NCBI GenBank assembly: GCA_041663145.1
Contig: JBAZRG010000001.1
Location: 156,942 to 220,941, forward strand
Length of the DNA stretch: 64,000 nucleotides
Direction: 5' to 3'
Origin: Minisyncoccota bacterium
GTDB taxonomy: Bacteria > Patescibacteriota > Minisyncoccia > Phycocordibacterales > PALSA-1337
Part shown: positions 1 to 64,000 of the stretch, one piece after another
Layout: the number at the start of each line of letters is the position of its first letter
Numbering within the stretch: the stretch's first letter is position 1
The notes under the pieces: model-generated
Seen by the model: only the letters and a program-made list of their open reading frames with translations
Databases searched by the model: none
Told to the model about the DNA's origin: nothing
Made by a program: the position numbers and the translations under genes

Positions 1-1
1 A

Positions 2-1045
2 AAAAAATATCAACCGACAGAAACAGGGGAATCACCATTGGCTGCTGTAACAAAATGGGTCAATACAAAATGTCCTGTCTGTAATGGTCCAGCCAAAAGA
101 GAAACTGATACTATGCCAAATTGGGCTGGTTCAAGCTGGTATTATTTGCGTTACACCGACAGTGAAAATAAGACGGCCTTTGCCGATAAAAAAAATCTAG
201 AGTATTGGACACCGGTTGACTGGTATAACGGTGGTATGGAACACACTACTTTGCATTTACTTTATTCGAGGTTTTGGCACAAATTCCTATATGATCTCGG
301 TCTAGTGCCAACTATCGAACCTTATACGAAGCGTACCTCGCACGGCCTCATCCTGGCCGAAGGTGGTGTCAAGATGTCCAAATCAAAAGGTAATGTAGTT
401 AACCCTGATGTTATCGTAAAATCAGTCGGAGCAGACACACTCCGCGTCTACGAAATGTTTATGGGTCCGTTTGATCAGGCTATTTCTTGGGATACCAGCA
501 ATATTGCCGGATCACGACGTTTTCTCGAACGAGTATGGAAACTAAAAAATCTCCTTCATCCCGATTCATCTAATAATTCAAAAGATGTTGAACGATCAAT
601 ACAAAAGACCATCAAAAAAGTAAGTGATGATATAGAAAATATGCGATTCAATACGGCGATAAGCGCGCTTATGATAGCCGTAAATGAAATGGAAAAAATC
701 GGCAAAATTTCAAAATCTCATTACGAAACATTGCTACAACTTTTGGCTCCGTTCGCTCCACATATAACAGAAGAACTTTGGTCTTCACTTGGAAATGAAA
801 AATCGATTCATCAGTCGCCTTGGCCAGCTTTTGACAGCAAAATGGCAGTTGCCGATACAGTCAAAATCATCATACAGATAAATGGAAAAATGCGCGGTTC
901 ATTCATGGCGGCTGCCGGGACGAGTAAAGAAACACTTCAAGATCTAGCTCAAAATAATGCCGAGGTAATAAAGTGGCTTAAAGATAAAATCATAGATAAA
1001 GTCATTGTGATACCGGATCGATTGGTGAGTATTGTGGTGAAGTAA
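2..1045 (+). CDS. leuS: leucyl-tRNA synthetase, C-terminal ~348 aa; 5' end lies outside the window
   Basis: The reading frame is open from base 2. The translation contains CPVCNGPAKRETDTM...SSWYYLRY and the class I KMSKS motif (KMSKSKGN), matching LeuRS. Confidence 0.85.
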   Translation, partial: KKYQPTETGESPLAAVTKWVNTKCPVCNGPAKRETDTMPNWAGSSWYYLRYTDSENKTAFADKKNLEYWTPVDWYNGGMEHTTLHLLYSRFWHKFLYDLGLVPTIEPYTKRTSHGLILAEGGVKMSKSKGNVVNPDVIVKSVGADTLRVYEMFMGPFDQAISWDTSNIAGSRRFLERVWKLKNLLHPDSSNNSKDVERSIQKTIKKVSDDIENMRFNTAISALMIAVNEMEKIGKISKSHYETLLQLLAPFAPHITEELWSSLGNEKSIHQSPWPAFDSKMAVADTVKIIIQINGKMRGSFMAAAGTSKETLQDLAQNNAEVIKWLKDKIIDKVIVIPDRLVSIVVK

Positions 1046-1204
1046 CCCCACTTTTCCACAGATTGACATTTATGTCATATTAGTGTTAATATCAATTCCA
1101 TTAGGGAATATAGCAAATATCGTAATTGCCCACAGAATTGACTTTACTTCAAGAGAATGATAAAACATATAAATAATTATTAAAAACTTTATCCAAAAAC
1201 ATCT

Positions 1205-2239
1205 ATGGCCACATCAACCATCACGTTCAAACCTAAGCAGATAACCAAGCGGCTCCTTTCATCTCTGCCAGACAGGGCACGCGAGGTTATTTCTTTTCGT
1301 TATGGTTTGGGTAAAGAATCAAAAAGAATGACTCTAGATGCTATCGGCAAGATATACGGCATCACTAGAGAGCGTGTACGACAGATCGAAAATTATGCAC
1401 TTGTAAACATTCGAAAATCTGAAGAATACAAACAAGAAAAGGCTGTTTTCGGCGAAATCGAAGCTCTCCTGCATTCATTGGGCGGCATAGTCGTCGAAGA
1501 TGACTTCTTGGGTCACATCTCAAAAGATAAAAGTTTGCAAAACCATATTTGTTTCCTGATGGTAGTCGGAGAGCCATTCCGAAAAAATAGAGAGGACGAT
1601 GAATTTCGACATCGCTGGCATGTCAATGAAGATTTGTCCAAGAAAGTCGAGGGGGCACTTCGAAAACTATATTCCAATCTCAACAATCAGGATCTTCTTC
1701 CTGAATCAGAAATTGTAAGTAAATTCCTAGAACATCTCGAGGATGTTTCTGAACGCTATAAAAACCAGGAAGTTATGAGGAGATGGCTTCAGATCTCAAA
1801 AATGATCGGCAAAAATCCGCTCGGCGATTGGGGTGTCTCACATTCTCCAAATGTCAAAACAAAAGGTATGCGTGATTATGCTTTTCTAGTCATCAGAAAA
1901 CATGGTTCGCCTATACATTTTCGAGAAGTCGCAAAACAAATCACAACCATGTTCAATAAGAAAGCGCATGTTGCCACGACTCACAATGAGCTCATAAAGG
2001 ATCCACGATTTGTACTAGTTGGACGCGGTCTTTATGCATTGGCAGAATGGGGTTACGCTCCAGGTGTTGTTCGAGATGTTATCCGATCAGTTTTGGAAAA
2101 AGGAGGACCACTTTCGAAAGAAGAGGTGATCGACAAGGTCATGAAGGAACGCTATGTCAAGGAAAACACCATAGTCGTCAATCTGCAAAACCCAAAATAC
2201 TTCAAAAGAGACAAAGACGGTAAATATACACCGAATTAG
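1205..2239 (+). CDS. DNA-binding protein with an N-terminal sigma-70 region-4-like HTH and a C-terminal HARE-HTH-like segment
   Basis: The N-terminus LPDRAREVISFRYGL...TLDAIGKIYGITRERVRQIE resembles a sigma-70 region 4 HTH. The C-terminus ...FVLVGRGLYALAEWGY resembles a HARE-HTH. Confidence 0.4.
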   Translation: MATSTITFKPKQITKRLLSSLPDRAREVISFRYGLGKESKRMTLDAIGKIYGITRERVRQIENYALVNIRKSEEYKQEKAVFGEIEALLHSLGGIVVEDDFLGHISKDKSLQNHICFLMVVGEPFRKNREDDEFRHRWHVNEDLSKKVEGALRKLYSNLNNQDLLPESEIVSKFLEHLEDVSERYKNQEVMRRWLQISKMIGKNPLGDWGVSHSPNVKTKGMRDYAFLVIRKHGSPIHFREVAKQITTMFNKKAHVATTHNELIKDPRFVLVGRGLYALAEWGYAPGVVRDVIRSVLEKGGPLSKEEVIDKVMKERYVKENTIVVNLQNPKYFKRDKDGKYTPN

Positions 2240-2276
2240 AGTACAAAGGTCCTATACCTTGTGATACAATATTGGC

Positions 2277-3563
2277 ATGTCATCGACATTCCAATCTCTT
2301 TTCGAGCAATTCAAGAGTTCAGTATTTCCAAATGTCGTAGATGTGATCATCACCGTATCGCCGGTTGTCTTGGTTGTGTTTCTGGCACTAACTTTTTGGG
2401 AATTGTGGATAGACTATATTCGGTCGGCAAACTTTTTCAGTATCAAATATACCGTTCTCGAGTTGACTTTACCGAAAGAAACATTCAAATCACCGGCGGC
2501 TATGGAAGTAGTCCTAAATTCACTGCACAACACGGCCGATGGAGGATGGTTCGCGCGGTTTTGGAAAGGAGAAACTCGTCCCTGGTATTCTCTCGAACTC
2601 ATATCCGTAGAAGGACGCGTAAAATTTTTCATATGGACGGAAGATCGACGCAAAAATGGCGTGCTTAGCGCTCTGTATTCCCAATATCCCGGAATAGAAA
2701 TAAAAGAAGCCCCGGATTATTCAAGATCTGTCGAGTACGATCCTAAAACACAAAAAGTCTTTGCCGCCGAATTTGAATTTACAAAAAAGGATAAAGACAA
2801 CGGTCAGGCATATCCGATCAAAACTTATGTTGATTATGGACTAGATAAAGATCCAAAAGAAGAATTCAAAGTCGATCCACTCTTGCCACTCATCGAATGG
2901 CTTGGGAGTGTAGGACCAAACCAGCAAGTTTGGTTCCAATTCGTCGTCCGAGCTCATAAGGGTGAAGCACGCAAACCCGGTCATTTATTCAAAACATACG
3001 ATCCATGGAAGGACATGGCTCAAAAAGAGATCGATCATATCTTACTTATTAAAGATAGAATAACTAAGGTCGCTGGCGAGGTCAATCCAGATACTGGATA
3101 TGCCAGGATTCCAACAATATCAAAGCCTGAACAAGATATCGTCGAGGCGATCGGTCGCAGTATCAGCAAATTGGCATTTGATGTCGGTATAAGAGCGATC
3201 TATATAGCTCAAAAGGAATTTTTTGATAAACCGTTTGGAATAGGAGGCATCATAGGTAATATGAAACAATTCAACGCCGAACACTTGAACGGTTTCAAAC
3301 CGAACGGGGACAAATGGCATTCTCGCCTTGATGAACCATGGAAAGATTACAAAAACTACCGTCAAAATCGTTTCTCCAAACTGGCAATCATGGCATACAG
3401 AAGGAGATCTTTCTTCTATACGCCATTTCCGAGTAAATATTTGACGCTGAATACCGAAGAATTGGCAACAATATATCATTTTCCAGGCCAAGTATCGCAG
3501 ACTCCGACACTGGATCGTGTACCATCAAAGAAAGCTCAAGCGCCAGCAAACCTGCCTGTTTAA
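2277..3563 (+). CDS. hypothetical membrane-anchored protein with an N-terminal TM helix and a large extracytoplasmic domain
   Basis: 428-aa ORF with an N-terminal hydrophobic helix (VVDVIITVSPVVLVVFLALTFW). It is tightly spaced after the upstream gene and no family was recognised. Confidence 0.45.
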   Translation: MSSTFQSLFEQFKSSVFPNVVDVIITVSPVVLVVFLALTFWELWIDYIRSANFFSIKYTVLELTLPKETFKSPAAMEVVLNSLHNTADGGWFARFWKGETRPWYSLELISVEGRVKFFIWTEDRRKNGVLSALYSQYPGIEIKEAPDYSRSVEYDPKTQKVFAAEFEFTKKDKDNGQAYPIKTYVDYGLDKDPKEEFKVDPLLPLIEWLGSVGPNQQVWFQFVVRAHKGEARKPGHLFKTYDPWKDMAQKEIDHILLIKDRITKVAGEVNPDTGYARIPTISKPEQDIVEAIGRSISKLAFDVGIRAIYIAQKEFFDKPFGIGGIIGNMKQFNAEHLNGFKPNGDKWHSRLDEPWKDYKNYRQNRFSKLAIMAYRRRSFFYTPFPSKYLTLNTEELATIYHFPGQVSQTPTLDRVPSKKAQAPANLPV

Positions 3564-3586
3564 TCATTTCCCGTCTTTCTCACTGT

Positions 3587-4558
3587 ATGAAAATCAAAAT
3601 ATTCAGTAAAAAAACTATCTTTCATCTTATATCAATCACGATTGCAGTATTGGCGATCGGCGTATTTGGAGTAACTCTATTTTCTATTCCACCTTCTGAT
3701 TTTCCTATATCCGAACAAATTCGGATCGAAAAAGGTACTTATATGTCTCAAACCGCTGATCTGCTCAAAGAACAAGGATTCATACGCTCAAAATTATTTT
3801 TTAAAATTTATGTCGTACTACTATCTGGCCATAAGCAGATACAAGCAGGGGACTATGTATTTGAAAAACCAGAATCCGTGCTGAGGATCGCATATCGAAC
3901 CATTCACGGGATTCAGGGTATACCAAAGGTAAGAATTACTTTATTCGAAGGAATGACAGCTGAAGAAATGGCAAATAGCATCGAAAAAAGCATACCGGAT
4001 TTTGATAAAGAGACATTCATCACTTTAGCAAAACCATACGAGGGTTATTTATTTCCAGATACTTATTTTTTGGATCGGAATGTTCAACCCCAAGATATCG
4101 TGACTTTGCTACGAGAAACTTTTACCAAAAAGATCAAAACTGTTCTGCTCGATATTCAAGCATCAGGCCGAACGATGTCAGACATCATAACCATGGCTTC
4201 GATCGTCGAACGTGAAGCCAGAAATAGTACTGATCGAAAATTGATCGCTGGAATACTCTGGAAGAGAATTGAAGCTGGCATGCCACTACAAGTGGATGTT
4301 CCATTTTATTACATCCTAAAAAAAGGTTCGGCACAGATTTCACTAGATGATCTAGCGATCGATTCGCCATACAATCTCTATAAACACACAGGACTCACTC
4401 CAACTCCGATATCAAATCCAGGTTTGACGACCATTATGGACACTGTGAATGCTACAAAGTCAGACTATTGGTTCTATTTGGCAGACAATAAAGGTGTGAC
4501 GCATTACGCGAAGGATCACGATGGTCATGTAGCAAATAAGAGGAAATATATTCCATAA
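3587..4558 (+). CDS. mltG: MltG/YceG-like endolytic murein transglycosylase
   Basis: N-terminal TM helix and a YceG-like pattern (...SPYNLYKHTGLTPTPISNPGLTTI...YWFYLA). Confidence 0.6.
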   Translation: MKIKIFSKKTIFHLISITIAVLAIGVFGVTLFSIPPSDFPISEQIRIEKGTYMSQTADLLKEQGFIRSKLFFKIYVVLLSGHKQIQAGDYVFEKPESVLRIAYRTIHGIQGIPKVRITLFEGMTAEEMANSIEKSIPDFDKETFITLAKPYEGYLFPDTYFLDRNVQPQDIVTLLRETFTKKIKTVLLDIQASGRTMSDIITMASIVEREARNSTDRKLIAGILWKRIEAGMPLQVDVPFYYILKKGSAQISLDDLAIDSPYNLYKHTGLTPTPISNPGLTTIMDTVNATKSDYWFYLADNKGVTHYAKDHDGHVANKRKYIP

Positions 4559-4576
4559 GATGCTATAACGGTAGTA

Positions 4577-5710
4577 ATGAAAAGTGTCAATAATAAAATC
4601 AAGGTATTTGTGGGCCTTTCAGGTGGTGTAGACAGCGCGGTTGGTTCCGCATTACTTTTGAAGCAGGGATACGACGTCACTGGCGTATTTATAAAAGTCT
4701 GGCAACCGGATTGGCTCGAATGTAACTGGAAAGAAGAAAGGCTTTCGGCTATGAGAGTTGCCGCTCATCTCGGCATACCGTTCGTAACTCTCGATCTAGA
4801 AGAGGTTTATAAGAAAGAAGTGGTGGACTATATGATATCTGAATATGATGCTGGCAGAACACCGAATCCGGACGTGATGTGCAATCGCCATGTGAAATTC
4901 GGAGCATTTTGGAATTGGGCAAAATCAAAAGGAGCGACTTATATCGCAACAGGACATTATGCTAGAAATATAGAAACTGTTACAACTGGCTCTGACGGTT
5001 TCAGTTTGAAAACTGGTATTGATGACAATAAAGATCAATCGTATTTTTTATGGACTCTGAATCAGAATGATCTGAAGCATGTACTTTTTCCTGTCGGAGA
5101 TATCAAGAAACCGGATGTGCGAAAATTGGCAAAGAAATTTCGCTTGCCAAATGCCGAAAAGAAAGACAGTCAGGGAGTTTGTTTTATTGGTAAAATAGAT
5201 TTCAAGAAATTTCTATCGCATTATATAAAAACCGAACCTGGAAATGTTCTCGATGAATCGGGAAAAGTGATCGGTACGCATAGTGGATCGACATTGCTCA
5301 CAATAGGAGAAAGACACGGTTTTACAATAGACAAAAAGACTCCAAACGATAAACCTTTCTACGTCATATCAAAAGACCGTCTGAATAATACGATTACGGT
5401 ATCGAACAGAGTACCCGACGAAATCCAGCACGGTTCTTTGACCATTGCTCGGATTTCGAACGTGAATTGGGTGGCAGATCAGATACCGAAGGACAAACTC
5501 TCCCCATCAAATTCATCGTCTTCATCTCCGTTCAATCTGAAAGCAAGATGCCGTTATCGCCAAGAGTTGGAGAATGTTCGAATCAAAGAGGCGAGTGGGA
5601 CCAAAGCGGTCATCGAATTTGAAAAGCCTCAAAACGCACTAACGCCCGGACAGTCTCTAGTCATCTATGACGGGGAAATGTGTTTGGGAGGAGGAATCAT
5701 TGAGGTGTAA
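4577..5710 (+). CDS. mnmA: tRNA-specific 2-thiouridylase MnmA
   Basis: PP-loop motif VFVGLSGGVDSAV and an MnmA-like domain order. Confidence 0.8.
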   Translation: MKSVNNKIKVFVGLSGGVDSAVGSALLLKQGYDVTGVFIKVWQPDWLECNWKEERLSAMRVAAHLGIPFVTLDLEEVYKKEVVDYMISEYDAGRTPNPDVMCNRHVKFGAFWNWAKSKGATYIATGHYARNIETVTTGSDGFSLKTGIDDNKDQSYFLWTLNQNDLKHVLFPVGDIKKPDVRKLAKKFRLPNAEKKDSQGVCFIGKIDFKKFLSHYIKTEPGNVLDESGKVIGTHSGSTLLTIGERHGFTIDKKTPNDKPFYVISKDRLNNTITVSNRVPDEIQHGSLTIARISNVNWVADQIPKDKLSPSNSSSSSPFNLKARCRYRQELENVRIKEASGTKAVIEFEKPQNALTPGQSLVIYDGEMCLGGGIIEV

Positions 5711-5725
5711 TCTCTTTATGCTACA

Positions 5726-6583
5726 ATGACAATCAATATGAATCATTTATTGAATGTCACAAAATCTGACGGATCCAAACAACTCTTTGAAGAAGAGAAA
5801 CTGGTTAGTTCACTGAAGAGAGTTGGGGCTAGTCCCGAAGCTATAGAGGAAGTTCTCGATGAGGTCGAGAAGGAAATGACTGATGGCATGAAGACATCGG
5901 ATCTTTACGGTAGAGCTTTCGCGCTTTTACGCAAACACTCCATACCATCAGCAGTCAAATATTCGATTCGCCGAGCAATGATGGAGCTCGGTCCTGATGG
6001 TTTCCCATTCGAAAAGTTTGTGGCCAGAATATTTACAATGTGGGGTTATCAAACACTCACCGATCAGACCGTGCTTGGCGGTTGTGTCGATCATGAGATG
6101 GACGTTGTGGCGTGGAAAGACAATGATCTGGCAATGGTTGAAGCCAAATACCATAACGAATTCGGCATGAAAACAGATGTTAAGGTCGCGCTATATGTCA
6201 AAGCCAGGTTCGATGATATAGCAACAACGACATTCAATTACGGCGATATGGAACGCAAATTGACCGAACGATGGCTCATAACCAACACAAAATTTACCGA
6301 TAAAGCCATCAAATACAGCGAATGCAATCATTTGAAGATCCTCGGCTGGAATTATCCAGATTCGAATAACCTACACGATATAATAGAACAAAATGGTTTA
6401 CATCCAATCAGTTGTTTGACCACTTTATCACGACAGCAAAAGATGGATCTCATAGGACGCAATATTCTGGTATGTATAGATATTGTCGGTAAACCAGATA
6501 TCTTGGATTCTATAGGAGTAAAGGGTGTGGAGGCGGAAAAGGTCTTAACCGAAGCTCAAATCATCATAGAACAAGCAAAATAA
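5726..6583 (+). CDS. ATP-cone domain protein fused to an Mrr-like (PD-(D/E)xK) restriction-endonuclease domain
   Basis: The N-terminal ~90 aa has ATP-cone features (KSDGSKQLFEEEKLVSSLKRVGAS...DLYGRAFALLRK). It is followed by GFPFEKFVARIF...DHEMDVVAW...VEAKY, an Mrr_cat-like D...E-x-K motif. Confidence 0.5.
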   Translation: MTINMNHLLNVTKSDGSKQLFEEEKLVSSLKRVGASPEAIEEVLDEVEKEMTDGMKTSDLYGRAFALLRKHSIPSAVKYSIRRAMMELGPDGFPFEKFVARIFTMWGYQTLTDQTVLGGCVDHEMDVVAWKDNDLAMVEAKYHNEFGMKTDVKVALYVKARFDDIATTTFNYGDMERKLTERWLITNTKFTDKAIKYSECNHLKILGWNYPDSNNLHDIIEQNGLHPISCLTTLSRQQKMDLIGRNILVCIDIVGKPDILDSIGVKGVEAEKVLTEAQIIIEQAK

Positions 6584-6615
6584 CATATATCAGATTCACA
6601 GTAATATCAAAATCC

Positions 6616-8394
6616 ATGAAAGCGACAAAAACAAAATCATCTACATGGAACTTGGGTCTTTTGTATACTTCGTCGATCGATCCTCAAATCGAAAAGGATA
6701 TGATCGAGCTCGAAGATCTGGCCAAAACATTCGCAAACACATACGATGTTGATGAAAAGAAATATCTCGAAGATGACAATGCTTTGCTAAGCGCGCTTCT
6801 CGACTTTGAAAAAATTATGGAAAAGGCCGACGCAAAGCCATTTTTATATTTTTATTTTCTCCGAGATATAGACTCGAAAAACGAATTGGCATCGGCGCAA
6901 ATCGCCATGTTTCAAAGCCGACTGGCCGTTTGTGAAAATAAAATAGCGTTTTTCAAAATATCACTGGGTACAATCCCCGGGAAAAAACAGAGGCAATTTC
7001 TCTCAAGCTCAACATTGATCAATTATCGGGTTTTTCTAGAAAGGGTCTTTGATGATGCTCAATACATGCTTTCATTGCCGGAAGAGAAAATCATGAATCT
7101 AAAATCCCAAGTCTCCTATGATATGTGGATCGGAGGCAATGAAAAGATCCTCAATCAGCAATCGGTCTTATGGAAAAACAAAAGAATCGCACTATCGCAA
7201 GCGATGTCCTTGGCCACTCAAATGCCGAAACGGGAAGACAGGATAGCTATGTCAAAAGCCGTAGCGACAGTACTCAAGTCTATAGCACCTTTTTCCGAAG
7301 CCGAAATCAATGCAATTGTGACGAATAAAAAAATCGATGACGAACTCCGAGGATTTGCCCAACCATTCGATAGTACAGTCCAAAAATATCGAAATGATCC
7401 GAATGTTGTCCGACAACTGACGGACACGGTCACAAAACGCTTTGATATTTCTCATAGATTTTATGAATTAAAATCGAGATTGATGAAACAAAAGGTCCTG
7501 GCTTATTCGGATCGAGTCGCGAAGATCGGTACAATCAAAACCAAATTTAATTTTGAAAATTCAGTTTCGATATTAAAAGATACGTTCGGTAAATTAAACG
7601 TAAAATTTGCCGATTATCTAGATTCTTATGTTTCATCTGGTCAGATAGACATATATCCACGCATAGGAAAGAAGAGTGGGGCATATTGCGCTGGAACTTA
7701 CAGTAATCCCACTTTCGTACTACTGAATCACATAGACGATCTGCACTCATTTACGACACTAGCACATGAGATGGGTCATGCTTTTCATGGTGAATTGTCT
7801 CGCGTTCAAGGTCCCTTGTATTCCGACTATTCAACATCTCTTGCTGAAACGGCAAGCACGCTATTCGAATCAATAGCCAGAGAGGATGCGTATAAACAAT
7901 TGAATGATAAGGAAAGACTGATAGCTTTGCATGATAAGATCAATGACGATATATGCACTATATTTCGTCAAATAGCTTGTTTCAATTTTGAAGAGGAGAT
8001 ACACAAAGATATTAGAAGTAATGGTTTTATTTCCGAAAAAGCTCTCGCTGAACTTCACAACAAACACATGTCGGCATATTTGGGACCTCGCTTCAAAATG
8101 ACTATCGATGATGGATATTTCTTCGTCAGTTGGAGTCATATACGCAGATTCTTCTATGTCTATTCTTATGCTTATGGGATGTTGGTCTCAAAAGCACTAC
8201 TTAGACGCTACAAAAACGATCCTTCATTCTGGTCAAAAATCGAGATATTCCTAAGCTCCGGCGGTAAGGCTTCTCCGGAACAAATTCTGAATGAAATCGG
8301 TATCGATGTGAGCAAATCCGGCTTCTTCGAAGAAGGTCTGAGTGAAATAGAAGATGATATAAAAGAACTTGAAAAATTGAGTAGCAAAATATGA
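6616..8394 (+). CDS. pepF: oligoendopeptidase F (M3B zinc metallopeptidase)
   Basis: HEXXH zinc motif in the context TLAHEMGHAFHGELS; ~590 aa. Confidence 0.75.
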   Translation: MKATKTKSSTWNLGLLYTSSIDPQIEKDMIELEDLAKTFANTYDVDEKKYLEDDNALLSALLDFEKIMEKADAKPFLYFYFLRDIDSKNELASAQIAMFQSRLAVCENKIAFFKISLGTIPGKKQRQFLSSSTLINYRVFLERVFDDAQYMLSLPEEKIMNLKSQVSYDMWIGGNEKILNQQSVLWKNKRIALSQAMSLATQMPKREDRIAMSKAVATVLKSIAPFSEAEINAIVTNKKIDDELRGFAQPFDSTVQKYRNDPNVVRQLTDTVTKRFDISHRFYELKSRLMKQKVLAYSDRVAKIGTIKTKFNFENSVSILKDTFGKLNVKFADYLDSYVSSGQIDIYPRIGKKSGAYCAGTYSNPTFVLLNHIDDLHSFTTLAHEMGHAFHGELSRVQGPLYSDYSTSLAETASTLFESIAREDAYKQLNDKERLIALHDKINDDICTIFRQIACFNFEEEIHKDIRSNGFISEKALAELHNKHMSAYLGPRFKMTIDDGYFFVSWSHIRRFFYVYSYAYGMLVSKALLRRYKNDPSFWSKIEIFLSSGGKASPEQILNEIGIDVSKSGFFEEGLSEIEDDIKELEKLSSKI

Positions 8395-8430
8395 TTGGAA
8401 ACAATAGATTATTTTTGATACTATGTAAAT

Positions 8431-10263
8431 ATGAAATCCCGAGAAATCCGTTCACGTTTTTTGTCTTTTTTTGAAAAAAGACAACACGAGATCGTACCAG
8501 CAGTCTCGCTCATCACTTCCGACGAGAGAGGTGTTACAAACCCGACTCTTTTCAATACGGCAGGCATGCAACCTCTCATTCCGTATCTGCTGGGAGAACC
8601 TCATCCCTTAGGAAAACGTCTGGTAAACTACCAAAGGTGTCTGCGAACCGTCGATATCGATGGTATCGGGGACGAGACTCATGCGACTTTTTTCGAAATG
8701 TTGGGCAATTGGTCTCTCGGAGATTATTTCAAGCGTGAATCTATAAACTGGAGCTATGAATTATTAACAAATAATGATGATAGAGGTGAAGGCGATAAGG
8801 GTTTTGGACTGAATCCAAATCGACTTTATATAACGGTGTTTGAAGGTGATTCCAATTCACCAAAAGACGAAGAGGCCGCGAACATTTGGCGAGAAATATT
8901 CATGAAAAACAATATTCCCGGCGAAAGAATTTTTTTTATGAATGCCGAATCGAACTGGTGGCAAGCTGGCGATAACAGTCCTTGCGGTCCCGATACCGAA
9001 ATATATTACGATACTCAGAATACTTTCAAAGGTCAGGGGATGACTAAGGAAGAATTCATCAAAGCCGATTCGGAAAGAAAAGTGATAGAGATCTGGAATA
9101 ATGTATTTATGCAGTATGAGAAAAAGGATGGCAAAATCATCGGGACATTACCAAATCCGTCTGTAGATACTGGGGCAGGTCTCGAACGTTTTGCTATGAT
9201 GATGCAAAACAAGGATAATATCTTTGAGACTGATCTATTTTTGCCTCTAATGATGACAATCAGCGCTTCGTCTAAAGATGGTTATGTAAAAGAAAAAAGA
9301 ATCATATCCGACCATATTCGTGCTTCAGCATTCCTAATTGCTGATGGTGTGATTCCGTCCAATACTAATAGGGGATACATATTGCGAAGATTACTCAGAA
9401 GAGCTATTCGTTATGCCGATATTATCGGACTTAAAATACCCCTGTCAGTCGTAAGTGATTCTATTGGGGAAATCTACGGGGATACTTATCCTTCAATCAT
9501 CGAAAAACGCCAATTGATCCATGATGAAATAGAAAAAGAAACTGAGCGCTTCAGAAAAACCCTCGACAGCGGTCTCAAAGAATTTAATAAGATCAATTCC
9601 AATGCCATAAGCGGAAATGATGCTTTCAAATTATTCACTTCTTACGGTTTACCTATCGATATGATTATTGATATGGCCAAGGAAAAAAACATGACTGTAG
9701 ATCTTCAGAGTTTCAATAATGAATACAAAAAACATCAGGAGTTGTCTCGTATTGGCGCCGAAAATAAATTTACAGGTGGTCTCGCTGATGCTAGCGATCA
9801 GAAAATCATCATGTATCACACAGCCACACATCTACTTCATCAAGCACTTCATGATGTTCTCGGTGATGCCATATCACAGAAGGGTTCAAATATTACAAAT
9901 GAACGTCTGAGGTTTGATTTTTCACACAATGCAAAAATGACCGATGAAGAAAAAATGAAAGTCGAGGATATCGTCAATGAAAAAATTGGCGAAAAATTGC
10001 CGGTAAACTGCATCACTTTAACCAAGGACGAAGCCGAAAAAACTGGAGCCAGACATTTCTTTGATCAGAAATATGGCGATCAAATATCCATATACTATAT
10101 TGGCAATGATATAGGATCAGCTTACTCTAAAGAATATTGTGGCGGACCGCATGTGACGAATACGGCAGAATTGGCTGGTCCAGATGGCATAATGCGATTC
10201 CATATCACCAAAGAAGAAGCTGTCTCTCAAGGTGTAAGAAGAATACGAGCAGTGATATCCTAA
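8431..10263 (+). CDS. alaS: alanyl-tRNA synthetase, short form (catalytic plus editing region, no long C-terminal extension)
   Basis: AlaRS N-terminal signature (FFEKRQHEIVPAVSLI...FTNAGM...) and an editing-domain motif (HTATHLLHQALHDVLG ... CGGPHV). 610 aa against ~870 aa in typical bacteria. Confidence 0.8.
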   Translation: MKSREIRSRFLSFFEKRQHEIVPAVSLITSDERGVTNPTLFNTAGMQPLIPYLLGEPHPLGKRLVNYQRCLRTVDIDGIGDETHATFFEMLGNWSLGDYFKRESINWSYELLTNNDDRGEGDKGFGLNPNRLYITVFEGDSNSPKDEEAANIWREIFMKNNIPGERIFFMNAESNWWQAGDNSPCGPDTEIYYDTQNTFKGQGMTKEEFIKADSERKVIEIWNNVFMQYEKKDGKIIGTLPNPSVDTGAGLERFAMMMQNKDNIFETDLFLPLMMTISASSKDGYVKEKRIISDHIRASAFLIADGVIPSNTNRGYILRRLLRRAIRYADIIGLKIPLSVVSDSIGEIYGDTYPSIIEKRQLIHDEIEKETERFRKTLDSGLKEFNKINSNAISGNDAFKLFTSYGLPIDMIIDMAKEKNMTVDLQSFNNEYKKHQELSRIGAENKFTGGLADASDQKIIMYHTATHLLHQALHDVLGDAISQKGSNITNERLRFDFSHNAKMTDEEKMKVEDIVNEKIGEKLPVNCITLTKDEAEKTGARHFFDQKYGDQISIYYIGNDIGSAYSKEYCGGPHVTNTAELAGPDGIMRFHITKEEAVSQGVRRIRAVIS

Positions 10264-10288
10264 TCAGTTCTATGTTAAAATAACGTCA

Positions 10289-11449
10289 ATGTCTCCGTTA
10301 TTTTCATCCACAAAAAAAGAACTTACTTTGATACTAGATGTACAAAGCAGTGTCATCCGTGGTTCTCTAGTTCTTCTCGATAATATTGGCTCTCATCCAC
10401 ATGTCATGTTCACATACAATGCCAATGTTCCATGGAAACCTCATACCGATGTCGCTTATCTCGTAAAGACAACACTAAAAGCTATTGACGAAACCATAAA
10501 TGCAATAAGACGAAATCTCAGGCTTAGACATACAAAACCGTGTGATTTACCAAAAAGGATCCGATCCGTACACTTTGTACTATCTTCACCGTGGATAGTT
10601 TCTGATGCCAAAATCTTACTTTCAGAATTCAGTAAAAATCAAGAAGTAAGTAAAGACCAAATCCTAAAGATGATTGCGGATGAAAGATCCAAACTGGCCA
10701 AAGAAGATGACAAGGAAATACAAGTCATCGAACAGAAAATATTCGATGTCAGACTAAATGGCTATTCGATCAAAGATTGGGAGGGTAAATCAGCCAAAAA
10801 ACTCGAAGTTTCATACACCGTGAGTGTAGCTGGGACTCGGATGATCGAAAAACTAAAAAACCTATGCAATCACGATATCCATGGCTGTGAAGTTTCTTTT
10901 CATTCTTCACTACTGCTCCAGGTTATTGGTTTCGGTATTGTCATGCCACATGTCGAAAGTTACGTCTTAGTTCATGTCCACGGAGAATTGACAGAATTCG
11001 CAATCGTTCAAAATCAACTCTGTGAATTTTTCGGATCATATCCGATAGGAGTGAAAACGATGGTCCGTAATATAGCAAATGTCTCGAAAATTGACCAACA
11101 GGCAGCAGATTCACTTTTGACACTATATATTGGTGGACATTTGGACAAGGAATATGGACACGATCAAACGGATATGATAACCACCATAAGCAAAGATTGG
11201 ACTGAAGAAATGAAAAAATTATTGAAAAATCACGCCGAGATCGGGACATTGCCACAATCAATGGTAGTTTCAGCATGGTCACATGACGATCTATTCATAA
11301 AAGTATTGCGTGACGAATATCCAGGTGCCAGAATCGGTTTGATTGAGATAGACGAGATACTGCCATTTGTCTCATATGATGATTTGTCAGAACGAAGACG
11401 ACTGACCGGCCTCTATGCTCTAGCTATTCACAGCATGAGTAAAAAGTGA
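10289..11449 (+). CDS. hypothetical protein, possibly actin-like ATPase fold (FtsA/PilM-like)
   Basis: 386 aa with weak resemblance to FtsA/PilM family segments (LILDVQSSVIRGSLVL; HVHGELTEFAIV). The family assignment is tentative. Confidence 0.3.
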   Translation: MSPLFSSTKKELTLILDVQSSVIRGSLVLLDNIGSHPHVMFTYNANVPWKPHTDVAYLVKTTLKAIDETINAIRRNLRLRHTKPCDLPKRIRSVHFVLSSPWIVSDAKILLSEFSKNQEVSKDQILKMIADERSKLAKEDDKEIQVIEQKIFDVRLNGYSIKDWEGKSAKKLEVSYTVSVAGTRMIEKLKNLCNHDIHGCEVSFHSSLLLQVIGFGIVMPHVESYVLVHVHGELTEFAIVQNQLCEFFGSYPIGVKTMVRNIANVSKIDQQAADSLLTLYIGGHLDKEYGHDQTDMITTISKDWTEEMKKLLKNHAEIGTLPQSMVVSAWSHDDLFIKVLRDEYPGARIGLIEIDEILPFVSYDDLSERRRLTGLYALAIHSMSKK

Positions 11450-11473
11450 TTTTGTGTTATTGTTAACAAAACA

Positions 11474-12805
11474 ATGCCAAGAAGAGTCCAAGACATATTA
11501 CCTAGTGAACGCCGTTCTATCAGAGATATTCCTCTACATAAAGAAGATAAGAGGAGTGTACTTAAACGTTTACCTATAACACCTCCAGTCGAAAAAGAAA
11601 AGAAAATAGAAAGAGATAGAGATAGAGATCTAGACATAGAAAAACGCCCAAGCCGAATAAAATGGTTGCTGATCGCTCTCGGAATAGTTGTGGTCATTTC
11701 TGGTTTTGCTTATGTGGCATCTTCTTACTATTCGAGAGCTATTTTTACCATAGTTCCAAAAGTGCTAGACATTACAGTTAATAGTACCTATGTTGCCCAG
11801 GCTACACCCGGAGATGGTGTCTTATCTTACAAACTAGTAACATTATCAAGAACAGCTTCAACAACGGTTCCTGCTACAGATGGACAGGTAATATCTACAA
11901 AAGCCCAGGGTTCAATTGTCCTATACAATTATTTTAGCACGCAAGCCGTTCGTCTGATTGCTGGCACACGATTGTCCGTGGATGGCGTTCATATATATCG
12001 TCTACCCAATTCCATTTCCATACCCGGATACAAAAATCCATCAGGTACCATCATTCCAGGAACATTGAAAGTCACGGTCGTAGCAGATGCCGCCGGGCAG
12101 GACTATAACATATCGAAATTAGACTCAAGTCAAGATTGGAAAATAGTCGCCTATAAAGGCACTGCCAGATATGAAAAGGTCTACGGTAAAATTTCAACTG
12201 ATATTACTGGCGGTTGGAGTGGCACAAAAAAGACGGTTAGTCCGACTGTACTAGCTTCGACTACAACAAGCCTAAAAAATCAATTAACGAACAATCTGTT
12301 TTCAGAGATCAAGACTTCTATTCCAGAAGGGTATATCTTGTACGACGGTATGCAGGTTTCTTCGTTCACTCAACCCACAGTATCTGGAAATGCTAAAAAT
12401 TCCGCTATTGTGACTGTTTCAGGAACTGTTACGGCTATATTATTCAAAGAAAGCGAACTGGTCGATAAATTCTCAGGTAACAAAGCAGATACAACATTCG
12501 GTAAATTGGGCTACGCTGATCCGGAACTTGACAAAATAGATATTAGCATTGCCAATATCAAGGATTTTTCTCCACAAAAAAAGGGAGCACTTATTCTAAA
12601 AGCCAAAGGTGAATTGGCTTTGGTTGGCAATATTCCGATTGTCGAGATAACACAAAAACTGCAAGGACTATCATCGGCCGAGAGTAAAACTTTATTAAGT
12701 CAATACAATTCAGTTATCGAATCCGCCTCCGGAGAAATAGCGCCACCGTGGGCAAAAATACCAACAAATCCGGACCGTATTAGAATTACTGTCGAAAAAC
12801 CCTAG
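11474..12805 (+). CDS. hypothetical membrane-anchored protein (charged cytoplasmic N-terminus, one TM, large external domain)
   Basis: ~65-aa Lys/Arg/Asp-rich N-terminal region, then the TM helix [18 protein letters not shown], then a Ser/Thr-rich extracellular region. Confidence 0.45.
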
Positions 12806-12812
12806 CGACTAT

Positions 12813-12841
12813 TGACTTATTTAGCCATTATCTGCTAATAT
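12813..12841 (+). promoter_or_regulatory. sigma-70-like promoter candidate upstream of infA and the ribosomal cluster
   Basis: TTGACT (12813-12818), a 17-nt spacer, then TAATAT (12836-12841), about 20 nt upstream of the infA ATG. Confidence 0.35.
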
Positions 12842-12861
12842 CTTTTGGCATCCCCCAATCA

Positions 12862-13083
12862 ATGGAAATCGCGTCCAAACCCAAAAATCCAGCTAATGGC
12901 ACTGTCGTAGAGGCGTTGCCAAATACGTTGTTTCGGGTAGAGCTACAAGACACCAAGGAAGTCATACTGGCATATCTAGCCGGTAAGATGCGAATGAATC
13001 GCATCAGAGTTCTCATCGGTGATAAGGTAGAATTGGAACTCGATCCATACGGAGGAAAAGCACGAATAAGTAGACGTCTATAA
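12862..13083 (+). CDS. infA: translation initiation factor IF-1
   Basis: [16 protein letters not shown]...[23 protein letters not shown] matches the IF-1 pattern. Confidence 0.85.
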
Positions 13084-13087
13084 TATT

Positions 13088-13204
13088 ATGAAAGTCAAAG
13101 CCGCAGTCAAGAAAATTTGTCCGAAATGTAGCGTAGTCCGTCGTGGCGGATACGTCTATGTCGTATGTAAGGCAAATCCAAGACACAAGCAACGCCAGGG
13201 TTAA
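13088..13204 (+). CDS. rpmJ: ribosomal protein L36 (below the size cutoff of the supplied ORF track)
   Basis: Translation [38 protein letters not shown] shows the L36 zinc-ribbon signature. It sits in the conserved infA-rpmJ-rpsM position. Confidence 0.8.
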
Positions 13205-13236
13205 TATCTTTTAAGATAAACAAAATTTCAATTTCA

Positions 13237-13617
13237 ATGAGAATATTAGGAATAACAATACCAGACAATCAGCGCATGGAAATCGCCCTAACGGCCGTTT
13301 ACGGTATCGGACGCGCTCGATCACGTTTCATTCTCGAAAAGACCAAAGTCAGTCCGGACAAGAAATCAAAAGATCTTACTGTTGATGAAGAAAATACCAT
13401 TCGCAAGTTGATCGAGTCATTCAAGATTGAAGGGGATTTGAAAAGAGAAGTTGCTGGTAACATCAAGCGTTTGAAAGACATCAAAGCATATAGAGGTTCC
13501 AGACACGCTCGCCATTTACCAGCTCGCGGTCAGCGTACGAAGACCAATTCACGAACTGTTCGAGGTAACGTGAGAAAGACAATGGGATCCGGTAAGAGAA
13601 AGGAAGAAAAGAAATAA
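13237..13617 (+). CDS. rpsM: ribosomal protein S13
   Basis: MRILGITIPDNQRMEIALTAVYGIGRARS... Confidence 0.9.
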   Translation: MRILGITIPDNQRMEIALTAVYGIGRARSRFILEKTKVSPDKKSKDLTVDEENTIRKLIESFKIEGDLKREVAGNIKRLKDIKAYRGSRHARHLPARGQRTKTNSRTVRGNVRKTMGSGKRKEEKK

Positions 13618-13626
13618 TCAACCACC

Positions 13627-14058
13627 ATGGGTAAAAAAAGAATTGTTACTACAAATCAAGGAGAAGGAGAAAACGGAGCGGCAAATAGCCAGCCAGTTTC
13701 TTCGAGGAAACGTATCGATACCGGCGTTTTGTACGTACAGTCTACATACAACAACACCAAACTCATGTTGACTGACAAAAAAGGCAATGCTCTCATGTGG
13801 GGTTCGAGTGGTGCGGCTGGATTCCGTGGAGCAAAGAAGGGTACTCCATTTGCCGCAGCGAAAGTCGGTGAGACACTAGCTCTCAAAGCTCAAAACCTCG
13901 GACTCAAAGAGATCGACGTTGTCGTAAAAGGCGTCGGCTCGGGAAGAGAGTCGGCAATTCGTGGTTTTATCAGCAAAGGAGTGTTGATCTCATCGATCAA
14001 GGATGAGACACCTGTACCATTTAACGGTCCAAAGCCGAAAAAGCCTCGACGAGTCTAA
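13627..14058 (+). CDS. rpsK: ribosomal protein S11
   Basis: Conserved S11 core ...GSSGAAGFRGAKKGTPFAAAKVGE... Confidence 0.9.
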   Translation: MGKKRIVTTNQGEGENGAANSQPVSSRKRIDTGVLYVQSTYNNTKLMLTDKKGNALMWGSSGAAGFRGAKKGTPFAAAKVGETLALKAQNLGLKEIDVVVKGVGSGRESAIRGFISKGVLISSIKDETPVPFNGPKPKKPRRV

Positions 14059-14079
14059 TTCACATAATATTTTAATACC

Positions 14080-14688
14080 ATGAAAATAGGTCCACGTTAC
14101 AAAAAGGCACGATATCTGGGAGCACCAGTCTTTCGAAAGACTCAGACTCAGAAATACGCCATGCGCGCTCAACGCAAAGCAAAGACCATGGGTAAGAGAC
14201 GTGGAACAAAGAGTGAATACGGCAAACAAATGCTCGAAAAGCAGAAAGCCCGTTTTAGCTACGGAGTTTCTGGCAAACAATTCACCAAATACGTAAAACA
14301 AGCTCTAAAGACTGAAGGTGACAATGCAAAAAACCTCATGAGAATATTGGAAGGTCGACTAGACAATGTCATGGTTCGTGCCGGCTTTGCTCCGACTCGA
14401 TCCGCGGCCAGACAAATGGCGTCTCACGGTCACATCAAGGTTAACGGTATTATCGTGACTGTACCATCGTATGAAGTCCAGCTCGGTGATATCCTGACTA
14501 TCAGAGATGGTAGCAAAGGCAAGGTTATTTTTGCTAATCTGGACGAGGAATTGAAGACATTCAAGTCACCTGCATGGCTCATTGTGAATCCTGATAAAAA
14601 AGAGATCACCGTAAATGCCGAACCGAGTGTAGATATGACTGAGCTCCTTTTTGACGTAAGACAGGTGCTCGAGTTCTACACACGCTAG
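14080..14688 (+). CDS. rpsD: ribosomal protein S4
   Basis: MKIGPRYKKARYLGAPVF... and an S4 domain. Confidence 0.9.
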   Translation: MKIGPRYKKARYLGAPVFRKTQTQKYAMRAQRKAKTMGKRRGTKSEYGKQMLEKQKARFSYGVSGKQFTKYVKQALKTEGDNAKNLMRILEGRLDNVMVRAGFAPTRSAARQMASHGHIKVNGIIVTVPSYEVQLGDILTIRDGSKGKVIFANLDEELKTFKSPAWLIVNPDKKEITVNAEPSVDMTELLFDVRQVLEFYTR

Positions 14689-14744
14689 ACATATATTACT
14701 TTTAGTGTATAATTAACCGTCTATTTTATAACTACAAAAAAACC

Positions 14745-15716
14745 ATGACCTACGAAGTCGTTTTACCTTCAAAACCAAAAGTCATCCGTGAAGACGGAGT
14801 AAGTGGCGTATACGAAATCGACGGTTTGTATCCGGGATACGGACACACTCTAGGAAACTCCTTGAGACGTATTATTTTATCATCTTTACCGGGCGCGGCT
14901 GTCACAAAGGTTAAGATCAAAGGTGTCTCACATGAATTTTCAACCATTGATGGTGTCAAAGAAGACGTCATCACTATATTGCTAGCTCTAAAGAAACTCC
15001 GATTGCGACTCGATACAGATGAGCCGCAAATTTTGACTTTGTCTATAAAGGGAGCGAAGGATGTTACAGCAAAAGATATTACTGTACCAGGACAAGCCGA
15101 GATATTGACTCCAGATTTACACATTGCAACTCTTACTGAGAAGAATGCGGAGATAGATATGGAAATTACCGTAGAAAAAGGACTAGGTTATGTATCAAAA
15201 GAAGTCTTACAAAAAGAAAGAGTCGATATCGGTTCGATCACGCTCGATGCCGCATTTACACCTATTCGCAAAGCAAACTATGAAGTAGAAAACATGCGCG
15301 TTGGTGACAGGACTGACTTCAATCGCCTCCGTCTTTCAATAGAGACTGATGGTACGATCTCTCCTCGAGAGGCCATGGAGTTGTCGATCATTCAGATGAT
15401 AAATCAGCTCAAATCAATTGTTGGATTCAAAGAAGAGGATGCCCCAAATATTATCGCCGAGAAGACTGAATCGCCTGATGAAATCCATGAAAAGTCAGTA
15501 AAAGATGTTGATACCGAGCTTCTAAAGACTCGTATCGATTCATTTGGACTTTCAGCCAGAACAACAAAAGCTTTGACTGCCGGTAATATCAGGACTCTAG
15601 GTGGACTAGCTCGTAAGAAAGAGTCCGATATCATGGATGTGGATGGCTTGGGCGCCAAGGGTATGCAAGAGATCAAAAAATTATTAGCACAGCATGGCAT
15701 CACATTAAAACAGTAA
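14745..15716 (+). CDS. rpoA: DNA-directed RNA polymerase alpha subunit
   Basis: Conserved position after rpsD and alpha-subunit NTD/CTD patterns. Confidence 0.9.
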   Translation: MTYEVVLPSKPKVIREDGVSGVYEIDGLYPGYGHTLGNSLRRIILSSLPGAAVTKVKIKGVSHEFSTIDGVKEDVITILLALKKLRLRLDTDEPQILTLSIKGAKDVTAKDITVPGQAEILTPDLHIATLTEKNAEIDMEITVEKGLGYVSKEVLQKERVDIGSITLDAAFTPIRKANYEVENMRVGDRTDFNRLRLSIETDGTISPREAMELSIIQMINQLKSIVGFKEEDAPNIIAEKTESPDEIHEKSVKDVDTELLKTRIDSFGLSARTTKALTAGNIRTLGGLARKKESDIMDVDGLGAKGMQEIKKLLAQHGITLKQ

Positions 15717-15754
15717 TTATCCGCAGGATTCAGAATTAAACATTTCTTATCAAC

Positions 15755-16105
15755 ATGAGGCACCATTCAAACGTCAGAAAATTCGGTCGCGAGAAAACAC
15801 AAAGACATGCTCTTATGCGCTCTTTGGCTCGCAACCTCATTCGTGATTCTCGAATCCAAACCACTACAGCAAAGGCCAAGGAACTTCGACCATTCGTCGA
15901 AAAACTTGTTACAGAGGCTAAGTCCGATACAGTCGCCTCAAGACGACATATCGTTTCAAATATTCATAGTCCTGTTGAGACAAAAAAACTCATAAACGTA
16001 ATAGCCCCGAATTATAAAAATCGCAACGGTGGCTATACCAGAATTATCCGTTTGCCAAATCGTGACTTGGATGGTAGCCCTATGTCACTAATCGAATTTG
16101 TATAA
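15755..16105 (+). CDS. rplQ: ribosomal protein L17
   Basis: MRHHSNVRKFGREKTQRHALMRSLARNLI... Confidence 0.9.
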   Translation: MRHHSNVRKFGREKTQRHALMRSLARNLIRDSRIQTTTAKAKELRPFVEKLVTEAKSDTVASRRHIVSNIHSPVETKKLINVIAPNYKNRNGGYTRIIRLPNRDLDGSPMSLIEFV

Positions 16106-16106
16106 C

Positions 16107-16451
16107 ATGAAATACACCATCGACGCACAAGGAAAGAAATTGGGAAGAATCGCTAGCCAGGCGGCCTCTATACTCATGGGCAAAAATGTCCCAACATTTG
16201 AAAAGAACAAAGTTTCTGGTGGCATAGTTGAGATCACAAACTCTGGCAGACTCGATATCACAGCTCTAAAGAAGACTCGAGATATTCATGTCACTTATAC
16301 AGGTCACAGAGGCGGACTCAATTCTGAAAGTCTGGGACATATGATCGGCCGAGTAGGTATGCCGACGGTTCTTCGCCAGGCTGTATCTAGAATGCTCCCG
16401 AACAACAAGCTTCGTCCGCTCCGCATGAAAAATTTGATTATTACCGAATAA
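16107..16451 (+). CDS. rplM: ribosomal protein L13
   Basis: MKYTIDAQGKKLGRIASQAASILMGKN... The start was chosen at the ATG immediately after the rplQ stop. Confidence 0.85.
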   Translation: MKYTIDAQGKKLGRIASQAASILMGKNVPTFEKNKVSGGIVEITNSGRLDITALKKTRDIHVTYTGHRGGLNSESLGHMIGRVGMPTVLRQAVSRMLPNNKLRPLRMKNLIITE

Positions 16452-16456
16452 TACCG

Positions 16457-16873
16457 ATGACCATGACAGCAACTACCGCAACAAAAAAATATTTCGAAGC
16501 CGTCGGCAGACGCAAGACTGCTATTGCCCGTGTTCGCATGTTTCCAGGCACAAAGGCTGGATACGAGATCAATGGCAAAACACTCGAAGCCTATTTTCCT
16601 ATAAAGGAGATGCAAATTACTGCCACTGAGGCCATCGCCCATGGCAAACCTGCTGAGAAGTTCCATATCACGGTCAAACTCGTCGGTGGAGGCGTTTCAG
16701 CCCAATCAGAGGCCATGCGACACGGTATAGCTCGAGCTCTTACTCTATATGATGCCCAGATCCGTGGTCCACTCAAGAAACTCGGTTTTATGAAACGAGA
16801 CCCACGAGCCAAGGAACGCAGAAAGTTCGGTTTGAAAAAAGCTCGCAAGTCTCCACAGTGGAGTAAGAGATAA
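16457..16873 (+). CDS. rpsI: ribosomal protein S9
   Basis: ...VGRRKTAIARV... and the C-terminal ...RKFGLKKARKSPQWSKR. Confidence 0.9.
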   Translation: MTMTATTATKKYFEAVGRRKTAIARVRMFPGTKAGYEINGKTLEAYFPIKEMQITATEAIAHGKPAEKFHITVKLVGGGVSAQSEAMRHGIARALTLYDAQIRGPLKKLGFMKRDPRAKERRKFGLKKARKSPQWSKR

Positions 16874-16899
16874 ATTACCGCCACAGTATATATTAGATA

Positions 16900-16936
16900 A
16901 ACTCCCACTTTCGTTATTCGAGGGTGGGAGTTTTTA
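16900..16936 (+). terminator. rho-independent terminator after rpsI
   Basis: 9-bp stem AACTCCCAC/GTGGGAGTT followed by a T-tract. Confidence 0.6.
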
Positions 16937-16993
16937 GCTTTCAAAACATAATCACAATTTTATCAGGATTTTATCCATTCCTGATATATTCGT

Positions 16994-17539
16994 TTGATGG
17001 ACGAAATAGCTAGAAATATTGCATTCATAGACGGACAAAATCTGTATATGGGAACTGCCAAGCGAAAGGTTGATCCGTGGAAGATAAATCTCAGGCGATT
17101 TCGTGTGTACTTAAAGGAAAAATATGCTGTCGATAGGGCATATTATTTTTTAGGCTATGTGCAAAACATAAGTCGAGAATTATACGACGAAATTCAAAAT
17201 ACTGGCTTTATACTCAAATTTCGAGAGCATAATCGTGCAATGATCGGAAAGAAAAAAGGTAATGTGGATTCGGATATCATTTTTCACATAATGAAGAAAA
17301 TATACAAGAAAGAGGACTTTGGGAAGGTTCTCATCGTATCTGGTGACGGTGATTACAAACTACTAGTCGATTTTTTGATAGAAGAGCAAAGATTTGGAAA
17401 GATTCTATTTCCAGATCTTGATAGAGCATCCTCTTTATATAAAAACCTATCAAACAATTACTTCGCAAGTTTAGATGATAGGAATGTTAGGGCAAAAATA
17501 TCAATGAATTATTCAGACAAAAAGAAAAGGGTGCCTTAG
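16994..17539 (+). CDS. NYN-domain (LabA-like) protein, putative RNase
   Basis: IAFIDGQNLY ... VSGDGDYKLLVDFL are typical NYN/LabA motifs. Confidence 0.55.
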   Translation: MMDEIARNIAFIDGQNLYMGTAKRKVDPWKINLRRFRVYLKEKYAVDRAYYFLGYVQNISRELYDEIQNTGFILKFREHNRAMIGKKKGNVDSDIIFHIMKKIYKKEDFGKVLIVSGDGDYKLLVDFLIEEQRFGKILFPDLDRASSLYKNLSNNYFASLDDRNVRAKISMNYSDKKKRVP

Positions 17540-17664
17540 GTAATTAGCCGTTCGGACCCCCTTTCGTCGTAGTAGGTATATACTAGCTGACTCAAAATCA
17601 AAAATCAACTTCCATTAACATCAAATGCATGTTATAGTCATTTTAGACCAAAAAGTGATTATCT

Positions 17665-17997
17665 ATGTCAAATCTAAACAATAGATTGCTCTCCAAACTG
17701 CTATGGATATACTATTGGGTCATATCCAAAATCCTGTGGAAAAGACGTCGCAGGAGAACACACAAACTTCATCAACTAATTCAACAGATCATCAGTTCAA
17801 ACGGGGACAGTGGGGCAATTGCTACATTTGAAGTCTGTGAGCACTACCACGAATACTACTGTATTCCTCTGGAGAAAGCCGGTTTCAAAGGTACACTAAA
17901 TGACCTGCGTCAACAGGCCACAAAATCAGTCGAAAGAGCCCACAAACGCGAAGAAGAAACTCTTAGAAACGCGGCTGTTTACGTTCGGAATTCCTAA
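17665..17997 (+). CDS. hypothetical protein
   Basis: 110-aa ORF with an N-terminal hydrophobic segment then an RRRRR tract. No recognised family. Confidence 0.3.
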   Translation: MSNLNNRLLSKLLWIYYWVISKILWKRRRRRTHKLHQLIQQIISSNGDSGAIATFEVCEHYHEYYCIPLEKAGFKGTLNDLRQQATKSVERAHKREEETLRNAAVYVRNS

Positions 17998-18026
17998 CGA
18001 GAATCGTACCAATAAACAGTCACGTC

Positions 18027-18050
18027 TGGCGCATATTGCGCCATTTTTTA
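18027..18050 (+). terminator. rho-independent terminator
   Basis: TGGCGCA-TAT-TGCGCCA perfect 7-bp stem followed by TTTTTT. Confidence 0.5.
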
Positions 18051-18126
18051 TTGAGCTAAATGCAGTAGACGAAATAAATGAACAATAAATATTGCATCAA
18101 CAGATTTTTTCCTATATGCTTTATGA

Positions 18127-18726
18127 ATGATGAAACAAAAAGATGAAACAGAAAATGTTAATGATATAGAGCCGATAAAAGGTTCAGATTCAGGATCCAA
18201 TGAATTCCTCGATGATTCTGTTGTCGCTGAAGAAAATGCCACAGAAGCCATAAAAAAGCTCAAAGAAAAGCTCAAAACCTGCGAGGCAGAAAAGACTGAA
18301 TACTTAGTAGGGTGGCAAAGGGCAAAAGCTGATCAGATCAATGCTCGTAAGCGAGAAGAAGAAGAAAGAAAAGAATTCATAAAATTTTCCAATGAACGCC
18401 TGATAGAAAGTCTCATACCAGTATTGGAAAGCTTCGATATGGCGATTGGTAATAAAGTCGCTTGGGAGAAAGTCGATCAAAACTGGCGAACAGGAGTCGA
18501 GTATATTTATTCTCAACTAAAGAAGGTCCTTTCGGATGTTGGCCTTCAAGAGATCAATCCAGAAGGTGATGCCTTTGATCATAACCGCGATGAAGCCATA
18601 GAATATGTACCCGCTAAAACAAAAGCGGAACATCACAAAATTCTTTCCGTAGTCCAAAAAGGCTATTCTTTGAATAATAAATCATTACGACCACCAAAAG
18701 TAAAAGTGGGGGAGTGGAAGGAATAA
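18127..18726 (+). CDS. grpE: nucleotide exchange factor GrpE
   Basis: GrpE coiled-coil and C-terminal domain pattern (...RLIESLIPVLESFDMA...). It lies upstream of dnaK. Confidence 0.85.
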   Translation: MMKQKDETENVNDIEPIKGSDSGSNEFLDDSVVAEENATEAIKKLKEKLKTCEAEKTEYLVGWQRAKADQINARKREEEERKEFIKFSNERLIESLIPVLESFDMAIGNKVAWEKVDQNWRTGVEYIYSQLKKVLSDVGLQEINPEGDAFDHNRDEAIEYVPAKTKAEHHKILSVVQKGYSLNNKSLRPPKVKVGEWKE

Positions 18727-18749
18727 TTTGAGAATTTTATCTCGTATTA

Positions 18750-18892
18750 CCCCAACATAATGTTCCCAGAACAATCCGAGTATGCGATTGAGCTTCGAAA
18801 AATTACCCGTGTTTGGTGAAGCCTTGGAACCAAACACGGTTGTAATTTGAGAAGCGATTACGCAGGATTGTGACGGGAACATTATGTTGGGG
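18750..18892. repeat. MITE-like imperfect palindromic repeat element, copy 1 (~143 bp, 18-bp terminal inverted repeats CCCCAACATAATGTTCCC / GGGAACATTATGTTGGGG)
   Basis: A near-identical copy in reverse-complement orientation lies at 28050-28191. Internal nested hairpin CCGTGTTTGG...CCAAACACGG. Confidence 0.7.
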
Positions 18893-19108
18893 TTTATGCA
18901 TAACATAAATTGTTGAATTTTAACTTTTCTTGTAGTACCATAGATGCATAAACATGCTTACACCCTATTATCAACCACAATTTCTTTCAAGAGTCTTCAC
19001 AGATCCTACGGGTCGTCAGTTTCGATTGACTTTCCTTGTCGCTCTCGTAAATGGTGAACTAAAGGGCCGTCTAGTATCTGCCGAACCTCTATCTCAAAAT
19101 ACATCTTA

Positions 19109-19360
19109 TCACTCCATTTCCTGTGGTACGACTGATAATATTTGCCTACCGATCATCTGTTCTTCAAAAACACCTTCAACTCCATATATTCCATCATTTG
19201 CCCCTGTCGTTTCTCCATATTTTTCTCTAGAATTTCTCATAAATAGCCAACCTACGAGAGCTCCTGCGAACCTATCGTAGTTTCGATCTATAAAAGTCTT
19301 GATTGAAGACATAATAAGTCTAATGTCGATCAACACTTCTAATACATAATCTGTATTCAA
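19109..19360 (-). CDS. hypothetical small protein (weak)
   Basis: 83-aa ORF divergent from dnaK, in a 500-bp gap that is otherwise noncoding. No family recognised. Confidence 0.2.
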   Translation of the reverse strand: MNTDYVLEVLIDIRLIMSSIKTFIDRNYDRFAGALVGWLFMRNSREKYGETTGANDGIYGVEGVFEEQMIGRQILSVVPQEME

Positions 19361-19369
19361 TACAGAATT
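19341..19369 (+). promoter_or_regulatory. operator-like palindrome with three alternating half-sites, adjacent to a TATAAT box upstream of dnaK
   Basis: AATACA-TAATC-TGTATT-CA-ATACAGAATT forms overlapping inverted repeats. TATAAT lies at 19375-19380 and the dnaK ATG at 19397. Confidence 0.35.
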
Positions 19370-19396
19370 ACTAATATAATCACTGAATAAATCTCT

Positions 19397-21358
19397 ATGA
19401 GTAAAATCATCGGAATAGACCTCGGAACGACCTTCTCGGCAGTTGCCGTCATGGAAGCGGGAGTTCCGAGAGTCCTAGAAAATGCAGAAGGACAAAGAAC
19501 GACACCTTCTATCGTTGCGCAGTCAAAGACTGGCGAAAGGCTCGTTGGACTTTTGGCAAAACGCCAAGCAGTAACAAATCCAAAAAATACGATCTTCCAG
19601 ATCAAAAGATTCATGGGTCATAGTTTTGATGATCCAGGAGTTCAAAAGGACATAAAGAACGTCTCTTTTGACGTAAGAAAATCCGCGACTGGAGGCATCG
19701 AAGTCAATATGTCCGGAACATGGATGAGACCGGAAGAAGTATCAGCAATGCTCTTGCAAAAACTCAAAAATGACGCCGAGGCAAAGATAGGTGAAAAGAT
19801 CACCGAGGCAGTCATCACTGTGCCGGCGTACTTTAACGATTCACAAAGACAAGCAACAAAAGACGCAGGTAAGATCGCCGGTCTCGATGTAAAACGCATC
19901 ATCAATGAACCGACAGCCGCGGCACTCGCTTATGGCTTTAGTAAAAAGAAAGATGAAAAGATAGCAGTATTCGACTTTGGTGGTGGTACCTTCGATATAT
20001 CAATCCTAGAGGTCGGAGATGACGTCATCGAGGTCAAATCAACAGATGGCGACTCACACCTAGGTGGCCGCGATATAGACGCGAAGATCGTCAATTGGCT
20101 CGCTGATACATTCAAAAAAGAAAACGGTATAGATCTAAAATCAGATGCTTTGGCACTCCAGAGACTCGATGAAGCGTCTGAAAAGGCAAAGATCGAGCTT
20201 TCGACAGCTATGCAGACTGAGATCAATATCCCATTCGTCACATCTGGAGCTGATGGACCAAAACACTTGCTCGTAGTTATGACACGAGCAAAACTAGAAG
20301 AGATGACACAGGAGTTTGTAAATCGATCGATAGAGATCACAAAGCGTGCACTAGAAGCTTCACCTTTCAAGGTGGGAGAAATCAATGAAATAGTTCTAGT
20401 CGGCGGTCAAACAAGAATGCCGGCTTTGCAAAATGCAGTAAAACAGTTCTTCGGAAAAGATCCTCATATGGGAGTGAATCCCGACGAGGTGGTTGCGGTG
20501 GGCGCCGCTATTCAAGGCGGAATATTGGGCGGAGATGTAAAAGATGTTCTTCTCTTGGACGTCATTCCTCTCTCTCTTGGAATCGAAACACTAGGGGGAG
20601 TTGCCACAAAACTCATCGAGAAAAACACAACCGTACCAACCCAGCGCACCCAGGTCTTTTCGACTGCCGCAGACAATCAGACTTCAGTCGAAATTCACAT
20701 CAGTCAAGGAGAAAGAGCTATGGCTGCAGATAACAAATCTCTCGGCCGATTTATATTGGACGGAATTCCACCATCTCCGAGAGGTATGCCACAAGTCGAA
20801 GTCACATTTGATGTCGACGCCAACGGTATACTTAGCGTCACAGCAAAAGACAAAGCCACAGGCAAAGCTAACTCCATCAAGATCACCGCTTCTTCAGGTC
20901 TCTCAAAAGAAGAAGTTGAACGCATGAAAAATGAAGCGGCCAAACATGAAACTGAGGATAAGGCTAAACATGAAGCGATCGAAGCCAAGAACATTGCCGA
21001 ACAACTCATATACACTTCAGAAAAAGCATTGAAGGAAGCTGGTGAAAAGGTACCAGCAGATCTACGAAAAGGTATTGAAGATAAAGTTGCAGATCTCAAG
21101 AATGTAAAAGATGGCTCGGATCTGGCACTCATTAAAAAGGCCACAGAAGCATTGTCTACAGAAATTCAGAAGATCGGTCAATACATGAATTCTTCTACGA
21201 ATAATGCCGGAGGTGCTGGAAGTACCGAAGGTACACAAGCAGGTGCCAATTCCGAAGCAAATGCTGGCGGAACTCCAAATTCCAACGGATCAAACAATGC
21301 CGGAAAATCTGGTAGTGACGACAATATTCAAGACGCTGAGTTCAAAGAAAAGAAATAA
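19397..21358 (+). CDS. dnaK: chaperone DnaK (Hsp70)
   Basis: [14 protein letters not shown]...; DLGGGTFD; full-length Hsp70. Confidence 0.95.
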
Positions 21359-21364
21359 AAAAAG

Positions 21365-21416
21365 GACCCTCACAGCTTTCCCGAGAAATACTCGGGGAAG
21401 TGAATGAGGGTCTTTT
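21365..21416 (+). terminator. rho-independent terminator after dnaK
   Basis: GGACCCTCA...TGAGGGTC stem with an inner CCCGAG/CTCGGG stem, then a T-tract. Confidence 0.6.
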
Positions 21417-21436
21417 ATAGACAGAATGTGCATGCG

Positions 21437-21814
21437 CTATTGTAAACCGCGCTCTTCCACTAATGTTCGAAAGAGCTGAACCCCTCGTACACTGACACCA
21501 CTTATTCTAGATAACCTATGGTCAGTTTGTTTTATCAGGAGTCGAAGCGGGATATCGCCATAGGTCTTAAATCCGACAGCAAAGTCATTGCCAAGCGGAT
21601 TTACAGCCTTATCAAGCACACTGTGAAAGAAAGGAGTGTGACTAATTCTTTTGTCACCTTTAAAGGACTGTGCAAACTCTCGGAAGGTTAAACCTTGAGA
21701 ATCGCGATCATCAACCACTCTACTCTTATTTGACAAAATACTGCGCACCCTGTTGATCTCGACCTCTATATTTTCCAGTGACTCTAAAATCATCTTCATA
21801 TCTCTATCTATCAT
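21437..21814 (-). CDS. hypothetical protein on the opposite strand between dnaK and dnaJ
   Basis: 125-aa ORF with coding-like composition. It is convergent with dnaK and divergent from dnaJ. No family recognised. Confidence 0.4.
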   Translation of the reverse strand: MIDRDMKMILESLENIEVEINRVRSILSNKSRVVDDRDSQGLTFREFAQSFKGDKRISHTPFFHSVLDKAVNPLGNDFAVGFKTYGDIPLRLLIKQTDHRLSRISGVSVRGVQLFRTLVEERGLQ

Positions 21815-21913
21815 TTATACCTTTCCTGCAAAACTACGAGTCTTGCAAAGTACTACAAAATATCGTAACATAACAATCACAATAATGTCAATTCAAGAAT
21901 CGCATAAAAAACA

Positions 21914-23032
21914 ATGAAAGACTACTATAAAATACTGGGGGTAGATAAGGGTGCATCGAAAGAGGATATCAAAAAAGCCTTCCGTAAACAGGCGCACCAA
22001 CATCATCCCGATAAAAATAAGAACGACCCGTCTTCTTCGCAAAAATTCAAAGAAGCCAGTGAAGCGTATTCCGTATTGTCTGACGACAATAAACGCAGAC
22101 AATACGATACGTTTGGTTCGGCAGGTCCAGGCGGAGCTGGATTTAATTCTGGTCAAGGAGCTGGCGCAGGTGGCTTCGGCGGATTTGGTGGATTTGATTT
22201 TTCTGGATTTCAACAGTCCGGCGGAGAAGGCATGGAATTTGATCTGGGTGATATCTTCGGAGATCTATTCGGTGGAGGTAAGAGATCGAGCGAAAGACAG
22301 GCACGCAGACAAAGAGGTCATGATATATCTGTAGATTTACTCATTTCATTTGAAGAATCTGTATTTGGCACCGAAAAAGACCTTCTTATTACGAAGAAAT
22401 CAAAATGTCTTTCTTGTGAAGGACGTGGGGCGGCTCCTGGAACAGATCTCGAAAGCTGTAGGACTTGTAATGGTCAAGGTAAAATCAATGAAACTAAAAG
22501 GTCATTCATTGGAGTATTCAACACAACTCGAATATGTGATACCTGTCACGGACTCGGTCAAGTACCAAAAGTAAAATGTGGAACATGCAAGGGTACTGGC
22601 ATAACCGATCGACAGCAAGAGATAACTGTCAAAATTCCTGCTGGTATCGAAAATGGTCAGATGGTCAGACTATCCGGAATGGGTGAAGCAGTACCATTTG
22701 GTGATACAGGAGACCTATACGTCAAGATCCATGTAAAAGATCATTCATACATCCATCGTGATGGACACAATCTCACGACCGATATCAATCTAAAATTAAC
22801 ACAAGCCATACTAGGTGGTGAGATCAATCTCAAAACTCTTGATGGAGATATCATACTCAAAATACCCGAAGGATCGAATAAAGGCGATATACTTCGCATA
22901 AAAGGCAAGGGTATACCTGATTCCCGTGGTAAAAGAGGCGATCTACTAGTCCGATTAAATATCGAGATGCCTAGGAAACTGTCAAGAGGAGCAAAGGAGA
23001 TGATAGAAGGACTAAAAAAAGAAGGTTTTTAA
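21914..23032 (+). CDS. dnaJ: chaperone DnaJ
   Basis: J-domain (YYKILGV...HPDKN), a G/F-rich linker, and four CxxCxGxG zinc-finger repeats. Confidence 0.9.
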   Translation: MKDYYKILGVDKGASKEDIKKAFRKQAHQHHPDKNKNDPSSSQKFKEASEAYSVLSDDNKRRQYDTFGSAGPGGAGFNSGQGAGAGGFGGFGGFDFSGFQQSGGEGMEFDLGDIFGDLFGGGKRSSERQARRQRGHDISVDLLISFEESVFGTEKDLLITKKSKCLSCEGRGAAPGTDLESCRTCNGQGKINETKRSFIGVFNTTRICDTCHGLGQVPKVKCGTCKGTGITDRQQEITVKIPAGIENGQMVRLSGMGEAVPFGDTGDLYVKIHVKDHSYIHRDGHNLTTDINLKLTQAILGGEINLKTLDGDIILKIPEGSNKGDILRIKGKGIPDSRGKRGDLLVRLNIEMPRKLSRGAKEMIEGLKKEGF

Positions 23033-23072
23033 TTGGGATTGCAGAAGTGGTAAATCCGTGTAATATCTAAAT

Positions 23073-24608
23073 ATGACAATCATTACTTATGTAAAAAGAC
23101 ATAGATTCATAGCTACAGTTGGTTCAATAACCATCATATTACTGGCTATTATCCTTGGACGAATGAATGGATCCGAATCAGTATCCAATGATCCAAATTC
23201 AATCAAAAAAGTAGAACTCGTGAGTGTATCGACATTTCGAGAAGGATATTCGAATGTTCCAGCAGACGGTATAGTCGAGTCCAATGCCCAAGCCGATCTC
23301 AAGAGTCAGGTTTCTGCACTCATTTCCTCTATAAATGTAAATATCGGCGATCCTGTCTATGCAGGACAAACTATCATAGTCCTTCAAAATGCTGACATTC
23401 AAGCTCAGTTGGCTCAAGCAGAAGCATCACTTGCTCTTGCAAAAGGACAATTTGAAACTGGAGATCTGTCTCTGGATTCAGCAAAAAGCAGCGCTATGGA
23501 CAAGATAAGAGACGCTTATACCAAGGCATATGAAACAGTCTTCTCAGATATAGATCCATTGCTCTACAACTATGATGGTAGAGGTTCTCATTTCTCTGCC
23601 TTTGTCTCTGATTATACGACCAGCAATGAAATACAAAATATCAGAATCGATCTCTCGACATCATTTCGATTTTGGAAAAACATCAACGATAAACTCAATG
23701 ATTCTTCAAGCGTAGAATCTATATTGTCAGCTGTTTCCGAATCACAAAAAAATCTGACATCGATAGATCGAATGCTCGAAAATATTTCTGAAGCTCTAAA
23801 CGACCTATCGAGAGTAAGTCAAGGTGAATCCGCTACAACTGTTAATACATGGAAGACTATAGTAGCTCTATCACGATCAACTATAAATGGTTCCATTCAG
23901 ACTTTGACGGGTGCAAAAGCTACGCTATCTACTACAGGATCTACACAAAATGAAACAGCGCCAGCTCAGATACGTCTAGCTGAAGCAGGAGTCAACAATT
24001 TGAAAGCACAGCTGGCAAAAACCATCATCCGAAGTCCGATAAACGGACGAGTAGCCGCTTTACCTTTGCGTTCGGGCGAATTGGCAACACCAGGTTTACT
24101 GTTGGCAACTGTGGTGGGAGAAGGTGATCTCCTAATAAAGGCATTTGCTTCAAGTGAAGATTCACCACGGATCACGCAGGGTGCAAGCGTAACCATGGAT
24201 GGTGGCATAAAAGGCACGGTGCAAAGTTTTTCACCAAGCTTGAGTTTTAGCAATAAAAAAGTCGAAGTCATAATAAAGGTCTTGAATCCAGAAACATCCG
24301 GACTCATCGTGGGCGACAGTGTGCATGTATCCATAACCGTTCCCGATTCAAAAGTGAATAATGTCTCACAGGTTGACAATAATAACGGAAATATAAAATA
24401 CATATTGCCGATACAGAACGTAAAGATCATTCCCGGTAACGCTTTCGTATTTACAGTCGATAGTGATTCCAAGATCGTACGAAATGAAGTGACCCTAGGT
24501 GAAGTCCGCGGCGACTTTATCGAAATCAAATCCGGACTAAGAGATGATATGAATATCGTCTCTCCGGTTTACGAACTAGATGAAGGACAACAGGTCAAGA
24601 CTGATTGA
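23073..24608 (+). CDS. efflux periplasmic adaptor (HlyD/membrane-fusion protein family)
   Basis: N-terminal TM helix, a biotinyl/lipoyl-like hairpin (...INVNIGDPVYAGQTIIVL...), coiled coil and a beta-barrel C-terminus. Confidence 0.7.
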   Translation: MTIITYVKRHRFIATVGSITIILLAIILGRMNGSESVSNDPNSIKKVELVSVSTFREGYSNVPADGIVESNAQADLKSQVSALISSINVNIGDPVYAGQTIIVLQNADIQAQLAQAEASLALAKGQFETGDLSLDSAKSSAMDKIRDAYTKAYETVFSDIDPLLYNYDGRGSHFSAFVSDYTTSNEIQNIRIDLSTSFRFWKNINDKLNDSSSVESILSAVSESQKNLTSIDRMLENISEALNDLSRVSQGESATTVNTWKTIVALSRSTINGSIQTLTGAKATLSTTGSTQNETAPAQIRLAEAGVNNLKAQLAKTIIRSPINGRVAALPLRSGELATPGLLLATVVGEGDLLIKAFASSEDSPRITQGASVTMDGGIKGTVQSFSPSLSFSNKKVEVIIKVLNPETSGLIVGDSVHVSITVPDSKVNNVSQVDNNNGNIKYILPIQNVKIIPGNAFVFTVDSDSKIVRNEVTLGEVRGDFIEIKSGLRDDMNIVSPVYELDEGQQVKTD

Positions 24609-27600
24609 TCGTTAAACATACCTTTATGTCAAAAAATAATAATGATCATTCATCAGATAGTAGATATTTGGATCGGTTGACCTTCAATCCCGAACTGAGA
24701 AAGTCGTGGCTAAACTATTTCGTCACGAATTTTCGTGTAGTAGTACTACTCATTGTTGTCATTTCGACTTGGGGTTTGTATTCGTTCTTTACTTTACCCC
24801 GTGAATCCAGTCCGGAGGTCAAAATACCGATAGCGATCGTCACTACGGCTTTTCCGGGCGCGTCGCCGACAGATGTTGAACAATTCGTAACAAGAAAAAT
24901 AGAGGCAGAACTGTCGGGACTGAAGGGATTGCATAATATTACTTCAAATTCATTCAATTCTTTTTCATCGATAGTTGTCGAATTTGAAGCCAATGCCGAT
25001 ATTCAGAGTTCGATCCAAGCACTGCGTGATGCTGCTAGCAAATCGAAACCAAATATTTCCACGGAAGCCGAAGACCCCGTAGTTACCGAAATTTCCATCG
25101 ATGATATGCCGATATGGTCGATCTCGATCACTGGACCATATGATGGATTTACACTGCGAAAGTACGCCGAGGATATACAAAATGAGCTCGAAAAAATCTC
25201 GGGCGTTCGTGAGGTCAACATCTCAGGAGGGGATGTAAGAGAATATGAAATCGCGTATAGACCCGATCGTCTACTCTATTATGGAATAACTGTAAACGAT
25301 GCCAATCAAGCAGTTCTAGCTACCCGTACAGCTATTCCATCTGGAAATTTTGATACAGAAACATTCGTCGTCCCCGTAAAGACAGAAACTGGAGCAGAAA
25401 CTATTGCCGAAATTTCGAATATACCAATTTCTCATAGTGAAAATGGTAGTACAGTCATGCTTCGAGATATTGCAAATGTTTCGGAAAAAGCCGTAAAAAA
25501 ATCTTCTTATTCACGCCTATCCACCGATGGACAACCGAGTAAAAATTCAGTCAACTTATCCATCATCAAACGTCAAGGAGCATCGATATTGGAGACAGTA
25601 GATGCCGCAAAATTGACGGTTGAAAAAGCAGTGAAATCTTTTCCGCCCGGCATTACATACACAGTCGGACAAGATTTCGCGGAACTCGTCCGAAATGATT
25701 TCAATCAATTATTTCACGATTTTCTCCTGACAGTTCTTCTGGTCTCAATTATTCTATTTTTGATTGTTGGATTAAAGGAAGCATTCGTAGCCGGTCTTGC
25801 TATTCCTCTAGTATTCTTTATCACATTCGGCTGTCTATCTCTTCTCGGAATATCGCTGAACTTTCTTTCGATGTTCTCGTTGATCTTAGCGCTTGGTCTC
25901 CTTGTTGATGATGCTATAGTTGTAGTATCGGCTACTAAACAATATCTGAATACCGGAAAGTTCACGCCAGAAGAAGCGGTTCTATTGGTACTTCGAGATT
26001 TTAAGTGGGTGCTGACTACGACCACTCTAGCCACAGTCTGGGCATTTCTGCCTCTACTCTTCGCAACCGGTATTATCGGGCAATATCTGAAATCAATACC
26101 GATCACCGTATCGATCACTCTTGTCGCTTCTCTTTTGATCGCTCTTATGGTCAATCATCCTTTGGCGGCAGTACTCGAACGTATACGACTCACCCGAAAA
26201 TTCTTTTTGGCGATCGAGGCTCTGCTCATCACAGTATCCGTGATTTTGCTTTATTCAGGCGGTACATTGTCGGTTATTGTGAGCGTGATCCTGATATCGA
26301 TACTAGGCTATCTGATCTGGTGGTATGAAAAAGGTGGAAAGGAAAAGATGCTCATCAATGCCGGGACAATGGAAAAGGAATGGGAATCTGATGAATTGAT
26401 AAAAGAAAAACTTCGCATCCAAGGAAGTAGGGAACATGAAAATTTCGCAGGCAAGATCATGCACGGCATCGTCGATTTTCACCTCGTTCTACCTGTATAC
26501 GAGCGAACATTCAGACATTATATTTTGGACAAAAAGAGACGCAGGAGAGTCCTAGCCGGAGTAGTCCTCTTATTCGTTTTCTCTGTGGCACTTATACCGC
26601 TTGGTTTTGTAAAAAGTGTATTTTTCCCATTGCAAGACAGCGACTATGTATTCATCGATCTCAAAGCTCCGGTCGGCACCAATTTAATCGAAACAGACAA
26701 TCGTACGAAATCCGTAGAAAGTCAATTGCTTGGTTATAAGGAAATAGAAAGCATGACAACGATCATCGGTAGTGCCAGTGCCAACTCAGGATCATTCACC
26801 GGCGGAGGCAGTGGTACAAATCTGGCGTCGATCTCGATCACTCTCAAAGACGCCAAAGAAAGATCGGTAAAATCTTATGAATTCGCCGATACATTGAGAA
26901 AAGATCTGGCAAGTACGACAAATCTGGTAGTGAATGTTTCTACCGAATCAGGCGGTCCGCCATCAGGATCGACTTTCGAGGCCCATATCGCTGGTGATGA
27001 TCTCGACAAACTGGGAGGTATCATCCGAGATCTAAAACCGATGTTAACTTCCATAAGTGGAGTCATAAACGTCAACGTATCACAGAAAGAATCAATTCCA
27101 GAATATACCTTTGTACTTGATCCGATTGCGATGGAAAGGAACAATCTAAACTCAGCTATTGTGGGATCGGTTCTTCGCACGGCAATCTCGGGAGTTGAAC
27201 TCACAAAAATCGTTCAAGGAGAAAAAGAAATCCAACTTATCGCGACATTCGACCAGAGATCGATCCCAGATTTGGCGGCTATTCAAAATCTCCAGATCTT
27301 GAATGCCCAAAAACAGCCTGTATTTCTCAAAGATATAGCAAAGATAGAACTAAGACCGGCAGTCGATGTCATAACCAGAATCGATCAAAAAAGAACAGTG
27401 GTTTTATCAGCTGGAGCAGATTCATCGACTAATGGTCAGACGATCTTGGCCTCATTCGAGAAGAAATTGGCTGATTATGAAATGCCAGCCGGCTATACGA
27501 TCTCCTTTGGCGGAGAAAATGAACAAAATGCCGAATCCGTAGCATCGGTACTTCGAGCAATGCTCATCGCTCTGGTCCTCATCGTTGCAACACTCATCAT

Positions 27601-28030
27601 CCAGTTCAACTCTTTCCGAAAAGCCCTGATCGTCCTTGTGCCGATACCGCTAGCTCTCATCGGTGTATTTATAGGAATGGCGGTATTCGATGTTCCTCTA
27701 TCATTCCCGGGACTTATCGGTATTCTGGCTTTGTTCGGTATCGTGGTGAAAAATGCGATCATCCTAGTCGATAAGATAAACCTGAATATTAAAAGTGGTA
27801 TAACATTCGAAGATGCCATAGCGGACGCGGGCAAGTCACGATTGGAAGCAATCTTCATCACTTCTATCTGTACGATCATCGGTATATTACCAGTGACTCT
27901 TTCAAATGAACTTTGGAGGTCGCTGGGCGGCGCTGTGATATTCGGTCTCACGCTTTCATCGTTCCTGACTCTATATATCGTACCGGCATTCTTCCTGATC
28001 TTGGTTAAGGATAAAAAGCAACACTACTAG
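24605..28030 (+). CDS. RND-family efflux transporter permease (AcrB-like)
   Basis: 1141 aa. Paired large periplasmic loops and conserved TM4-like LALGLLVDDAIVVV. It overlaps the adaptor gene by 4 nt. Confidence 0.8.
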   Translation: MIVKHTFMSKNNNDHSSDSRYLDRLTFNPELRKSWLNYFVTNFRVVVLLIVVISTWGLYSFFTLPRESSPEVKIPIAIVTTAFPGASPTDVEQFVTRKIEAELSGLKGLHNITSNSFNSFSSIVVEFEANADIQSSIQALRDAASKSKPNISTEAEDPVVTEISIDDMPIWSISITGPYDGFTLRKYAEDIQNELEKISGVREVNISGGDVREYEIAYRPDRLLYYGITVNDANQAVLATRTAIPSGNFDTETFVVPVKTETGAETIAEISNIPISHSENGSTVMLRDIANVSEKAVKKSSYSRLSTDGQPSKNSVNLSIIKRQGASILETVDAAKLTVEKAVKSFPPGITYTVGQDFAELVRNDFNQLFHDFLLTVLLVSIILFLIVGLKEAFVAGLAIPLVFFITFGCLSLLGISLNFLSMFSLILALGLLVDDAIVVVSATKQYLNTGKFTPEEAVLLVLRDFKWVLTTTTLATVWAFLPLLFATGIIGQYLKSIPITVSITLVASLLIALMVNHPLAAVLERIRLTRKFFLAIEALLITVSVILLYSGGTLSVIVSVILISILGYLIWWYEKGGKEKMLINAGTMEKEWESDELIKEKLRIQGSREHENFAGKIMHGIVDFHLVLPVYERTFRHYILDKKRRRRVLAGVVLLFVFSVALIPLGFVKSVFFPLQDSDYVFIDLKAPVGTNLIETDNRTKSVESQLLGYKEIESMTTIIGSASANSGSFTGGGSGTNLASISITLKDAKERSVKSYEFADTLRKDLASTTNLVVNVSTESGGPPSGSTFEAHIAGDDLDKLGGIIRDLKPMLTSISGVINVNVSQKESIPEYTFVLDPIAMERNNLNSAIVGSVLRTAISGVELTKIVQGEKEIQLIATFDQRSIPDLAAIQNLQILNAQKQPVFLKDIAKIELRPAVDVITRIDQKRTVVLSAGADSSTNGQTILASFEKKLADYEMPAGYTISFGGENEQNAESVASVLRAMLIALVLIVATLIIQFNSFRKALIVLVPIPLALIGVFIGMAVFDVPLSFPGLIGILALFGIVVKNAIILVDKINLNIKSGITFEDAIADAGKSRLEAIFITSICTIIGILPVTLSNELWRSLGGAVIFGLTLSSFLTLYIVPAFFLILVKDKKQHY

Positions 28031-28049
28031 AATGTCATCTTCCATAGAA

Positions 28050-28191
28050 CTCAACATAATGTTCCCGCCACAATCCTGCGTAATCGCTTCTCAAATTACA
28101 ACCGTGTTTGGTTCCAAGGCTTCACCAAACACGGGTAATTTTTCGAAGCTCAATCGCATACTCGGATTGTTCTGGGAACATTATGTTGGGG
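28050..28191. repeat. MITE-like element, copy 2 (reverse-complement of the 18750-18892 copy)
   Basis: The same 16-18-bp terminal inverted repeats. The interior is the reverse complement of copy 1 with a few substitutions. Confidence 0.7.
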
Positions 28192-28273
28192 TCATGACAT
28201 AAGTTCGCAAAATATTCGACGAAAACAAATAAGGATGTGTTGGGGTTACGCCTCAGACTTTCTAGAATGTTAT

Positions 28274-28452
28274 CAACGTCACCCTCTCGCACATCTTTCT
28301 TTTTTCTTCCGAGAATAATCTGCGAAATAATATACCAATACATTTTCCAAAGGATGCGCGAATCCTTGTAGCGCATCCTTTGTGAAAATGTTGGTATATT
28401 GTGAGCAGAGTTCGAGGATGAAAAAAGAAAGATGTGCGAGAGGGTGACGTTG
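28274..28452. repeat. second, distinct 179-bp near-perfect palindromic element with 33-bp perfect terminal inverted repeats
   Basis: CAACGTCACCCTCTCGCACATCTTTCTTTTTTC at 28274-28306 has its exact reverse complement at 28420-28452. The interior is also largely self-complementary. Confidence 0.65.
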
Positions 28453-28512
28453 TAGATTACAAACAACAAACGCACGTTGTGCTTCGAGGGGTGGACGAGT
28501 TATAATTTGCCC

Positions 28513-29490
28513 ATGAAAAAGATACTAATATCCGGCGTCAAACCGACCGGCAGACCTCATATAGGTAATTATTTTGGAGCCATGAAGCAATTCGTGGATC
28601 TTTTGAAGTCAGATAAATATCATTGTTTTTTCTTTATCGCCGACTATCACGCACTCAACCTTATTCAGGACGCCAAAGAGATGAAAAGCAACACACTCGA
28701 TCTAGCAATCGATTATTTGGCACTTGGACTCGATCCTGAGAATGCCACTTTATTCAAACAGTCAGACATAGGAGCTCATACCGAAACTGCTTGGATATTC
28801 GACACCATAGTCACCGTGCCATACCTCATGCGCGCTCATGCCTACAAAGACGCTCAAGCGAAGAATGCTGAGATCAATGTTGGCACTTTCAATTATCCAG
28901 TACTTATGGCCGCAGATATCCTACTCTATGACAGCGATGTAGTACCTGTAGGACAAGATCAAAAGCAACATATCGAATATGCCCGAGACATAGCGGATAA
29001 ATTCAATCACATTTATTGTCTCGATAAAGGTCTAGATCCGATACTAAAGACACCTGAACCGCTCATACTCTCCTCAGTCGCCACAGTTCCGGGAATAGAC
29101 GGACGCAAAATGTCAAAAAGTTACAACAATACGATTTCATTGTTTGCCACACGCGAAGAAATACAAAAAGATGTGATGGGTATTGTCACCGATTCGGGTG
29201 GAACAGAAAATGAAGGCATTCCAGTCAATGTATATGCCATTCACAAACTCTTTAAGACTGAAGATGAACTCAAAACATTGTATGAGACGAATAAAGGAAA
29301 GTATAAGATTCTGAAAGAAGCGCTCATCGAAGATATCGATGCTTACATAAAACCGCTACGGGAAAAACGAGACTCTATAGCAAATGATACAGATCGTGTG
29401 ATGAAGGTTCTAGAAGACGGCGCAAAAAAAGCAAACACTATCGCAAACAAGAAACTCCTCGAAATAAAACGGGCGATTGGCGTCATCTAA
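28513..29490 (+). CDS. trpS: tryptophanyl-tRNA synthetase
   Basis: KPTGRPHIGNY (HIGH-like) ... KMSKS (GRKMSKSYNN). TATAAT at 28501-28506 lies just upstream. The start was chosen at MKKIL rather than the longer upstream ORF extension. Confidence 0.85.
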   Translation: MKKILISGVKPTGRPHIGNYFGAMKQFVDLLKSDKYHCFFFIADYHALNLIQDAKEMKSNTLDLAIDYLALGLDPENATLFKQSDIGAHTETAWIFDTIVTVPYLMRAHAYKDAQAKNAEINVGTFNYPVLMAADILLYDSDVVPVGQDQKQHIEYARDIADKFNHIYCLDKGLDPILKTPEPLILSSVATVPGIDGRKMSKSYNNTISLFATREEIQKDVMGIVTDSGGTENEGIPVNVYAIHKLFKTEDELKTLYETNKGKYKILKEALIEDIDAYIKPLREKRDSIANDTDRVMKVLEDGAKKANTIANKKLLEIKRAIGVI

Positions 29491-29510
29491 TAATTTAGGT
29501 CTATTTATAA

Positions 29511-30233
29511 ATGTCATTTACGATCAAGACACAATCATTCGAAGGACCGCTCGATCTGCTTCTCGATCTTATAGAAAAACGTAAACTTTTTATTAGCGAC
29601 ATATCGTTGGCGAAAGTGACCGATGATTTTATAATGCACGTAAAACAATTCGAACATTTACCGATGGGTGAATCGGCACATTTTATCCTGATAGCTTCGA
29701 CTCTTCTCCTTATAAAATCAAAATCGCTATTACCGGAACTGGCTCTATCAGAAGAGGAACAAACGGATATCAGTGATCTGGAAACTCGTCTCAAAATCTT
29801 CAAACGCATAAAAGAGGCTAGCATTGGTATTCAAAATCTATTCGGTAAGCAAATAATATTCGGCAGATCGCAATCACGTATTATTTCGCCGGTATTCGCT
29901 CCGTCACCGGAGTTCACACTCGAAAAGGCTCTGTTTTTGCTTACAGATCTTATCAACCGATTTCCTAAACAAGAAACTCTGCCGAAACATGTCGTAAGGA
30001 AAGTCATTAGTCTGGAAGAGATGATCAGCACCCTCACAACACGCATAACCAGTCATCTCAAGATGAGCTTCAAAGAGTTCACCAAAGAGCATAAGGGCAA
30101 TCGAGTCAACGTGATTGTCAGTTTTTTGGCGATGTTGGAACTGATGAAAAAGGGAATACTAGAAGTTAGCCAAGAAACACATTTCGGAGAGATTCAGATG
30201 GAGACAAAAGAAGTTGGGGTACCGCGATATTAA
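29511..30233 (+). CDS. scpA: segregation and condensation protein A
   Basis: FEGPLDLLLDLIEKRKLFISDISLAKVTDDF. Confidence 0.75.
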   Translation: MSFTIKTQSFEGPLDLLLDLIEKRKLFISDISLAKVTDDFIMHVKQFEHLPMGESAHFILIASTLLLIKSKSLLPELALSEEEQTDISDLETRLKIFKRIKEASIGIQNLFGKQIIFGRSQSRIISPVFAPSPEFTLEKALFLLTDLINRFPKQETLPKHVVRKVISLEEMISTLTTRITSHLKMSFKEFTKEHKGNRVNVIVSFLAMLELMKKGILEVSQETHFGEIQMETKEVGVPRY

Positions 30234-30268
30234 AAAAATATTTATAAAAATTGTAGTATAATCCCTAC

Positions 30269-30850
30269 ATGGAACAAAATCCCACAGATCTTCCGATCTC
30301 CGCGAAAATTGAAGCTGTTTTATTTTGTAAAGCAGAACCGATGTCCAAGAAAAAACTTTCGACATTACTGGGCGTCGATGAAAGTTCTCTGCAACATGGT
30401 TTGGAAACACTTCGTGAAGCTTTATCCGGACGGGGGATTTCTCTAGTCGAAACAAATGAAGATGTCATGCTGGGCACCGCCAAGGAGCTGGCTGGTCTCA
30501 TAGAACAATTTACCAAAGATGAATTATCGGAAAATCTGGGTAAAGCCGGCCTCGAAACACTTTCGATAGTGCTGTATCAGGGACCTATTTCACGCACTGA
30601 TATCGATCATATCCGCGGAGTAAATTCCCAATTTATATTGCGCAATCTCCTTGTTCGAGGCCTAGTCGAAAGAATAGAAAATCCGAGCGATACACGTTCA
30701 TTTCTCTATAAACCGAGCTTGGATCTACTCGCTCATCTGGGAATTTCCAAAATCGAAGATTTGCCGAGTTTTGCGCAAGTTAGAAGTGATATCGATAGTT
30801 TCAAAAAGGGAATAGATAATACCAATGAAGGAAAGAATTCAAAAAATTGA
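30269..30850 (+). CDS. scpB: segregation and condensation protein B
   Basis: IEAVLFCKAEPMS...LETLSIVLYQGPISRTDIDHIRGV (ScpB winged helices). Confidence 0.75.
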   Translation: MEQNPTDLPISAKIEAVLFCKAEPMSKKKLSTLLGVDESSLQHGLETLREALSGRGISLVETNEDVMLGTAKELAGLIEQFTKDELSENLGKAGLETLSIVLYQGPISRTDIDHIRGVNSQFILRNLLVRGLVERIENPSDTRSFLYKPSLDLLAHLGISKIEDLPSFAQVRSDIDSFKKGIDNTNEGKNSKN

Positions 30851-31931
30851 CCGGCCGTTCCTGATAGTCGTAGTCATAATGACTTTGGCCGGTTTTACCA
30901 TGTTCCTTTCGGCTTCTTTGGGTCTCTTGGCGCAAGATGGCGCTTCTTTTGCGACCGTGGCTACAAAACAAGCGGTAAGTCTCGTGATCGGTGTAGTAGC
31001 ATTCATTATCTTTTCAAAAATAAACTATAACTGGCTCCGAAAATCTGCCTTATTTGTCCTTATTGGGGCGATTATGGTAAATCTCCTATTGTTTATTCCG
31101 GGATTGGCTTTGCATGTAAACGGAGCTTCTCGTTGGATCGACCTCGGTCTTTTAACATTTCAACCTTCCGAACTCTTGAAAATTGCTTTTATAATATATC
31201 TGGCGGCTTGGGCTTATTTTGTAAAAGACAAGATCAAAACTATAAAGTTCGGTCTCATGCCTTATCTGGTCATAGTCGGAATATTGAGCCTGCTCCTTCT
31301 GGCTCAACGCGACACTGATACGCTAGTCATTATTGCTGGAACTGGTCTCATCATGTTCATCATAGCCGGTATGCCCCTGCGGCATGTTGCGATCGCTTTT
31401 GTGATAATGGGTCTTGCTCTAGGCGCGGTTGTCATGACTCGACCTTATGCTTTGGAAAGAATTCAGACTTATATCAATAGGGGATCCGATACCCAAGGTG
31501 CAGGTTACCAGATCAATCAATCCCTGATAGCCATCGGCTCCGGCGGAATTTTCGGTCGAGGCTTCGGTCAAAGTGTTCAAAAATTCGGTTATCTCCCCCA
31601 ACCGACCGATGACTCCATCTTTGCTGTCGCGGCCGAAGAATTCGGTTTTGCTGGTAGTTCAGCTCTGATCATTCTCTATGTCTTGCTTGCCTTGAGTGCC
31701 TTTCGGATCAGCACCCGATGCCCAGACATATTTGGCGCTCTCATAGTCTCCGGCATCGCCGTCCTCATCATCACCGAGTCTTTCATGAACATCGCCGCCA
31801 TGCTCGGAGTCATACCTCTCTCCGGCCTGCCACTTTTATTCGTAAGTCATGGTGGCACCGCGCTCATCATCACCCTCGTCATCGCCGGCATAGTGGCAAA
31901 TATTTCTAAATATCCGAGAGGTGTGGTTTGA
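30825..31931 (+). CDS. ftsW: SEDS-family peptidoglycan glycosyltransferase (FtsW/RodA)
   Basis: Ten TM helices and the conserved ...FVSHGGTALII... motif. It lies next to murG. Confidence 0.75.
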   Translation: MKERIQKIDRPFLIVVVIMTLAGFTMFLSASLGLLAQDGASFATVATKQAVSLVIGVVAFIIFSKINYNWLRKSALFVLIGAIMVNLLLFIPGLALHVNGASRWIDLGLLTFQPSELLKIAFIIYLAAWAYFVKDKIKTIKFGLMPYLVIVGILSLLLLAQRDTDTLVIIAGTGLIMFIIAGMPLRHVAIAFVIMGLALGAVVMTRPYALERIQTYINRGSDTQGAGYQINQSLIAIGSGGIFGRGFGQSVQKFGYLPQPTDDSIFAVAAEEFGFAGSSALIILYVLLALSAFRISTRCPDIFGALIVSGIAVLIITESFMNIAAMLGVIPLSGLPLLFVSHGGTALIITLVIAGIVANISKYPRGVV

Positions 31932-31969
31932 GGTAGACCGCATAGGATCAATACTGTAAAATACAGAAC

Positions 31970-33100
31970 ATGAAAATACTATTCACAGGGGGCGGTACTG
32001 GCGGACACTTCTATCCAATTATCGCTGTAGTAGAAGCGGTGCGTGAGGAGGTCAAGATGCGAAAGATCATTCCACCAAAGATGTATTTCATGGCGCCCGC
32101 GACTTACAATGCTCGAACACTATTTGATAACGATCTCCAATACATCCATGTCCCATCAGGAAAATTGCGACGTTATTTTTCATTATTGAATTTTTCTGAT
32201 GCTTTCAAAACTCTTATCGGTTGCTTCAAAGCACTCATAAAGATGTACTCCATATATCCTGACGTTGTCTTTGGCAAGGGAGGTTATGCTAGTTTCCCGG
32301 GCTTACTCGCTGCTAGATTGCTCGGCATACCAGTCATCATCCATGAATCAGACAGCAAACCAGGCAGAGTCAATGCTTGGGCTGGTAAGTTCGCCAAACG
32401 CATCGCTCTATCATATCCTGACGCGGCAAAATATTTTAAACATACAGACAGAGTCGCATATACAGGCAATCCGGTCCGCAGAGATATCATCACTCCACTT
32501 TCAAATGGTGCTTATGAACTACTCAATCTAGAACAAAACACACCGGTATTACTCATCCTCGGCGGATCCCAGGGCGCTCAAACCATCAATGACGTGATCA
32601 TGGGAGCATTGCCAGATCTCTTGAACAGATATCAAATCATTCATCAAACTGGCAAAGCAAATCTCGAAGAAATCAAACAAACCTCCACCGTCGTTCTCAA
32701 TGATCATCCTTATGCATATCGCTATCATCCATATGACTATCTGAATGATCTAACTCTCCGAATGTCAGCTGGAGTTACAGACGTTGTCATTTCTAGAGCC
32801 GGTTCAACCATATTTGAGATTGCGGCATGGGGATTGCCATCGATCATCATACCTTTGCCACATTCAGTCTCGCATGATCAGACAGATAACGCTCTCACTT
32901 ATGCCAGATCCGGCGCTGCTTCTGTTATAAATGAAAACAATCTTTCTCCTCATGTACTAACAGGAGAAATAGATCGCATATCATCGTCCGATACCATAAA
33001 AGACTCCATGCGTATGCATGCCAAAAACTTTGCCCGAGTAGATAGTGCCAAGATAATAGCCGATGCCATACTAGATATCGCTCTGGAACATGAAAAATAA
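31970..33100 (+). CDS. murG: MurG (UDP-GlcNAc:lipid I N-acetylglucosaminyltransferase)
   Basis: MKILFTGGGTGGHFYPIIAV and a GT28 C-terminal domain. Confidence 0.85.
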   Translation: MKILFTGGGTGGHFYPIIAVVEAVREEVKMRKIIPPKMYFMAPATYNARTLFDNDLQYIHVPSGKLRRYFSLLNFSDAFKTLIGCFKALIKMYSIYPDVVFGKGGYASFPGLLAARLLGIPVIIHESDSKPGRVNAWAGKFAKRIALSYPDAAKYFKHTDRVAYTGNPVRRDIITPLSNGAYELLNLEQNTPVLLILGGSQGAQTINDVIMGALPDLLNRYQIIHQTGKANLEEIKQTSTVVLNDHPYAYRYHPYDYLNDLTLRMSAGVTDVVISRAGSTIFEIAAWGLPSIIIPLPHSVSHDQTDNALTYARSGAASVINENNLSPHVLTGEIDRISSSDTIKDSMRMHAKNFARVDSAKIIADAILDIALEHEK

Positions 33101-33157
33101 GTATGCTATAATGGCTGTAAACAAGTCGAAATTAAAAGCGTAAAAACAATTAACAAC

Positions 33158-33664
33158 ATGGAACCCAATCAAAGCGGTATAAAGACTTGGCAGTGGGTCG
33201 TCACAGTCATTGTCATCATTGCTCTCATTATCATTGGCGTCTTAGTATTTGGTAGCAAGGGAACAGATTCACCTGTTACAGGCGACGAGACACCAGCTAT
33301 CACCGACGAAACTCCAGGAACAGTAAATCGCATCACAATGACGGATCAATATCCGGGCAACGTGGTTTATCTTTCCTCAGTTCAATTGGCTAAGGCTGGA
33401 TGGGTAGCTATCCACAAGGATAATGCCGGTATGCCAGGAGCAGTCATCGGTTCAGCTTATTTCGAAGCTGGTATCAATCCAGGCAAAGTCACTCTTTCCG
33501 AATCACTCGTAGATGGTGGCACATATTACGCCATGCTTCACTCTGATGATGGCGATGCTATCTTCAGCGAGGCAAAAGATGTCCCTCTCAAGGATGCAAA
33601 CGGCAATGTTATCATGAAGGTATTCCGTGGTTCAGCATCTGCTGACGCTACAATCAAGGGTTAA
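33158..33664 (+). CDS. hypothetical membrane-anchored or secreted protein
   Basis: N-terminal TM helix followed by a ~130-aa soluble domain. No family recognised. Confidence 0.45.
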   Translation: MEPNQSGIKTWQWVVTVIVIIALIIIGVLVFGSKGTDSPVTGDETPAITDETPGTVNRITMTDQYPGNVVYLSSVQLAKAGWVAIHKDNAGMPGAVIGSAYFEAGINPGKVTLSESLVDGGTYYAMLHSDDGDAIFSEAKDVPLKDANGNVIMKVFRGSASADATIKG

Positions 33665-33727
33665 TAGCGAAGTAGTTTAGGTAAGCAAAAATAGCCATTA
33701 TGTGGCTATTTTTGTTATACTATACAC

Positions 33728-35059
33728 ATGACAATAATTACCCGTTTTGCTCCGTCGCCTACAGGACTTTTCCATGCCGGTTCTTATAGAACAGCACTTT
33801 TTGCTTACATATTCGCCAGGCAAAATAATGGCAAGTTTATCCTGAGGATCGAAGACACCGATAAAGAAAGATCAAAAAAAGAATACGAAGACAACATCAT
33901 AGAGAGTCTGTCTTGGCTCGGTCTATCCTATGATGAACTCTATCGCCAATCCGATCGTACAGATATCTACAAAAAATATATAAACAAACTCATCGATACC
34001 GGTTTCGCATATATCTCAAAAGAAACTCCAAAAGAACCCGGAGATCGTGCCGAAGTTATCCGATTCAAAAACCCAAATAAAAAAGTTGCTTTCAATGATC
34101 TGATTCGTGGACATATAGAGTTCGACACCACCGAACTCCACGATTTCGTCATAGCCAAAAGTCTCAATGAACCAGTATTCCATCTGGTAAACGTAGTTGA
34201 TGATATAGAGATGGGCATGACCCACATTATTCGCGGAGAAGACCACATATCAAATACACCTCGCCAAATACTCATATACGAAGCTCTGGGCGCCAAAGTA
34301 CCTCTATTTGCCCATATACCGCTTCTATTGGCCAGCGATCGATCGAAACTATCAAAGAGACATGGGGCTCTGGCAATGACGGAATATCGCAATAAAGGAT
34401 ATCTACCAGAAGCTTTGGTCAACTATATGGCATTGCTCGGTTGGCATCCAGCCGATGAAAGTGAAGTTCTGAGTTTAGATGAAATCATCAACAAATTTAC
34501 CCTAGATCGCGTCCAGAAAAGCGGAGCAATATTTGATGAAGAAAAACTGAAATGGTTCAATCGACAATACATCATCAGACTTTCCGATGAAGAATTTTCC
34601 ACATACGCGACAACATTTTTGCCGGAGTGGCTTTCGATAAATAGTCCGGAGTGGAAGAAGCTGATAGGTATTGTCAAAGAAAAAATAAACACTCTTCAAG
34701 ATATTCAGACATTATTCGGCGTGGACGGCGAGCTTGGTTTTGTCAAAGAAACTCACACATACAATGCCGAACAAATCCTCTGGAAGAAAAATCCGAACAG
34801 GGAAGTAGCACGAAAACATGTTTCTAAAATTATTGAAATATTATCTACTTTATCTGATTCCGAATTTACAACAGAAAAAATAAAAACATCGATTTGGAAT
34901 TATGTCGAGGCGGAAGGGAAGGGGGATGTCCTCTGGCCGATGCGCATGGCACTTACCGGACAGGAAAAATCTCCAGATCCTTTTTCATCCGCATTTATTT
35001 TGGGTAGGGAAGAGGCTCTTAAACGGCTTAGTGCTGGACAGAAACTTCTCGAAAACTAG
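33728..35059 (+). CDS. gltX: glutamyl-tRNA synthetase (GluRS-type)
   Basis: RFAPSPTGLFHAGSYRTALFAY (HIGH region) and KLSKRHG (KMSKS). Confidence 0.85.
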   Translation: MTIITRFAPSPTGLFHAGSYRTALFAYIFARQNNGKFILRIEDTDKERSKKEYEDNIIESLSWLGLSYDELYRQSDRTDIYKKYINKLIDTGFAYISKETPKEPGDRAEVIRFKNPNKKVAFNDLIRGHIEFDTTELHDFVIAKSLNEPVFHLVNVVDDIEMGMTHIIRGEDHISNTPRQILIYEALGAKVPLFAHIPLLLASDRSKLSKRHGALAMTEYRNKGYLPEALVNYMALLGWHPADESEVLSLDEIINKFTLDRVQKSGAIFDEEKLKWFNRQYIIRLSDEEFSTYATTFLPEWLSINSPEWKKLIGIVKEKINTLQDIQTLFGVDGELGFVKETHTYNAEQILWKKNPNREVARKHVSKIIEILSTLSDSEFTTEKIKTSIWNYVEAEGKGDVLWPMRMALTGQEKSPDPFSSAFILGREEALKRLSAGQKLLEN

Positions 35060-35123
35060 CAGAACTTCTAGAGCACCTAAGGCTGAATGGTAGAATAGGT
35101 CACGTAATGCAAAGCCATACGAA

Positions 35124-36458
35124 ATGATAAAAGGAAATCAGAATAAAAATATAACATTTGACGCACTGATTTTATCAGTAGTAATCTTTGTATTCATTAC
35201 ATTAAATAATAGTGGTACATCAAAATCCGTATTTACTTCTTTACGCGAAGTCAGTGCTCAAACCGCCGACGAACTCCAAGCCAGAATAGACGATAGAAAT
35301 GAAGCCATCGCCAATCTGGAAAAAGACATAAAGGAATATCAGAAACAGCTCGATCAGTTGAGCAAAGAGGCAAATACTTTATCCGCCCATATCAAATCTC
35401 TCGCTCTGACCAAAAAACAACTGGAATCGAAAATATCACTTACACAAGACAAGATCCGTGCCAAGAATGATCAGATCCAGCAACTCGGAAAACAAATAAA
35501 AAACAAAGAAGGGAATATCGACTATGATAAACGGATTATCAGCCAATCATTCGCGACAATCAATGAGATTGATAAGGATTCCTTAGTCGAGCTAATACTG
35601 AGTGGCAATTCATTGTCGCAATCATGGAATCGGCTCGAACAGTTAAGCCTGTTACAAAAAGGTGTAAGTGAAAAGATCGTAAGTCTCAATCAAGACAAAA
35701 CAGATCTGGAAACAAATCGTGTTGCCAGTGAAAAAGCCAAAGCCGAGCTTGAGGTATTGAACAAACAACTTTCTTCCGAACGGGCCATCATCCTTACTAC
35801 TACCGCTGAACAAAATCAATTATTAAAACAAACCAACCAGTCCGAATCATCTTACAAAAAGATGCTCGCCGCCAAAAAAGCCGAGGCTGAAGCGTTCGAG
35901 AAAGAGATCGCCAACCTAGAAACACAACTCAATATTCTGATCAATCCAAGCTCGATACCACATACAGGTTCAGGTGTCTTGAGTTGGCCACTTGCGAACA
36001 TCTTCATAACCCAATATTTTGGCAATACAGCATTCGCCACAGCCAATCCTCAGATATACAATGGCAAAGGACATACTGGCGTCGATTTTCGCGCAACTAT
36101 AGGTACTCAGGTCAAATCGGCATTAGCCGGAGAAGTTATTGGTCTCGGCAATACCGATCTTTATGCCGGGTGCGCCTCTTACGGCAAATGGGTCATGGTA
36201 AAGCATAACAATGGTCTATCGACTCTATATGCCCACCTATCGCTTCATTCTGTTAAGGTAGGTGACATGGTCGAGACTGGAACATTGCTAGGTTATAGTG
36301 GAAACACTGGATACTCGACTGGTCCGCATCTGCACTTCGGCGTTTATGCCACCGAAGGTGTTCGTCTCCAAAAATTCACAACAAGTCGAAACTGCAAAGG
36401 CGCAACAATACCGATCGCTGACTATAGCGCCTACCTAAATCCGCTTTCATATTTGTAA
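35124..36458 (+). CDS. M23-family peptidase with an N-terminal coiled coil (EnvC-like)
   Basis: Long coiled-coil region, then GHTGVDFRA ... GNTGYSTGPHLHFGVY (M23 HxxxD/HxH motifs). Confidence 0.75.
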   Translation: MIKGNQNKNITFDALILSVVIFVFITLNNSGTSKSVFTSLREVSAQTADELQARIDDRNEAIANLEKDIKEYQKQLDQLSKEANTLSAHIKSLALTKKQLESKISLTQDKIRAKNDQIQQLGKQIKNKEGNIDYDKRIISQSFATINEIDKDSLVELILSGNSLSQSWNRLEQLSLLQKGVSEKIVSLNQDKTDLETNRVASEKAKAELEVLNKQLSSERAIILTTTAEQNQLLKQTNQSESSYKKMLAAKKAEAEAFEKEIANLETQLNILINPSSIPHTGSGVLSWPLANIFITQYFGNTAFATANPQIYNGKGHTGVDFRATIGTQVKSALAGEVIGLGNTDLYAGCASYGKWVMVKHNNGLSTLYAHLSLHSVKVGDMVETGTLLGYSGNTGYSTGPHLHFGVYATEGVRLQKFTTSRNCKGATIPIADYSAYLNPLSYL

Positions 36459-36501
36459 TATCGTTGTGGTTTTGTTTTCATAATTGCGATAAACTTAAAG
36501 T

Positions 36502-36720
36502 ATGATTCTTTATAAAAATACAAACAGGGGACTTATAAAAATGGTTATCCTCATTGTGGTTGTCCTCCTAGCACTGGCATACTTCAGGGTCAATATCAGG
36601 AATATCATCAGTTCTGAGGTTTGGACAGACAATTGGAAATTCATCAGCGAATTTGCCGTCGCGGTCTGGACGAATTATCTCGAAGTGCCTATAACATATT
36701 TGTGGGGAAAGATATTCTAA
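36502..36720 (+). CDS. small hypothetical membrane protein
   Basis: 72-aa ORF with one TM segment. Weak. Confidence 0.3.
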   Translation: MILYKNTNRGLIKMVILIVVVLLALAYFRVNIRNIISSEVWTDNWKFISEFAVAVWTNYLEVPITYLWGKIF

Positions 36721-36924
36721 TTGTCCCAAAAAGATTTTCAAATTTTTTTTAGTACTCACTTGAAAGGAGAGTGTGATCAAAAACGCATCTCCAACCCTCT
36801 TTTATTTTTTTTAATAAAACAGGGAAGTGCCTAGCCTTTTAACCAGCCCTGCCTACCGCAAAGATATAGGTAGGGACATAGTTAAATCATAGTCAACGTT
36901 CAGTCAACGAATAAGAGCTTACAA

Positions 36925-36947
36925 ACACCGTCAACCGGTGTTTTTTT
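36925..36947 (+). terminator. terminator-like hairpin in the chromosome/phage junction region
   Basis: ACACCG-TCAAC-CGGTGT followed by TTTTTTT. There is no annotated gene immediately upstream. Confidence 0.3.
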
Positions 36948-37568
36948 ATTCCGACAGGACGGTGAAAACTTCGCATGAGCGTTTCAGTGGTCATTCCACT
37001 CCAGTGGTTTCCACGACTGATTCTGTACATGCAAAGTGCTTCATCGTTCTATCGGAGCTATCGAAAGCTCCGATTATACCTAACACGTTCTGTTTCCTCC
37101 GCCTCTTGTTAGGTGGCGGGGGCAGAGCGAAACCGTGAAAGTCGGTAACTAAAATGGTCAACATTGATTTAGCTCACAACTTCGCAGACAAAAACTGTGA
37201 CATCTGTGAGGGCGAGGGTGTGGTGTGTAGCTGGGACGGTCAAAGCGAGGCATGTCTATGTGTTCGTAAACATCATCGTGAAGTCGCCGATGAAATGAGA
37301 TTAGAAGATTCACTACAAACAGTATGAATAAAATCTACATAAGAGAACAGCAAAAGCACTTCTTCTTTGAAAGAAAAGTACACAAAGCATTAGACATTAT
37401 CAGTCTCACTATGTTGGTCGGCATGGTGATCGTAGCTTACTTCTAACATGGACGACGTAGTTATTAAATTGATGGGAGAAGTTGTTAAAACTTCTCAAAA
37501 TAGATTGGATAAATTGCTTGAAGAATTGACCGCCATAAGTCAGAGCTTAAAAGCGATAAACGACGCCT

Positions 37569-37793
37569 TTGACACTAGAAATAAACGATATGACAGCAGA
37601 CCCAATTAAAAACTACATAGCAAAACTTCCACCTTCAACTGTAAACAACAGTCGAGAGAGGGTGCGAGAGATTTACAAGAAGTCACAGAAGGAAAGGTAC
37701 GGAGGTCATTTCTCAAGAGAGATAGAGGAGATTACAGGCGAGCCTTCAGATCGTACAGGTTACGACACCGGCTCTGAACCAGAGAGACGTTAA
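37569..37793 (+). CDS. hypothetical phage protein
   Basis: 74-aa ORF. Confidence 0.3.
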   Translation: MTLEINDMTADPIKNYIAKLPPSTVNNSRERVREIYKKSQKERYGGHFSREIEEITGEPSDRTGYDTGSEPERR

Positions 37794-37811
37794 AAACTAA
37801 TAAACAATAAC

Positions 37812-38315
37812 ATGAATGAAACAGACTTTTTGCCAGTAGATTACAAGATACCGGAGACTTCAAATTATATGAAGTTTCAAGATGGTGACAACGCTTTTAG
37901 GATTCTATCATCAGCCATTACGGGTTCTGAATACTTCAAGGCAGATAACAAACCAGTACGTTCAAAAGAGCCTTTTGACACTATTCCTGATGATATTAAA
38001 AAGGGTGGAGCAGTAAAAACTTTTTGGGCTTTCTTAGTTTGGAATTACGAAGCCAAGAGAATACAGATACTCGAACTTACACAGAAAGGAATTATGAAGA
38101 CTATTCAGTCTTACACTAAAAATCCAAAGTGGGGTAATCCAAAAGAGTATGACTTCATCGTAACAAGGACAGGAAGCGGAATGGACACTGAATACGCCAT
38201 AACAGTTAATCCAAAGTTTCCGTTAGACGAAGTGGTAACCGCCCAGTACGAAAAGATGAGTGTAGACCTTAACGCTCTATACGAAGGACTTGATCCGTTC
38301 AGTGTAGATAAATAA
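37812..38315 (+). CDS. hypothetical phage early protein
   Basis: 167 aa. It is first in a replication/recombination-type module. No confident family was recognised. Confidence 0.45.
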   Translation: MNETDFLPVDYKIPETSNYMKFQDGDNAFRILSSAITGSEYFKADNKPVRSKEPFDTIPDDIKKGGAVKTFWAFLVWNYEAKRIQILELTQKGIMKTIQSYTKNPKWGNPKEYDFIVTRTGSGMDTEYAITVNPKFPLDEVVTAQYEKMSVDLNALYEGLDPFSVDK

Positions 38316-38317
38316 CC

Positions 38318-38587
38318 ATGAAACAGACGCAGTTAAACTTCATAAAAGAACAGTTGTTACGGACTGGTGAGATCAGCCGTAACTTCTGTCTTAGAAACTA
38401 CATAAGCCGTCTTGGAGCGAGAATCGACAACATGAAGCGTGAGGGCTACAGCTTTGATGTGGAAAGACGTGACGGAGATTACGTCTATAAGCTCAAAACT
38501 GACCCCACACGCCCGCCTCAAGTACCAGAGCAGTACAAACGAGAGATTATTAACCAATCAGCACTCTTTACGAGAGCGCAAATGTAA
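38318..38587 (+). CDS. HTH_39-like helix-turn-helix DNA-binding protein
   Basis: ...GEISRNFCLRNYISRLGARIDNMKREGYSF matches the winged-HTH pattern common in phage regulators. Confidence 0.45.
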   Translation: MKQTQLNFIKEQLLRTGEISRNFCLRNYISRLGARIDNMKREGYSFDVERRDGDYVYKLKTDPTRPPQVPEQYKREIINQSALFTRAQM

Positions 38588-39324
38588 TGGCAAGACTACG
38601 TGTAATCAATACAAGGTTTTGGAATGACGATTACATCGCCAGACTAGACCCACTAGAAAGATACCTATTCCTATACTTTTTAACGAATCCAGCTACTGAC
38701 ATAAGCGGTATATATGAATTGCCATTAAGAACAGTTGCCGCTGAAACTGGTATAGAAGCCGATATGTTGAAAATGATGATGGATAGGTTCGCAACTGATA
38801 GCAAAATCTACTACTTTAACGGCTGGGTTTTTGTCAAAAACTTCTCAAAACACCAGACGATGAACCCAAAGATCAAAACTGGCATCGAATTAAGTCTAAA
38901 ACGAGTTCCGACTGAGGTTTTAAGCCATTTTGGTATAGAGCAACCATACTCTATAGATAGTCTATCGCATTCTAATTCTAATTCTAATTCTAATCCTAAT
39001 CCTAATTCTAATCCTAATTCTAAGTTAGCACCGCAGGCGGTGCAGGAGATATCGGTTAACGATTGTATATCTCTGTTTGAACCAATCAATCCGACCTTCG
39101 AGAGATTGTACTCAAACAAAAGTCAGAGGTCGGCAATGGATCGCTTACTTAAAAAGTTTGGTGGTGAAAAAATGATTGCTACTTTGCGTGAACTTCCGAA
39201 GCTCATAAACAAACCGTATGCCCCAACGATCACCACGCCTATCCAGCTTGAATCAAAGCTCGGTTCGCTAATCAGTTTCTATTACAAGCAAAAAAGTAAT
39301 GTAACAACAATTATCGGCTTATGA
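38587..39324 (+). CDS. putative phage replication/replisome-organizer-like protein with an internal (SN/PN)n low-complexity linker
   Basis: The N-terminal domain ...YLFLYFLTNPATDISGIYELPLRTVAAETG resembles phage replication initiator/organizer N-termini. A hexanucleotide repeat at 38971-39023 encodes SNSNSNSNPNPNSNPNS. Confidence 0.4.
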   Translation: MARLRVINTRFWNDDYIARLDPLERYLFLYFLTNPATDISGIYELPLRTVAAETGIEADMLKMMMDRFATDSKIYYFNGWVFVKNFSKHQTMNPKIKTGIELSLKRVPTEVLSHFGIEQPYSIDSLSHSNSNSNSNPNPNSNPNSKLAPQAVQEISVNDCISLFEPINPTFERLYSNKSQRSAMDRLLKKFGGEKMIATLRELPKLINKPYAPTITTPIQLESKLGSLISFYYKQKSNVTTIIGL

Positions 39325-39635
39325 AAAAAGAAGAATTACTAAAAAAGATTGGCGGGTTGGAATTACAAGTCAAAACTCTTGAGGAGTTTCAGATTGAACA
39401 ATTAAAAGAACTTGCAAAAGCATTTAACTGGAAAAAGCCAACTCGTTCCTATGGTAGTTACGACGAAGGCGAAGCTAAATTGCCGACATGGGGAGAAGTT
39501 TTTGTTGAGATTGGTCGGTTGTTAGCAAAGCAAAAGTATATTGAAAATATGGAACGAATAGACGGCTTTGATTTCAGACTTGGAGATATTGAAGCAAATG
39601 TTAGAAACATTCTTAAAAATAAAATCAATGACTAA
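39321..39635 (+). CDS. hypothetical phage protein
   Basis: 104-aa ORF; its start ATG overlaps the upstream stop (ATGA). Confidence 0.4.
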   Translation: MKKEELLKKIGGLELQVKTLEEFQIEQLKELAKAFNWKKPTRSYGSYDEGEAKLPTWGEVFVEIGRLLAKQKYIENMERIDGFDFRLGDIEANVRNILKNKIND

Positions 39636-39921
39636 CTTCTACCTAATTCAAATGTCACGTGGCATACCGATACCGATTGATGCCGAAGAACTACAGAAAG
39701 TCTTGCAGGGTATACAAACCAAAAGTCCGGTCATCGTAAAGCAGGGAATATTCAATCCAAGTTTCTTTGTAAGCATTATCGAAGATTCAGATAGAAAACA
39801 GGGATGGAATCGAGAGCTTGGCGGCGACAAGTACATGCTGACAACTAAAGAACCATTACCAGATTTGTTTGAGGAGATGCGGTCGAATCTCGTTAAGCTA
39901 GTTACTTTACCGCATGACTAA
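39628..39921 (+). CDS. hypothetical phage protein
   Basis: The ORF is open from 39568. The start was chosen at the ATG that overlaps the upstream stop. Confidence 0.35.
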   Translation: MTNFYLIQMSRGIPIPIDAEELQKVLQGIQTKSPVIVKQGIFNPSFFVSIIEDSDRKQGWNRELGGDKYMLTTKEPLPDLFEEMRSNLVKLVTLPHD

Positions 39922-39976
39922 CCACCTTCTCATTCGATCAGGTTCAGGGAGGCATCTGATCGGGTAGGAAACAAAC

Positions 39977-40360
39977 ATGAATTTATTTTACGCAAAGAGT
40001 ACGAAAGGAGAGTTGATCTTTGACAACAAAAAAGCAATCCAAGATTATCTGTTCACGGTAGACGGTAAAGCACTGATCGTGAAGATTGAAAGGGAAACTG
40101 GCAGACGTTCGCAAAGTCAAAATAACTTCTACTGGTCATATCTAACAATCATCGCTAACGAGACCGGACACACCGAAAATGAATTGCACGAGCTGTTCAA
40201 GAGAATCTTCCTACCACCGCAGTACAAAACAATTCTAGGTCGAGAAGTGAAGTTACCGGCTTCGACTACGAACCTTAACAAAGTGGAATTTGGCGAGTAC
40301 ATGGACAAAATCTGTGCCGAAACAAATGTACCAATTCCTGATCCAAACCTATTCCCATGA
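39977..40360 (+). CDS. ninB: NinB/Orf-family recombination protein
   Basis: ...RSQSQNNFYWSYLTII... and the C-terminal ...ASTTNLNKVEFGEYMDKI... parallel lambda Orf motifs (RSLDQNRKLWACLGDV; GQSTSRMRVGEFAELLELI). Confidence 0.5.
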   Translation: MNLFYAKSTKGELIFDNKKAIQDYLFTVDGKALIVKIERETGRRSQSQNNFYWSYLTIIANETGHTENELHELFKRIFLPPQYKTILGREVKLPASTTNLNKVEFGEYMDKICAETNVPIPDPNLFP

Positions 40361-40638
40361 AATCCCGCATTATAAAAAACTGTAGAACATGTGGAAAGGA
40401 AATGTCTTTACGCCCAAGCATAGGTCATCAAAGTTTCTGTTCACATTATTGCTACGTTCAAAGCCGTTTAGGTATCCCGCTTTCAGAAGAGAAAAAGATT
40501 GAGATTGTCGAGATGATACTCAAGCCTAAAACATCTAACTGGGTAGGTGACAGTGCGGTATCAAGAGCAACAGGCGCAACAATTCATCAAGTTAGGCGCA
40601 TTCGGGAGAAATTACAAGTGTTCAATGAAAAAAGATGA
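40357..40638 (+). CDS. zinc-ribbon plus HTH small protein
   Basis: CRTCGK...CSHYC and the C-terminal ...ATGATIHQVRRIREKL. Confidence 0.4.
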   Translation: MKSRIIKNCRTCGKEMSLRPSIGHQSFCSHYCYVQSRLGIPLSEEKKIEIVEMILKPKTSNWVGDSAVSRATGATIHQVRRIREKLQVFNEKR

Positions 40639-41189
40639 AACGCTCGCCACTAAAGAAAAAGTCGAAATTACCAATCAGTAGATTGCAGAGGCAAATCTGG
40701 GAATACTTGTTATTTCTTTCTGCCAAAAGAACATATAAAAAATTACAAAATAAAAATGTATTTTCAATGAAAGACGCTAAAAAATGTATCAGGTGTGGTA
40801 AGTCTTATAGTCCAACATACAATATTTCTCAAAAAGAATGGGATAAGCAAAAATATTGTACTCGTGAATGCTCATATAAAGACAGAGTTAGTATTAAAAA
40901 TCCTCAGTCTGAAGAAGGTAGAAAGAAGATGTCGCTGTCAAAGATTGGTAGAAATAATCCTAATTACAAAGAAAACGGTACGACATTAAACGCATTGCAT
41001 AGGTATATGGAAAAAAGAGTTCCCAAACCGAAATGTTGTGAGATATGTAAAATTGCTACTCCGTTAGATTTAGCCAATAAGGGAAAATATTGTCGTGATG
41101 TTAAAGAGTGGTACTGGTTATGTAGAAGATGTCACATGTTATCAGATGGGAGAATGAAAAATTTGTCTCAATATAATGAAAAGAAATAA
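40635..41189 (+). CDS. NinG-like N-terminus fused to NUMOD3 repeats and an HNH-like Cys/His cluster (homing-endonuclease-like)
   Basis: The N-terminus MKRSPLKKKSKLPISRLQRQIWEYL parallels the downstream NinG-like gene. NUMOD3-like SEEGRKKMSLSKIGRNNPNYK. C-terminal CCEICK...WLCRRCH. Confidence 0.45.
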   Translation: MKRSPLKKKSKLPISRLQRQIWEYLLFLSAKRTYKKLQNKNVFSMKDAKKCIRCGKSYSPTYNISQKEWDKQKYCTRECSYKDRVSIKNPQSEEGRKKMSLSKIGRNNPNYKENGTTLNALHRYMEKRVPKPKCCEICKIATPLDLANKGKYCRDVKEWYWLCRRCHMLSDGRMKNLSQYNEKK

Positions 41190-41571
41190 ATTAAAGAAGC
41201 AAAGCAAACAACCAATAAGCAGGCTTCAGAGGAAAATTTGGAGTTTGTGCAAACTTATTATCAGAAAAAAATATCCACACGAATGTTACACTTGTGGCGC
41301 AAAAAATCTATCAGGTTCTAACCTTCATACCGGACACATGTGGGCAAAGGCAAGTCTGGGAGCGTTCCTAAAGTACGACCTACGAGTGTTACGCCCACAG
41401 TGTTACAACTGCAACATAAACAGGGGAGGAATGGGGGCAGACTTCTACAAAAAAATGCTAAACGAAATCGGGCAAGTAGAAATGGAAAAGCTCGAAAGAG
41501 ATAGGCAAGTGAGTGTGAAAGCGTATGACCATTACTTAAAAATATTATCAGAATATCAAAAACTAGTATGA
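41176..41571 (+). CDS. ninG: NinG/Rap-family protein (recombination-associated HNH-like)
   Basis: C.TCG...TGH...LR....C..CN..RGG....Y...L.EIGQ..E.LE aligns with lambda NinG (CISCG...AGH...LRF...C.VCN..K.G....Y...L..IGQ). Confidence 0.55.
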   Translation: MKRNKLKKQSKQPISRLQRKIWSLCKLIIRKKYPHECYTCGAKNLSGSNLHTGHMWAKASLGAFLKYDLRVLRPQCYNCNINRGGMGADFYKKMLNEIGQVEMEKLERDRQVSVKAYDHYLKILSEYQKLV

Positions 41572-41729
41572 CTAACGAGGCACTAAAAAATGGATTTCTG
41601 GCAACACTGGCTGACGATGAACAGGGCGGCATCTGGGTTTACTGCAATGAAAAAGACCCGAACAGAAAAGGTTTCCTACTTAAATGCTGCAAAGGTTGTA
41701 AACATAATCCATATGAACTAACACGATAA
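41568..41729 (+). CDS. small Cys-rich phage protein (weak)
   Basis: 53 aa. ATGA overlap with the ninG stop. The C-terminus CCKGCKHNPYE. Confidence 0.25.
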   Translation: MTNEALKNGFLATLADDEQGGIWVYCNEKDPNRKGFLLKCCKGCKHNPYELTR

Positions 41730-42021
41730 AACATTCCTCGCTATGTTCGCCCTCTTACTCGCTATCATCTCAATCCCCATTATTATCTTAATAGCAATTA
41801 TATGAACATGATACTCGCTTTCTGGTGGTTACCAATTTGGGCAGTCTTTATGGTGGTAGGGCTGCTTTCAGGAGATGTTAGCTTCACCATAACTGCGTTG
41901 TTTATAGCAGTGTTAGGAATGGGAGTGAATCTTATTCGCTTTATTAGTTCATTCAGATAAAACTACTATGACCCTACAACAAACAATTGATAGTACGGTG
42001 AAAGTTGCATGATATGACCAC

Positions 42022-42573
42022 ATGATATATACTGTGAGTATGATTTCATCAAAACATAATATATCAATAAAAGACTACCGAGATATTCATTACTGGTTAA
42101 AAAAGAATTTTGGTAAAGCAGAAAGATGTTACAACAAAGATTGTGAAAAAAAATCAACCGTATATCAATGGGCAAAAATAAAAGACAAAAAATATGTTAA
42201 AGATAGAAATAGTTTTACTCAATTATGTAGATCATGTCATTCAAAAGAAGATATAACTCAAGAGACGAAAGACAAGATTTCAAAGGCACACAAAGGCAGA
42301 AAACTATCCGAAGCACATAAAGAAAAGATACGACAATTCAACATAGGTAGGAAACACCCAAATTATCAGAAGACAAGAGAAACGAAAGACAAACTAGCAA
42401 AGAGATACACATTTAACGGAAAAACATTGAATCTTAGAGAATGGTCAGAGATAACAGGATTGCAGAAAAATACTCTCTGGACTCGTATAAATTCGTATAA
42501 TTGGACAATAGCAGATGCAATGACTATACCGTATTGTAAACACCTTAAAAAATATCATGCAAAAAATAATTAA
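42022..42573 (+). CDS. HNH homing endonuclease with NUMOD3 motifs
   Basis: ...CRSCHSKED... followed by tandem NUMOD3-like TKDKISKAHKGRKLSEAHKEKIRQFNIGRKHPNY and a C-terminal DNA-binding tail. Confidence 0.55.
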   Translation: MIYTVSMISSKHNISIKDYRDIHYWLKKNFGKAERCYNKDCEKKSTVYQWAKIKDKKYVKDRNSFTQLCRSCHSKEDITQETKDKISKAHKGRKLSEAHKEKIRQFNIGRKHPNYQKTRETKDKLAKRYTFNGKTLNLREWSEITGLQKNTLWTRINSYNWTIADAMTIPYCKHLKKYHAKNN

Positions 42574-42838
42574 CAAAATTTTGAAAGAGTACGATGATTA
42601 CTTCTTTGAAGCAACACATGGTCGAAATGATGTTAGGCGAGAAAAGATTATCTCCTCAATCAAAAAAGCAGTGGAGATGGCGTTCAAAGAGATAGAGGTG
42701 GAGAAAGAAGTTAAAATATATAGAAAAGACGAGCAAGGTAATACAAGGAAATTGGCAGTGGCAATGCTTAAAAGTGAAGGCTTCAACTCCGCCCTCTCCC
42801 TCATTGAGAAGAAGAAAAGTTTATTTCTTAACAAATGA
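42557..42838 (+). CDS. hypothetical phage protein
   Basis: 93-aa ORF. Confidence 0.35.
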   Translation: MQKIINKILKEYDDYFFEATHGRNDVRREKIISSIKKAVEMAFKEIEVEKEVKIYRKDEQGNTRKLAVAMLKSEGFNSALSLIEKKKSLFLNK

Positions 42839-42841
42839 TGT

Positions 42842-43018
42842 ATGAAAGAAAAATACTCACAAAAAATGCAGTGCGAAAATTGCGGAGACACTTTTGAGAC
42901 CGATTTTTCAATGGGTGTTTCATGCAAAAGGCTTCAAGTTTGTAAAAATTGCGGGTGCTTGTCAGCTCGTGCTACCGGTGTTCCTAAAAGACCGTACTCA
43001 GGATACATGAATAACTAA
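42842..43018 (+). CDS. small zinc-ribbon protein (weak)
   Basis: 58 aa; CENCG...CKNCGC. Confidence 0.25.
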   Translation: MKEKYSQKMQCENCGDTFETDFSMGVSCKRLQVCKNCGCLSARATGVPKRPYSGYMNN

Positions 43019-43069
43019 CCCACCCCCAAGTCGAGTGGGGAGTAAGGTAAGAGAGGTTAAATAAAACAC

Positions 43070-43237
43070 ATGAAACGCCATATCGAAAAAATCGTAAAAG
43101 TTTGTGGATTGCCAGAAGAATTTGTGTCTGAATATGTACTAGGCGCAAGTTCGGCAGAAGAAGGCATCAGGCGAATGAAAGAGTATGTGAAATGCGTCAG
43201 AAAGGTTGAAAAAGAGGATTTATTGTCACAGAAATAG
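43070..43237 (+). CDS. small hypothetical protein (weak)
   Basis: 55 aa, preceded by a small hairpin at 43024-43040. Confidence 0.25.
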   Translation: MKRHIEKIVKVCGLPEEFVSEYVLGASSAEEGIRRMKEYVKCVRKVEKEDLLSQK

Positions 43238-43528
43238 TGCACATTAACAACGTAAAGAGAATCAAAAGCTGGAGATGGCGCAAAAGGTGAGACGCTAGGG
43301 TGTATGCAAATGATTCTGGCGCATACCCCGACTATACATGGGTCGATAGCCCCGCATGACGATGTAGCCAGCATCTGGTTAAAAGCCAAAGATACATGCG
43401 AAAGACCTGCAAGGTGACCAAGTGAGTGTAGCCGAGTTAGGAAATTACTCACATAAGAAATCCTTGCTCTCCAGCTCTTGGTTCTTTTTACAAAACACCC
43501 AACTTAGTAACTATTAAATGTAACTACC

Positions 43529-43909
43529 ATGCAATACAAAAACAAAACAACAGGTGAGCTCATAGACTTAGACAATTTTGAAGAAGTAAAAGAACCATTA
43601 GACGGTTTCAAGAATTCTGTAAAACAAGTGATTGAAGGCAAGACTTTAGAATGGGGTGAGGTGTCAGATAGAGAAATGGACTGGTTTGAAGCCAAGGCGT
43701 GGTGTGAAGAAAGAGGTGGTCGATTACCAACACGAGTTGAACTCTTACAAGCATTTGATGAAAAAGTAGAAGGCTTCCAAGGTTTCTACTTCTGGTCGTC
43801 TACCGAGTACTATAATAATACGGCTCTCGCTTGGCCCGTGAACTTGGCCAGCGGCTACACTAACTTTAACACCAAGACTAATAGCGGCTACGTACGTTGT
43901 GTCCGTTAA
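43529..43909 (+). CDS. DUF1566 (Lcl C-terminal-like) domain protein
   Basis: W..ERGGRLPTRVELLQAF......YFWSSTEY...ALAW.V....G......K...GYVRCVR matches the DUF1566 signature. Confidence 0.55.
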   Translation: MQYKNKTTGELIDLDNFEEVKEPLDGFKNSVKQVIEGKTLEWGEVSDREMDWFEAKAWCEERGGRLPTRVELLQAFDEKVEGFQGFYFWSSTEYYNNTALAWPVNLASGYTNFNTKTNSGYVRCVR

Positions 43910-43921
43910 GGCAATAAATAT

Positions 43922-44092
43922 ATGATTAAAATCACCAAACACCAAGAGATAGAGGATGATGTAGCAGGGGAAATAGAATTCTTTATTAAAGGATTCCCTA
44001 CTCTTGCATGGGATGATGACAATCTAGAAATGACTCTCACCCTCCCCGAAGCTAAGGAATTATTAACAGCATTAACAGAAAAATTGAGATGA
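43922..44092 (+). CDS. small hypothetical protein (weak)
   Basis: 56 aa. Its stop overlaps the next start (ATGA). Confidence 0.25.
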   Translation: MIKITKHQEIEDDVAGEIEFFIKGFPTLAWDDDNLEMTLTLPEAKELLTALTEKLR

Positions 44093-44241
44093 AATATATT
44101 TTCAACATGTTAGGTTTTGCTATTATAGGATTTGCCACAGCTCATGGTGGTATATCATTGGCGGATATATCTTTTTGGTTAATTCTTCTCGGAGTATTTA
44201 TTGTCAATTTTAACAGTATAAACAATAACCAACCTTACTAG
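44089..44241 (+). CDS. small membrane peptide (weak)
   Basis: 50 aa, two hydrophobic segments. It is preceded by the AAATTGAGATGAA motif. Confidence 0.25.
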   Translation: MKYIFNMLGFAIIGFATAHGGISLADISFWLILLGVFIVNFNSINNNQPY

Positions 44242-44256
44242 CTAATTAAAATTGAG

Positions 44257-44505
44257 ATGAAGGAACCACATACTACACAATTTCACACGGCAGAAGCGTG
44301 GGAAAAAGGTTTATCAGAAACATTCCGTAACTGGGTAGCTCCATATATACTACGCAATGCAAAACCACTAAGCAAGGCGAGGTTAGCTAAATTAAAAAAG
44401 AAAAGGATTGAATATATAAAGAAAGAGAAGAATAGGCGAGCCAAGAAAATAACTATGACAGTCGGGGAATTGGAGGATAAATTAGAAGAAGCAAGTGATT
44501 ATTAG
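44257..44505 (+). CDS. hypothetical phage protein
   Basis: 82 aa, Lys/Arg-rich C-terminus. The same upstream motif. Confidence 0.35.
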   Translation: MKEPHTTQFHTAEAWEKGLSETFRNWVAPYILRNAKPLSKARLAKLKKKRIEYIKKEKNRRAKKITMTVGELEDKLEEASDY

Positions 44506-44520
44506 CTAATTAAAAATTAG

Positions 44521-44724
44521 ATGAAAGGAACAAATATATTTTTAGGTGAGCTAGACTTGAAAGAGCGAGGAACGGCAATCGAAAGTTCTATACAAAAAGG
44601 TAGATGGGTTTATGCTCGCCCAGTTGGCTACATCTCGTTTTGGCACACTCTAAAATGTGCTTGGAAAGTATTAACACACAAGGCTGATATAGTCGTATGG
44701 AACGAGCCTGGAAACAATTACTAA
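44521..44724 (+). CDS. hypothetical phage protein
   Basis: 67 aa; the same upstream motif. Confidence 0.35.
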   Translation: MKGTNIFLGELDLKERGTAIESSIQKGRWVYARPVGYISFWHTLKCAWKVLTHKADIVVWNEPGNNY

Positions 44725-44725
44725 C

Positions 44726-44956
44726 ATGACACCTGAACAATTGAGAGAGGAGTTTTATAAAAGGTTTATAAAATCTGAATGTTCTGAAATGGAAATCGAC
44801 TGGTGGCTCGCCAAGCTCCAAGAAGCCACTAAAGAGGCGGTGGAGAAGGAAAGAAAATCTTTGTGTATTAAAATTCAAAGAATGATTGATGAAAATAGCC
44901 ATATAGCGAATTACTACGACACTGCCAATGAAATTCTTGCTCTACTCCAAAGATGA
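44726..44956 (+). CDS. hypothetical phage protein
   Basis: 76 aa. Confidence 0.35.
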   Translation: MTPEQLREEFYKRFIKSECSEMEIDWWLAKLQEATKEAVEKERKSLCIKIQRMIDENSHIANYYDTANEILALLQR

Positions 44957-44977
44957 GAAATAATAAATAAATACACG

Positions 44978-45148
44978 ATGAAAGAATTAACACCTGACTA
45001 CCTAAAGCGTATGGAAGAAGTGGCGAATAGAATAAACGATTTCATCCGTCATCCCGCTTTCGGGCAGTTTATAAATGACCTTTATCAAATCACTGGAGCA
45101 ATAGAGGGACTCACTCAAGGTGCAAAAGGATCGCCCATTATCAAATAA
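44978..45148 (+). CDS. small hypothetical protein (weak)
   Basis: 56-aa ORF below the track cutoff. Confidence 0.2.
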   Translation: MKELTPDYLKRMEEVANRINDFIRHPAFGQFINDLYQITGAIEGLTQGAKGSPIIK

Positions 45149-45159
45149 CATTACAAACC

Positions 45160-45462
45160 ATGAACACAATCACACAATACCTAGCGGATCGGGAGAAACT
45201 ATTTGAGGAGCAGTTTCCCCAGAGGGATATTGCCGATGCTGTTGAAGGTTGGTGGATAAAAATACCAGATCCAGAAGCCATCCAATCCTTCCACCGCCAA
45301 TCTCTCACAGGCTTGCTCGAACTCTTGGCTAGGGAGGCGGAGGGCATGATAGAAGTAAGTGAAAGTCATCCATCAAAATTATACATGTCAGGACGAAAGG
45401 CTCTCGCCTCTGACTTCGCCAACATTATTAGAGACTCGCTAACGCCTACGGGCAGGGAATGA
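45160..45462 (+). CDS. hypothetical phage protein
   Basis: 100 aa. Confidence 0.35.
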   Translation: MNTITQYLADREKLFEEQFPQRDIADAVEGWWIKIPDPEAIQSFHRQSLTGLLELLAREAEGMIEVSESHPSKLYMSGRKALASDFANIIRDSLTPTGRE

Positions 45463-45463
45463 T

Positions 45464-46129
45464 ATGAAAATACTCGATGCGTGTTGTGGGGGAAGGACAT
45501 TCTGGTTTGATAAAAAACATCCCGATACCTTGTTCGTTGATAAAAGAGTGATGCAACCAAGAACAATCGGAAACGGAAAAAATGCTCGAACCCGAAGATG
45601 TTTACCAGATAAAGTGATGGACTTCCGCAATTTGGAGTTTTCTGACAACACTTTTTCTTTAGTAGTGTTTGACCCACCACACTTGAAAACGCTCGGTGCC
45701 AATAGTTACATGGCGGCGATGTATGGTGTGCTTGATAAAGATACTTGGCAAGAAGACCTAAAAAAAGGATTTGCCGAATGTTTTAGAGTGTTGAAACCAG
45801 ATGGTGTTCTTATTTTCAAATGGTGTGAGTATGAGATACCATTGAGTCAAATTCTAAAACTCACTCCTGTTGCGCCATTATTCGGACACCCAAGTGGTAA
45901 GCAACAAAAAACGCATTGGGTAACATTTATGAAACAAACCCCGCCCACAGAGGGCACAAAGATATTCGAAGGAAAAAACAGCTCACTTAGAAAGACATAT
46001 GAAGCGGCGGTTACACCAGAGACATGTGAATATATGATTATGACCCCAAGTCCACTTCACAACGGTGGCATGTGGTGCGCCGAACCGTATCCTTGTAAGT
46101 TTCATGGAGAGTGGAAATTAAACAGATAA
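45464..46129 (+). CDS. putative SAM-dependent DNA methyltransferase (amino-methyltransferase-like)
   Basis: N-terminal ILDACCGGRTFWFD (motif I-like) and VVFDPPH (a DPPY/H-like motif IV). Confidence 0.45.
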   Translation: MKILDACCGGRTFWFDKKHPDTLFVDKRVMQPRTIGNGKNARTRRCLPDKVMDFRNLEFSDNTFSLVVFDPPHLKTLGANSYMAAMYGVLDKDTWQEDLKKGFAECFRVLKPDGVLIFKWCEYEIPLSQILKLTPVAPLFGHPSGKQQKTHWVTFMKQTPPTEGTKIFEGKNSSLRKTYEAAVTPETCEYMIMTPSPLHNGGMWCAEPYPCKFHGEWKLNR

Positions 46130-46133
46130 ACAT

Positions 46134-46529
46134 ATGAAAAAGAAAAAAATGATTACTTTGCTTGTTCCGATTTTTACAGAAGAATATTCAATTCGAGTAT
46201 GCCTTGGTACTCGTTCGCAAATACTATGTTTCGCTTCCGACTATCTCAATCAATCATTGAAGGCAGTTGAGAATGATTATGGGAATTGTAGAGGTAGGGC
46301 ATGGAACGCACTTGATGATGTCTATGGACGTAAGAATCCTATTATTGTTATTGATTCAACATTACCGGCACATGTTGCACTTGCTACTGTGGCTCACGAA
46401 GCATCACACGCTATGGATTTTATTGAGGAGTATGTCGGAGTTAGAGACAGAAATGGAGAATTTCACGCACATGGTATATCTGCAGTTATGAGAGCCGTAG
46501 GTAATAAATTATTATCTAAATTCAAATGA
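46134..46529 (+). CDS. hypothetical protein with an HExxH motif (possible metallopeptidase-like)
   Basis: ATVAHEASHAMDF...EFHAHG. Confidence 0.3.
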   Translation: MKKKKMITLLVPIFTEEYSIRVCLGTRSQILCFASDYLNQSLKAVENDYGNCRGRAWNALDDVYGRKNPIIVIDSTLPAHVALATVAHEASHAMDFIEEYVGVRDRNGEFHAHGISAVMRAVGNKLLSKFK

Positions 46530-46695
46530 TTGAAATAGGTACCGTAGCAAGGATAGTAACAGGGGCGTTGGTGGTAGGATTTATTATTGGAATAGCGTTA
46601 TCCACATGACTTCTGTAATGGGTGTGGTACAATAAGGGCACAACTAAATAGGGAAACCACTGGAACGCAACTTTTGTGCGTTTCATTTTATTTAT

Positions 46696-46863
46696 ATGAG
46701 AACAATGGAGCTAGATTATTTCTTTACATTCAATGTCAGATTCAAAACAAGGAACATTCGAGTTAAAATCTGCCCCCGTTGCGGAGGTAAGTACCTACCA
46801 ACACATAAGTCACCAGATATATGCTTATTCTGTTTCTGGGGTAAGAGGAAAATAATCAAATGA
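46696..46863 (+). CDS. small zinc-ribbon protein (weak)
   Basis: 55 aa; CPRCGG...CLFC. ATGA overlap with the next gene. Confidence 0.25.
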   Translation: MRTMELDYFFTFNVRFKTRNIRVKICPRCGGKYLPTHKSPDICLFCFWGKRKIIK

Positions 46864-47258
46864 ACATCTCATTTTCAAAAGAAAAGCCAGAGATATACGC
46901 AAAACTCAAAGAGAAGTTTAACGTTAACTGGGATGATGGACTGATTATAGCGAACGGAGACACGATTCACTGTGCATACCAAGTACCACCAGAAAAAGTT
47001 GTACATGAAATTACACATTTGAAAAGACAGCAGGAGATCGGGAAAGATTTGTGGTGGTCACTCTACATCGATCGTCCGAGTTTCAGATTAGAGGAGGAGA
47101 CACTAGCTTACAAAGCCGAGTACAAGTTTATCTGTGAGAACGTCCACGATAGAAACGACAGATTCCAATACCTCTACCAAATGGCACAAACACTTTCATC
47201 ACCACAATACGGTCGATTGTGTACAGGAGATGAGGCTATGAAACTTATCCAGACGTAA
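46860..47258 (+). CDS. hypothetical phage protein
   Basis: 132 aa. Confidence 0.4.
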   Translation: MNISFSKEKPEIYAKLKEKFNVNWDDGLIIANGDTIHCAYQVPPEKVVHEITHLKRQQEIGKDLWWSLYIDRPSFRLEEETLAYKAEYKFICENVHDRNDRFQYLYQMAQTLSSPQYGRLCTGDEAMKLIQT

Positions 47259-47262
47259 ATAT

Positions 47263-47472
47263 ATGCAAACGAATCCAAATTTATCGAAATGTCCGACATG
47301 CAATAAATGGCGGAATAAACATAGGAAGTTCAATGAATTTAATGAGTGTCGAGGTTGTTATAAATATAGGTTACATAAGCAAAAAGTAATTAAAGAAAGA
47401 GAGCGAATTATGCAGGAAAACCAATTTACCCAAATGAAAGAATTGAATAAATATAAACTCTACGTTAAGTAA
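47263..47472 (+). CDS. small Cys-rich protein
   Basis: CPTCNKW...CRGC. Confidence 0.3.
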   Translation: MQTNPNLSKCPTCNKWRNKHRKFNEFNECRGCYKYRLHKQKVIKERERIMQENQFTQMKELNKYKLYVK

Positions 47473-47585
47473 CGGAATTCCAAACACATGATGCCCAAGA
47501 TTGTGGGCTGGATTGCGTTGAGGTTCGCCCCGCAATTCAATCCGACCCACAACCATGAGCGTCAAAACATAATCATAACAAATAT

Positions 47586-48164
47586 ATGGCAAAAGTAGGC
47601 AGACCAACAGATATAAGTTTGAATAGATGTCCACTTTGTAATGGATGTGGTGCTATTAATTATGATTTGGAAATCGCCTTAAAGGAAAAATTAAAACTTT
47701 ATGATGATAAGAAAATACCACAAAGTGCTATAACAAAAAGTATTTATGAAGTGTTATTCCTAAAGTATGGTTTTACACCAACTATTGGGGAAGCATTGGA
47801 GTTTTTTGAGATTCCTAATATTTCGATTTACAAATTCTTTTTGAGTAAAATCCAGAAAATTGGAATGGCTTTTATAAATGAAAAAGTTAATCAAAGACTT
47901 TCAAGAAGAAAAAGAATGCTTGCGATTATTTCGACAGATGATGGATCAATTACAAGGGAAACTCTTGATTCTTTAATCAAATCGCAGAATTTTAAGTGTA
48001 ATCTATGTAAGTGTTCAATAGTTGAGAGAGGTAACAGGCATGCAGATCATATAACGCCCTTATCAAAAGGAGGTGAACATCAGATAAATAACATTCAATG
48101 GTTATGTATTAATTGCAATGTGCATAAGAGTAATAAGATTAATTTCAATTTCAATGAAAAATAA
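47586..48164 (+). CDS. HNH endonuclease (terminase-associated)
   Basis: The C-terminus CNLCKC...HADHITPLSKGGEHQINNIQWLCINCNVHKSNK. It lies immediately upstream of the terminase genes. Confidence 0.6.
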   Translation: MAKVGRPTDISLNRCPLCNGCGAINYDLEIALKEKLKLYDDKKIPQSAITKSIYEVLFLKYGFTPTIGEALEFFEIPNISIYKFFLSKIQKIGMAFINEKVNQRLSRRKRMLAIISTDDGSITRETLDSLIKSQNFKCNLCKCSIVERGNRHADHITPLSKGGEHQINNIQWLCINCNVHKSNKINFNFNEK

Positions 48165-48522
48165 AGGAGGTAGACCAAAAATAATAGATGAAATCATTAT
48201 TGAAAAACTTGAGTTGGCATTTTCAATGGATGCAACTGATGATGAAGCGTGCTTTTATGCGGATATTTCACCTGCAACGCTGTATAACTATCAAAAGGAT
48301 AATCCAGTGTTTTTAGAGAGAAAAAACCAGTTAAAGCAAAATCCTGTTTTGCTTGCTCGAAAGACAGTTGTAGCGAAAATCCCAGAATCCTATCAAAACG
48401 CTATGGATTACTTGAAACGAAAGAGAAAGCGAGAGTTTGGCGATAACGTAGATATGACTACGAATGGCGAGAAGATAAACATAAGCTTCGACACTTCATT
48501 CAAACCAGATGCTTCTGTATGA
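48154..48522 (+). CDS. terminase small subunit (putative)
   Basis: MKNKGGRPKIIDEIIIEKLELAFSMDATDDEAC... gives an HTH N-terminus typical of TerS. It directly precedes TerL. Confidence 0.5.
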   Translation: MKNKGGRPKIIDEIIIEKLELAFSMDATDDEACFYADISPATLYNYQKDNPVFLERKNQLKQNPVLLARKTVVAKIPESYQNAMDYLKRKRKREFGDNVDMTTNGEKINISFDTSFKPDASV

Positions 48523-49891
48523 CAAACAAAAGATAATTGTCTCTAGTCCTGCTCGATTCAAAGTCGTTAGATCAGGTCGCAGATCAGGTAAAAGCACAGT
48601 AGCTATTGAAATCATGCTCTTTACAGCGGTCTCCAAGCGAAATCAGAATGTCTTTTACTTGAGTCCGAACATGAAGCAGTCTAGGGCTATTATCTGGGAG
48701 GCACTGAAAGCTAGGTTGAATGGCATAGGCAAGTTGAATGAAAGCAGGTTAGAAGTAGAGTTACCTACAACTGACGGCGGAGTATCGAGGATATACCTAT
48801 CAGGTTTCGAGGCGAGGGAGAACTTCAGAGGATTGCGTGCCGATCTTATAATCTTTGACGAGGTAGACACATGTAAAGACTTCTTCATTGGCTTTCAAGA
48901 GATATTCCGCCCTGCACTTATCGACACGGCCGGAAGTGTAGTATTCATCGGTACACCAAAGAAAGAAAATCCTAACCTTAGACGCTTGGAGAAAATATCA
49001 CAGACTGACAAGGACTATGCGTGCTTTCACTTTACCTCACTTGATAATCCATTCCTACCACAATCAGAAAAGGATAAAGCTAAAACAGAACTAGACTTTG
49101 ATACTTACAAGCAGGAGATACTTGCCGAGTATGTCGACAACGCTGGCTCGCTATTCAAGTATGAAGCTCTCATAGACGTATTCTCTAACACTATAGTCAA
49201 AGAGAATAGCAAGTATCTCATCGTAGACATCGCTGATGACGGCTCGGATAAGACAATATTCTCATTCTGGGAAGGACTTGAGGAGTATAAGCGTGAGGAG
49301 TTTGATAGGTTAAACACAGAAATGATTATAGGAAAGATACGAGAGTATGCCTCTACTGAACGTATCCCTTACTCGCATATAGCCGTTGATGCCATAGGCG
49401 TAGGTGCAGGTGTGGCATCTTCATCCTTGCTAGACGGTATCGTGGGATATAAGTCATCATATGGTCCAATAAAGACTGACCAGAGCATCGTGTTACTTCC
49501 TAACGCCGGATATTTCAGAGATGCTTCACTTGTATCGGAGTATAAGAACCTACGCTCTCAATGCGTATTCAATCTCGCCGACCTAGTGAACAATCACAAA
49601 ATCGCCTCAAGAGTTACTGGTCGTCAGAAAGAAGTAATCATCGAGGAACTCTCAAACTACCAAGACGCTTCACAAGGTGACGGTAAGCGTATGGCTACCA
49701 TGAAAGAGAATGTTAAAGAAGCGATAGGTCATTCACCCGATGCATCAGACTGCTACATCATGCGTATGTACTTCGTAATTCTAGGGCGTATGATACCCGG
49801 ACAGTCCGAAGAATCATCACGAGTAGCTACTATCCAACAGAATCGTTTTGCTATGAATAAAAAGAATCAGATACTAAATGGAACGAAGTAG
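48509..49891 (+). CDS. terminase large subunit
   Basis: Walker A VVRSGRRSGKST and Walker B LIIFDEVD. The size and nuclease-domain region are consistent with TerL. Confidence 0.85.
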   Translation: MLLYDKQKIIVSSPARFKVVRSGRRSGKSTVAIEIMLFTAVSKRNQNVFYLSPNMKQSRAIIWEALKARLNGIGKLNESRLEVELPTTDGGVSRIYLSGFEARENFRGLRADLIIFDEVDTCKDFFIGFQEIFRPALIDTAGSVVFIGTPKKENPNLRRLEKISQTDKDYACFHFTSLDNPFLPQSEKDKAKTELDFDTYKQEILAEYVDNAGSLFKYEALIDVFSNTIVKENSKYLIVDIADDGSDKTIFSFWEGLEEYKREEFDRLNTEMIIGKIREYASTERIPYSHIAVDAIGVGAGVASSSLLDGIVGYKSSYGPIKTDQSIVLLPNAGYFRDASLVSEYKNLRSQCVFNLADLVNNHKIASRVTGRQKEVIIEELSNYQDASQGDGKRMATMKENVKEAIGHSPDASDCYIMRMYFVILGRMIPGQSEESSRVATIQQNRFAMNKKNQILNGTK

Positions 49892-49940
49892 CTTTTTTTG
49901 TGAAAAGGTGATATAATGTATTCAAAGTTAAATAAATCAG

Positions 49941-49970
49941 GGGCGAAACTTGTTTTTCGCCTCTTTTTTA
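49941..49970 (+). terminator. rho-independent terminator after terL
   Basis: GGCGAAA-CTTGTT-TTTCGCC followed by a T-tract. Confidence 0.55.
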
Positions 49971-49993
49971 TTATAAAAGTCTAATTCATAAAA

Positions 49994-50416
49994 ATGCAAA
50001 CATTAAAAGTTTTGGTCACTGTAGTTATGTTAGCCATAGTCTCTGCTTTCACTATCGCAATTCTAACCCAACCAGATGCACCACAGGAATTAAAGCGTTC
50101 ATACGCAGGTGTAACGATTGGTAATGAATATCAATCTACTAGCACTGATTCGACATGGGCTGGATTAAAGAAAGCTGTTGTCACAAATACTAGCGGTGTG
50201 TTGGGTTCAGTCATCGTAACAGGTACATCAGCTACGGTATTTGAAATTAAAGACGCTACATCTACGACTGACGTATCTTCAACGACACTAGCCACGTTCG
50301 CCGCCTCTCCGGGTACAGGAACATATGTCTTTGACACTATTTTCACCAGAGGACTATCAATCAATGCTCTCGGTTCATTTGCTGGTAAATACACAGTCAC
50401 GTTCAGGTCTAACTAA
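49994..50416 (+). CDS. hypothetical membrane-anchored Thr/Ser-rich protein
   Basis: N-terminal TM helix. Unusual position between terL and the portal gene. Confidence 0.4.
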   Translation: MQTLKVLVTVVMLAIVSAFTIAILTQPDAPQELKRSYAGVTIGNEYQSTSTDSTWAGLKKAVVTNTSGVLGSVIVTGTSATVFEIKDATSTTDVSSTTLATFAASPGTGTYVFDTIFTRGLSINALGSFAGKYTVTFRSN

Positions 50417-50422
50417 ACACCA

Positions 50423-52264
50423 ATGTCAAAAGAATATGACAATATCGGTGAATGTACTGTAGGTGAGCTTGTTCGTAAAGCTGAACAGGACTACAAAGGA
50501 GACACGCTCATATCCAAGCATGTAACTAGAAACATGCTCGATACTCTGAATAAGATTGACGCATATCATTATTCTAAACACACGGAAGGAGGTGACAAAG
50601 ATTCACAAGGGAGAGATAAGCCATTCCCGAATATCGTTACGTCAGCAGAGAATATCTGGTATCGGGCGACTGATATAGATCGAGGGAAGATCAAGGTTAA
50701 GGCAGTCAAATCCAAATCTACAATGGATGCTTTCTTGGCGACTGTACACGTTCAGGACTGGATGCGTAAGGAGAACTTTGGAATATTCTTGAATGAATGG
50801 GGAAGAATGCTTGCTCGCTATTGTTCAGCAGTAGTTAAGTTTGTAGAGAAAGAAGGTGAATTACACAGAATGGTTGTACCGTGGCAGAGAATTATATGTG
50901 ATTCAGTAGACTTTGATAACAACCCTGTTATTGAGGTTTTGGAACTTACAGAAGCTCAGCTAAGACAGAGAAAGGGTTACGATAAAGAGATTGTTGAGAA
51001 GTTATGTAAAGCCAAAGCTACACGAAAGACGATCGAAGGTCAGCCAGTGGATAACAAGAGCGATTACATTCGTTTGTACGAGGTTCACGCTCTCTTACCG
51101 CTTTCATACCTTACAGAAAAAGAAAAAGATGAAGACACATACGTTCAGCAAATGCACGTCATCTCATTCGTAGCCGGTAAAGAAGAAGGAAAGTTTGATG
51201 ATTTTACTCTCATCTCCGGTAAGGAAGAAAAGTCACCTTACATGCTCACTCACCTTATCCGTGAAGAAGGTCAGACACTCGGTATCGGACCAGTCGAAGG
51301 ATTGTTTGAAGCACAATGGATGCAAAACCATTCATCAAAGGCAATCAAGGATCAACTAGACCTTGCAGGTAAGCTCATATTCCAAACATCAGACGGTACA
51401 TTCGTAGGTCAGAACGCTCTTACCGCAGTAGAGAACGGAGATATTCTAATTCATGCAGTAAATCAACCTATCACCACAGTCGCAAATACAGCACACGACA
51501 TTACTTCATGGCAGTCTTTTGCGAATCAATGGAAAGTGCTAGGTAACGAGATAACAGGTGTATCTGAATCAATGCTAGGCAACACAGCCCCTTCAGGTAC
51601 AGCATGGAGACAGGTTGAAACTCTATTACAAGAATCACATGATCTCTTTAACTTGATGCGACAGAACAAAGGACTTTACATCGAGGAGATGTTCAAGAAA
51701 TTCGTTATCCCATTCGTTAAGAAACAGATGGACACTTCAGAAGAAGTCTCGGCTACGCTTGAGGACTACGACATTCAGAGGATTGATGCCAAGTATATTA
51801 AGAACAGGTCTACCCTCATAACAAACAATCTCATCAAAGATAAGGTGTTATCAGGTCAGCCAGTATCACCAGAGGAACAAGCAATGATGACTGAAATGGC
51901 GGCAAATGGTCTCAAAGAATCTCTATCGGATCAGGGCAATCAACGCTTCTTCAAGCCGTCTGACATAGATACAAAGACATGGAAGATGCAGTTTAAGAAT
52001 TTGGAATGGGAAGTACAAGTTGATGTTACGGGTGAATCCACAGATCAGAATGACATGACGACACTGAACACCATGCTTGCATTCTTCGCACGTAAACAGG
52101 GTATGCCACTTACGCCAGAAGAAAAACTGATATTCAACAAGTTGCTTGCACATACAGGTACGGTCAGTCCGATGGAGCTTTCAGCATTACCTGCTCCAGT
52201 TGCTCAACCTTCACCATTACAGGCTAATCCAATGGCAACGCCATCGGCGGTCGGGAGCCAATAA
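50423..52264 (+). CDS. putative portal protein
   Basis: 613 aa, lying immediately downstream of terL. The call rests on position and size, not on recognised motifs. Confidence 0.45.
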   Translation: MSKEYDNIGECTVGELVRKAEQDYKGDTLISKHVTRNMLDTLNKIDAYHYSKHTEGGDKDSQGRDKPFPNIVTSAENIWYRATDIDRGKIKVKAVKSKSTMDAFLATVHVQDWMRKENFGIFLNEWGRMLARYCSAVVKFVEKEGELHRMVVPWQRIICDSVDFDNNPVIEVLELTEAQLRQRKGYDKEIVEKLCKAKATRKTIEGQPVDNKSDYIRLYEVHALLPLSYLTEKEKDEDTYVQQMHVISFVAGKEEGKFDDFTLISGKEEKSPYMLTHLIREEGQTLGIGPVEGLFEAQWMQNHSSKAIKDQLDLAGKLIFQTSDGTFVGQNALTAVENGDILIHAVNQPITTVANTAHDITSWQSFANQWKVLGNEITGVSESMLGNTAPSGTAWRQVETLLQESHDLFNLMRQNKGLYIEEMFKKFVIPFVKKQMDTSEEVSATLEDYDIQRIDAKYIKNRSTLITNNLIKDKVLSGQPVSPEEQAMMTEMAANGLKESLSDQGNQRFFKPSDIDTKTWKMQFKNLEWEVQVDVTGESTDQNDMTTLNTMLAFFARKQGMPLTPEEKLIFNKLLAHTGTVSPMELSALPAPVAQPSPLQANPMATPSAVGSQ

Positions 52265-52288
52265 TAATTACGGTGGGGATTATTACAA

Positions 52289-53134
52289 ATGATAAGCATA
52301 ATTATACCAGTACGCTTCAGAGCAGACCTTACTCAAGTCTGCATTGATAGCATACTACTCTACACGAAAAACTTTGAGTTGATTGTGGTCCAAGAGGGTG
52401 AGGACGAGGAAGTAAGAAATCTACTTCTAGAGACTTACTATCCTAGGTTTGATTCAATGTTTGTTGATTATGAGAAGTTTAGAACTGAAAGACAAAAGAG
52501 AAAAGAGGTTAAAGAGAGTGAAAAAAGTCGAGGTGGCGAGTTTGTTATGGGATCATACCCTTACGACAACGATAGCGAACCGAGGCTTAAATATGTCCAA
52601 AACAAAGTTCCTAAGGGCTACGCAGGTGCATTGAATGCAGGTCTCTCCATAGCCACAGGTGATTACTACTGCTTCATGAACAATGACACGGTAGTCACTC
52701 CGGGTTGGATGGATGAGATGTTGAAAGCGTTTGAGGATAAAGATGTTGGTTTGGTCTCTCCTACATTCTGGGGAACAGGCGACAGACAGAGCGTGGATTG
52801 GAATAATGGCGACCAGTTCGACAATGTTCTTGATCCGACTTCAATCATAGGTGTCTGCTATCTCATCTCAAAAGAGTGTATGTACAAGGTGGGAGTATGG
52901 GATGAATCGTTTGGTCATGGGGGAGAGGATTTTGACATGACTATTCGTGTTCAGAATGCCGACTACAAGCTCGTTATCGCCAGGAGGGCGTTTATTTATC
53001 ACTATGGCGGAGCAAGTACAAGGATAGTGATAGGGAATGACCTAGATAAGGTTAGAAAGAATCAAATGGAGAAAATAATGATGGTCGAAACAAAGCACGG
53101 GATAGACATTAGAAGTAAATTTATACAAAAATGA
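52289..53134 (+). CDS. family-2 (GT-A) glycosyltransferase
   Basis: MISIIIPV...; GYAGALNAGLSIATGDYYCFMNNDTVV; GGEDFDMTIRV, a GT2 acid motif. Confidence 0.7.
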   Translation: MISIIIPVRFRADLTQVCIDSILLYTKNFELIVVQEGEDEEVRNLLLETYYPRFDSMFVDYEKFRTERQKRKEVKESEKSRGGEFVMGSYPYDNDSEPRLKYVQNKVPKGYAGALNAGLSIATGDYYCFMNNDTVVTPGWMDEMLKAFEDKDVGLVSPTFWGTGDRQSVDWNNGDQFDNVLDPTSIIGVCYLISKECMYKVGVWDESFGHGGEDFDMTIRVQNADYKLVIARRAFIYHYGGASTRIVIGNDLDKVRKNQMEKIMMVETKHGIDIRSKFIQK

Positions 53135-53697
53135 GTAACGAAAAAAGAAAAGTACAGAGCATGAGAATAAGTGACGCAGAGTTTGAACTCTTGAAGTCAA
53201 CCTTTTCAGAGAGAGAGGAGTTGTTAAAGACAATCCGTAACCTATTCTTTGGTCTTCCTATAACGGATGATGAAAAGAAGCAGATACGAGAGACATTTAG
53301 CGGTGAAGCTCTAAGAAAGTTGATGCGTAAGCAGTTCTTACCAGAGTTGCAGAACGATCTGCCTATCGGTCAAGCAATAGATTTGTGGATGACTATAGAT
53401 TTGAAGGATAAGGCACCAGAGCAAGCACGCTACATAGTCATTGCCAGAAAGCTCTTGATTGAGATGGTAGAACAATCATTGAAATTATTGGAAAATCCTG
53501 ACTTGGTTCCGGTTGATTTAACCGAATGGCAGATCAAAGAGGAGGCTCCTGACTTGGTTGGCACTTCTTTGATAGCACGCAACACATTTATCTCCCACAC
53601 TGACCAGCAATTGGCGGTCATTAGAACATTAGCAGGTCAAAAACTGGAGACAGTTGAGGAGACAAAGAAGCGTTTGCTTCAAGACAGTAGCAAGTAA
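53131..53697 (+). CDS. hypothetical head-morphogenesis-region protein
   Basis: 188 aa, mostly helical by composition. Confidence 0.4.
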   Translation: MSNEKRKVQSMRISDAEFELLKSTFSEREELLKTIRNLFFGLPITDDEKKQIRETFSGEALRKLMRKQFLPELQNDLPIGQAIDLWMTIDLKDKAPEQARYIVIARKLLIEMVEQSLKLLENPDLVPVDLTEWQIKEEAPDLVGTSLIARNTFISHTDQQLAVIRTLAGQKLETVEETKKRLLQDSSK

Positions 53698-53774
53698 TAG
53701 CTTTATCACACGAAATGTGATATAATTACCCGTAATTAGAGTTAGCTCCCGCTCTTAACATAGGGACTTACAAA

Positions 53775-54308
53775 ATGGAAACCGAAGAAACTGTTGTAGT
53801 GGACACAACTGAAACAACCACACCGGAAGTAACGCCTGAAGTTACAACACCTGATGAAGGTGCAGAGGAAAGCATAGAGGAGGTTAAGGAAAAATTGACG
53901 AAGGCAGAGAAAAAAGCCAGCGATCAAGAACAGCGAGCCATTATCGCAGAGAAGAAACTCAAAGATAAGCCCACTGTAGAATCCAAACCTGACGGATTGT
54001 CATCAAAAGACATAATTGCGCTTTCAAAAGCCGATGTTCATGAAGATGATCTGGATGAAGTGCTGGATTACGCTAAATATAAGAAAATCTCCATTGGAGA
54101 TGCTCTAAAATCAAACGTTATCAAGACACTTCTAAAAGACAAGCAAGATGAACGTAAGACTGCCGCCGCTACTAATACAGGCACAGCCAGACGTGGTTCG
54201 GTCAAAGTATCTGATGAGGAGATTGTCGATAAAAGCACAAAAGGACAGCTCCCAGAAGACCCTGAGGCACTTGCTAAGGCACGTTGGAACCTTAAGAAGA
54301 AGAAATAG
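53775..54308 (+). CDS. scaffolding-like acidic coiled-coil protein (putative)
   Basis: Glu/Thr-rich N-terminus and Lys/Glu-rich helices. Its position precedes the capsid candidate. Confidence 0.35.
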   Translation: METEETVVVDTTETTTPEVTPEVTTPDEGAEESIEEVKEKLTKAEKKASDQEQRAIIAEKKLKDKPTVESKPDGLSSKDIIALSKADVHEDDLDEVLDYAKYKKISIGDALKSNVIKTLLKDKQDERKTAAATNTGTARRGSVKVSDEEIVDKSTKGQLPEDPEALAKARWNLKKKK

Positions 54309-54469
54309 ATCGGTGGGGTTATCAGTTTATAATCCCTCGTTGCAGAAAAGTTAGGTGGGTATCTCATATGTGATGGGTTACTAATATTAATACTATCGGA
54401 ACAGGAACCGTATCGTTTGTATACCGTTCCAAGTACTTCAAAAGTACTCTCGAGACAGCTCTAAGAAAC

Positions 54470-55252
54470 ATGCTAGTAGCAGAGAAAATCTGCACAGTAG
54501 ATCGCACTGAATCAAAATACATTCAGAACCCTTATCAGACAGCTCCTACAGCGGTCGTTCAAGCCGTAGTCGGAACATACGCAACAGCCGCTTTCACAAC
54601 GACTGAAGATGCTCTTACAGTAGCCGATGAGGTTTACTGTGCAGAACACATCTACGATTTTGAAGCCGCTCTTGCTCACTTCGACCTTTTCGCCGCTCGT
54701 GTAGACGACATGACTGCTTCGGTTGCAACAGCAATTGATAAGTATGTCTTGAACGTGCTCGTAGACGCTGGTACAGGTGCTTACACAACACTAACAGGCG
54801 GATTTACAACAGCCGCAAACTGGAATGTTATTCTCGCTAACTTGCTTTCAAAGTTTGCAGGTTATGCCGATAACTTCCGTGGTATGTACTTGGTTGTAGA
54901 GAATACCGACTTGGTAGGTATCGTGCAGTCACAAATGGCTTCTGGCTTTAATTTCGCCGATGCCGCTCTCAATAACGGTTTGGTTTCAAATCAAGCTGGT
55001 ATAGAGATTTACGTTGTCCGATCTGGCACGTTTGCTAGCTACACACCGGGTTCTTACGGTGCAGTTACAAACTCTGGTCACAGAATGGCAGGTATAAAGG
55101 GAATCTCCATTTATGCCGCTCCTCGTGGAATCCAGTACGAAGAGAAGTCTGTTAGTGCCAAGACTGGAAAAGAAGTAGTTGTCTGGGGCTATATCGGAGC
55201 CAAAACATGGGCGCCTAAGCTCGGTTTGGTCATCGACATCACAATCGCCTAA
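54470..55252 (+). CDS. major capsid protein candidate
   Basis: 260 aa, Ala/Gly/Thr-rich, directly after the scaffold-like gene. Assigned by position. Confidence 0.4.
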   Translation: MLVAEKICTVDRTESKYIQNPYQTAPTAVVQAVVGTYATAAFTTTEDALTVADEVYCAEHIYDFEAALAHFDLFAARVDDMTASVATAIDKYVLNVLVDAGTGAYTTLTGGFTTAANWNVILANLLSKFAGYADNFRGMYLVVENTDLVGIVQSQMASGFNFADAALNNGLVSNQAGIEIYVVRSGTFASYTPGSYGAVTNSGHRMAGIKGISIYAAPRGIQYEEKSVSAKTGKEVVVWGYIGAKTWAPKLGLVIDITIA

Positions 55253-55356
55253 CCAATCCACCCCTCGTGGGTGGGCTTATGGAGGTGAATATTCCCCACC
55301 GAGTATCTCGCCTTCATAACCACACCCATAAGGGGATTACCAGCTAATACACACAA

Positions 55357-55539
55357 ATGGCAGAAACAAAGAAAAATCGAGCAGTAGAAATCATCAAAGA
55401 TGAGAAAGCACCAGAGGTTGTGTCTTCACAAACACAAGCCGATGCTCAAGCTCTTGTTGATGCCTATGCAAAGAGAAGTCCAGCAAAGTACGAATTGAAG
55501 AAGGAAGCTCTAAAGGCATGGGTCGCATCGTTTAAGTAA
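55357..55539 (+). CDS. small hypothetical structural-region protein
   Basis: 60 aa. Confidence 0.3.
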   Translation: MAETKKNRAVEIIKDEKAPEVVSSQTQADAQALVDAYAKRSPAKYELKKEALKAWVASFK

Positions 55540-55567
55540 GGTCGAAAACATAATTACAAATAATAAA

Positions 55568-56215
55568 ATGGATTCAAAAAAAATATCAATCGGTGCGCTT
55601 CTAGTCACTACTCTAGTTTTTGGAGTATTGGCTTTCAAAGCTCCCTCGGTTGTAACAGTTCCAGGACAATCTCTTGGTAACTCAAGCCCGGTAGTTAACG
55701 TACCTGCTCCAGTAGTCAATGTTCAGGTTCCTGAACAAAAAGCTCCTGTAGTAAACGTCAACGTACCAAAGCAGTCACCAGTATTGGGTGCTATGGCAGG
55801 TCCAGATGTATTCTACCGATCTTCATTCCATAAAGGTTTGACAGTTGGAGGTTATATCGCAACTACATCAACAGCGGCTACATATACGACTAATTCAGCC
55901 GATTTTGCTGCTATTCCTACGGTTGTTTTGTGGACACCAAACGTAAACACTACTGTAACCTTGAATGCAACTTCTACTTTCTACTACGTTCCCGATGTTG
56001 GAGATGTAGCAACTGTATATTTGCAGAACGCTTCAAGTACAGCAGGTGCAACCATTACTCTAGCGGCACAGAACGCTAGTGTTGATCTTCAGTTTGCTGA
56101 AGCAACAGGTGGTGACCTCGTATTGAGCGGTCTTGATTGGGCAAAACTCACTTTCATTCGACAGTCAACAAATAAAGTCACAGTCATATTCGATGAAATG
56201 ACTGAAGCTGACTAG
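55568..56215 (+). CDS. hypothetical protein with an N-terminal TM and PVVNV repeats
   Basis: Repeats VVNVPAPVVNVQVPEQKAPVVNVNVP. Confidence 0.4.
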   Translation: MDSKKISIGALLVTTLVFGVLAFKAPSVVTVPGQSLGNSSPVVNVPAPVVNVQVPEQKAPVVNVNVPKQSPVLGAMAGPDVFYRSSFHKGLTVGGYIATTSTAATYTTNSADFAAIPTVVLWTPNVNTTVTLNATSTFYYVPDVGDVATVYLQNASSTAGATITLAAQNASVDLQFAEATGGDLVLSGLDWAKLTFIRQSTNKVTVIFDEMTEAD

Positions 56216-56291
56216 TTGATCTCACTCTTTTCTCATGTTCAGAAGCTATCGACCTGAACGTGGGAGAGATAGTGCGATTAAATAAAAAAAT

Positions 56292-57056
56292 ATGTCAATA
56301 CAATTTAACCAAACAACCTCACCTTATAAAGGTCTAGTTCAATTCTATGAAAAAGAGATAGGAGTTAATTATGGAGATGTCTCAGGTAATGCAGAAATGC
56401 TTGGTGAATTTACTGCTCGTGTCAGCGTAGCCCTTGATAATTACTTACTCATCTGGGCAAAGAATGCAAATACATGGCAGGGTGACGATATTAATCATTC
56501 TGATTTTCAGATAATCACCACTAATATAGTTTCTGGTCAGAGAGACTATCCATTTACGTCAGATCAAAACTCAAACCGCATTATTGATGTTTCAAAGGTT
56601 ATTATTCTACCATCCGCTATTGCAACAGATTACACAGAGATAACGCCTGTCGATGAATTGAAAGTGTCAGCCAGCGAAATTTTGGTGAATACTAATACGG
56701 GGATACCTCGCCAATATGGAAAGATGTCTAACGCAATTTTGCTCGATGCCATACCAAATTACAATGCTACTAACGGCATCAAAATGGTAATTAATCGTGA
56801 AGGTTCATATCCAACAACTTCCGATACTACGAAGATTATAGGTGTACCAGTTTATCATGAGTATTTTTATAAGAAACCTGCTTTTGAAAAAGCCAAGATT
56901 CTTGGTTTGGCTAATATGTCACAACTTGAGAAGGACGTAATTGACCTTGAAGGAAGCGAGAGACTCAGAATCAATGGACGGATTGCTGACTTCTTTGGTC
57001 GACGAGAACGTGATGTCAGAAAACGTTTTATTCCTAACATCGAATCATGTAGATAA
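56292..57056 (+). CDS. hypothetical virion-region protein
   Basis: 254 aa. Confidence 0.4.
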   Translation: MSIQFNQTTSPYKGLVQFYEKEIGVNYGDVSGNAEMLGEFTARVSVALDNYLLIWAKNANTWQGDDINHSDFQIITTNIVSGQRDYPFTSDQNSNRIIDVSKVIILPSAIATDYTEITPVDELKVSASEILVNTNTGIPRQYGKMSNAILLDAIPNYNATNGIKMVINREGSYPTTSDTTKIIGVPVYHEYFYKKPAFEKAKILGLANMSQLEKDVIDLEGSERLRINGRIADFFGRRERDVRKRFIPNIESCR

Positions 57057-57077
57057 TTAACAAATTAAAAAAATAAC

Positions 57078-57536
57078 ATGCAAAACACAATCAAAATAAA
57101 AGGGACTGTTGAGATAAAGCAAATTAGAAATGGAGAGGTCATTAAAAGTTTCAAGGGTGAGAACATAATTACAAATGCAGGGAAAGCACAGATAGCTCTT
57201 CTTGCAGGAGATGCTACTGCTGTTCCGTTCACTTATTTAGCAGTTGGAACAGGGTCTACCGCCGCCGCTGTGACCGATACTACGTTAGTCACCGAAATAA
57301 CCGATACAGGTCTTGCACGTGCCGCAGCAACAGTCTCTCGTACAACAACAACAGTTACAAATGACACTTTATCTTTGTCATACACATGGACAGCAACAGG
57401 AGCAAAGACGATAGCAGAAGTCGGTATGTTCAATGCTTCTTCATCGGGAACGATGCTAGGAAGAAAACTAACGAGTGCAATAACAACCGCAAATACAGAC
57501 CAAATAGTAATGACCTACACAGTAGCGTTCGCATAA
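57078..57536 (+). CDS. hypothetical virion-region protein
   Basis: 152 aa, Thr/Ala-rich. Confidence 0.4.
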   Translation: MQNTIKIKGTVEIKQIRNGEVIKSFKGENIITNAGKAQIALLAGDATAVPFTYLAVGTGSTAAAVTDTTLVTEITDTGLARAAATVSRTTTTVTNDTLSLSYTWTATGAKTIAEVGMFNASSSGTMLGRKLTSAITTANTDQIVMTYTVAFA

Positions 57537-57540
57537 AACA

Positions 57541-58335
57541 ATGGCTATAGCAGTAGATACAACTTCAAATTCGGCAACCGCATCATGGTCTCACACGTGT
57601 ACTGGGGCTAACCTTATTTTGATTGTAGCTGTTCGTGCTAACGCTTCAGGAGCTAGTACCTCTTGTACTTATAATGGCGTAGGAATGACACAGCTTTCAG
57701 CTAGACCGTACAATTCCTCAAATGCACACCTAGTTACATTTTATCTATTAAATCCTGCAACTGGTGCGAATACCATTACTGCTACTACAGGTAGCCCCGA
57801 TTATGGCTGTGCGGTGTCTTATACAGGTGTAGCTGGTATTGATAGTTCAGGTAACAGTGCCAGTAACCAAAATAATGATACTGCTTCTGGTTCGGTGACT
57901 ACCGTAGCAGATAATTCAAGAGCAATAATGACTGTTGGACAAGGAGGTGGGGCGACACAAACGGCGGGTGCAAGCACAACTAAAAGAATAGCTAGTGCAA
58001 CAAGTGATATAAATGCCATCTTTGACCCAAATGCCAACAAAACACCAGCTGGAGCAGTTACTTTAATTTCTACTTTTACAAGTGGAGTTAATGCATGGCA
58101 GACATTCTCGATTAAACCATCAATTACCTATACAGAGAATATATCAGACTCTATAGCTTTAACTGAATCTGTTAGTTGGGGAAATAAGATATCAGAGTTG
58201 ATAACAATGGTGACTGTGAATTTTGAGAATGTATCAGATTCGATAGGAATGACTGACACCATACAAACGTTCAACAGATTGTGGAAAAATCTAGTTAAAT
58301 CAGTAACCACATGGACTAATCAAGACAAATCGTAA
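57541..58335 (+). CDS. hypothetical virion-region protein (Ser/Thr/Ala/Gly-rich)
   Basis: 264 aa. Confidence 0.4.
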   Translation: MAIAVDTTSNSATASWSHTCTGANLILIVAVRANASGASTSCTYNGVGMTQLSARPYNSSNAHLVTFYLLNPATGANTITATTGSPDYGCAVSYTGVAGIDSSGNSASNQNNDTASGSVTTVADNSRAIMTVGQGGGATQTAGASTTKRIASATSDINAIFDPNANKTPAGAVTLISTFTSGVNAWQTFSIKPSITYTENISDSIALTESVSWGNKISELITMVTVNFENVSDSIGMTDTIQTFNRLWKNLVKSVTTWTNQDKS

Positions 58336-58622
58336 TGCAAGAACAAATATTACAATTAGCTAGACGAGTTGAAGTTCTTGAAAGAGAGAATAGACTTTTG
58401 AAATCTTCAAAGAGTATTCCTCTTGATATTGATCAAGCGTTTAGAGCAAGATTTCTTTCGGATATACCAGACCCTATATTAGCTAATTCAAAGTCTGCCA
58501 GTAGTGAAAATCAGGTAGTAGATGAGGGTGGTTCCGCAACTTATAGTGTTTTGCAACCACCAGATGCGTTTGCTTCTACTATTATTGGGACGACCACAAT
58601 TTATTTACCTTATTACACTTAA
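58335..58622 (+). CDS. hypothetical protein
   Basis: 95 aa; its start overlaps the upstream stop. Confidence 0.3.
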   Translation: MQEQILQLARRVEVLERENRLLKSSKSIPLDIDQAFRARFLSDIPDPILANSKSASSENQVVDEGGSATYSVLQPPDAFASTIIGTTTIYLPYYT

Positions 58623-58623
58623 C

Positions 58624-60435
58624 ATGTCATATAAACTACCTCTAAATGGGCAATGGACACAGCCAAATCTTGGTGATAATCAAGGATCACTTTGGGGTAC
58701 GTTTAATGTAGATCTAACAAAAAAGAAAGGTTCTATATTTGGTACTCGCATGATTTCAAATGGTTCGCTTTCCAGTTATAGTGGACTTACAAATTTGGGT
58801 CTTGCCACAAGTTTTGCAAGAATAGATATGGGAGATGGTATTCAATATTGGACTGTTGCAGGTAGTAAAGTGTTCAAATCAGTGGCGGCAAGTTTCCCTA
58901 CCACGTTTATTGAAGATGATTTATCAGGAAGCCCAACAACATGTAGTTCTCGTTGTTCGGACATGAAAGTATTTAACGAGTCATTGTATGTTACGACAGC
59001 ATCAAGAGTTGTGTACAAGTTAGGTGGAGCTGGTTGGAGTAGTTTTACTGCAGGTAATGTTAACAGCAATTCTCATCTTTTGGCAGTTTATGGAAATAGA
59101 TTGTATATGACAACTGAAGTTTGCAAAATTATTTCATGGGATAGTGCTGATACTGTGGCTTCCTCTGGTTCGTATACTATCAATCTTGAATCAGCTGGTC
59201 TTGGTTCTGAAACTGAGAATATCATCACATTTCTTACTCCCGCTTCAAATGGGATATGGATAGGTACGGTCAATCGCTATGGACTGAATGCTAGGGTGTA
59301 TTTTTGGGACGGGGTTACGGCTGATACATTTGAAAACGCATATTCAATAAACTCTACTGGCGCAATGGCATGTGTCATAAAAGATGATGTCCCTGTTATT
59401 TTGAATAATGATGGTGTGCTTGGTCAATTGAATGGTGCAACATTTGTCGAAATCGCTAGATTCCCCATCAGAAATAAGAAAATGCTTACAAATGCTTTTT
59501 CATTCTATAATGATAGGTGGGTTCACCCGAATGGGATTGGAATAGTTAATGGTCGTGTCAATATCCTCGTTAATCTAGGGGAGATGTCAAATAATTCTCA
59601 AAATGAAGAAAACTGTCCTTCTGGTATTTGGGAATACGACCCTGATATTGGCTTATATCACAAATATTCTCCTTCCTATTATGACATAACATCAAGTCCA
59701 TCGGTGACTGATTATGGACAATCAAGACTTTGTGAAGTGGGTGAGGATGTCTCAGCTGGGGCTGGTGCGATAGTCTCTATTAAAAATCAATCTAATGTAG
59801 CTGATAAAAATGGTTCGGTTTTGGCGGGGTTTAGATTTTATACCGATGCAACAACAGCAAAATACGGGATATTTTCTGATGATAGTAATTCAACGATCCA
59901 AACATATTCACACATAATTACTTCACGATTACCAGCAACATCTTTACAAGATATTTGGAATAACGTATACGCATTTCACAAACCATTTCTTTCTTCTACT
60001 GATAAAATAATAGTTAAATATCGTACTACTGATTTGGAACCAGTAGAGACAACTATTACTTGGTCAAATACTACAGGATTTACAACAACAGCCGATTTAT
60101 CTGATTATGTTATAGGTGATGAGGTTGAAATTCTCCAGGGAATCTGGGGTGGTAGGACTTCTCATATAACTTCAATTCAGGCAACTGATTCAGGTTATAT
60201 GGTGGAAGTTGATGAAACTTATACGGGTGCTACAGGTACTTCTATTGCTCGATTTCAAAAATGGATAAAGGCAGGAACAATTACAAGTACAAATCAAGAT
60301 AGTGATGATTTAGGTAAAACTTTAATCGGAAAGACTAGGACTGATATTCAAATTAAAGTTTGCATGATTTCAACTGGTACAAACGAAATAAAAAGTATCG
60401 GTATAGTGAATAAAATCCATACTCAATTACAATAA
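58624..60435 (+). CDS. large tail/receptor-binding-like protein candidate
   Basis: ~600 aa. The start was chosen at MSYKLPLNG (58624), immediately after the upstream stop. The longer ORF-track start at 58522 overlaps the previous gene. Confidence 0.4.
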   Translation: MSYKLPLNGQWTQPNLGDNQGSLWGTFNVDLTKKKGSIFGTRMISNGSLSSYSGLTNLGLATSFARIDMGDGIQYWTVAGSKVFKSVAASFPTTFIEDDLSGSPTTCSSRCSDMKVFNESLYVTTASRVVYKLGGAGWSSFTAGNVNSNSHLLAVYGNRLYMTTEVCKIISWDSADTVASSGSYTINLESAGLGSETENIITFLTPASNGIWIGTVNRYGLNARVYFWDGVTADTFENAYSINSTGAMACVIKDDVPVILNNDGVLGQLNGATFVEIARFPIRNKKMLTNAFSFYNDRWVHPNGIGIVNGRVNILVNLGEMSNNSQNEENCPSGIWEYDPDIGLYHKYSPSYYDITSSPSVTDYGQSRLCEVGEDVSAGAGAIVSIKNQSNVADKNGSVLAGFRFYTDATTAKYGIFSDDSNSTIQTYSHIITSRLPATSLQDIWNNVYAFHKPFLSSTDKIIVKYRTTDLEPVETTITWSNTTGFTTTADLSDYVIGDEVEILQGIWGGRTSHITSIQATDSGYMVEVDETYTGATGTSIARFQKWIKAGTITSTNQDSDDLGKTLIGKTRTDIQIKVCMISTGTNEIKSIGIVNKIHTQLQ

Positions 60436-60445
60436 TATTAACAAT

Positions 60446-61948
60446 ATGCCTACACAACAAGAACAATTTGATACAGCTCTAAAAGGTTTAACGCCTGATG
60501 AACGAGCAACCTACACGAAAGCTAACCCGTCTGTAAATGTGGGCGGTGTTAATCAGTCATTAAATGGCTCAACTGGGGGTTATCAAGCGATTACATCAGA
60601 ATCCCTGCAACCACAATCTCCCATGAAATTGCCAACCCCAACGCCTTTAACTGGTGCTGTGGGACTTCAAGGTGCTATTGAGCAGGGTACGGCTTCGTAT
60701 ACGGCTTCTAGGGACGAGGAAAAGCGTCTAGCTGAACAGAACGCCGCCTTGAAAGCAAAGGAGACTGACATGACGACTTCTAAGCAAAGTTTGATGGATA
60801 AGATACTAGGTAGAGAATCAAAAACAGCACTTGAAGATACTACATATTCAGAAACTGTTGATCCTGCTAGAAAAGAACTTGATGATATAAATAGTCAAAT
60901 ATTGGCATCCCAACGTGCACAACAGAACGAAATTAAGTCTATTGAAAGAGAAACAATGTCAGAAGGTCAAAAGGCTGTAGTAGAAAGAGATATAAATAGA
61001 AAGTATATCTCAGAACAAGCTGATCTGGCAGTCATTCAGTATGCGCGACAGAATAACTACGCCCGTGCGAAAGAAATTGCTGATCGAAAGATAGCGGTAG
61101 TGTTAGAAAAAGATGCACAAGACATTGAATTATTAAAGTTTGCTTATGAAGAAAATAAGGAAGCGTTTAACAAGGATGAAACGAGACAGTACAACGAAAT
61201 GATTACTGAAAAAGAGAGAGCTCACGAGGAAAATAAGACTGCAATGAAGACGTTGAGTGATACTAAACTCGATCTGCTTAAGTCAGCGAGTGAACAAAGT
61301 GCGCCAAATTCAATACTACAAGCTATTCAGTCAGCAGAGACACCTGAACAGGCTTTGATAGCGGCTGGTAAATTTGGAGGAGATATATTAGAGAAAGAAC
61401 TAAAGCGAGCACAAATAGATAAGGCAGTTGCAGATGCTAAAGAAGCTCTCAATGGTAAAAGTGATGTAAAGTTAACAAGTGGACAGCAAGCTGCTTTGGG
61501 TTACGCAAATCGTGTTGCAGATGCAAATAAAATCATCAATGATATTGGTGGAAACTTCACTGGTCTAGGCAGTATTGTTGGTGGAATGATACCGAATACG
61601 TTAAAAACAAGCGAACGACAACAGTTTGAACAAGCACAAAGAAATTTTATAAATGCGGTTTTGAGACGAGAATCTGGTGCGGCTGTATCACCCGATGAAT
61701 TTGATAGCGCACGAAAGCAATACTTCCCTCAACCTGGCGATCAAACAGAAGTGCTTGAACAAAAGCAATTAAATCGTGAAAGAACACTTGAAAACTTGCT
61801 AAGAGAAGGAGGTCAAGATGTTGATACTCCTGTTCAACAAACAGTTGTAACCATAGGCAAGCAAAAAGTATTATCAGGTACTATAATTCAAAATGCTTCA
61901 GGACAAAAAGCTCGTGTCAATCCTGACGGCACAGTAACACCAATATGA
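60446..61948 (+). CDS. large virion protein with extended coiled-coil region
   Basis: 500 aa, a long helical Glu/Lys/Ala-rich region. Confidence 0.45.
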   Translation: MPTQQEQFDTALKGLTPDERATYTKANPSVNVGGVNQSLNGSTGGYQAITSESLQPQSPMKLPTPTPLTGAVGLQGAIEQGTASYTASRDEEKRLAEQNAALKAKETDMTTSKQSLMDKILGRESKTALEDTTYSETVDPARKELDDINSQILASQRAQQNEIKSIERETMSEGQKAVVERDINRKYISEQADLAVIQYARQNNYARAKEIADRKIAVVLEKDAQDIELLKFAYEENKEAFNKDETRQYNEMITEKERAHEENKTAMKTLSDTKLDLLKSASEQSAPNSILQAIQSAETPEQALIAAGKFGGDILEKELKRAQIDKAVADAKEALNGKSDVKLTSGQQAALGYANRVADANKIINDIGGNFTGLGSIVGGMIPNTLKTSERQQFEQAQRNFINAVLRRESGAAVSPDEFDSARKQYFPQPGDQTEVLEQKQLNRERTLENLLREGGQDVDTPVQQTVVTIGKQKVLSGTIIQNASGQKARVNPDGTVTPI

Positions 61949-63483
61949 AGCCAGAAGAATTTCTAAAGGGAGGAGAAATGACAGTCTTAACCGCAGATGA
62001 ATTTGTCGGGGATAGCGGTTTTACTGTTCTGGATCAGGACACTATAAAACAACCTAAATCGACGAAACCTAAATTGGTTCAGTTTGCGACAGGTGTAGCT
62101 AAAAGCACTATCACACCATTAGTTAATGTTGGAAAAGGAATTGCAAATCAGACTGTCGGGCGTGCTATCAATGCTATTCAAGGTGAAGGATTTAAGCCAA
62201 CAAAAGACAATAATCCTGCAGTTGACGCATTAAATGAAAAATCACAGTCAAGACTTGAAACTGCTGGAAAAATATCAGGTGATATTGTATCACTGGCAAT
62301 TCCAAGTGGGGCAGTCTCAAAAGCTACAAAAAGTCTTGGATTTATTGGTAAGACAGCCGCTCGTGCTGGAACATCTGGTGCTATTGTCTCTGCTCAAGAA
62401 GGTGAAGTTGGAACTGGTACAGGAATCGCTGTAGGTACAGAAGCAATTTTGCCAGGAGCTAGTAAATTGACTGGTATCGTTCTTGCACCTGTAAAAAGAC
62501 TTATCAAGTCACTGGCGTCTGGTCTATCTGGCGTGTCTTCAAAAGCGATAGAGTCAATTGTTGCTGAACCTAGCGTAGCAAAACAGATTGCGAAAGAGGT
62601 AGATGTCAGTGGTGTATCCAATGTCATAAAGAAAAATGCTGAAACTATCATCAATGGTGTATCGAAAGTACGTCAAGATGCTCGGAAAGCCTACGGTGAA
62701 GCGATCGGTGCTCTCAAAGCAGAGGACATTAAACCAGACGTGTTTCGTAAATCAGTTAGTGAAACTCTTGATAAGTATGGGTCAGTTGTTAAGAATGGAA
62801 CAAGGACTCTCACAAATGCTGAATTCGAAAATCCAACTCTTATAAAGAAGGCAAACGCATTGGTAAATAAGCTCTCAACCACGCCATTAGATGGACTTTC
62901 ACTAAATCGTCTTCAAAATGAAATTAATAATGCCGCTTTCAAAACTACGGGAAGTGATGCTGAAAGATTAGCATTCAACGCATTCGTAAAAGACTTATCA
63001 TCGTCTGTAAGAAAAGCAATAAATCAATCCACTGATAAATTGAAAGATATAAATAAAGCATATTCTACTGATCTACAACTTACTGAGGCGATCGAAGGAA
63101 TATTTGGTGGAGTAGAGTTTAAGAGTTTAGATGAAGTAAGAAAAGTATCTCAACAACTTGAGACATTGTTTAACAAAAAAGGAATTTCACCAGAAATAAT
63201 TGATGATTTTCTTACAAAAATTGGAGCAAAACCAAGTGAGTTCCGTGCATCAGAGGCAGTTAGACAGATAACTGATGTCGGCGAAAAAGCAAATCCTGTT
63301 GGACTTACACTGTCAGAGGTAATGAGAGGTCTAACAAGTTCTATTGTTACACCAAAAATAGTTAGAGATGTGTCAGTACTTACCGGACTGACTGAACAGG
63401 CATTACTTCCTGTGCTTGAAAAACTTGCACCAGCCGCTAGAGCGACATTTATCGATCTTATCCTTCAAGGAAAAGATAATTGA
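61945..63483 (+). CDS. large virion protein (Gly/Ala/Ser-rich)
   Basis: 512 aa; ATGA overlap with the upstream gene. Confidence 0.45.
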   Translation: MKPEEFLKGGEMTVLTADEFVGDSGFTVLDQDTIKQPKSTKPKLVQFATGVAKSTITPLVNVGKGIANQTVGRAINAIQGEGFKPTKDNNPAVDALNEKSQSRLETAGKISGDIVSLAIPSGAVSKATKSLGFIGKTAARAGTSGAIVSAQEGEVGTGTGIAVGTEAILPGASKLTGIVLAPVKRLIKSLASGLSGVSSKAIESIVAEPSVAKQIAKEVDVSGVSNVIKKNAETIINGVSKVRQDARKAYGEAIGALKAEDIKPDVFRKSVSETLDKYGSVVKNGTRTLTNAEFENPTLIKKANALVNKLSTTPLDGLSLNRLQNEINNAAFKTTGSDAERLAFNAFVKDLSSSVRKAINQSTDKLKDINKAYSTDLQLTEAIEGIFGGVEFKSLDEVRKVSQQLETLFNKKGISPEIIDDFLTKIGAKPSEFRASEAVRQITDVGEKANPVGLTLSEVMRGLTSSIVTPKIVRDVSVLTGLTEQALLPVLEKLAPAARATFIDLILQGKDN

Positions 63484-63579
63484 AGCTAGTCCGCCAAAGA
63501 ACCAAATACACACGACTATAGTGATGATTAGAAGAAATAATATTGAGGCGATCAAGAAGGCTAGAGCAATCATATTATT

Positions 63580-63972
63580 TTAGTTACAAGGTGTGATACT
63601 AATATCACCTTCAATAGAATCACCCACTTTGGTTCCATACGATTGATTACCTCCTGTACCGATATGTGTACCAGAATAAGCTGTTAGGACATAATGAAGA
63701 TTAGCTGTTTCGACTGGTAAATACGCATAGTGACTGTAATTCTTGTTTATTACTTGACCACCATTATAATTAAGGTTTCGCTGTCCTGATTCAGTATTTT
63801 CTAATACTGTGCCCTTAAAACTGGCAATAACTCTATCAACAGCAGACCAATTAGCCCCTATTTCTGCCAAATTACCTTCCTTTTTATCACATACTAATGA
63901 TCCAATACTCAAGTTAGGTGAAGTGTTTACTGCAGGTATAGAAGTAGGCGCAGGTGTACTTATTACTCCCAA
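63580..63972 (-). CDS. hypothetical protein on the minus strand (strand switch at the end of the structural array)
   Basis: 130-aa Gly/Thr/Asn-rich ORF with a beta-rich composition. Confidence 0.4.
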   Translation of the reverse strand: MGVISTPAPTSIPAVNTSPNLSIGSLVCDKKEGNLAEIGANWSAVDRVIASFKGTVLENTESGQRNLNYNGGQVINKNYSHYAYLPVETANLHYVLTAYSGTHIGTGGNQSYGTKVGDSIEGDISITPCN

Positions 63973-64000
63973 TACAGGCTGTTCGGTCTGAATGAACGCG

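Follow-up and report, generated by a model that had tools for sequence, protein, structure and literature searches.

A palindromic repeat in two inverted copies near grpE, dnaK and dnaJ of a Candidatus Paceibacterota genome: a probable MITE/REPIN-type mobile element

The window analysed here, a 64-kb stretch of DNA from the MAG of an uncultured member of Candidatus Paceibacterota (CPR), contains two directly observed copies of a discrete palindromic unit of 143–145 bp. This unit resembles small mobile elements of a familiar sort, and we consider it probable (roughly 0.6) that it is a MITE/REPIN-type mobile element that is lineage-specific, non-coding and non-autonomous. The bracketing of dnaK, dnaJ and an efflux pump by the two copies (Table 1) looks like a coincidence of two independent insertions.

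Table 1. Positions of the element, its parts and the surrounding genes, counted from the first base of the window.
Feature	Position	Strand	Description	Basis
grpE	18127..18726	+	C-terminus intact	gene/domain call, relatives
Copy 1	18750..18892	+	palindromic element, 143 bp	repeat search, alignment, fold
Left TIR of copy 1	18750..18767	+	CCCCAACATAATGTTCCC, 18 bp	pattern scan; partner 18875-18892
Central nested hairpin of copy 1	18807..18839	+	11-bp stem CCGTGTTTGGT/ACCAAACACGG, 11-nt apical loop GAAGCCTTGGA	
o108	18954..19280	+	conserved 108-aa gene of unknown function	relatives
dnaK	19397..21358	+		domain call
dnaJ	21914..23032	+		domain call
HlyD-type gene	23073..24608	+	membrane-fusion (adaptor) protein of efflux pump	domain call
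RND gene	24626..28030	+	AcrB-type RND permease, C-terminus intact	start from gene call on Logan contig
Copy 2	28049..28191	-	reverse complement of copy 1	repeat search, alignment, fold
Second, different hairpin element	28274..28452	.	179 bp, near-perfect palindrome	repeat search
trpS	28513..29490	+	class Ib aminoacyl-tRNA synthetase (tRNA-synt_1b, Trp/Tyr type)	domain call; ancestral neighbour downstream of dnaJ

An inverted-repeat search of the 64-kb window returned one pair, with arms at 18746–18898 and 28043–28195 (153 nt, 97% complementary) and a spacing of 9144 nt. When copy 1 was aligned with the reverse complement of copy 2, the two were identical from 18749 (A) to 18889 save for an A/G difference at 18873, which appears in copy 2 as a C at 28068 against the complement of 18873; blastn gave 99.3% identity over 140 nt. 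This agreement extends through the interior of the element, which is asymmetric. One terminus of copy 2 is degenerate, with ACTCAAC in place of CCCCAAC. The likeness between the aligned copies fades a few bases past each terminus, and further out the flanking sequences are unrelated. The palindrome of copy 1 reaches one base further on each side than the tabulated 143 bp (18749–18893), and the homology between the copies ends where the element's own palindrome ends, which marks it as a discrete unit. Its ends are formed by 18-bp terminal inverted repeats (TIRs) that are perfect in copy 1. The TIR sequence CCCCAACATAATGTTCCC has four matches in the window at up to three mismatches, where shuffles expect 0.04; three are exact (18750–67, 18875–92 and 28174–91) and the fourth, at 28049–66, begins with ACTCAAC and has two mismatches. 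A 5-1-5 palindrome, AACATAATGTT, lies inside the left TIR, each TIR holds the dyad AACAT-N-ATGTT, and this dyad (AACATNATGTT) is confined to the TIRs. The preliminary description is borne out in that the unit is discrete, MITE-like, palindromic and non-coding, has perfect TIRs and is present in two near-identical inverted copies. At 143–145 bp the element is well within the size of a MITE (below about 500 bp), and a search of 5.8 billion proteins returned no homologue of its sole open frame.

We failed to identify a target-site duplication of 2–9 bp at several candidate boundaries, and no direct repeat abuts either of them. The flanks read ...ATTA/TTTATG... and ...ATGA/TTCTATG..., and the only direct repeats are imperfect and 7–70 nt off (14/18 at copy 1 and 12/13 at copy 2).

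The 143-bp unit shows a 72% match to its own reverse complement, and the nested hairpin of copy 1 has a counterpart in copy 2 at 28102–28134. The predicted RNA folds reach -76.7 kcal/mol for copy 1 (z -12.1) and -67.7 kcal/mol for copy 2 (z -11.6). Self-alignment and folding thus confirmed the imperfect palindrome with a nested hairpin that had been described earlier. The second, 179-bp hairpin is located 82 nt past copy 2 and 60 nt ahead of the trpS ATG. In its 11-nt apical loop, GAATCCTTGTA, 9 of the 11 positions agree with those in the loop of the 143-bp element. Overall kinship of the two hairpins was considered and rejected, as their similarity is no higher than that of shuffles and the loops alone agree. 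The Rfam 15 covariance models gave no match to the element at E ≤ 1 and, at gathering score, no match anywhere in the window; a tRNA scan and a CIRCE operator search also returned nothing.

Both copies are intergenic, and GrpE and the RND permease align with their relatives to the last residues. Copy 1 is located 23 nt past the grpE stop codon and 61 nt ahead of the o108 start codon, and copy 2 begins 19 nt past the stop codon of the RND gene. Domain calls agree with the gene content given previously, namely DnaK, a minus-strand ORF, DnaJ, an HlyD-type adaptor and an AcrB-type RND pump between the copies, with GrpE upstream. The earlier view that the element splits grpE from dnaK does not hold: o108 separates these genes in the nearest relatives, being present between them in 10 of the 12 closest reference loci and in locus L066 (51–59% amino acid identity in most of those loci), and the element merely lengthens the grpE–o108 spacer by 143 bp. 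Nor could the 9.2-kb bracketed segment be upheld as a unit. The order and orientation of o108, dnaK and dnaJ are ancestral and the pump occupies the same position in one other lineage, L066/L067 (dnaJ-HlyD-RND-PadR-trpS, without the element), so the segment is not a mobile unit; the dnaJ/HlyD junction is also free of the element. The L066/L067 arrangement, this junction and the RND homologues at 60–78% identity, which are common in Paceibacterota, led us to reject a joint arrival of pump and element as a recent insertion. A degraded PadR gene beneath the RND–trpS spacer was likewise rejected for want of a tblastn signal.

The element was absent from all 58 related loci (54 GTDB-representative loci of the same clade and L064–L067), including L066, in which DnaK is 88% identical and the gene order is the same. 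Sensitive blastn with the element and both spacers against 55 loci and afterwards 4 more found conservation limited to the coding part of o108. An exact pattern of TIR plus subterminal bases gave 0 matches in GTDB representative genomes, an 18-mer TIR scan of JGI metagenome contigs gave 4, all isolated chance matches of 18–20 nt, and a gapped two-TIR pattern gave 0 in IMG/VR. There was no blastn match in plasmids and phages, and the peptide of the sole open frame, searched for spurious gene calls on other copies, yielded no candidates. Based on its absence from the relatives' loci and from all these collections, the element appears young and lineage-restricted. The nearest relatives, with GrpE at most 79% identical, are too diverged for a precise empty site to be aligned.

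No transposase, recombinase or RAYT-like gene was recognisable in the window or in the Logan gene tables, and the window ORFs had no Y1_Tnp, integrase or invertase domain. Also, no autonomous element with matching ends was identified, the GTDB representatives, JGI metagenomes and IMG/VR showing no TIR match beyond chance. We envisage that the unit was recently copied by an enzyme that would act in trans and be encoded outside the 64-kb window. Such an enzyme would recognise either the 18-bp TIRs, through the dyad AACAT-N-ATGTT, or the folded hairpin with its apical loop. Because there is no target-site duplication and the loop is shared with the unrelated neighbouring hairpin, a hairpin-recognising mechanism (REP/RAYT-like or IS200/IS605-like) is slightly preferred over classical DDE cut-and-paste.

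A wider proposal, which we put forward only tentatively, is that the 143-bp and 179-bp hairpins are two members of a single class of mobile hairpins that is defined by structure, with different stems and the same loop (GAAKCCTTGKA). A putative hairpin- or loop-recognising CPR enzyme would insert copies of both within the first 20-odd bases past stop codons and produce no target duplication, and the intergenic palindromes of related Paceibacteria would represent the same undescribed phenomenon. Genomes of related Paceibacteria contain analogous, strictly intergenic palindromes of 80–180 bp, which also speak for the MITE/REPIN reading of the 143-bp unit. In one such family a 12.5-kb stretch has at least three members, one of which sits at a contig end; a second genome carries a homologue (73%) at another locus, and the stem shows compensatory changes. 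If the two hairpins do form one class, proliferating and compensatorily evolving hairpin elements would inhabit otherwise streamlined, ultra-small genomes.

The two copies may instead serve the host as RNA, each being a stem-loop between cistrons or in a 3'-UTR that would stabilise mRNA, offer an RNase III site or act as an attenuator and thereby tune grpE against o108–dnaK and the pump against trpS, with the duplication incidental; we regard this as unlikely. In its favour, both copies have very stable predicted folds and are positioned 19–23 nt past stop codons, in spacers that separate co-oriented genes and contain no other terminator. Long hairpins also fill many Paceibacteria spacers between co-oriented genes, such as dnaK–dnaJ in L003 and the spacer after grpE in L019, and compensatory changes keep the stem pairing of the L019/L034 palindrome family. 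However, the copies are oppositely oriented to transcription, so their RNAs are reverse complements of differing G-U content (compare the fold energies above). A T-run and an Rfam match are both lacking, and no relative conserves the sequence at these spacers. A copying mechanism would be needed in any case to account for 99% identity at two unrelated loci.

Each copy is placed between co-oriented genes with no terminator ahead, so that both probably form very stable stem-loops within grpE–o108–dnaK and dnaJ–HlyD–RND transcripts. The suggestion that copy 1 acts as a transcribed hairpin or terminator thus survives in part: the copy is intergenic and very probably inside a transcript, but a consensus scan identified no terminator-like pattern at either copy on either strand, and the hairpin is not followed by a T-run (the sequences downstream of the copies are GGGGTTTATGC and GGGGTCATGAC). 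Consensus scanning likewise identified no promoter-like site inside copy 1 or either interior; a weak promoter-like match (9/12) at 28032–28060 overlaps the left TIR of copy 2. Under the mobile-element reading, the transcribed stem-loops could perhaps shield upstream mRNA or dampen read-through, as a side effect and not as the element's raison d'être.

It is very unlikely that the copies function as an inversion substrate, recombining to flip the 9.2-kb dnaK–dnaJ–pump segment and so giving two genomic isoforms. An inversion is physically feasible. The copies provide about 141 bp of near-perfect inverted homology 9.1 kb apart, and homologies of such length are usable by RecA-dependent recombination at low frequency. 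However, both assemblies (MAG and Logan) carry the ancestral orientation, and their flanks agree with the ancestral order and orientation in L003, L005, L010, L013 and L066. In an inverted isoform, moreover, dnaK, dnaJ and the pump would run counter to the genes around them, because the large ORFs of the 64-kb window are all on one strand. We attach even less credence to recognition by a site-specific recombinase, whether as an attC-like integron site or as an invertible switch (inverton) in which the segment between the TIRs flips. The termini ACCCCAAC...GTTGGGGT recall attC core sites, which follow the consensus RYYYAAC/GTTRRRY, the size and imperfect palindrome are compatible with attC, and the copies are in opposite states with plus-strand flanks that share short motifs (ATG(A)CATAA downstream). 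Yet the core sites are inexact, with one Y/R too many, the window shows no integrase or invertase domain, the bracketed genes are housekeeping genes in conserved synteny and not cassettes, and the interior lacks a promoter-like site.

An assembly artefact or a chimera made at the repeat is effectively refuted: short-read assemblers can be misled by short inverted repeats and the source is a MAG, but three of the four junctions (grpE–element, element–o108 and RND–element) are reproduced, at 100% identity to the window, by the independent Logan assembly of run SRR18595301, in which copy-specific variants are joined to the correct flanks, and the gene order agrees with relatives. In these contigs (k=31, 31-mers all distinct), L001 and L062 end precisely where two copies predict, and L063 ends at 28081, which is the variant base 28051 plus 30, and not at 28098. 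The position of this end is indirect evidence that the SRR18595301 sample contains one or more additional variant copies of the element, although breaks with other causes also occur in this assembly, one of them inside dnaK.

CPR/Patescibacteria genomes are small, compact and generally held to be repeat-poor, and a full-text literature search returned no description pairing MITE or REP elements with CPR/Patescibacteria. Recent activity of a hairpin repeat, taken with the similar multi-copy palindromes of relatives, would show that CPR genomes still host proliferating non-coding elements. Such elements break short-read assemblies, place very stable stem-loops in core operons like grpE–dnaK–dnaJ and create inverted homologies through which the chromosome could be rearranged. 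As a marker, the element is also of practical use in typing strains and in recognising fragmented MAGs. Its effect on the heat-shock operon itself is probably modest.

Compared with known systems, the element is similar to bacterial MITEs (e.g. Correia of Neisseria) in being about 100–150 bp long, non-coding, intergenic, very probably co-transcribed with neighbouring genes and present in either orientation, with perfect TIRs and a long hairpin. It differs from them in having no TA or other target-site duplication, no detected IHF-like or promoter features and no known parent insertion sequence, in its two directly seen copies (at least three inferred) and in its CPR host. Correia elements have a characteristic 26-bp TIR and a TA duplication; the TIR found here has no evident similarity to Correia ends, and no TA duplication accompanies it. 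The RPEs of Rickettsia are also palindromic repeats of about 100–150 bp in a small reduced genome, but they are typically in-frame insertions within protein and RNA genes, whereas both copies described here lie between genes without disrupting them. The Correia/RPE resemblance noted in the preliminary description is accordingly one of architecture only, with neither TA duplication nor in-frame insertion. Integron attC sites (e.g. Vibrio VCRs) share with the element an imperfect palindrome of about 60–140 bp, ...AAC / GTT... termini and near-identity within one genome, but ACCCCAAC/GTTGGGGT miss the core consensus, there is no integrase, and the inverted copies surround syntenic housekeeping genes. 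REPs usually occur in tens to hundreds of copies and have a conserved 5' tetranucleotide; unlike the REP/REPIN systems with their RAYT (TnpA-REP, Y1 HUH), the window has no RAYT gene, and the 18-bp perfect TIRs exceed typical REP stems. The element is nevertheless like REP/REPIN sequences in being a hairpin-forming doublet with inverted ends, extragenic, just downstream of genes and without target duplication, with pairing preserved by compensatory changes in the palindrome family of related genomes, and structure-based recognition is suggested because a different neighbouring hairpin shares the apical loop.

The 143-bp element is a discrete sequence that stands, near-identical and in both orientations, at two unrelated sites just after stop codons, and it is absent in relatives. 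A repeat search of the window recovered the two copies as one inverted repeat pair of 153 nt, with 97% complementarity and arms 9144 nt apart. When copy 1 was aligned with the reverse complement of copy 2, positions 18749-18889 were identical save for 18873 (A versus G); copy 2 has a degenerate sequence at one end, ACTCAAC against CCCCAAC in copy 1, and the flanks are unrelated beyond the unit. The unit is 72% self-complementary, with a perfect central stem of 11 bp and a loop of 11 nt. The window contains four occurrences of its 18-nt terminus, where 0.04 would be expected, and as RNA the unit folds at -76.7 kcal/mol in one orientation and -67.7 kcal/mol in the other (z about -12). The preliminary description of two inverted palindromic copies is accurate and far beyond chance. 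Each terminal inverted repeat (TIR) contains a dyad, AACAT-N-ATGTT, and because this motif is confined to the TIRs within the window it fits a dedicated binding site. We assign a probability of about 0.6 to the reading that the unit is mobile but non-autonomous, with its copying provided in trans.

Coordinates of the elements, neighbouring genes, matching contigs and palindromes (window positions unless a related locus is named)
Feature	Coordinates	Strand	Remark
Ribosomal proteins and rpoA	upstream	+
NYN-domain ORF (181 aa)	16994-17539	+
110-aa ORF	17665-17997	+
grpE	18127-18726	+
Element copy 1	18750-18892	+	23 nt downstream of intact grpE stop codon
o108 (108-aa ORF)	18954-19280	+
dnaK	19397-21358	+
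125-aa ORF	21437-21814	-
dnaJ	21914-23032	+
HlyD-type adaptor	23073-24608	+
AcrB-type RND pump	24626-28030	+
Element copy 2	28049-28191	-	19 nt downstream of intact RND stop codon
179-bp hairpin	28274-28452	n/a
Class Ib aminoacyl-tRNA synthetase (trpS)	28513-29490	+
Shared apical loop, 143-bp element	18818-18828, 28113-28123
Shared apical loop, 179-bp hairpin	28360-28370
Logan contig L001	8127-18778		100% identity
Logan contig L062	18843-19873		100% identity
Logan contig L063	20500-28081		100% identity
Logan contig L060	28423-39490		100% identity; starts 30 nt inside right arm of 179-bp hairpin
NinG-like ORF	41176-41571		prophage-like region
NUMOD3 ORFs (n=2)			prophage-like region
HNH endonuclease	47586-48164		prophage-like region
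Large terminase	48509-49891		prophage-like region
Major-head-protein-like ORF	54470-55252		prophage-like region
Gp80 fibre-like ORF	57078-57536		prophage-like region
Spacer-filling palindromes in related loci	L003 6625-6732, L054 4035-4148, L009 6086-6193, L020 3912-4041, L024 13800-13897, L015 12827-12993, L019 3831-4009		~100-180 bp, margins 4-40 nt

The element copies are not an assembly artefact. Logan contigs from run SRR18595301, an independent assembly with k=31, are 100% identical to the window and reproduce three of the four element junctions, with the copy-specific variants joined to the correct flanks. Every 31-mer is distinct within a Logan accession (PMC12424806). The 31-mer that follows the end of L001 (18749-18779) is the first in common with copy 2, and L062 starts at 18873 - 30, the last 31-mer with the copy-1-specific A; both ends match the two-copy prediction exactly. 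L063 ends at 28081 (28051 + 30), where the two-copy prediction is 28098, because the 31-mers from 28052-28082 to 28068-28098 hold the copy-2-specific C (28068) and would be unique if there were two copies only. The stop at 28081 therefore points to a second predecessor of 31-mer 28052-28082, and we infer that the sample holds a further element version, with the same allele as 28068 and a different terminus or flank, which may belong to a co-occurring relative and not to the source organism. The predicted variant would combine the canonical CCCCAAC terminus with the C found at 28068. Alternatively, a coverage gap at exactly 28081 may have ended this contig; Logan contigs also break inside dnaK (19873, 20500).

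The 143-bp element was absent from all GTDB representative genomes scanned, from JGI metagenome contigs (where four matches of 18-20 nt were due to chance), from IMG/VR, from plasmid and phage collections, and from ~1 Mb of related loci. Because the element's own copies were not returned, the scanned collections evidently do not include the window's contig, and these negatives therefore bear on other organisms and not on the rest of the source genome. No target-site duplication was identified at any plausible boundary of either copy. Imperfect direct repeats surround copy 1 (AATTTGAGAATTTTATCT / AATTGTTGAATTTTAACT, 14/18, at 18725-18742 and 18908-18925) and copy 2 (CTAGAATGTCATC / CTAGAATGTTATC, 12/13, at 28027-28039 and 28262-28274), the left member of each overlapping the stop codon of the upstream gene; they may be fortuitous or a putative trace of insertion. 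The element matched no Rfam family, no terminator-like site was found at either copy, and no T-run follows the hairpin. Promoter-like sites were lacking inside copy 1 and in the interior of either copy, one weak match (9/12, at 28032-28060) overlapped the left TIR of copy 2, and neither promoter-like nor terminator-like sites were enriched versus shuffles. The element may well be co-transcribed with its neighbours, and may have effects at the RNA level. The ORFs of the window include no transposase, recombinase or Y1 domain, and the copying enzyme would act in trans from a gene outside the window.

The spacer between the RND gene and trpS also contains a near-perfect palindrome of 179 bp, 82 nt after copy 2 and 60 nt upstream of the trpS ATG. 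Its outer arms of 42 nt match at 93%, with the inner stems nested, its RNA fold reaches -121.5 kcal/mol (z -18.5), and it is absent from relatives. Compared with the 143-bp element, its arms are no more similar than shuffled sequences are. The apical loops of the two, 11 nt each, agree at 9/11 positions (GAAGCCTTGGA in the 143-bp element versus GAATCCTTGTA in the 179-bp hairpin). GAAKCCTTGKA occurs six times in ~1 Mb (window plus related loci), and perfect 10-bp stems lie only under the three occurrences in the window; the post-hoc chance of such a loop match is ~2.5e-4. We treat this match as a lead concerning two element types; it may reflect either a recognition feature that both possess or a shared ancestry followed by turnover of the stems.

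When the related loci were scanned for self-complementarity, many palindromes of 80-180 bp emerged, none similar in sequence to the 143-bp element. Every palindrome inspected lies strictly between genes, and several span the entire gap between co-oriented ones; examples are the dnaK-dnaJ spacer of L003 (margins 7 and 11 nt) and the gaps that follow grpE (L019) and dnaJ (L024, L044). Among the shorter palindromes, some are terminators of the ordinary type, extended by A/T-rich sequence. Palindromes at different loci in L015 and L019 have a 43-nt core in common (81% identical). L019 also carries a ~121-bp family, with at least three copies in its 12.5-kb contig (3-61, 1913-2034, 7333-7453). The copy at 7333-7453 has a 96.6% partial counterpart at the extreme contig start (3-61, cut by the contig end), and has only its 21-24-nt termini in common with 1913-2034. 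Its 73% homologue in a second genome (L034 9768-9890) occupies a different locus; between the two sequences, both partners were replaced in 6/37 stem pairs, and no pair is broken. These comparisons support the propagation of hairpin repeats in the Paceibacteria clade. The same palindromes are equally compatible with long intercistronic hairpins that serve the host, an explanation we keep alive. That hairpin elements defined by structure and loop are widespread in Paceibacteria appears unlikely to us.

Comparison of window proteins with the related loci by tblastn identified the ancestral order S9-GrpE-o108-DnaK-DnaJ-TrpRS-ScpA-ScpB-FtsW in L003, L005, L010 and L013. Of the 12 closest reference loci, 10 have the o108 gene at this position (L002-L005, L007-L010, L012-L013), with 51-59% identity in eight of these and 37% in two, and L066 has it there too. 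Within the grpE-dnaK spacer, o108 DNA alone aligns to relatives; its product matches nothing in Pfam or NCBIfam, and the gene appears to belong, so far unannotated, to the heat-shock cluster of this Paceibacteria clade. Direct adjacency of grpE and dnaK was found only in the more distant relatives L016-L018. Because o108 is kept between the two genes in relatives, their separation predates the arrival of the element, and the proposal that the element splits them was not borne out.

The GTDB representatives yielded 54 loci, exclusively from Patescibacteria/CPR, and an HlyD/RND pair near dnaJ was absent in every one. Loci L066 and L067, found via the pump protein and closer to the window (DnaK 88%, RND 76% identical), have the order grpE-o108-(74 aa)-dnaK-dnaJ-HlyD-RND-PadR(-)-trpS; the pump therefore has this position across a subclade and did not come there in a recent event linked to the element. 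Neither the 143-bp element nor long palindromes are present at the corresponding sites of these loci, and the 40-bp dnaJ-HlyD junction of the window contains nothing element-like. Given the ancestral gene order, the pump position common to L066/L067 and the bare junction, the bracketed 9.2-kb segment does not hold as a unit; on this comparative evidence its bracketing results incidentally from the element having inserted separately into two spacers. Inversion of the segment between the copies, possible in principle, found no support and would set the segment against the region's uniform gene orientation, the + strand carrying every large ORF of the 64-kb window.

In L066/L067 the interval between RND and trpS (L066 11856-12803) includes a minus-strand gene for a PadR-family regulator; the window spacer (28031-28512, 482 bp) retains no trace of it and contains the two hairpin elements instead. 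The closest RND homologue (78% identity) lies at L064 1-2826, on another Paceibacterota contig, beside relaxase (Replic_Relax) and TrwB/VirD4-like coupling-protein genes, which places the pump locus near conjugation-type genes in that genome. The window GrpE is identical to NCBI protein MFA6314928.1, encoded on a 356,648-bp contig of a Candidatus Paceibacterota MAG, the next-nearest being 76-79% identical. Between rpsI and grpE, the NYN-domain and 110-aa ORFs (16994-17997) have no counterpart in the 54 reference loci and look like a lineage-specific insertion beside the heat-shock genes. A possible operator is the AT-rich palindrome (TTCTAATACATAATCTGTATT / AATACAGAATTACTAATATAA, 19337-19379) found 18 nt before the dnaK start codon; a search of the window for CIRCE operators was negative. 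The region ~36500-64000 is prophage-like, with many small same-strand ORFs that belong to no family, lower GC and higher GC skew than the rest of the window, and no integrase or tRNA found within it.

Regarding the mode of transposition of a mobile 143-bp element, the lack of a target duplication together with the shared loop leads us to lean towards a REP/RAYT- or IS200/IS605-type mode in which the hairpin is recognised, whereas the perfect 18-bp TIRs would favour a classical MITE. Full-text searches returned no papers that bring together MITE or REP elements and Patescibacteria/CPR. Elements of this kind are already well known; the family and the host group are new, and the recognition logic is possibly new as well.

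Follow-up and report, generated by a model that had tools for sequence, protein, structure and literature searches.

The 482-nt spacer between an RND (AcrB-type) transporter gene (24605-28030, + strand) and trpS, encoding tryptophan--tRNA ligase (28513-29490, + strand), in an uncultured Paceibacterota (CPR) bacterium contains a 179-nt palindrome (28274-28452), here termed E2. The question raised by this locus is whether the palindrome is a mobile element, an RNA structure serving one of the two flanking genes or an accident of DNA rearrangement or sequence assembly. All positions refer to the window, i.e. the whole 64-kb stretch of DNA that was analysed, unless a related locus is named. The local gene order is grpE, dnaK, dnaJ, hlyD-like, RND (AcrB-type), trpS, scpA, scpB, ftsW, and nearly all genes of the window are located on the + strand. 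A second palindromic element, E1, lies just after the RND gene in the same spacer. The distances given in the initial annotation were borne out: counted from the RND stop (28030) to the trpS ATG (28513) the spacer is 482 nt long, and E2 starts 78 nt past the neighbouring copy of E1 and ends 60 nt before the trpS ATG.

E2 is bounded by perfect 33-nt arms, exactly as had been claimed: the left arm, CAACGTCACCCTCTCGCACATCTTTCTTTTTTC (28274-28306, + strand), recurs as its precise reverse complement at 28420-28452 (- strand). With up to 3 mismatches allowed, CAACGTCACCCTCTCGCACATCTTTCTTTTTTC had just two matches in the 64-kb window, a number reached in 0 of 100 dinucleotide shuffles. At 93 % complementarity the arms reach 42 nt according to the repeat finder, which also detected an inner inverted pair (28343-28359/28371-28387), in agreement with the earlier remark that the interior is largely self-complementary. 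RNA folding, which the initial annotation had proposed, returned for the + strand a single hairpin of 76 base pairs (2 of them G-U) with an 11-nt loop at 28360-28370 and a fold energy of -120.2 kcal/mol (z = -22.1); the - strand gave -110.5 kcal/mol (z = -20.2) with 73 pairs and 0 G-U. E2 is thus predicted to form one long hairpin, either as RNA or as single-stranded DNA. From its perfect 33-bp base the hairpin passes through a loosely paired middle into an almost perfect apical stem-loop (28343-28387; stems 28343-28359 and 28371-28387, loop GAATCCTTGTA), and all its irregularities, in the form of bulges and internal loops, fall in 28307-28326 of the 5' arm and the partner zone 28403-28419. 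The apex resembles a local 15-nt near-tandem duplication (GCGCGAATCCTTGTA / GCGCATCCTTTGTGA).

The GC content of E2 (41 %) equals that of its surroundings. The only long ORF across the element comprises 117 aa on the - strand and had no Pfam match. The heptamer ATGTTAT (28267-28273, + strand) abuts the left arm, and its degenerate mirror GATTACA (reverse complement TGTAATC; 28455-28461, - strand) is found 3 nt outside the right arm. Inside E2 an extended -10-like motif, TGGTATATT, points toward trpS (28392-28400, + strand) and has a mirror copy on the - strand (28329-28337). These outward-facing motifs resemble the extended -10 boxes of the host as a consensus match only, the general pattern being not enriched over chance.

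Palindromes are possible products of assemblers, and an independent Logan contig ends inside the right arm of E2, so it had to be considered whether the element is a fold-back chimera of the metagenome-assembled genome. This origin is very improbable because E2 has bulges in its interior, which is not perfectly paired, and an 11-nt loop that is asymmetric, features not expected of a fold-back artefact. The contig (run SRR18595301) starts at 28423, exactly where a 33-nt inverted repeat must interrupt a k=31 graph, and its sequence confirms that the right arm is joined to trpS.

E2 is situated upstream of a tRNA synthetase gene, as T-box leaders are, and the initial annotation suggested that it could be a cis-regulatory RNA hairpin of trpS, naming a T-box riboswitch and a leader conserved with trpS as alternatives. 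What speaks for a dedicated leader of any kind (T-box riboswitch, attenuator or other cis-regulatory 5' UTR structure) is its position alone, 60 nt upstream of the trpS start; the promoter of the gene argues against it. A TATAAT -10 box is present at 28501-28506 (+ strand), 6 nt before the ATG, and its position is conserved: a -10 hexamer (TATAAT, TAAAAT or TATCAT) ending 6-7 nt before the ATG was found in all seven trpS genes compared, preceded by the TGn extension in six of the seven. Because of this arrangement the trpS mRNA is predicted to be leaderless, starting at approximately 28513, about 60 nt downstream of E2. E2 occupies approximately -61 to -239 relative to that predicted start, upstream even of the expected -35 position, and therefore would not be a 5' UTR structure of the predicted leaderless transcript. 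The possibility that E2 supplies a promoter to trpS was also rejected, as the right end of the element is at least 25 nt upstream of the expected -35 position.

The search for known RNA families pointed in the same direction. No Rfam family, T-box (RF00230) included, matched E2 when the whole window was scanned at the gathering threshold, and at E<=10 the region 27950-28600 gave no T-box but just sub-threshold microRNA-precursor models, which score any long hairpin. Nothing comparable to E2 was found upstream of the six orthologous trpS genes, whose upstream spacers go down to 20 nt. A dedicated trpS leader is consequently the most improbable of the explanations considered here. E2 differs from T-box leaders in having no covariance-model match, no conservation and a position upstream of the predicted leaderless promoter; the two alternatives named earlier fail, one on the Rfam search and the other on the missing counterparts in six orthologous loci, and the suggested cis-regulatory hairpin is not upheld for an element preceding a promoter whose position is retained in 7/7 orthologs. 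Annotating E2 as a leader or riboswitch of trpS should be avoided.

The trpS promoter follows a layout common among the chromosomal genes of the window: in 12 out of 26 the ATG is preceded at 5-8 nt by a -10 box of the form TANNNT, frequently TGnTANNNT, and hardly any gene has a Shine-Dalgarno-like motif. Examples of such boxes, the one of trpS included, are located at 2262-2270, 8416-8424, 28501-28506 and 33713-33721. Among the prophage-like genes the -10 signature was seen in just one of 26. The literature collection searched yielded no paper on leaderless genes in Parcubacteria or Patescibacteria. A leaderless layout of trpS and of about half of the chromosomal window genes would matter for gene calling and for the way in which "upstream" elements are read in this lineage.

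The comparison with orthologous loci, also proposed in the initial annotation, was performed on six of them (L024, L027, L028, L030, L031 and L032; L025 and L026 share the gene arrangement of L024), and E2 was absent from all six. The TrpS proteins of these loci are 72-77 % identical to that of the window, the closest relatives reaching 77 %. In blastn against L024, L027 and L028 the nucleotide similarity begins just 12 nt before the trpS ATG, and on the upstream side it ends at the RND stop codon in L027; the 457 nt between these edges have no counterpart in any of the six loci. In L028 and L030 dnaJ is followed by trpS after 20 and 72 nt, respectively. The slot of L024 measures 107 nt and is nearly filled by an unrelated 86-nt palindrome with the ends TGTCAT...ATGACA, and that of L031 carries a reverse 136-aa ORF. 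In L027 and L032 hlyD-RND is inserted as in the window, and is followed by three small ORFs in the former (no remnant of which was detected in the window by tblastn) and by a reverse 278-aa ORF in the latter. A clean empty site was found in none of the six relatives, as the slot holds other DNA in each. Because the content differs in every relative examined, the RND-trpS spacer is considered a variable insertion slot, and the idea of an insertion hotspot put forward in the initial annotation is supported by this comparison.

Several further observations were made in the related loci. The 86-nt palindrome of L024 (2102-2187 in that locus; -44.7 kcal/mol, z = -10.7) ends 7 nt before the trpS -10 box, and its termini are the same hexamer as that of the E1 ends. 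A 138-nt palindromic element is present in L032 between scpA and scpB (6795-6932; arms of 50 nt with 72 % complementarity); it contains two copies of ACTTTAGTCAACTAAAGT and has different ends, without TGTYAT. Both scpA and scpB are missing between trpS and ftsW in L024 (3191-3816) and L028 (5462-6019), where approximately 560-630 nt without a called gene replace them; the L028 stretch includes a hairpin with 22-nt arms (5766-5819).

Other parts of the window also deserve a brief description. The spacers around grpE-dnaK-dnaJ (17540-18126, 18899-19396 and 21359-21913) are unusually long (500-670 nt) for such a tightly packed genome; relatives hold Fic/RhuM, PemK or small ORFs in these positions, and the spacers may represent decayed insertions. 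A prophage-like region (approximately 37800-64000) directly follows the M23 peptidase gene (35124-36458), the last gene syntenic with relatives. It encodes NinG, two NUMOD3-motif proteins, an HNH endonuclease, a Gp80-like fibre protein and a large terminase (48509-49891), besides many ORFs without a Pfam match. A 285-aa protein (5726-6583) combines an ATP-cone with an Mrr-type restriction-endonuclease catalytic domain, an uncommon pairing. No tRNA was detected by a scan of the 64-kb window.

The copy number of E2 was assessed at several levels. Even permissive blastn revealed a single copy in the 64-kb window. An exact 20-mer of the arm had two matches in 185,579 species-representative genomes, both to a single arm and inside high-GC coding sequence. 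An exact 18-mer had 19 matches in the JGI metagenomes, all single-arm, 18-24 nt long and none extending, and one non-extending single-arm match in IMG/VR. The three arm-word matches that were inspected all lay inside coding sequence, and by estimate chance alone would give roughly as many matches. The source contig was not among the matches of these exact-word scans, which bear on the public collections and not on the rest of the source genome. Neither the 19-mer of the E2 apex nor the E1 repeat terminus was found in IMG/VR, and the whole spacer had no match in phage and plasmid collections by blastn in distant mode. A six-frame pseudo-protein of the spacer found nothing among 5.8 billion proteins in a search of low power, in which the repeated E1 was missed too.

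The arm boundaries, TGTTAT/CAACG on the left and CGTTG/TAGATT on the right, were inspected for a target-site duplication, and no direct repeat of 2 nt or more was present. A 2-nt direct repeat, AA, appears just when the ends of E2 are moved out to TGTTAT and ATTACA. No transposase, integrase, recombinase or Y1/HUH domain was recognised among the approximately 50 proteins of the window.

E1, the neighbour of E2, is a 153-nt palindromic repeat with inverted-repeat arms of approximately 30 nt. Its two copies, 97 % identical, lie 9.3 kb apart in inverted orientation: copy 1 just downstream of grpE (18746-18898, + strand) and copy 2 just after RND, in the spacer shared with E2 (28043-28195, - strand). 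A gapped alignment suggests that one end of E1 extends approximately 25 nt further (GAATAWTTTGMGAAYT), overlapping the grpE stop codon. The hairpin architecture of E1 is similar to that of E2 and less perfect.

According to the initial annotation the two elements are unrelated, which proved true of the stems and of the sequences as a whole: global and local alignments of E1 with E2 were not significant (Smith-Waterman z ~1.4; 56 of 500 shuffles were as good). Their ends and apical loops, on the other hand, have motifs in common. The heptamer ATGTYAT, reading inward at the ends or a few nt outside them, occurs at three of the four E1 ends (28032-28038 at the left end of copy 2 and, as the reverse complement, 28194-28200 at its right end and 18900-18906 at the right end of copy 1) as well as at the left end of E2. 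There are 34 occurrences of ATGTYAT on both strands of the window (128 kb), 4 of them at element ends, and for any one specified end the estimated probability of a chance occurrence within ~13 nt is ~0.4 %. The 11-nt loops of the minimum free energy folds, GAAGCCTTGGA in E1 and GAATCCTTGTA in E2, are identical at 9 of 11 positions, and the pattern GAAKCCTTGKA has exactly three perfect matches in the window, which are the three apices (18818-18828, 28113-28123 and 28360-28370); no match was found in the 32 loci compared. On the + strand 9 of the 11 positions of the E1 copy 2 loop, UCCAAGGCUUC, are complementary to the E2 loop, which lies 240 nt further downstream, and a loop-loop contact of the two elements within one transcript is therefore conceivable. 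The shared end and loop motifs were noticed post hoc, and in E2 the loop has the appearance of a near-copy of the neighbouring arm produced by slippage. They suggest, without being proof, that the two elements are of one kind, and the claim that E1 and E2 are unrelated should be restricted accordingly.

Two more sequence features were seen around the elements. A 13-mer, CTAGAATGTCATC / CTAGAATGTTATC (12/13 identical), is located immediately to the left of both E1 copy 2 (28027-28039, overlapping the RND stop codon) and E2 (28262-28274), and appears too well placed to be comfortably attributed to chance. With CTAGAATGTYATC at both 28027 and 28262, a 13-bp target-site duplication around E1 was considered and rejected: the ends of the enclosed segment do not match, and the additional 45 nt are missing from the other E1 copy. 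GTGTTGGGGTTAC (28240-28252), located in the 78 nt that separate E1 from E2, resembles the E1 terminal repeat ATGTTGGGGT and may be a solo remnant of another E1-type end.

The explanation that we favour, and to which we assign about an even chance, is that E2 is a MITE-like, non-coding hairpin element of the same class as E1, residing in a variable slot. E2 encodes nothing itself; an enzyme provided in trans, recognising either the ends of the element or the hairpin that it forms, would have lodged it between the hlyD-RND operon and trpS, at a site that appears variable in this lineage. The most direct challenge to this scenario is a one-off inverted duplication of spacer DNA, formed by template switching or fold-back repair, never mobile and without function, the middle of which has since decayed. 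The single copy of E2 in everything searched would fit such an event, as would the missing target-site duplication and transposase, and the near-tandem duplication at the apex, GCGCGAATCCTTGTA / GCGCATCCTTTGTGA, suggests slippage during formation of a palindrome. Against it speak the mismatches, which are clustered instead of evenly spread, leaving 33 perfect basal pairs and a near-perfect apical stem, and the end heptamer and loop motif in common with the dispersed neighbour E1. We regard an isolated duplication as rather unlikely.

Another possibility is that selection has retained the hairpin for a function at the 3' end of the RND mRNA, be it that of a terminator, an insulator, a stabiliser or a site of RNase III processing, and that it perhaps forms a kissing-loop pair with E1. 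A terminator scan detected no canonical terminator between RND and trpS (28031-28512), which would leave room for such a role, and the two loops are complementary as described. The relative L024 has its unrelated 86-nt hairpin at the equivalent place, between dnaJ and the trpS promoter, and the + strand of E2 folds slightly better than the - strand (76 versus 73 pairs). This strand asymmetry, however, rests on two G-U pairs, and five of the six relatives have no long hairpin upstream of trpS. E2 does not have the form of an intrinsic terminator, i.e. a short G+C-rich hairpin with a U-tract; its stem is followed by UAGAUUACAAAC, without a U-tract. The genome itself also speaks against such a role: most of its genes are packed 20-40 nt apart without terminators, and it has ordinary short terminators elsewhere, e.g. 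at 33675-33725. Selection for an RNA function at this site is accordingly judged unlikely.

If E2 is the MITE-like hairpin element favoured above, it might still influence the RNA in which it lies. Since no terminator separates RND from E2, the RND transcript probably runs into both palindromic elements, with E2 in its 3' tail. The transcribed element would fold into the hairpin of 76 base pairs with its perfect 33-bp basal stem, and could then block 3' exonucleases or serve as a substrate of RNase III, and hinder read-through into the trpS promoter. trpS would be transcribed, leaderless, from its own -10 box 48 nt downstream of E2. The presence of this downstream box means that any effect of E2 on trpS would at most be indirect.

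The features common to E1 and E2 allow a broader and quite improbable proposal, namely that these two elements, and perhaps the 86-nt palindrome of L024, belong to an undescribed class of Paceibacterota (CPR) hairpin elements with conserved ends and loop, recognised in folded form. Such a class may be set by structure and TGTYAT-type ends, not by stem sequence, and the GAAKCCTTGKA loop would belong just to E1 and E2. A conserved base and loop with freely varying stems is seen in sites recognised as folded single strands, such as integron attC sites, ssoA origins and IS200/IS605 ends. If the class were real, a dedicated hairpin-recognising enzyme or RNA-binding partner would be expected in these reduced genomes, and adjacent elements might interact through their complementary loops. 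The common end and loop motifs are the sole part of the present findings that could lead somewhere new. Palindromic MITE-like repeats are common in bacteria. Should E2 be mobile, it would enlarge the small set of non-autonomous repeats seen in CPR bacteria, a group with small and streamlined genomes, and the dnaJ/RND-trpS junction would be a recurrent insertion slot.

Compared with known classes, E2 has some of the traits of MITEs. It possesses terminal inverted repeats (33 nt perfect, or 42 nt at 93 %), is shorter than ~500 bp (179 bp) and has no coding capacity, its ORF being without a Pfam match and the six-frame search empty. The six orthologous loci, which encode 72-77 % identical TrpS, lack E2 but have other DNA in the slot, so that none of them represents a clean empty site. 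A target-site duplication was not found, dispersed copies were not seen (one copy in the 64-kb window and chance matches alone in public collections), and none of the approximately 50 window proteins is a candidate parent transposase. The initial description of E2 as a MITE-like or hairpin element is thus right in that E2 is a genuine palindromic hairpin element; it is at most a candidate MITE, with a single copy in the 64-kb window, no target-site duplication, no transposase in the window and no copy found in public collections. E1 resembles E2 in its palindromic hairpin architecture (153 versus 179 nt), its location downstream of a gene, the ATGTYAT ends and the 9/11 loop, and differs from it in having an unrelated stem and two copies in the window instead of one. 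A full-text literature search for MITEs in CPR bacteria returned one incidental mention only.

REPIN/REP sequences owe their mobility to RAYT (IS200-like) transposases; they are intergenic inverted-repeat doublets that form hairpins and insert without duplicating the target site. E2 is likewise an intergenic hairpin of inverted repeats without a target-site duplication, but its arms are not themselves short REP palindromes, a GTAG-type tetranucleotide occurs just at the right boundary, and no protein with a Y1_Tnp domain is encoded in the window. In integron attC sites, which recombine in the form of folded single strands, an imperfect palindrome carries ...AAC / GTT... close to its base. Both elements recall these sites, with CAAC...GTTG in E2 and CCCCAAC...GTTGGGG in E1. 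The E2 sequence TATCAAC/GTTGTAG, compared by eye with the consensus RYYYAAC/GTTRRRY, fits it at 5 of 7 positions, and the 33-bp stem is perfect, without the unpaired central spacer or extrahelical bases. E2 as a whole is longer than a typical attC. There is no integrase in the window and no cassette array near E2. An attC site, a dif/Xer site, an ssoA origin, a retron msd, a protelomerase site and a prophage att site were all rejected as identities of E2, because the motifs that define them, or the genes that go with them, are missing; conserved housekeeping genes, moreover, lie between E2 and the prophage-like region.

The closest parallels are offered by the bacterial MITEs that fold into long hairpins, such as ERIC and YPAL of enterobacteria and RPE of Rickettsia. 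Like these and the Correia repeat-enclosed elements of Neisseria, E2 is a non-coding intergenic sequence in the range of 100-200 bp with terminal inverted repeats; elements of these families are co-transcribed with their neighbours and fold into hairpins. E2 differs from them in showing no sequence similarity to any known family, in its single copy, and in having neither a TA or other target-site duplication nor an identified partner transposase. The outward-facing TGGTATATT motifs on both strands of E2 are a further likeness to Correia elements, whose ends can generate promoters and which RNase III can bind or cleave (PMC2649163). By analogy, the consequences expected of E2 would be those of Correia-type elements: binding or cleavage by RNase III, stabilisation of the transcript and possibly outward promoters (PMC2649163).

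Follow-up and report, generated by a model that had tools for sequence, protein, structure and literature searches.

A probably integrated podovirus-like phage genome next to core genes of a Candidatus Paceibacterota contig

Prophages in Paceibacteria are as such already known from publications. Those described from New Zealand aquifers average ~44 kb and carry DNA methylase and glycosyltransferase genes (PMC12455944), and a mostly temperate lifestyle has been predicted for phages of groundwater Patescibacteria (PMC12911398). The locus described here resembles both sets, which were predicted to be integrated in, or were co-binned with, Paceibacteria MAGs, a likeness that is drawn from the descriptions and not from the sequences. 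It differs from them in carrying a phrog_954 methyltransferase and a GT2 glycosyltransferase, where the published prophages have a C-5 methylase and a glycosyltransferase of GT group 1; moreover, the published elements were called by prediction software and not by junction analysis. The earlier note on this DNA had regarded a prophage in a CPR-type genome as notable, and the published Paceibacteria prophages (PMC12455944) make it less so than was supposed. The junction reported here ties one member of an abundant uncultured podovirus-like family to a Paceibacterota host, on evidence that is firmer than the co-binning and prediction-software calls behind most CPR phage–host links.

The window, that is, the whole stretch of 64,000 nucleotides that was analysed, comes from a MAG contig of 356,648 bp that is named Candidatus Paceibacterota bacterium in NCBI, in agreement with the CPR-type host that had been proposed from gene content. 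Genes at 1–36.5 kb are cellular (aaRS, RpoA, S13, DnaK/J, FtsW, MurG, M23), and phage genes start at 37,154, which bears out the claim that phage DNA borders on CPR core genes. The phage gene array at 37,154–63,483 was confirmed. It comprises ~50 plus-strand ORFs, is 94% coding, and has family matches in Pfam and PHROGs for at least 20 genes (Table 1). None of the ORFs is obviously broken, TerL, portal, capsid, and adaptor are as long as their homologs, and the genes present show no sign of degradation. Since the genes in the window are full length, the phage DNA would have been inserted recently or else have been maintained. Taken as a whole, the stretch at 37.15–63.5 kb probably represents the early and the structural genes of a tailed, podovirus-like phage whose genome is integrated in a Paceibacterota (CPR) chromosome.

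Table 1. Positions of the host, junction, and phage features in the window, with the evidence for each assignment.
Feature	Position	Strand	Evidence or remark
gltX	33728-35059		upstream of M23 gene
M23 peptidoglycan endopeptidase, last clear host gene	35124..36458	+	Pfam Peptidase_M23 2.5e-27; MFA6314942.1
Small membrane ORF, 72 aa, host or junction gene	36502..36720	+	ORF list; Logan call (L096) 59 aa from 36541
Non-coding left junction	36721..37153	.	terminator-like hairpin 36923-36943
Four small ORFs, start of early region	37154..37793	+	ORF list; Pfam: nothing significant
SSB-like protein	37812..38315	+	phrog_8542 1.3e-22; phrog_1192 (SSB) 1.5e-9; 71% identical homolog in IMG/VR contig L120
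Small winged-helix-like protein	38318..38587	+	HTH_39 E 0.024; phrog_4973 3.6e-5
Replisome organizer / DnaD-like helicase loader, SN/PN low-complexity linker	38587..39324	+	phrog_6251 6e-15; phrog_1701 1.1e-14
NinB/Orf recombination mediator	39977..40360	+	phrog_72 9.5e-16
NUMOD3-motif endonuclease-like protein	40635..41189	+	Pfam NUMOD3 1.3e-4
NinG/Rap junction endonuclease	41176..41571	+	Pfam NinG 7e-8; phrog_5034 4.8e-10
NUMOD3/HNH homing-endonuclease-like protein	42022..42573	+	Pfam NUMOD3 7.9e-7; phrog_3377, phrog_314
Lcl_C (DUF1566-type) domain protein	43529..43909	+	Pfam Lcl_C 3.4e-11; Logan contigs break inside
DNA methyltransferase	45464..46129	+	phrog_954 2.8e-68; Pfam Methyltransf_11 5e-5
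HNH endonuclease adjoining terminase genes	47586..48164	+	Pfam HNH_5 1.7e-9; HNH 7.5e-8
TerS, small terminase subunit	48118..48522	+	phrog_4102 8.6e-12; start 48154 in Logan gene call (L001)
TerL, large terminase subunit	48509..49891	+	Terminase_6N 3.2e-13; phrog_2 4.1e-41; 61 IMG/VR relatives, 54-74% identity
Predicted portal protein, 613 aa	50423..52264	+	AF2 model fold; >2,191 homologs
GT2 glycosyltransferase, accessory gene within head module	52289..53134	+	Glycos_transf_2 2.8e-19
Two conserved head-assembly proteins (scaffold candidates), 188 aa and 177 aa	53131..54308	+	homologs in 41 and 27 viral loci
Major capsid protein	54470..55252	+	phrog_267 major head protein 3.8e-10; weak Pfam Phage_capsid_4; 45 viral loci
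SU10-type head-to-tail adaptor	56292..57056	+	assigned via family, PF24175 SU10_adaptor
Fibre protein like gp80 of podophage GP4	57078..57536	+	Pfam Gp80 3.1e-6; phrog_5417 1.8e-18; phrog_4176 tail fiber 2.8e-9
Minor tail protein	57541..58335	+	phrog_553 4e-10
95-aa protein and three large proteins (603, 500, 512 aa), putative tail or internal virion proteins	58335..63483	+	homology and synteny with relatives' tail modules
56-aa ORF, hydrophobic segment and basic tail	63403..63573	-	translation; same frame as that of following reverse-strand gene; overlaps 3' end of 512-aa gene
P0194, C-terminal 139 of 273 aa	63580..64000	-	gene extends to ~64,401, past window end

The phage genome would have been inserted just downstream of the gltX and M23-peptidase genes. 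Its gene order leads from small ORFs through SSB, the replisome organizer, and NinB to NinG and homing-type endonucleases in the early part, followed by accessory genes (Lcl_C and the DNA methyltransferase), HNH, TerS, and TerL. The late part consists of portal, the GT2 accessory gene, scaffold candidates, capsid, the SU10-type adaptor, fibre and minor tail proteins, and three large tail or internal proteins. Most functions that had been read from the letters alone were recovered by Pfam and PHROGs, namely the replisome organizer, NinB, NinG, the HNH/NUMOD3 endonucleases, the methyltransferase, the HNH–TerS–TerL group, GT2, and capsid, with the portal recovered through its modelled fold. For the gene previously labelled HTH_39, the winged-helix-like character stood and the match to that particular family was weak. 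As to the scaffold and large tail proteins listed earlier together with the capsid, these roles come from position and synteny, with no family match. The replisome-organizer gene contains a hexanucleotide repeat at 38969–39023.

The 613-aa protein has no family match in Pfam or PHROGs, and searches of PDB sequences with this protein, the 603-aa protein, and the adaptor gave no matches. Its AF2 model is of moderate confidence (pLDDT 65.6); when the model was submitted to Foldseek, the best 50 PDB matches were all phage portal or portal–tail assemblies, led by those of the podophages SU10, DEV/N4, Pan3, and T7 (E 2e-11 to 1e-8). Judged by its modelled fold, the protein is a portal of the podophage structural class. 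The adaptor was recognized through its family, 14 of whose 24 aligned members match PF24175 (best E 4.6e-10), with the window copy alone falling below threshold (E 0.01); the homolog in the close relative L097 carries the Pfam match. Homologs of the 188-aa and 177-aa proteins, which also lack family matches in Pfam and PHROGs, invariably lie between the portal and capsid genes in viral loci, a position that makes them scaffold candidates. The 603-, 500-, and 512-aa proteins have no match at the sequence level (Pfam, PHROGs). Position and synteny suggest that they, like the 95-aa protein, serve in the tail or inside the virion: the 95-, 603-, 500-, and 512-aa proteins are 68, 39, 37, and 67% identical, respectively, to proteins in the tail module of the relative L116, and their genes are also syntenic with the tail modules of L028, L053, and L095. 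The portal model, the SU10_adaptor family, and the Gp80 fibre thus indicate a podovirus-like virion module.

Podophages with solved connectors, that is, SU10 (Escherichia, Kuravirus), Ralstonia GP4, T7, and N4/DEV, share with the element the portal fold, the SU10-type adaptor family, and the GP4 gp80-like fibre. In contrast, portal sequence identity to these phages is 10–14%, the element lacks the kinds of RNA polymerase and DNA polymerase found in T7 and N4, and its replication module is of temperate-phage style (organizer, SSB, NinB/NinG). Its genome is also smaller than those of SU10 and N4. The earlier note had described the region as lambdoid, and this label is not supported. NinB/Orf and NinG/Rap homologs, which the element shares with the lambda, HK97, and P22 group, are its sole lambda-like features, and both are widespread recombination genes and not lambdoid markers. 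The HNH gene adjoining the terminase is shared with HK97-like phages, and the lambdoid group itself includes short-tailed members of the P22 type. The presence of NinB, NinG, and a replisome-organizer-type replication gene might be taken to indicate an intact lambdoid prophage, lambda-like, long-tailed, and regulated by cI/Cro, but this interpretation is extremely improbable in view of the podophage-type portal, adaptor, and fibre. Scans of the window ORFs against Pfam and PHROGs detected no tape measure, tail tube, or tail assembly chaperones, and HTH_3/XRE, cI, Cro, Q, excisionase, and lambda-type O/P were likewise not detected in the window ORFs scanned. What sets the element apart from lambdoid phages is the lack, within the window, of a cI/Cro/N/Q circuit, lambda O/P, a siphovirus tail, and int/xis. 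Furthermore, among 50,697 deposited phages, the best TerL match is at most ~35% identical over partial length, and portal and capsid are unmatched.

Comparison of terminase and portal with phage databases instead placed the element, by sequence, in a very large uncultured phage family. The IMG/VR contigs with related TerL share the order TerL, portal, scaffold, capsid, adaptor, and the longest contigs carrying portal homologs cluster at 36–39 kb; near-complete family genomes are ~34–46 kb. Representatives are IMGVR_UViG_3300033119_000600, 3300005664_001091, and 3300020037_002832, as well as Logan SRR22216447_25123 and SRR15603313_62814. The first of these is a complete relative of 34,624 bp, taken as circular because TerL is split across the contig ends, and it is co-directional except for one gene. 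Across IMG/VR and Logan relatives, identities to the element are 54–80% for TerL, 46–88% for portal, and 50–94% for capsid; the gene order extends from TerL through the scaffold candidates to the tail, and the early region includes genes for NinG, a methyltransferase, and HNH. The relatives differ in that GT2 is common only to the closest Logan relatives (L097 and L098 carry it, and it is missing in IMG/VR relatives), in that tail modules are mosaic, and in that fibre and endolysin genes follow the 512-aa homolog. Nearly all of them lie on phage-sized contigs (≤46 kb), fitting free, possibly virulent phages, whereas the element in the window is linked to host genes. No integrase was found when the complete 34.6-kb relative was scanned with Pfam (large ORFs), among the tabulated genes of L097, L116, L118, and the P0034 contig, or among the matches listed for the ORF clusters of 113 other relatives (25 of the 43 families matched, so that weak singletons could lie among the other 18). 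Scans of genome and metagenome contigs retrieved distant relatives only.

At the left junction, the presumed attL position would fall in the non-coding interval. The junction had been described as non-coding, without a tRNA, and with several hairpins; the first two points stand, and a single, terminator-like hairpin was found. Also upheld was the statement that the window has neither an integrase nor a tRNA att site: Pfam and PHROGs scans of the ORFs at 37.15–64 kb revealed no tyrosine or serine recombinase, and the search for tRNA and tmRNA gave none in the window. No Rfam family reaches its gathering score in the window, and the sole match at the junction is at chance level (E 0.99); an RNA gene at the junction was therefore rejected. 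Xer/dif-type integration was rejected as well, since no dif-like site occurs in the window, and there is no meaningful direct repeat within it. Tetranucleotide correlation is 0.96 between host segments and 0.74–0.86 between host and phage. The small membrane ORF preceding the junction has no homolog in viral loci. The gltX–M23 order is kept in the distant relative L063, the sole related host locus, which was discarded as an empty-site comparison since its M23 is 44% identical and its downstream genes differ, none of them occurring in the window. L120, which shares SSB and NinG at ~71%, was discarded as a guide to the att site; it is a different, mosaic phage and uninformative in this respect.

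Of nine window proteins looked up, only TerL and the replisome organizer gave Logan contigs. One contig of 15,387 bp (run SRR18595301) is 100% identical to window positions 28,423–43,809 and spans the host–phage junction unbranched, with 8.7 kb of host and 6.7 kb of phage DNA, and thus links the two physically on the left side. A second contig of 34,361 bp, read up to window position 59,891, continues unbranched from 43,780. Since the Logan assembly crosses the junction without a branch, the linkage looks real, with the reservation that the Logan run may share the read set of the MAG, so that one assembly may not confirm the other independently. The two contigs overlap at 43780–43809, within the Lcl_C gene. 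A free circular form beginning at 43,780 was rejected as an explanation of the second contig because the other contig crosses the host junction unbranched, and a shared k-mer is the likelier cause of the break, which falls within the conserved Lcl_C motif. It is very unlikely that a free phage genome was misjoined to a Paceibacterota contig during assembly or binning, with no integration at all. The family is otherwise found almost only on contigs of ≤46 kb and has no detectable integrase, the junction coincides with the lysis/early boundary, which in that case would correspond to the physical ends of a linear genome, and no att, tRNA, or integrase was detected in the window. Yet the 356-kb MAG contig and the Logan contig show the identical join, the latter unbranched, and a false join would require a shared repeat, which would itself create branches. 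If tags count from the start of the source contig, the element would lie well within it, judging from the locus tag WC648_01270 and the series of accession numbers.

The strand switch noted earlier at ~63.5 kb was confirmed, and the gene with which the reverse strand takes over encodes a 273-aa protein (P0194). Its N-terminal PG_binding_1 domain (3.7e-12) lies beyond the window, its C-terminal domain is an orphan, and the protein is apparently secreted, as judged by a signal peptide read from its sequence. A full HMMER search returned the 273-aa parent at 100% identity and one other match in 1.84 billion representatives, the terminal fragment gave no homolog in a word-index search, and a single-sequence structure model was uninformative (pLDDT 40). 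The gene thus appears to be of an orphan accessory type and not a conserved host gene. The neighbouring 56-aa ORF has no homolog in viral loci and is, at a guess, holin-like. Downstream of the 512-aa homolog, L116 has 273-, 1445-, and 392-aa proteins and an Amidase_2, L118 has 694- and 364-aa proteins and an Amidase_2, and L095 has a fibre-like 290-aa protein; these fibres and the Amidase_2 endolysin have no homolog in the window. The description of the prophage as intact is thus not established by the window: the genes that are present are full length, and the fibre and amidase endolysin genes that relatives carry at this point are missing from it.

These observations raise the question of whether the phage DNA stops at ~63.5–64.4 kb, with distal fibre, lysis, and lysogeny genes lost and host DNA following, as in a truncated, defective prophage. 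Every relative with the 512-aa gene has further plus-strand genes directly after it, of which the window has none; neither integrase nor repressor was found in the window; and an abrupt change of strand such as that at 63.5 kb is unusual, given that all genes but one of the complete relative point the same way. We consider truncation unlikely, however. All 50 genes are full length and tightly packed, showing no decay, and one fibre set is already present in the window. The close relative L097 likewise switches strand after its last large tail gene, and an orphan PG-binding gene followed by a tiny membrane ORF suits a phage accessory or lysis gene better. The element thus probably continues beyond the window, and we infer that it is a true prophage running on past 64 kb. 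The window itself contains no lysogeny module; any integrase, attR, more fibre genes, and lysis genes would sit to the right of 64 kb, in a part that may begin with the PG-binding gene on the reverse strand and the 56-aa membrane ORF.

A rather unlikely scenario is that a member of this family, which otherwise looks free-living and has no detectable integrase, entered the CPR chromosome at a non-tRNA intergenic site without canonical integrase and att, for example by host- or NinB/NinG-assisted recombination. If true, this would provide a rare direct Paceibacterota host assignment for a clade of >2,000 uncultured phages and would exemplify non-canonical lysogeny among ultra-small bacteria. The phage-borne GT2 in the head module and the methyltransferase are candidates for modifying the surface or the DNA of the host. 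Finally, a 127.9-kb JGI contig encodes a portal that is 63% identical to that in the window and might represent a second integrated copy.

The dense co-directional gene array reported in the earlier note is borne out, comprising about 50 ORFs that all lie on the plus strand with 94% of the sequence coding. The first 36.5 kb of the window hold ordinary cellular genes, likewise all on the plus strand. The annotated features of both parts, and of the region to the right, are collected in the table. HTH_39, listed in the note among the early genes, was recovered as a marginal match only (E 0.024). The genes present in the element, including the structural genes, are intact and show no degradation.

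Features of the window and gene order downstream of the 512-aa homolog in relatives (window positions; array annotations from Pfam and PHROGs)
Feature	Position	Strand	Description
Host genes	1–36.5 kb	+	Several aminoacyl-tRNA synthetases, RpoA, ribosomal protein S13, DnaK/DnaJ, AcrB/HlyD pair, FtsW, MurG, GluRS
Sigma70_r4 + HARE-HTH protein; HlyD/AcrB (RND-type) efflux pair	1205–2239 and 23073–28030		Host part
M23 peptidase	35,124–36,458	+	NCBI MFA6314942.1
Terminator-like hairpin	36,923–36,943		Left junction
Phage gene array	37,154–63,483	+	
Early region		+	SSB-like protein, DnaD-like replisome organizer, NinB, NinG, two NUMOD3 endonuclease-like genes
Hexanucleotide repeat	38969–39023		ATTCTA/ATCCTA, ~9 units
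NUMOD3-type genes	40635–41189; 42022–42573	+	Endonuclease-like
Accessory genes		+	Lcl_C-domain protein, DNA methyltransferase
Intergenic motif	44235–44272; 44499–44536		TTAyTAGCTAATTAAAA...AGATGAA
Weaker motif copies	37790–37827; 58477–58492		
Packaging and head		+	HNH, TerS, TerL, GT2 glycosyltransferase, major head protein
GT2 glycosyltransferase	52289–53134	+	Between portal and scaffold genes
Adaptor candidate	56,292–57,056	+	254 aa
Tail		+	GP4-gp80-like fibre, minor tail protein
512-aa protein	61,945–63,483	+	NCBI MFA6314986.1, locus tag WC648_01270
P0194	63,580 region to ~64,401, past window end	−	273 aa; PG_binding_1, E 3.7e-12
P0194/56-aa ORF pair	63403–64000	−	
Relative L116, after 512-aa homolog		+	273, 1,445, 88, 392 (Laminin_G_3), 139, 262 aa, then Amidase_2 endolysin
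Relative L118, after 512-aa homolog		+	694, 92, 364, 86 aa, then Amidase_2
Relative L095, after 512-aa homolog		+	Fibre-like 290-aa protein

The description of the element as lambdoid does not hold, since its lambda-like features amount to NinB and NinG. Pfam and PHROGs gave no match to a repressor, Cro, antiterminator, excisionase, or integrase family for any of the ORFs, 29 small ones among them, and neither a tape measure nor a tail tube protein was detected among the ORFs of the element. The 613-aa ORF following TerL has no family match and no PDB sequence match; its AlphaFold model (38 homologs, pLDDT 65.6) matches phage portal assemblies only, the predicted fold being most similar to the portals of the podophages SU10, DEV/N4, Pan3, and T7. 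The 254-aa adaptor candidate falls below the threshold for Pfam SU10_adaptor when the window copy is used alone, and 14 of 24 family members match this family (best E 4.6e-10). The next gene matches fibre gp80 of podophage GP4. The head–tail connector is thus of the podophage kind, and a lambdoid prophage, contradicted by the structural module, is scarcely tenable. In a comparison with 50,697 deposited phage genomes, the identity of TerL did not exceed about 35% and extended over part of the protein, and the portal and capsid proteins had no match.

At the left end, the 434-bp non-coding junction between host and phage genes contains a single terminator-like hairpin. The window has neither a tRNA, in keeping with the earlier note's statement that it holds no tRNA att site, nor a tmRNA; Rfam gave no family at threshold across the window and a chance-level match only around the junction. 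Tetranucleotide correlation was 0.96 between the two host halves, as against 0.74 to 0.86 between the host and phage parts. A 15,387-bp Logan contig from run SRR18595301, which is perhaps the MAG's own data so that the reads are possibly not independent, is 100% identical to window positions 28,423 to 43,809 and extends across the junction, covering 8.7 kb on the host side and 6.7 kb on the phage side, without a graph branch there. The left host–phage linkage hence looks real, and the missing branch at about 37 kb indicates that neither the unoccupied host locus nor the junction of a circular phage form was abundant in that sample. An assembly artefact could be argued for because the family looks free-living and has no detectable integrase; with the junction contig unbranched, we consider it very unlikely.

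The first contig shares 30 nt (43,780 to 43,809) with a second Logan contig of the same run (34,361 bp), which extends to a position corresponding to about 78.1 kb and is identical to the window over the stretch read, as far as 59,891. The break between the two contigs falls within FYFWSSTEY, a conserved motif of the Lcl_C (DUF1566-type) gene, and is probably, as the simplest cause, a k-mer shared with other genomes of the community. An att site at this position was rejected because the left-hand contig already contains the host junction, and a mobile-element boundary is improbable.

The element belongs to a family of uncultured phages. TerL is shared with 61 IMG/VR contigs at 54 to 74% identity, in which the order TerL, portal, two small head proteins, capsid, and adaptor is kept. 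Portal homologs number more than 2,191 at E < 1e-10, a lower bound drawn from 8,000 scored candidates, and the largest contigs carrying them cluster at 36 to 39 kb. For the 512-aa protein, 50 homologs were found in addition to its own entry in the database; the contigs carrying them reach about 46 kb. One relative, IMGVR_UViG_3300033119_000600 (34,624 bp), is a circular assembly, given that its TerL is split over the contig ends, and was rebuilt in full. All but one of its genes are co-directional, and TerL is followed by the head genes, the adaptor, five large tail proteins, a PG-binding lysin candidate, and early genes with NinG and a methylase. A Pfam scan of ten large ORFs of this genome, from its tail, lysis, and early parts, revealed no integrase, nor was one present in precomputed Pfam tables covering stretches of four other relatives, or among 25 listed of the 43 families matched by 113 further ORF clusters of relatives, where weak single matches may escape.

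The right side bears on how complete the element is. In every relative sharing the tail module of the window, plus-strand genes continue after the 512-aa homolog, and those of L116, L118, and L095 are without homologs throughout the window. The strand switch noted at 63.5 kb is real and corresponds to the reverse-strand gene P0194. Its product has an apparent signal peptide, as read by eye, and a C-terminal domain for which a search of 1.84 billion representative proteins gave a single other match. An in-frame ORF of 56 aa comes next; it encodes a hydrophobic segment plus a basic tail and overlaps the 512-aa gene at the 3′ end of the latter. The pair could be a lysis cassette (a lysin/holin-like pair) or another accessory module, in which case the element continues, or it could be where a truncated element ends. 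A remnant that stops at about 63.5 to 64.4 kb would account for the fibre and lysis genes missing from the window and for the atypical strand flip; we regard it as unlikely, the genes present showing no decay at all. Because these genes are intact, and because lysogeny functions, if any, would lie in the right part beyond the window, the element is probably a genuine integrated phage genome that belongs to this podovirus-like family and continues past 64 kb.

The suggestion that the host is a CPR bacterium is correct, since the window proteins exactly match, and belong to, an NCBI MAG of Candidatus Paceibacterota bacterium (locus tags WC648_*). Provided that the locus tags are numbered from the contig start, the element lies well inside the 356,648-bp contig. 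The host part also encodes a Sigma70_r4 plus HARE-HTH protein and an RND-type efflux pair; the latter was unexpected to us in a genome of this kind.

Prophages of Paceibacteria have been described previously, with an average size of about 44 kb and with methylase and glycosyltransferase genes (PMC12455944), and phages of groundwater Patescibacteria are predicted to be mostly temperate (PMC12911398). The element is therefore not the first of its kind but adds one more, and its added value is modest. It ties a very large clade of uncultured phages physically to a host, and it raises the question of how a member of a family without detectable integrase came to be integrated at a non-tRNA site. 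It also carries GT2 inside the head module, a feature common only to its closest relatives: the gene is retained in the same position, with 70% amino acid identity, in its close Logan relatives L097 and L098 and absent from all 61 IMG/VR relatives. A role of GT2 in modifying the capsid or the surface of the host is possible.

A 127,896-bp contig (baeUEeVp) of JGI sample 3300071358 bears a member of the family whose portal is 63% identical, and encodes RtcB, PDDEXK_15, and an Acb2/Tad1-hairpin (anti-defence sponge-like) protein upstream of TerL; this may represent either a concatemer or a second case of integration. In a different phage, L120 (IMGVR_UViG_3300020047_007088; 1140–2660, 6322–7725), the SSB-like and NinG genes are about 71% identical to those of the window, which points to early-module exchange between phage families. 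This phage also carries a GroEL-like chaperonin and an ORF with a GT-dinucleotide repeat.

Within the array, the hexanucleotide tract lies in the replisome-organizer gene, where it codes for a SNSNSNPNPNSNPNS linker and is possibly slippage-prone. The repeated intergenic motif is situated directly upstream of small phage genes and may represent a phage promoter or translation-start signal. NinG is bracketed by the two NUMOD3-type genes, and a third endonuclease-type gene, HNH, adjoins TerS. Similar endonuclease-like genes occur elsewhere in the genomes of relatives (in L062, between scaffold and capsid), a pattern suggestive of mobile homing-type insertions.

Follow-up and report, generated by a model that had tools for sequence, protein, structure and literature searches.

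The window, by which we mean the whole 64-kb stretch of DNA that was analysed, begins with host housekeeping DNA (1-36.5 kb), and the contig is labelled Candidatus Paceibacterota by NCBI. It holds a prophage integrated in a Paceibacterota (CPR) chromosome, roughly 37 kb in size and possibly podovirus-like. No attachment site was detected by tRNA and Rfam scans of the left prophage border, and a search at the DNA level revealed no similar phage in GenBank. The packaging and head genes, including the glycosyltransferase gene studied here (GT), are arranged as follows:

48509..49891, + strand: terminase large subunit (TerL; PF03237, 3.2e-13; phrog_2, 4.1e-41)
49994..50416, + strand: orf140, small protein between TerL and portal, N-terminal TM anchor, 29% Ser+Thr (composition, TM prediction)
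50423..52264, + strand: putative portal protein, 613 aa (position after TerL, family profile matches)
52272..52278, + strand: Shine-Dalgarno-like GGTGGGG within the portal-GT spacer, 10 nt upstream of the GT ATG
52289..53134, + strand: GT2 (GT-A fold) glycosyltransferase gene (GT), 281 aa, ATG start, TGA stop
53131..53134, + strand: ATGA, overlap of the GT stop codon with the orf188 start codon, translational coupling (read from the sequence)
53131..53697, + strand: orf188, all-alpha head-module protein, function unassigned, present in relatives with and without GT
53775..54308, + strand: orf177, acidic, charged, scaffold-like as judged by composition and position, directly upstream of the capsid gene
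54470..55252, + strand: major capsid protein (MCP), 260 aa (phrog_267 'major head protein', 3.8e-10; weak PF25209 match)

A sequence-only reading of this DNA had described a GT2 gene at 52289-53134, with NND and GGEDFD motifs, between portal and scaffold/capsid genes. The open reading frame has exactly these ends, its product matches PF00535 (Glycos_transf_2; E=2.8e-19, 70.1 bits, Pfam cutoff 23.3), and both motifs were located. The neighbours are also as described, with 'portal' and 'scaffold' as putative labels based on synteny and weak profile matches. The putative portal shows 47-71% identity across more than 50 loci and lies directly after TerL in every relative. Some members of its family match phrog_156 'portal protein' (3.5e-4) and phrog_332 'head-tail adaptor' (1e-9). 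The portal and scaffold proteins of the window itself gave no Pfam, PHROG or PDB sequence match, and a PDB sequence/profile search for the identity of the portal returned nothing significant. Homologs of orf140 were found in L023, L082 and L091; orf215 is a second Ser/Thr-rich protein of the head module, and the C-terminal half of orf177 is kept among relatives. The structure of orf188 was predicted from an alignment of its database homologs.

The spacer between portal and GT measures 24 nt. The gap from GT to orf188 is -32 to +27 nt in all but one of the 27 relatives having both genes, the exception being L057 with 108 nt. Close gene spacing is typical throughout the operon, so the ATGA coupling does not in itself point to GT and orf188 as functional partners. 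Counts of promoters and terminators private to GT were no higher than expected from shuffled sequence, and the 24-nt spacer leaves no room for a promoter. As judged by gene layout, with the short spacer and the ATGA overlap, GT is confirmed as one of the cistrons that make up the head-morphogenesis operon and not a moron or lysogenic-conversion cassette, which agrees with the earlier placement of the gene in the head block.

Sequence and predicted fold of the glycosyltransferase

Besides PF00535, the GT2-like families PF10111, PF13641 and PF13632 likewise exceed their own Pfam cutoffs. GT passes none of the named GT2 subfamilies among the NCBIfam equivalogs (MftF, EpsD, PgaC, rhamnosyltransferase, PglI and others); the top equivalog was TIGR03965 with 56 bits versus a cutoff of 280, and the others were far under theirs. 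No TM segment was predicted in GT, which should thus be soluble. An AF2 model (pLDDT 86, pTM 0.82) and its Foldseek comparison showed the GT-A alpha/beta/alpha fold. Against the PDB, 533 matches were obtained at E<=1e-3, with a top E of about 1e-11, and the best 50 of these 533 are all GT-A-type glycosyltransferases (ppGalNAc-Ts, K4CP, TarP, RmlT and others). Both by fold and by profile, the GT-A matches are headed by the protein-O-glycosylating ppGalNAc-Ts (GT2/GT27) and by the A1 domain of K4CP, the E. coli K4 chondroitin polymerase. The following segments were located in GT, with invariance called from a family alignment of 29 GT sequences:

52391..52411, + strand: QEGEDEE (aa 35-41), position of the GT2 nucleotide-binding 'DxGS' segment; E36 and G37 invariant
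52436..52576, + strand: window-specific insert of ~40-47 aa (aa ~50-96), variable surface loop with a charged helix and a disordered stretch
52679..52687, + strand: NND (aa 131-133), variant DxD motif; all three residues invariant in the 29 sequences
52898..52936, + strand: WDE...GGEDFD (aa 204-216), Gal/GalNAc-T-type motif; candidate catalytic base E213/D214
52919..52936, + strand: GGEDFD (aa 211-216), read from the sequence
53000..53011, + strand: HYGG (aa 238-241); H238/Y239 invariant

NND deviates from the canonical motif in that the first Asp of DxD is lost; the counterpart of D133 in K4CP is the second Asp of 'DCD' (HMM alignment to 2z87). The WDE...GGEDFD stretch aligns to the K4CP 'FDEEFTHWGGEDNEF' segment in the HMM alignment, and E213, D214 and D216 fall on the WGGEDNE segment. 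W204, D205, E206, G211, E213, D214 and D216 are invariant in the family, and G212 is kept in at least 90% of the sequences. By analogy to K4CP and ppGalNAc-T, H238 may be the third metal ligand. With K4CP and the ppGalNAc-Ts, GT has in common the GT-A core, the final Asp of the DxD motif, a WDE...(W)GGEDxD/E motif and a C-terminal His. In contrast, the sequences are only 14-19% identical, NND stands instead of DxD/DxH, and GT consists of one 281-aa domain, lacking the lectin or second GT domain of these enzymes. The insert is missing in most homologs, with P0033 and P0060 bearing different inserts in the same loop, and its pLDDT is 39-71. The structure prediction and active-site comparison suggested by the sequence-only reading gave a confident GT-A model and showed that GT has the acidic residues, which do not vary in the family. 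As far as sequence and model go, GT is confirmed as a GT2/GT-A family member with an intact, invariant predicted catalytic apparatus.

Distribution among related phages

The relatives carrying GT comprise 32 distinct loci, in which the encoded GT is at least 43% identical. A search for the same gene order, also suggested earlier, was positive. The portal gene lies upstream of GT in 18 of the 19 loci with upstream sequence and orf188 downstream in 24 of the 26 with downstream sequence; the main exception to this slot is a chromosomal two-domain homolog. GT is intact in all of the approximately 30 loci. Most portal-family relatives (about 26 loci) do not have GT, yet homologs of the portal, orf188, scaffold and MCP genes are retained in them. 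The contigs with these loci come from groundwater and sediment samples. Therefore, GT is not needed to build the head. When the portal-orf188 gaps of these loci were searched for GT pseudogene remnants, only chance-level matches were obtained. The phages with GT are not monophyletic (bootstrap 0/100).

Among the phages with GT, mean pairwise identity is 59% for GT, 57% for the portal, 62.5% for the MCP and 37% for orf188. By sequence comparison, purifying selection on GT is as strong as on portal and capsid. Divergence of GT and of the portal gave a Pearson coefficient of 0.76, driven by a few close pairs, and a Spearman coefficient of 0.12 (p=0.48), which is not significant, the bulk of the pairs being close to 50% identical. 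Mean identities and the tree topology were therefore used in place of these correlations. The common portal-orf188 slot, the absence from most relatives and the distribution over more than one clade mark GT as an old, conserved, accessory and dispensable cassette and not a recent insertion; relatives without GT would have lost it or never had it. The contrary case, a recent, repeat-flanked insertion unrelated to the head genes, was contradicted, as no repeats flanking GT were found and the same slot is used in about 30 relatives.

Two relatives encode further enzymes of interest. L022 has an NAD epimerase/dehydratase in the same operon (PF01370, 6.7e-40) and L040 a SAM-methyltransferase between portal and GT (PF08241, 4.5e-11). 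The head module of the lineage is also a hotspot for inserted homing-endonuclease ORFs. A group I intron was considered for the split MCP of L040, and Rfam gave no support for it.

The nearest non-phage homologs share 47% identity with GT and are two-domain proteins of about 440 aa. They sit in a chromosomal cluster of GT2 and methyltransferase genes on a 321-kb contig, and in the tree they seem to fall inside the phage GT clade. A tblastn search of GT against 50,697 GenBank phage records revealed three weak matches, all from uncultured gut phages.

Possible role of the enzyme

The best-supported reading is that GT glycosylates virion proteins, a view that we hold tentatively and at somewhat less than even confidence. 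The sequence-only reading, which had named virion proteins or host surface polymers as possible targets, is thus supported in part; it had not noted the prophage state in a Paceibacterota chromosome, the absence of GT from most phages with related head genes, or the chromosomal glycan clusters that hold the nearest cellular homologs. GT would be an active, soluble, cytoplasmic GT-A/GT2 enzyme, with its activity predicted from the sequence, and would be co-expressed as a cistron of the late head operon (orf140, portal, GT, orf188, orf177, capsid), late expression being suggested by the operon position. The donor would be a nucleotide sugar, probably UDP-hexose or UDP-HexNAc, as the K4CP/ppGalNAc-T-like WDE...GGEDxD motif indicates. 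In the cytoplasm, the sugar would be moved onto at least one virion protein during head assembly; we infer both this donor class and a virion protein as acceptor. Particles would then exit the cell carrying a glycan coat, as in some mycobacteriophages, and in some relatives the sugar epimerase/dehydratase and the SAM-methyltransferase of the operon may act as tailoring enzymes. Against this reading, wall-teichoic-acid glycosyltransferases (TarP, RmlT) and enzymes of lipid-linked glycans score about equal to protein O-glycosyltransferases in the fold comparison. Similarity of fold and sequence thus does not single out an acceptor for GT. No acceptor-site signal in the structural proteins survived testing. 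Column 213 of the MCP is Ser or Thr in 12 of 13 phages with GT versus 1 of 16 without, and Ser is also present in L082, L002 and L083, which do not have GT. This residue was rejected as a GT-covarying acceptor: it tracks phylogeny, an exchange between Ala and Ser is conservative, and other columns separate the groups equally well.

For a soluble glycosyltransferase in a late operon, the virion-glycosylation enzymes of mycobacteriophages (Che8, cluster F1; Corndog, cluster O) offer the best functional analogy. According to PMC11600133 and PMC11256854, which cite Freeman et al. 2023, they glycosylate capsid and tail-tube proteins, at times together with an O-methyltransferase. They are phage-encoded and dispensable for assembly like GT, they decorate capsid or tail proteins, and those of cluster O are accompanied by a methyltransferase, as GT is in L040. 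In contrast to GT, which lies between portal and capsid, they form tandem sets, in F1 phages near the 3' end of the genome. Their hosts are Actinobacteria, whereas GT is linked to Patescibacteria, and glycosylation has been demonstrated for them, whereas for GT it is proposed here. Mycobacteriophage enzymes showed no homology to GT at E<=1e-5 in the tblastn search of the 50,697 phage records.

GT could instead act on envelope glycans of the Paceibacterota host, such as a lipid-linked precursor, a wall polymer, an S-layer protein or a pilin. The consequence would be an altered phage receptor (superinfection exclusion, or fewer progeny lost on debris and already-infected cells) or a host surface changed for episymbiosis. 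We regard such a role as possible but doubtful. Integration of the phage in the host chromosome makes lysogenic conversion conceivable, the nearest cellular relatives (47% identity) lie in a chromosomal envelope-glycan cluster, and Patescibacteria genomes and those of their phages are reported to be rich in surface-glycan genes (PMC12911398, PMC12455944). The GT fold also matches TarP and RmlT about as well as protein glycosyltransferases. TarP, the S. aureus wall-teichoic-acid GlcNAc-transferase and the model for such a role, is a prophage-borne GT2/GT-A enzyme like GT (E about 3e-10). However, this match is no better than those to dozens of GT-A enzymes, and TarP is expressed from the lysogen and encoded outside the head operon. 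GT lies away from the immunity/integration region, in mid-operon and without its own promoter or terminator, so expression in the lysogen is unlikely. The GtrABC cassettes of temperate enterobacterial phages also carry a GT2 enzyme, GtrB, but this enzyme is anchored in the membrane, acts together with GtrC and the flippase GtrA and is located beside int/att, whereas GT has neither TM helices nor partners resembling GtrA or GtrC. Moreover, envelope remodelling late in lysis has little time to act, and the strict portal-orf188 slot in about 30 phages is unlike that of typical morons.

GT-A enzymes serve as injected effectors in other systems. GT might be head-internal cargo that is packaged near the portal, ejected with the DNA and glycosylates a host target early in infection, with T4 Alt and the portal-adjacent MuF/SPP1-gp7 polymorphic toxins as analogues. 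Its accessory, swappable nature is as expected for cargo, and it occupies the slot directly after the portal, that of SPP1 gp7/MuF-type minor head proteins, which often bear enzymatic effector domains (PMC5576092, PMC6316719). Still, we consider a cargo function unlikely, because neither MuF (PF04233) nor a fused targeting domain was found in GT or orf188 with Pfam, PHROGs and NCBIfam, GT is a compact single-domain enzyme, and the epimerase and methyltransferase partners in relatives fit glycan building better than a one-shot effector. Glycosylation of phage DNA around packaging time (hydroxymethyl-pyrimidine hypermodification), by which restriction would be evaded, seems very unlikely. Phage GT-A enzymes that are TarP-like and carry R...DDD...EDY/F motifs do glycosylate 5hmC and sometimes lie beside terminase/DNA-handling genes (bioRxiv 10.1101/2023.12.21.572611). 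GT shares the fold, the TarP-likeness and an EDY/F-type motif (EDF) with these 5mYOX/C5-MT-associated enzymes and sits in the packaging/head region. However, their genes cluster with those for a C5-MT and a TET-like dioxygenase or ThyS, none of which is present beside GT or within the prophage part of the window. Scanned phage genes of the window encode no 5mYOX/TET dioxygenase, thymidylate-synthase-like hydroxymethylase or C5-MTase; the one methyltransferase among their products is small and of the Methyltransf_11 type. A gene for a C5 DNA methylase occurs in L023 and L024, but their 20 kb of sequence gave no other base-modification Pfam match, and GT never adjoins base-modification genes in the approximately 30 loci. 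We disfavour, as highly improbable, the idea that GT now does nothing for the phage, whether as a selfish or neutral passenger or as an inactive relic. Its absence from the majority of relatives that share the head genes and the insertion of homing endonucleases into the head module of the lineage would fit such an element. Against it, GT is intact in every locus with invariant catalytic motifs, it is as conserved as portal and capsid and far more so than orf188, and the gaps of relatives without GT held no remnants of the gene.

Implications for phages of Patescibacteria

If GT glycosylates virion proteins, a widespread lineage of CPR phages would glycan-coat its capsids via a head-operon glycosyltransferase with optional epimerase or methyltransferase partners. 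Such a coat might imitate a glycan of the host surface, and transfer of the enzyme from phage to host may have occurred, as the nearest cellular homologs lie in surface-glycan clusters and are apparently nested in the phage clade. We put this wider picture forward as plausible but far from assured. Virion modification by phage glycosyltransferases is described for mycobacteriophage cluster O in PMC11600133, and mycobacteriophages account for most demonstrations of virion glycosylation to date. One head-operon slot held in about 30 uncultivated, Patescibacteria-linked phages would thus extend it beyond actinobacteriophages to an uncultivated host group. If GT modified the host surface instead, it would be an unusual conversion gene embedded within a late operon. 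GT is a concrete, testable candidate, with one soluble 281-aa enzyme and a handful of head proteins, and the natural presence/absence polymorphism among phages with homologous heads suits comparative work. In Patescibacteria, the cell surface and episymbiotic attachment rely heavily on glycans.

The glycosyltransferase and its predicted fold

Profile searches assigned the glycosyltransferase (GT) to family 2. PF00535 (Glycos_transf_2) matched with E=2.8e-19 and 70 bits (gathering score 23.3), three more GT2-like Pfam families scored above their own cutoffs, and four PHROG 'glycosyltransferase' families matched more weakly than Pfam. No named NCBIfam subfamily was reached (best 56 bits vs a cutoff of 280). 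Both motifs quoted in the sequence-only reading, NND and GGEDFD, were confirmed.

52289..53134, + strand: GT open reading frame, 281 aa
52679-52687, + strand: NND motif of the GT, aa 131-133
52919-52936, + strand: GGEDFD motif of the GT, aa 211-216

In an alignment of 29 family sequences, E36, G37, N131, N132, D133, W204, D205, E206, G211, E213, D214, D216, H238 and Y239 were invariant. A profile search of PDB sequences gave as best-aligning groups the A1 domain of the chondroitin polymerase K4CP (E=1.9e-19), GalT1 of the Fap1 protein-glycosylation pathway and polypeptide GalNAc-transferases. Within this alignment, the counterpart of D133 is the second Asp of K4CP 'DCD', and WDE...GGEDFD aligns to K4CP 'FDEEFTHWGGEDNEF'. 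AlphaFold2 modelling from the family alignment gave a confident structure (mean pLDDT 86, pTM 0.82), except for a window-specific insert at about aa 50-96 in a loop variable among homologs. Foldseek returned hundreds of matches with this model. All 50 listed were glycosyltransferases of GT-A-type families, headed by ppGalNAc-Ts, K4CP, AvpGT, WrtF, RmlT and TarP (E ~1e-11 to 5e-10). The structure prediction and active-site comparison suggested by the sequence-only reading thus yielded a GT-A fold model in which the catalytic acidic residues are present. Profiles and model together establish membership in GT2/GT-A. No transmembrane segment was found in the protein.

The head operon and the portal-orf188 slot

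The GT gene follows the genes for the terminase large subunit (TerL), orf140 and a putative portal. It precedes orf188, orf177, the major capsid protein (MCP) and further structural genes, among them a homolog of podophage fibre protein (PF23140).

48509-49891, + strand: TerL (PF03237; phrog_2, E=4e-41)
49994-50416, + strand: orf140, small, N-terminal hydrophobic/TM anchor, 29% Ser+Thr
50423-52264, + strand: putative portal, 613 aa
53131-53697, + strand: orf188, directly after the GT
between orf188 and MCP, + strand: orf177, acidic, scaffold-like
54470-55252, + strand: MCP (phrog_267, E=3.8e-10)

The 613-aa protein itself had no match in Pfam, PHROG or PDB. It is designated a putative portal from its position after TerL, its conservation in more than 50 loci and the PHROG matches of its family, some members of which match phrog_156 'portal protein' (3.5e-4) and phrog_332 (1e-9). 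Orf188 is conserved across the phage lineage and predicted to be all-alpha by a structure model of fair confidence. Neither sequence nor fold searches of the libraries used found a relative, so that orf188 represents an uncharacterised head-module protein family.

Only 24 nt separate the portal stop from the GT start, with a Shine-Dalgarno sequence (GGTGGGG) 10 nt upstream of the latter, and the GT TGA stop overlaps the orf188 ATG as ATGA. Promoter-like and terminator-like sites near the GT occurred only at shuffled-sequence frequency, with none bracketing the gene, and a search for flanking repeats gave only short chance repeats. The GT is therefore an integral cistron of the head operon and not a moron, in agreement with its initial placement in the head-morphogenesis block. 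Tight gene spacing is general in this operon, so the ATGA overlap does not in itself point to a functional GT-orf188 pair. Just past the TerL gene, at 49939-49964, there is a strong terminator-like hairpin with a 10-bp stem and a T-run behind it; the portal-GT-capsid block may thus be a transcription unit apart from the terminase genes.

No DNA-level similarity of the phage to GenBank phages was found, and protein-level matches of GenBank phages to the GT were weak. A large protein collection held 156 homologs at E<1e-5, most of 230-250 aa, many on 34-39 kb contigs looking like complete phage genomes. Locus contexts were drawn from this collection, IMG/VR and JGI metagenomes. In total, 32 distinct loci encode a GT at least 43% identical to that of the window. 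The gene order was kept among these relatives: a portal homolog lies upstream in 18 of the 19 loci that offer 400 nt or more of upstream sequence, and an orf188 homolog downstream in 24 of 26 with at least 400 nt downstream. Locus L025 fails both counts, and in L056 no orf188 was detected. With one exception among the loci, GT and orf188 are spaced by -32 to +27 nt; the interval between portal and GT ranges from 1 to 810 nt. The latter contains an HNH endonuclease in L041 and a SAM-dependent methyltransferase in L040 (L040:1169-1648; PF08241, 4.5e-11). In L022, an NAD-dependent sugar epimerase/dehydratase directly follows orf188 (L022:2283-3290; PF01370, 6.7e-40). Sugar-tailoring genes thus recur within this head operon.

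The operon also looks like a hotspot for selfish insertions, with NUMOD3, HNH and LAGLIDADG-like kinds among the many homing-endonuclease-like ORFs of this phage and its relatives.

40635-41189; 42022-42573; 47586-48164: homing-endonuclease-like ORFs of the window
L001:6008-6373; L041:3086-3661; L052:1866-2441; L040:2978-3637: homing-endonuclease-like ORFs in head-module gaps of relatives

In L040 (4500-5995), an insertion of ~710 nt (4787 to 5501) interrupts the MCP gene homolog. No Rfam intron family matched it, so an intron, intein or inserted endonuclease may be responsible.

Presence, absence and descent of the GT

The portal-based search returned mostly phages lacking the GT (GT-), in which orf188 is the next gene after the portal, at a distance of 23-301 nt. 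This arrangement was seen in about 15 distinct IMG/VR loci and in 11 of 11 informative GTDB loci, and no GT remnants were found in these gaps. In pairwise comparisons of phages with the gene (GT+), the GT averaged 59% identity, the portal 57%, the MCP 62.5% and orf188 37%. The GT is thus as constrained as core head genes. When portal and MCP were concatenated for a bootstrapped NJ tree, a GT+/GT- bipartition received 0/100 support. The window phage, L023 and L024 formed a clade (100%) that grouped with GT- L082 (82%) and L002 (76%), and four other GT+ phages formed a separate clade (74%). This topology implies two or more events at the slot, whether gains, losses or exchanges of the cassette. 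The recent insertion with flanking repeats, unrelated to the head genes of relatives, that the sequence-only reading had allowed for was not found; it is ruled out by the conserved slot, the constraint and the absent repeats. The GT gene is not essential for head assembly, accessory yet old.

L025 (10001-11326) encodes a 441-aa two-domain homolog; GT2s and methyltransferases surround it in a chromosomal cluster, and the 321-kb contig also carries Rho, TatC and a sortase. Such two-domain homologs (L025; proteins P0094-P0120) have ~440 aa, are 47% identical in the GT domain and lie in chromosomal glycan clusters. An NJ tree of the GT family placed the 15 two-domain forms in a single clade inside the phage GT radiation; although the rooting is weak, this hints at transfer from phage to host with later domain fusion.

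GT2 enzymes are common in phages, and this protein already bears a glycosyltransferase annotation in NCBI and JGI records. In papers on phages of Patescibacteria, glycosyltransferase/sugar-pathway AMGs receive only generic mention (PMC12455944, PMC12911398). Neither the fixed position of this GT subfamily between portal and orf188 in a phage lineage associated with Patescibacteria nor its presence/absence polymorphism appears to have been described.

Host association and candidate acceptors

Positions 1-36.5 kb of the window carry host housekeeping genes (aminoacyl-tRNA synthetases, RpoA, DnaK/DnaJ, FtsW, MurG, an RND pump and similar). Phage-type genes, encoded throughout on the + strand like the host genes, begin at ~37 kb and continue over the rest of the window.

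about 36700-37400: left host/phage border; the right prophage end lies beyond the window

NCBI lists an identical GT protein on a contig of 356,648 bp that it names 'MAG: Candidatus Paceibacterota bacterium'. This arrangement points to a prophage in a chromosome of the candidate phyla radiation (CPR). Since no integrase, tRNA or Rfam match was found at the left border and the sequence was seen to 64 kb only, integration is graded as likely, and an assembly chimera is formally possible. GTDB loci with portal relatives (L080-L094) bear mixed MAG labels, with CPR as the plurality (Saccharibacteria four times, Parcubacteria and Peribacteria once each) beside Blastocatellia (401-kb contig), Gammaproteobacteria and DPANN archaea; many of them are short and probably mis-binned contigs. 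L086 belongs to nzgw467, a prophage-bearing Paceibacteria MAG (PMC12455944). In the early region, a 126-aa protein (43529-43909) has an Lcl_C/C-type-lectin-like domain (PF07603, 3.4e-11) and could be glycan-binding.

The GT does not share the defining features of Gtr-, TarP-, DNA-GT- or MuF-type systems. Modification of a host-envelope glycan is unlikely but deserves weight: chromosomal homologs sit in glycan clusters, the fold resembles TarP and RmlT, and the phage appears integrated, which makes a temperate lifestyle likely. However, the enzyme has neither membrane anchor nor Gtr-type partner, and its gene lies mid-operon without its own promoter, away from any integration or immunity region. 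The position directly after the portal is that used by SPP1 gp7/MuF-type cargo proteins (PMC5576092), but an encapsidated, ejected effector is improbable, as Pfam, PHROG and NCBIfam profiles revealed no MuF or targeting domain in GT or orf188. GT-A-type DNA glycosyltransferases exist, and their genes sit together with those for C5-MT plus TET-like or ThyS proteins (bioRxiv 10.1101/2023.12.21.572611); these partner genes are absent from the visible prophage and all GT neighbourhoods, making DNA glycosylation a very doubtful role. An inactive passenger is scarcely credible given the conservation of motifs and sequence.

Among candidate acceptor sites, only MCP column 213 seemed to co-vary with the GT (Ser/Thr in 12/13 GT+ vs 1/16 GT-). 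GT- L082, L002 and L083 also have Ser there, so that the column follows phylogeny. Orf140 and orf215, two small proteins of the head module, could conceivably be glycosylated or serve as membrane-associated assembly factors. Orf215 (55568-56215) has an N-terminal hydrophobic anchor and a Ser/Thr-rich body (20% S+T) with PVVNV repeats; homologs of both are also present in GT- L082.

Gene order and structure model show an intact, conserved, predicted soluble GT-A enzyme inside the head operon, sometimes beside sugar-tailoring genes. Glycosylation of a virion protein is the favoured but tentative role. Mycobacteriophage GTs modify capsid and tail-tube proteins and are accompanied in cluster O by an O-methyltransferase (PMC11600133; PMC11256854). 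The role proposed here parallels those demonstrated enzymes: produced alongside the head proteins, the GT would act in the cytoplasm, transferring the sugar of a nucleotide-sugar donor to a virion protein.
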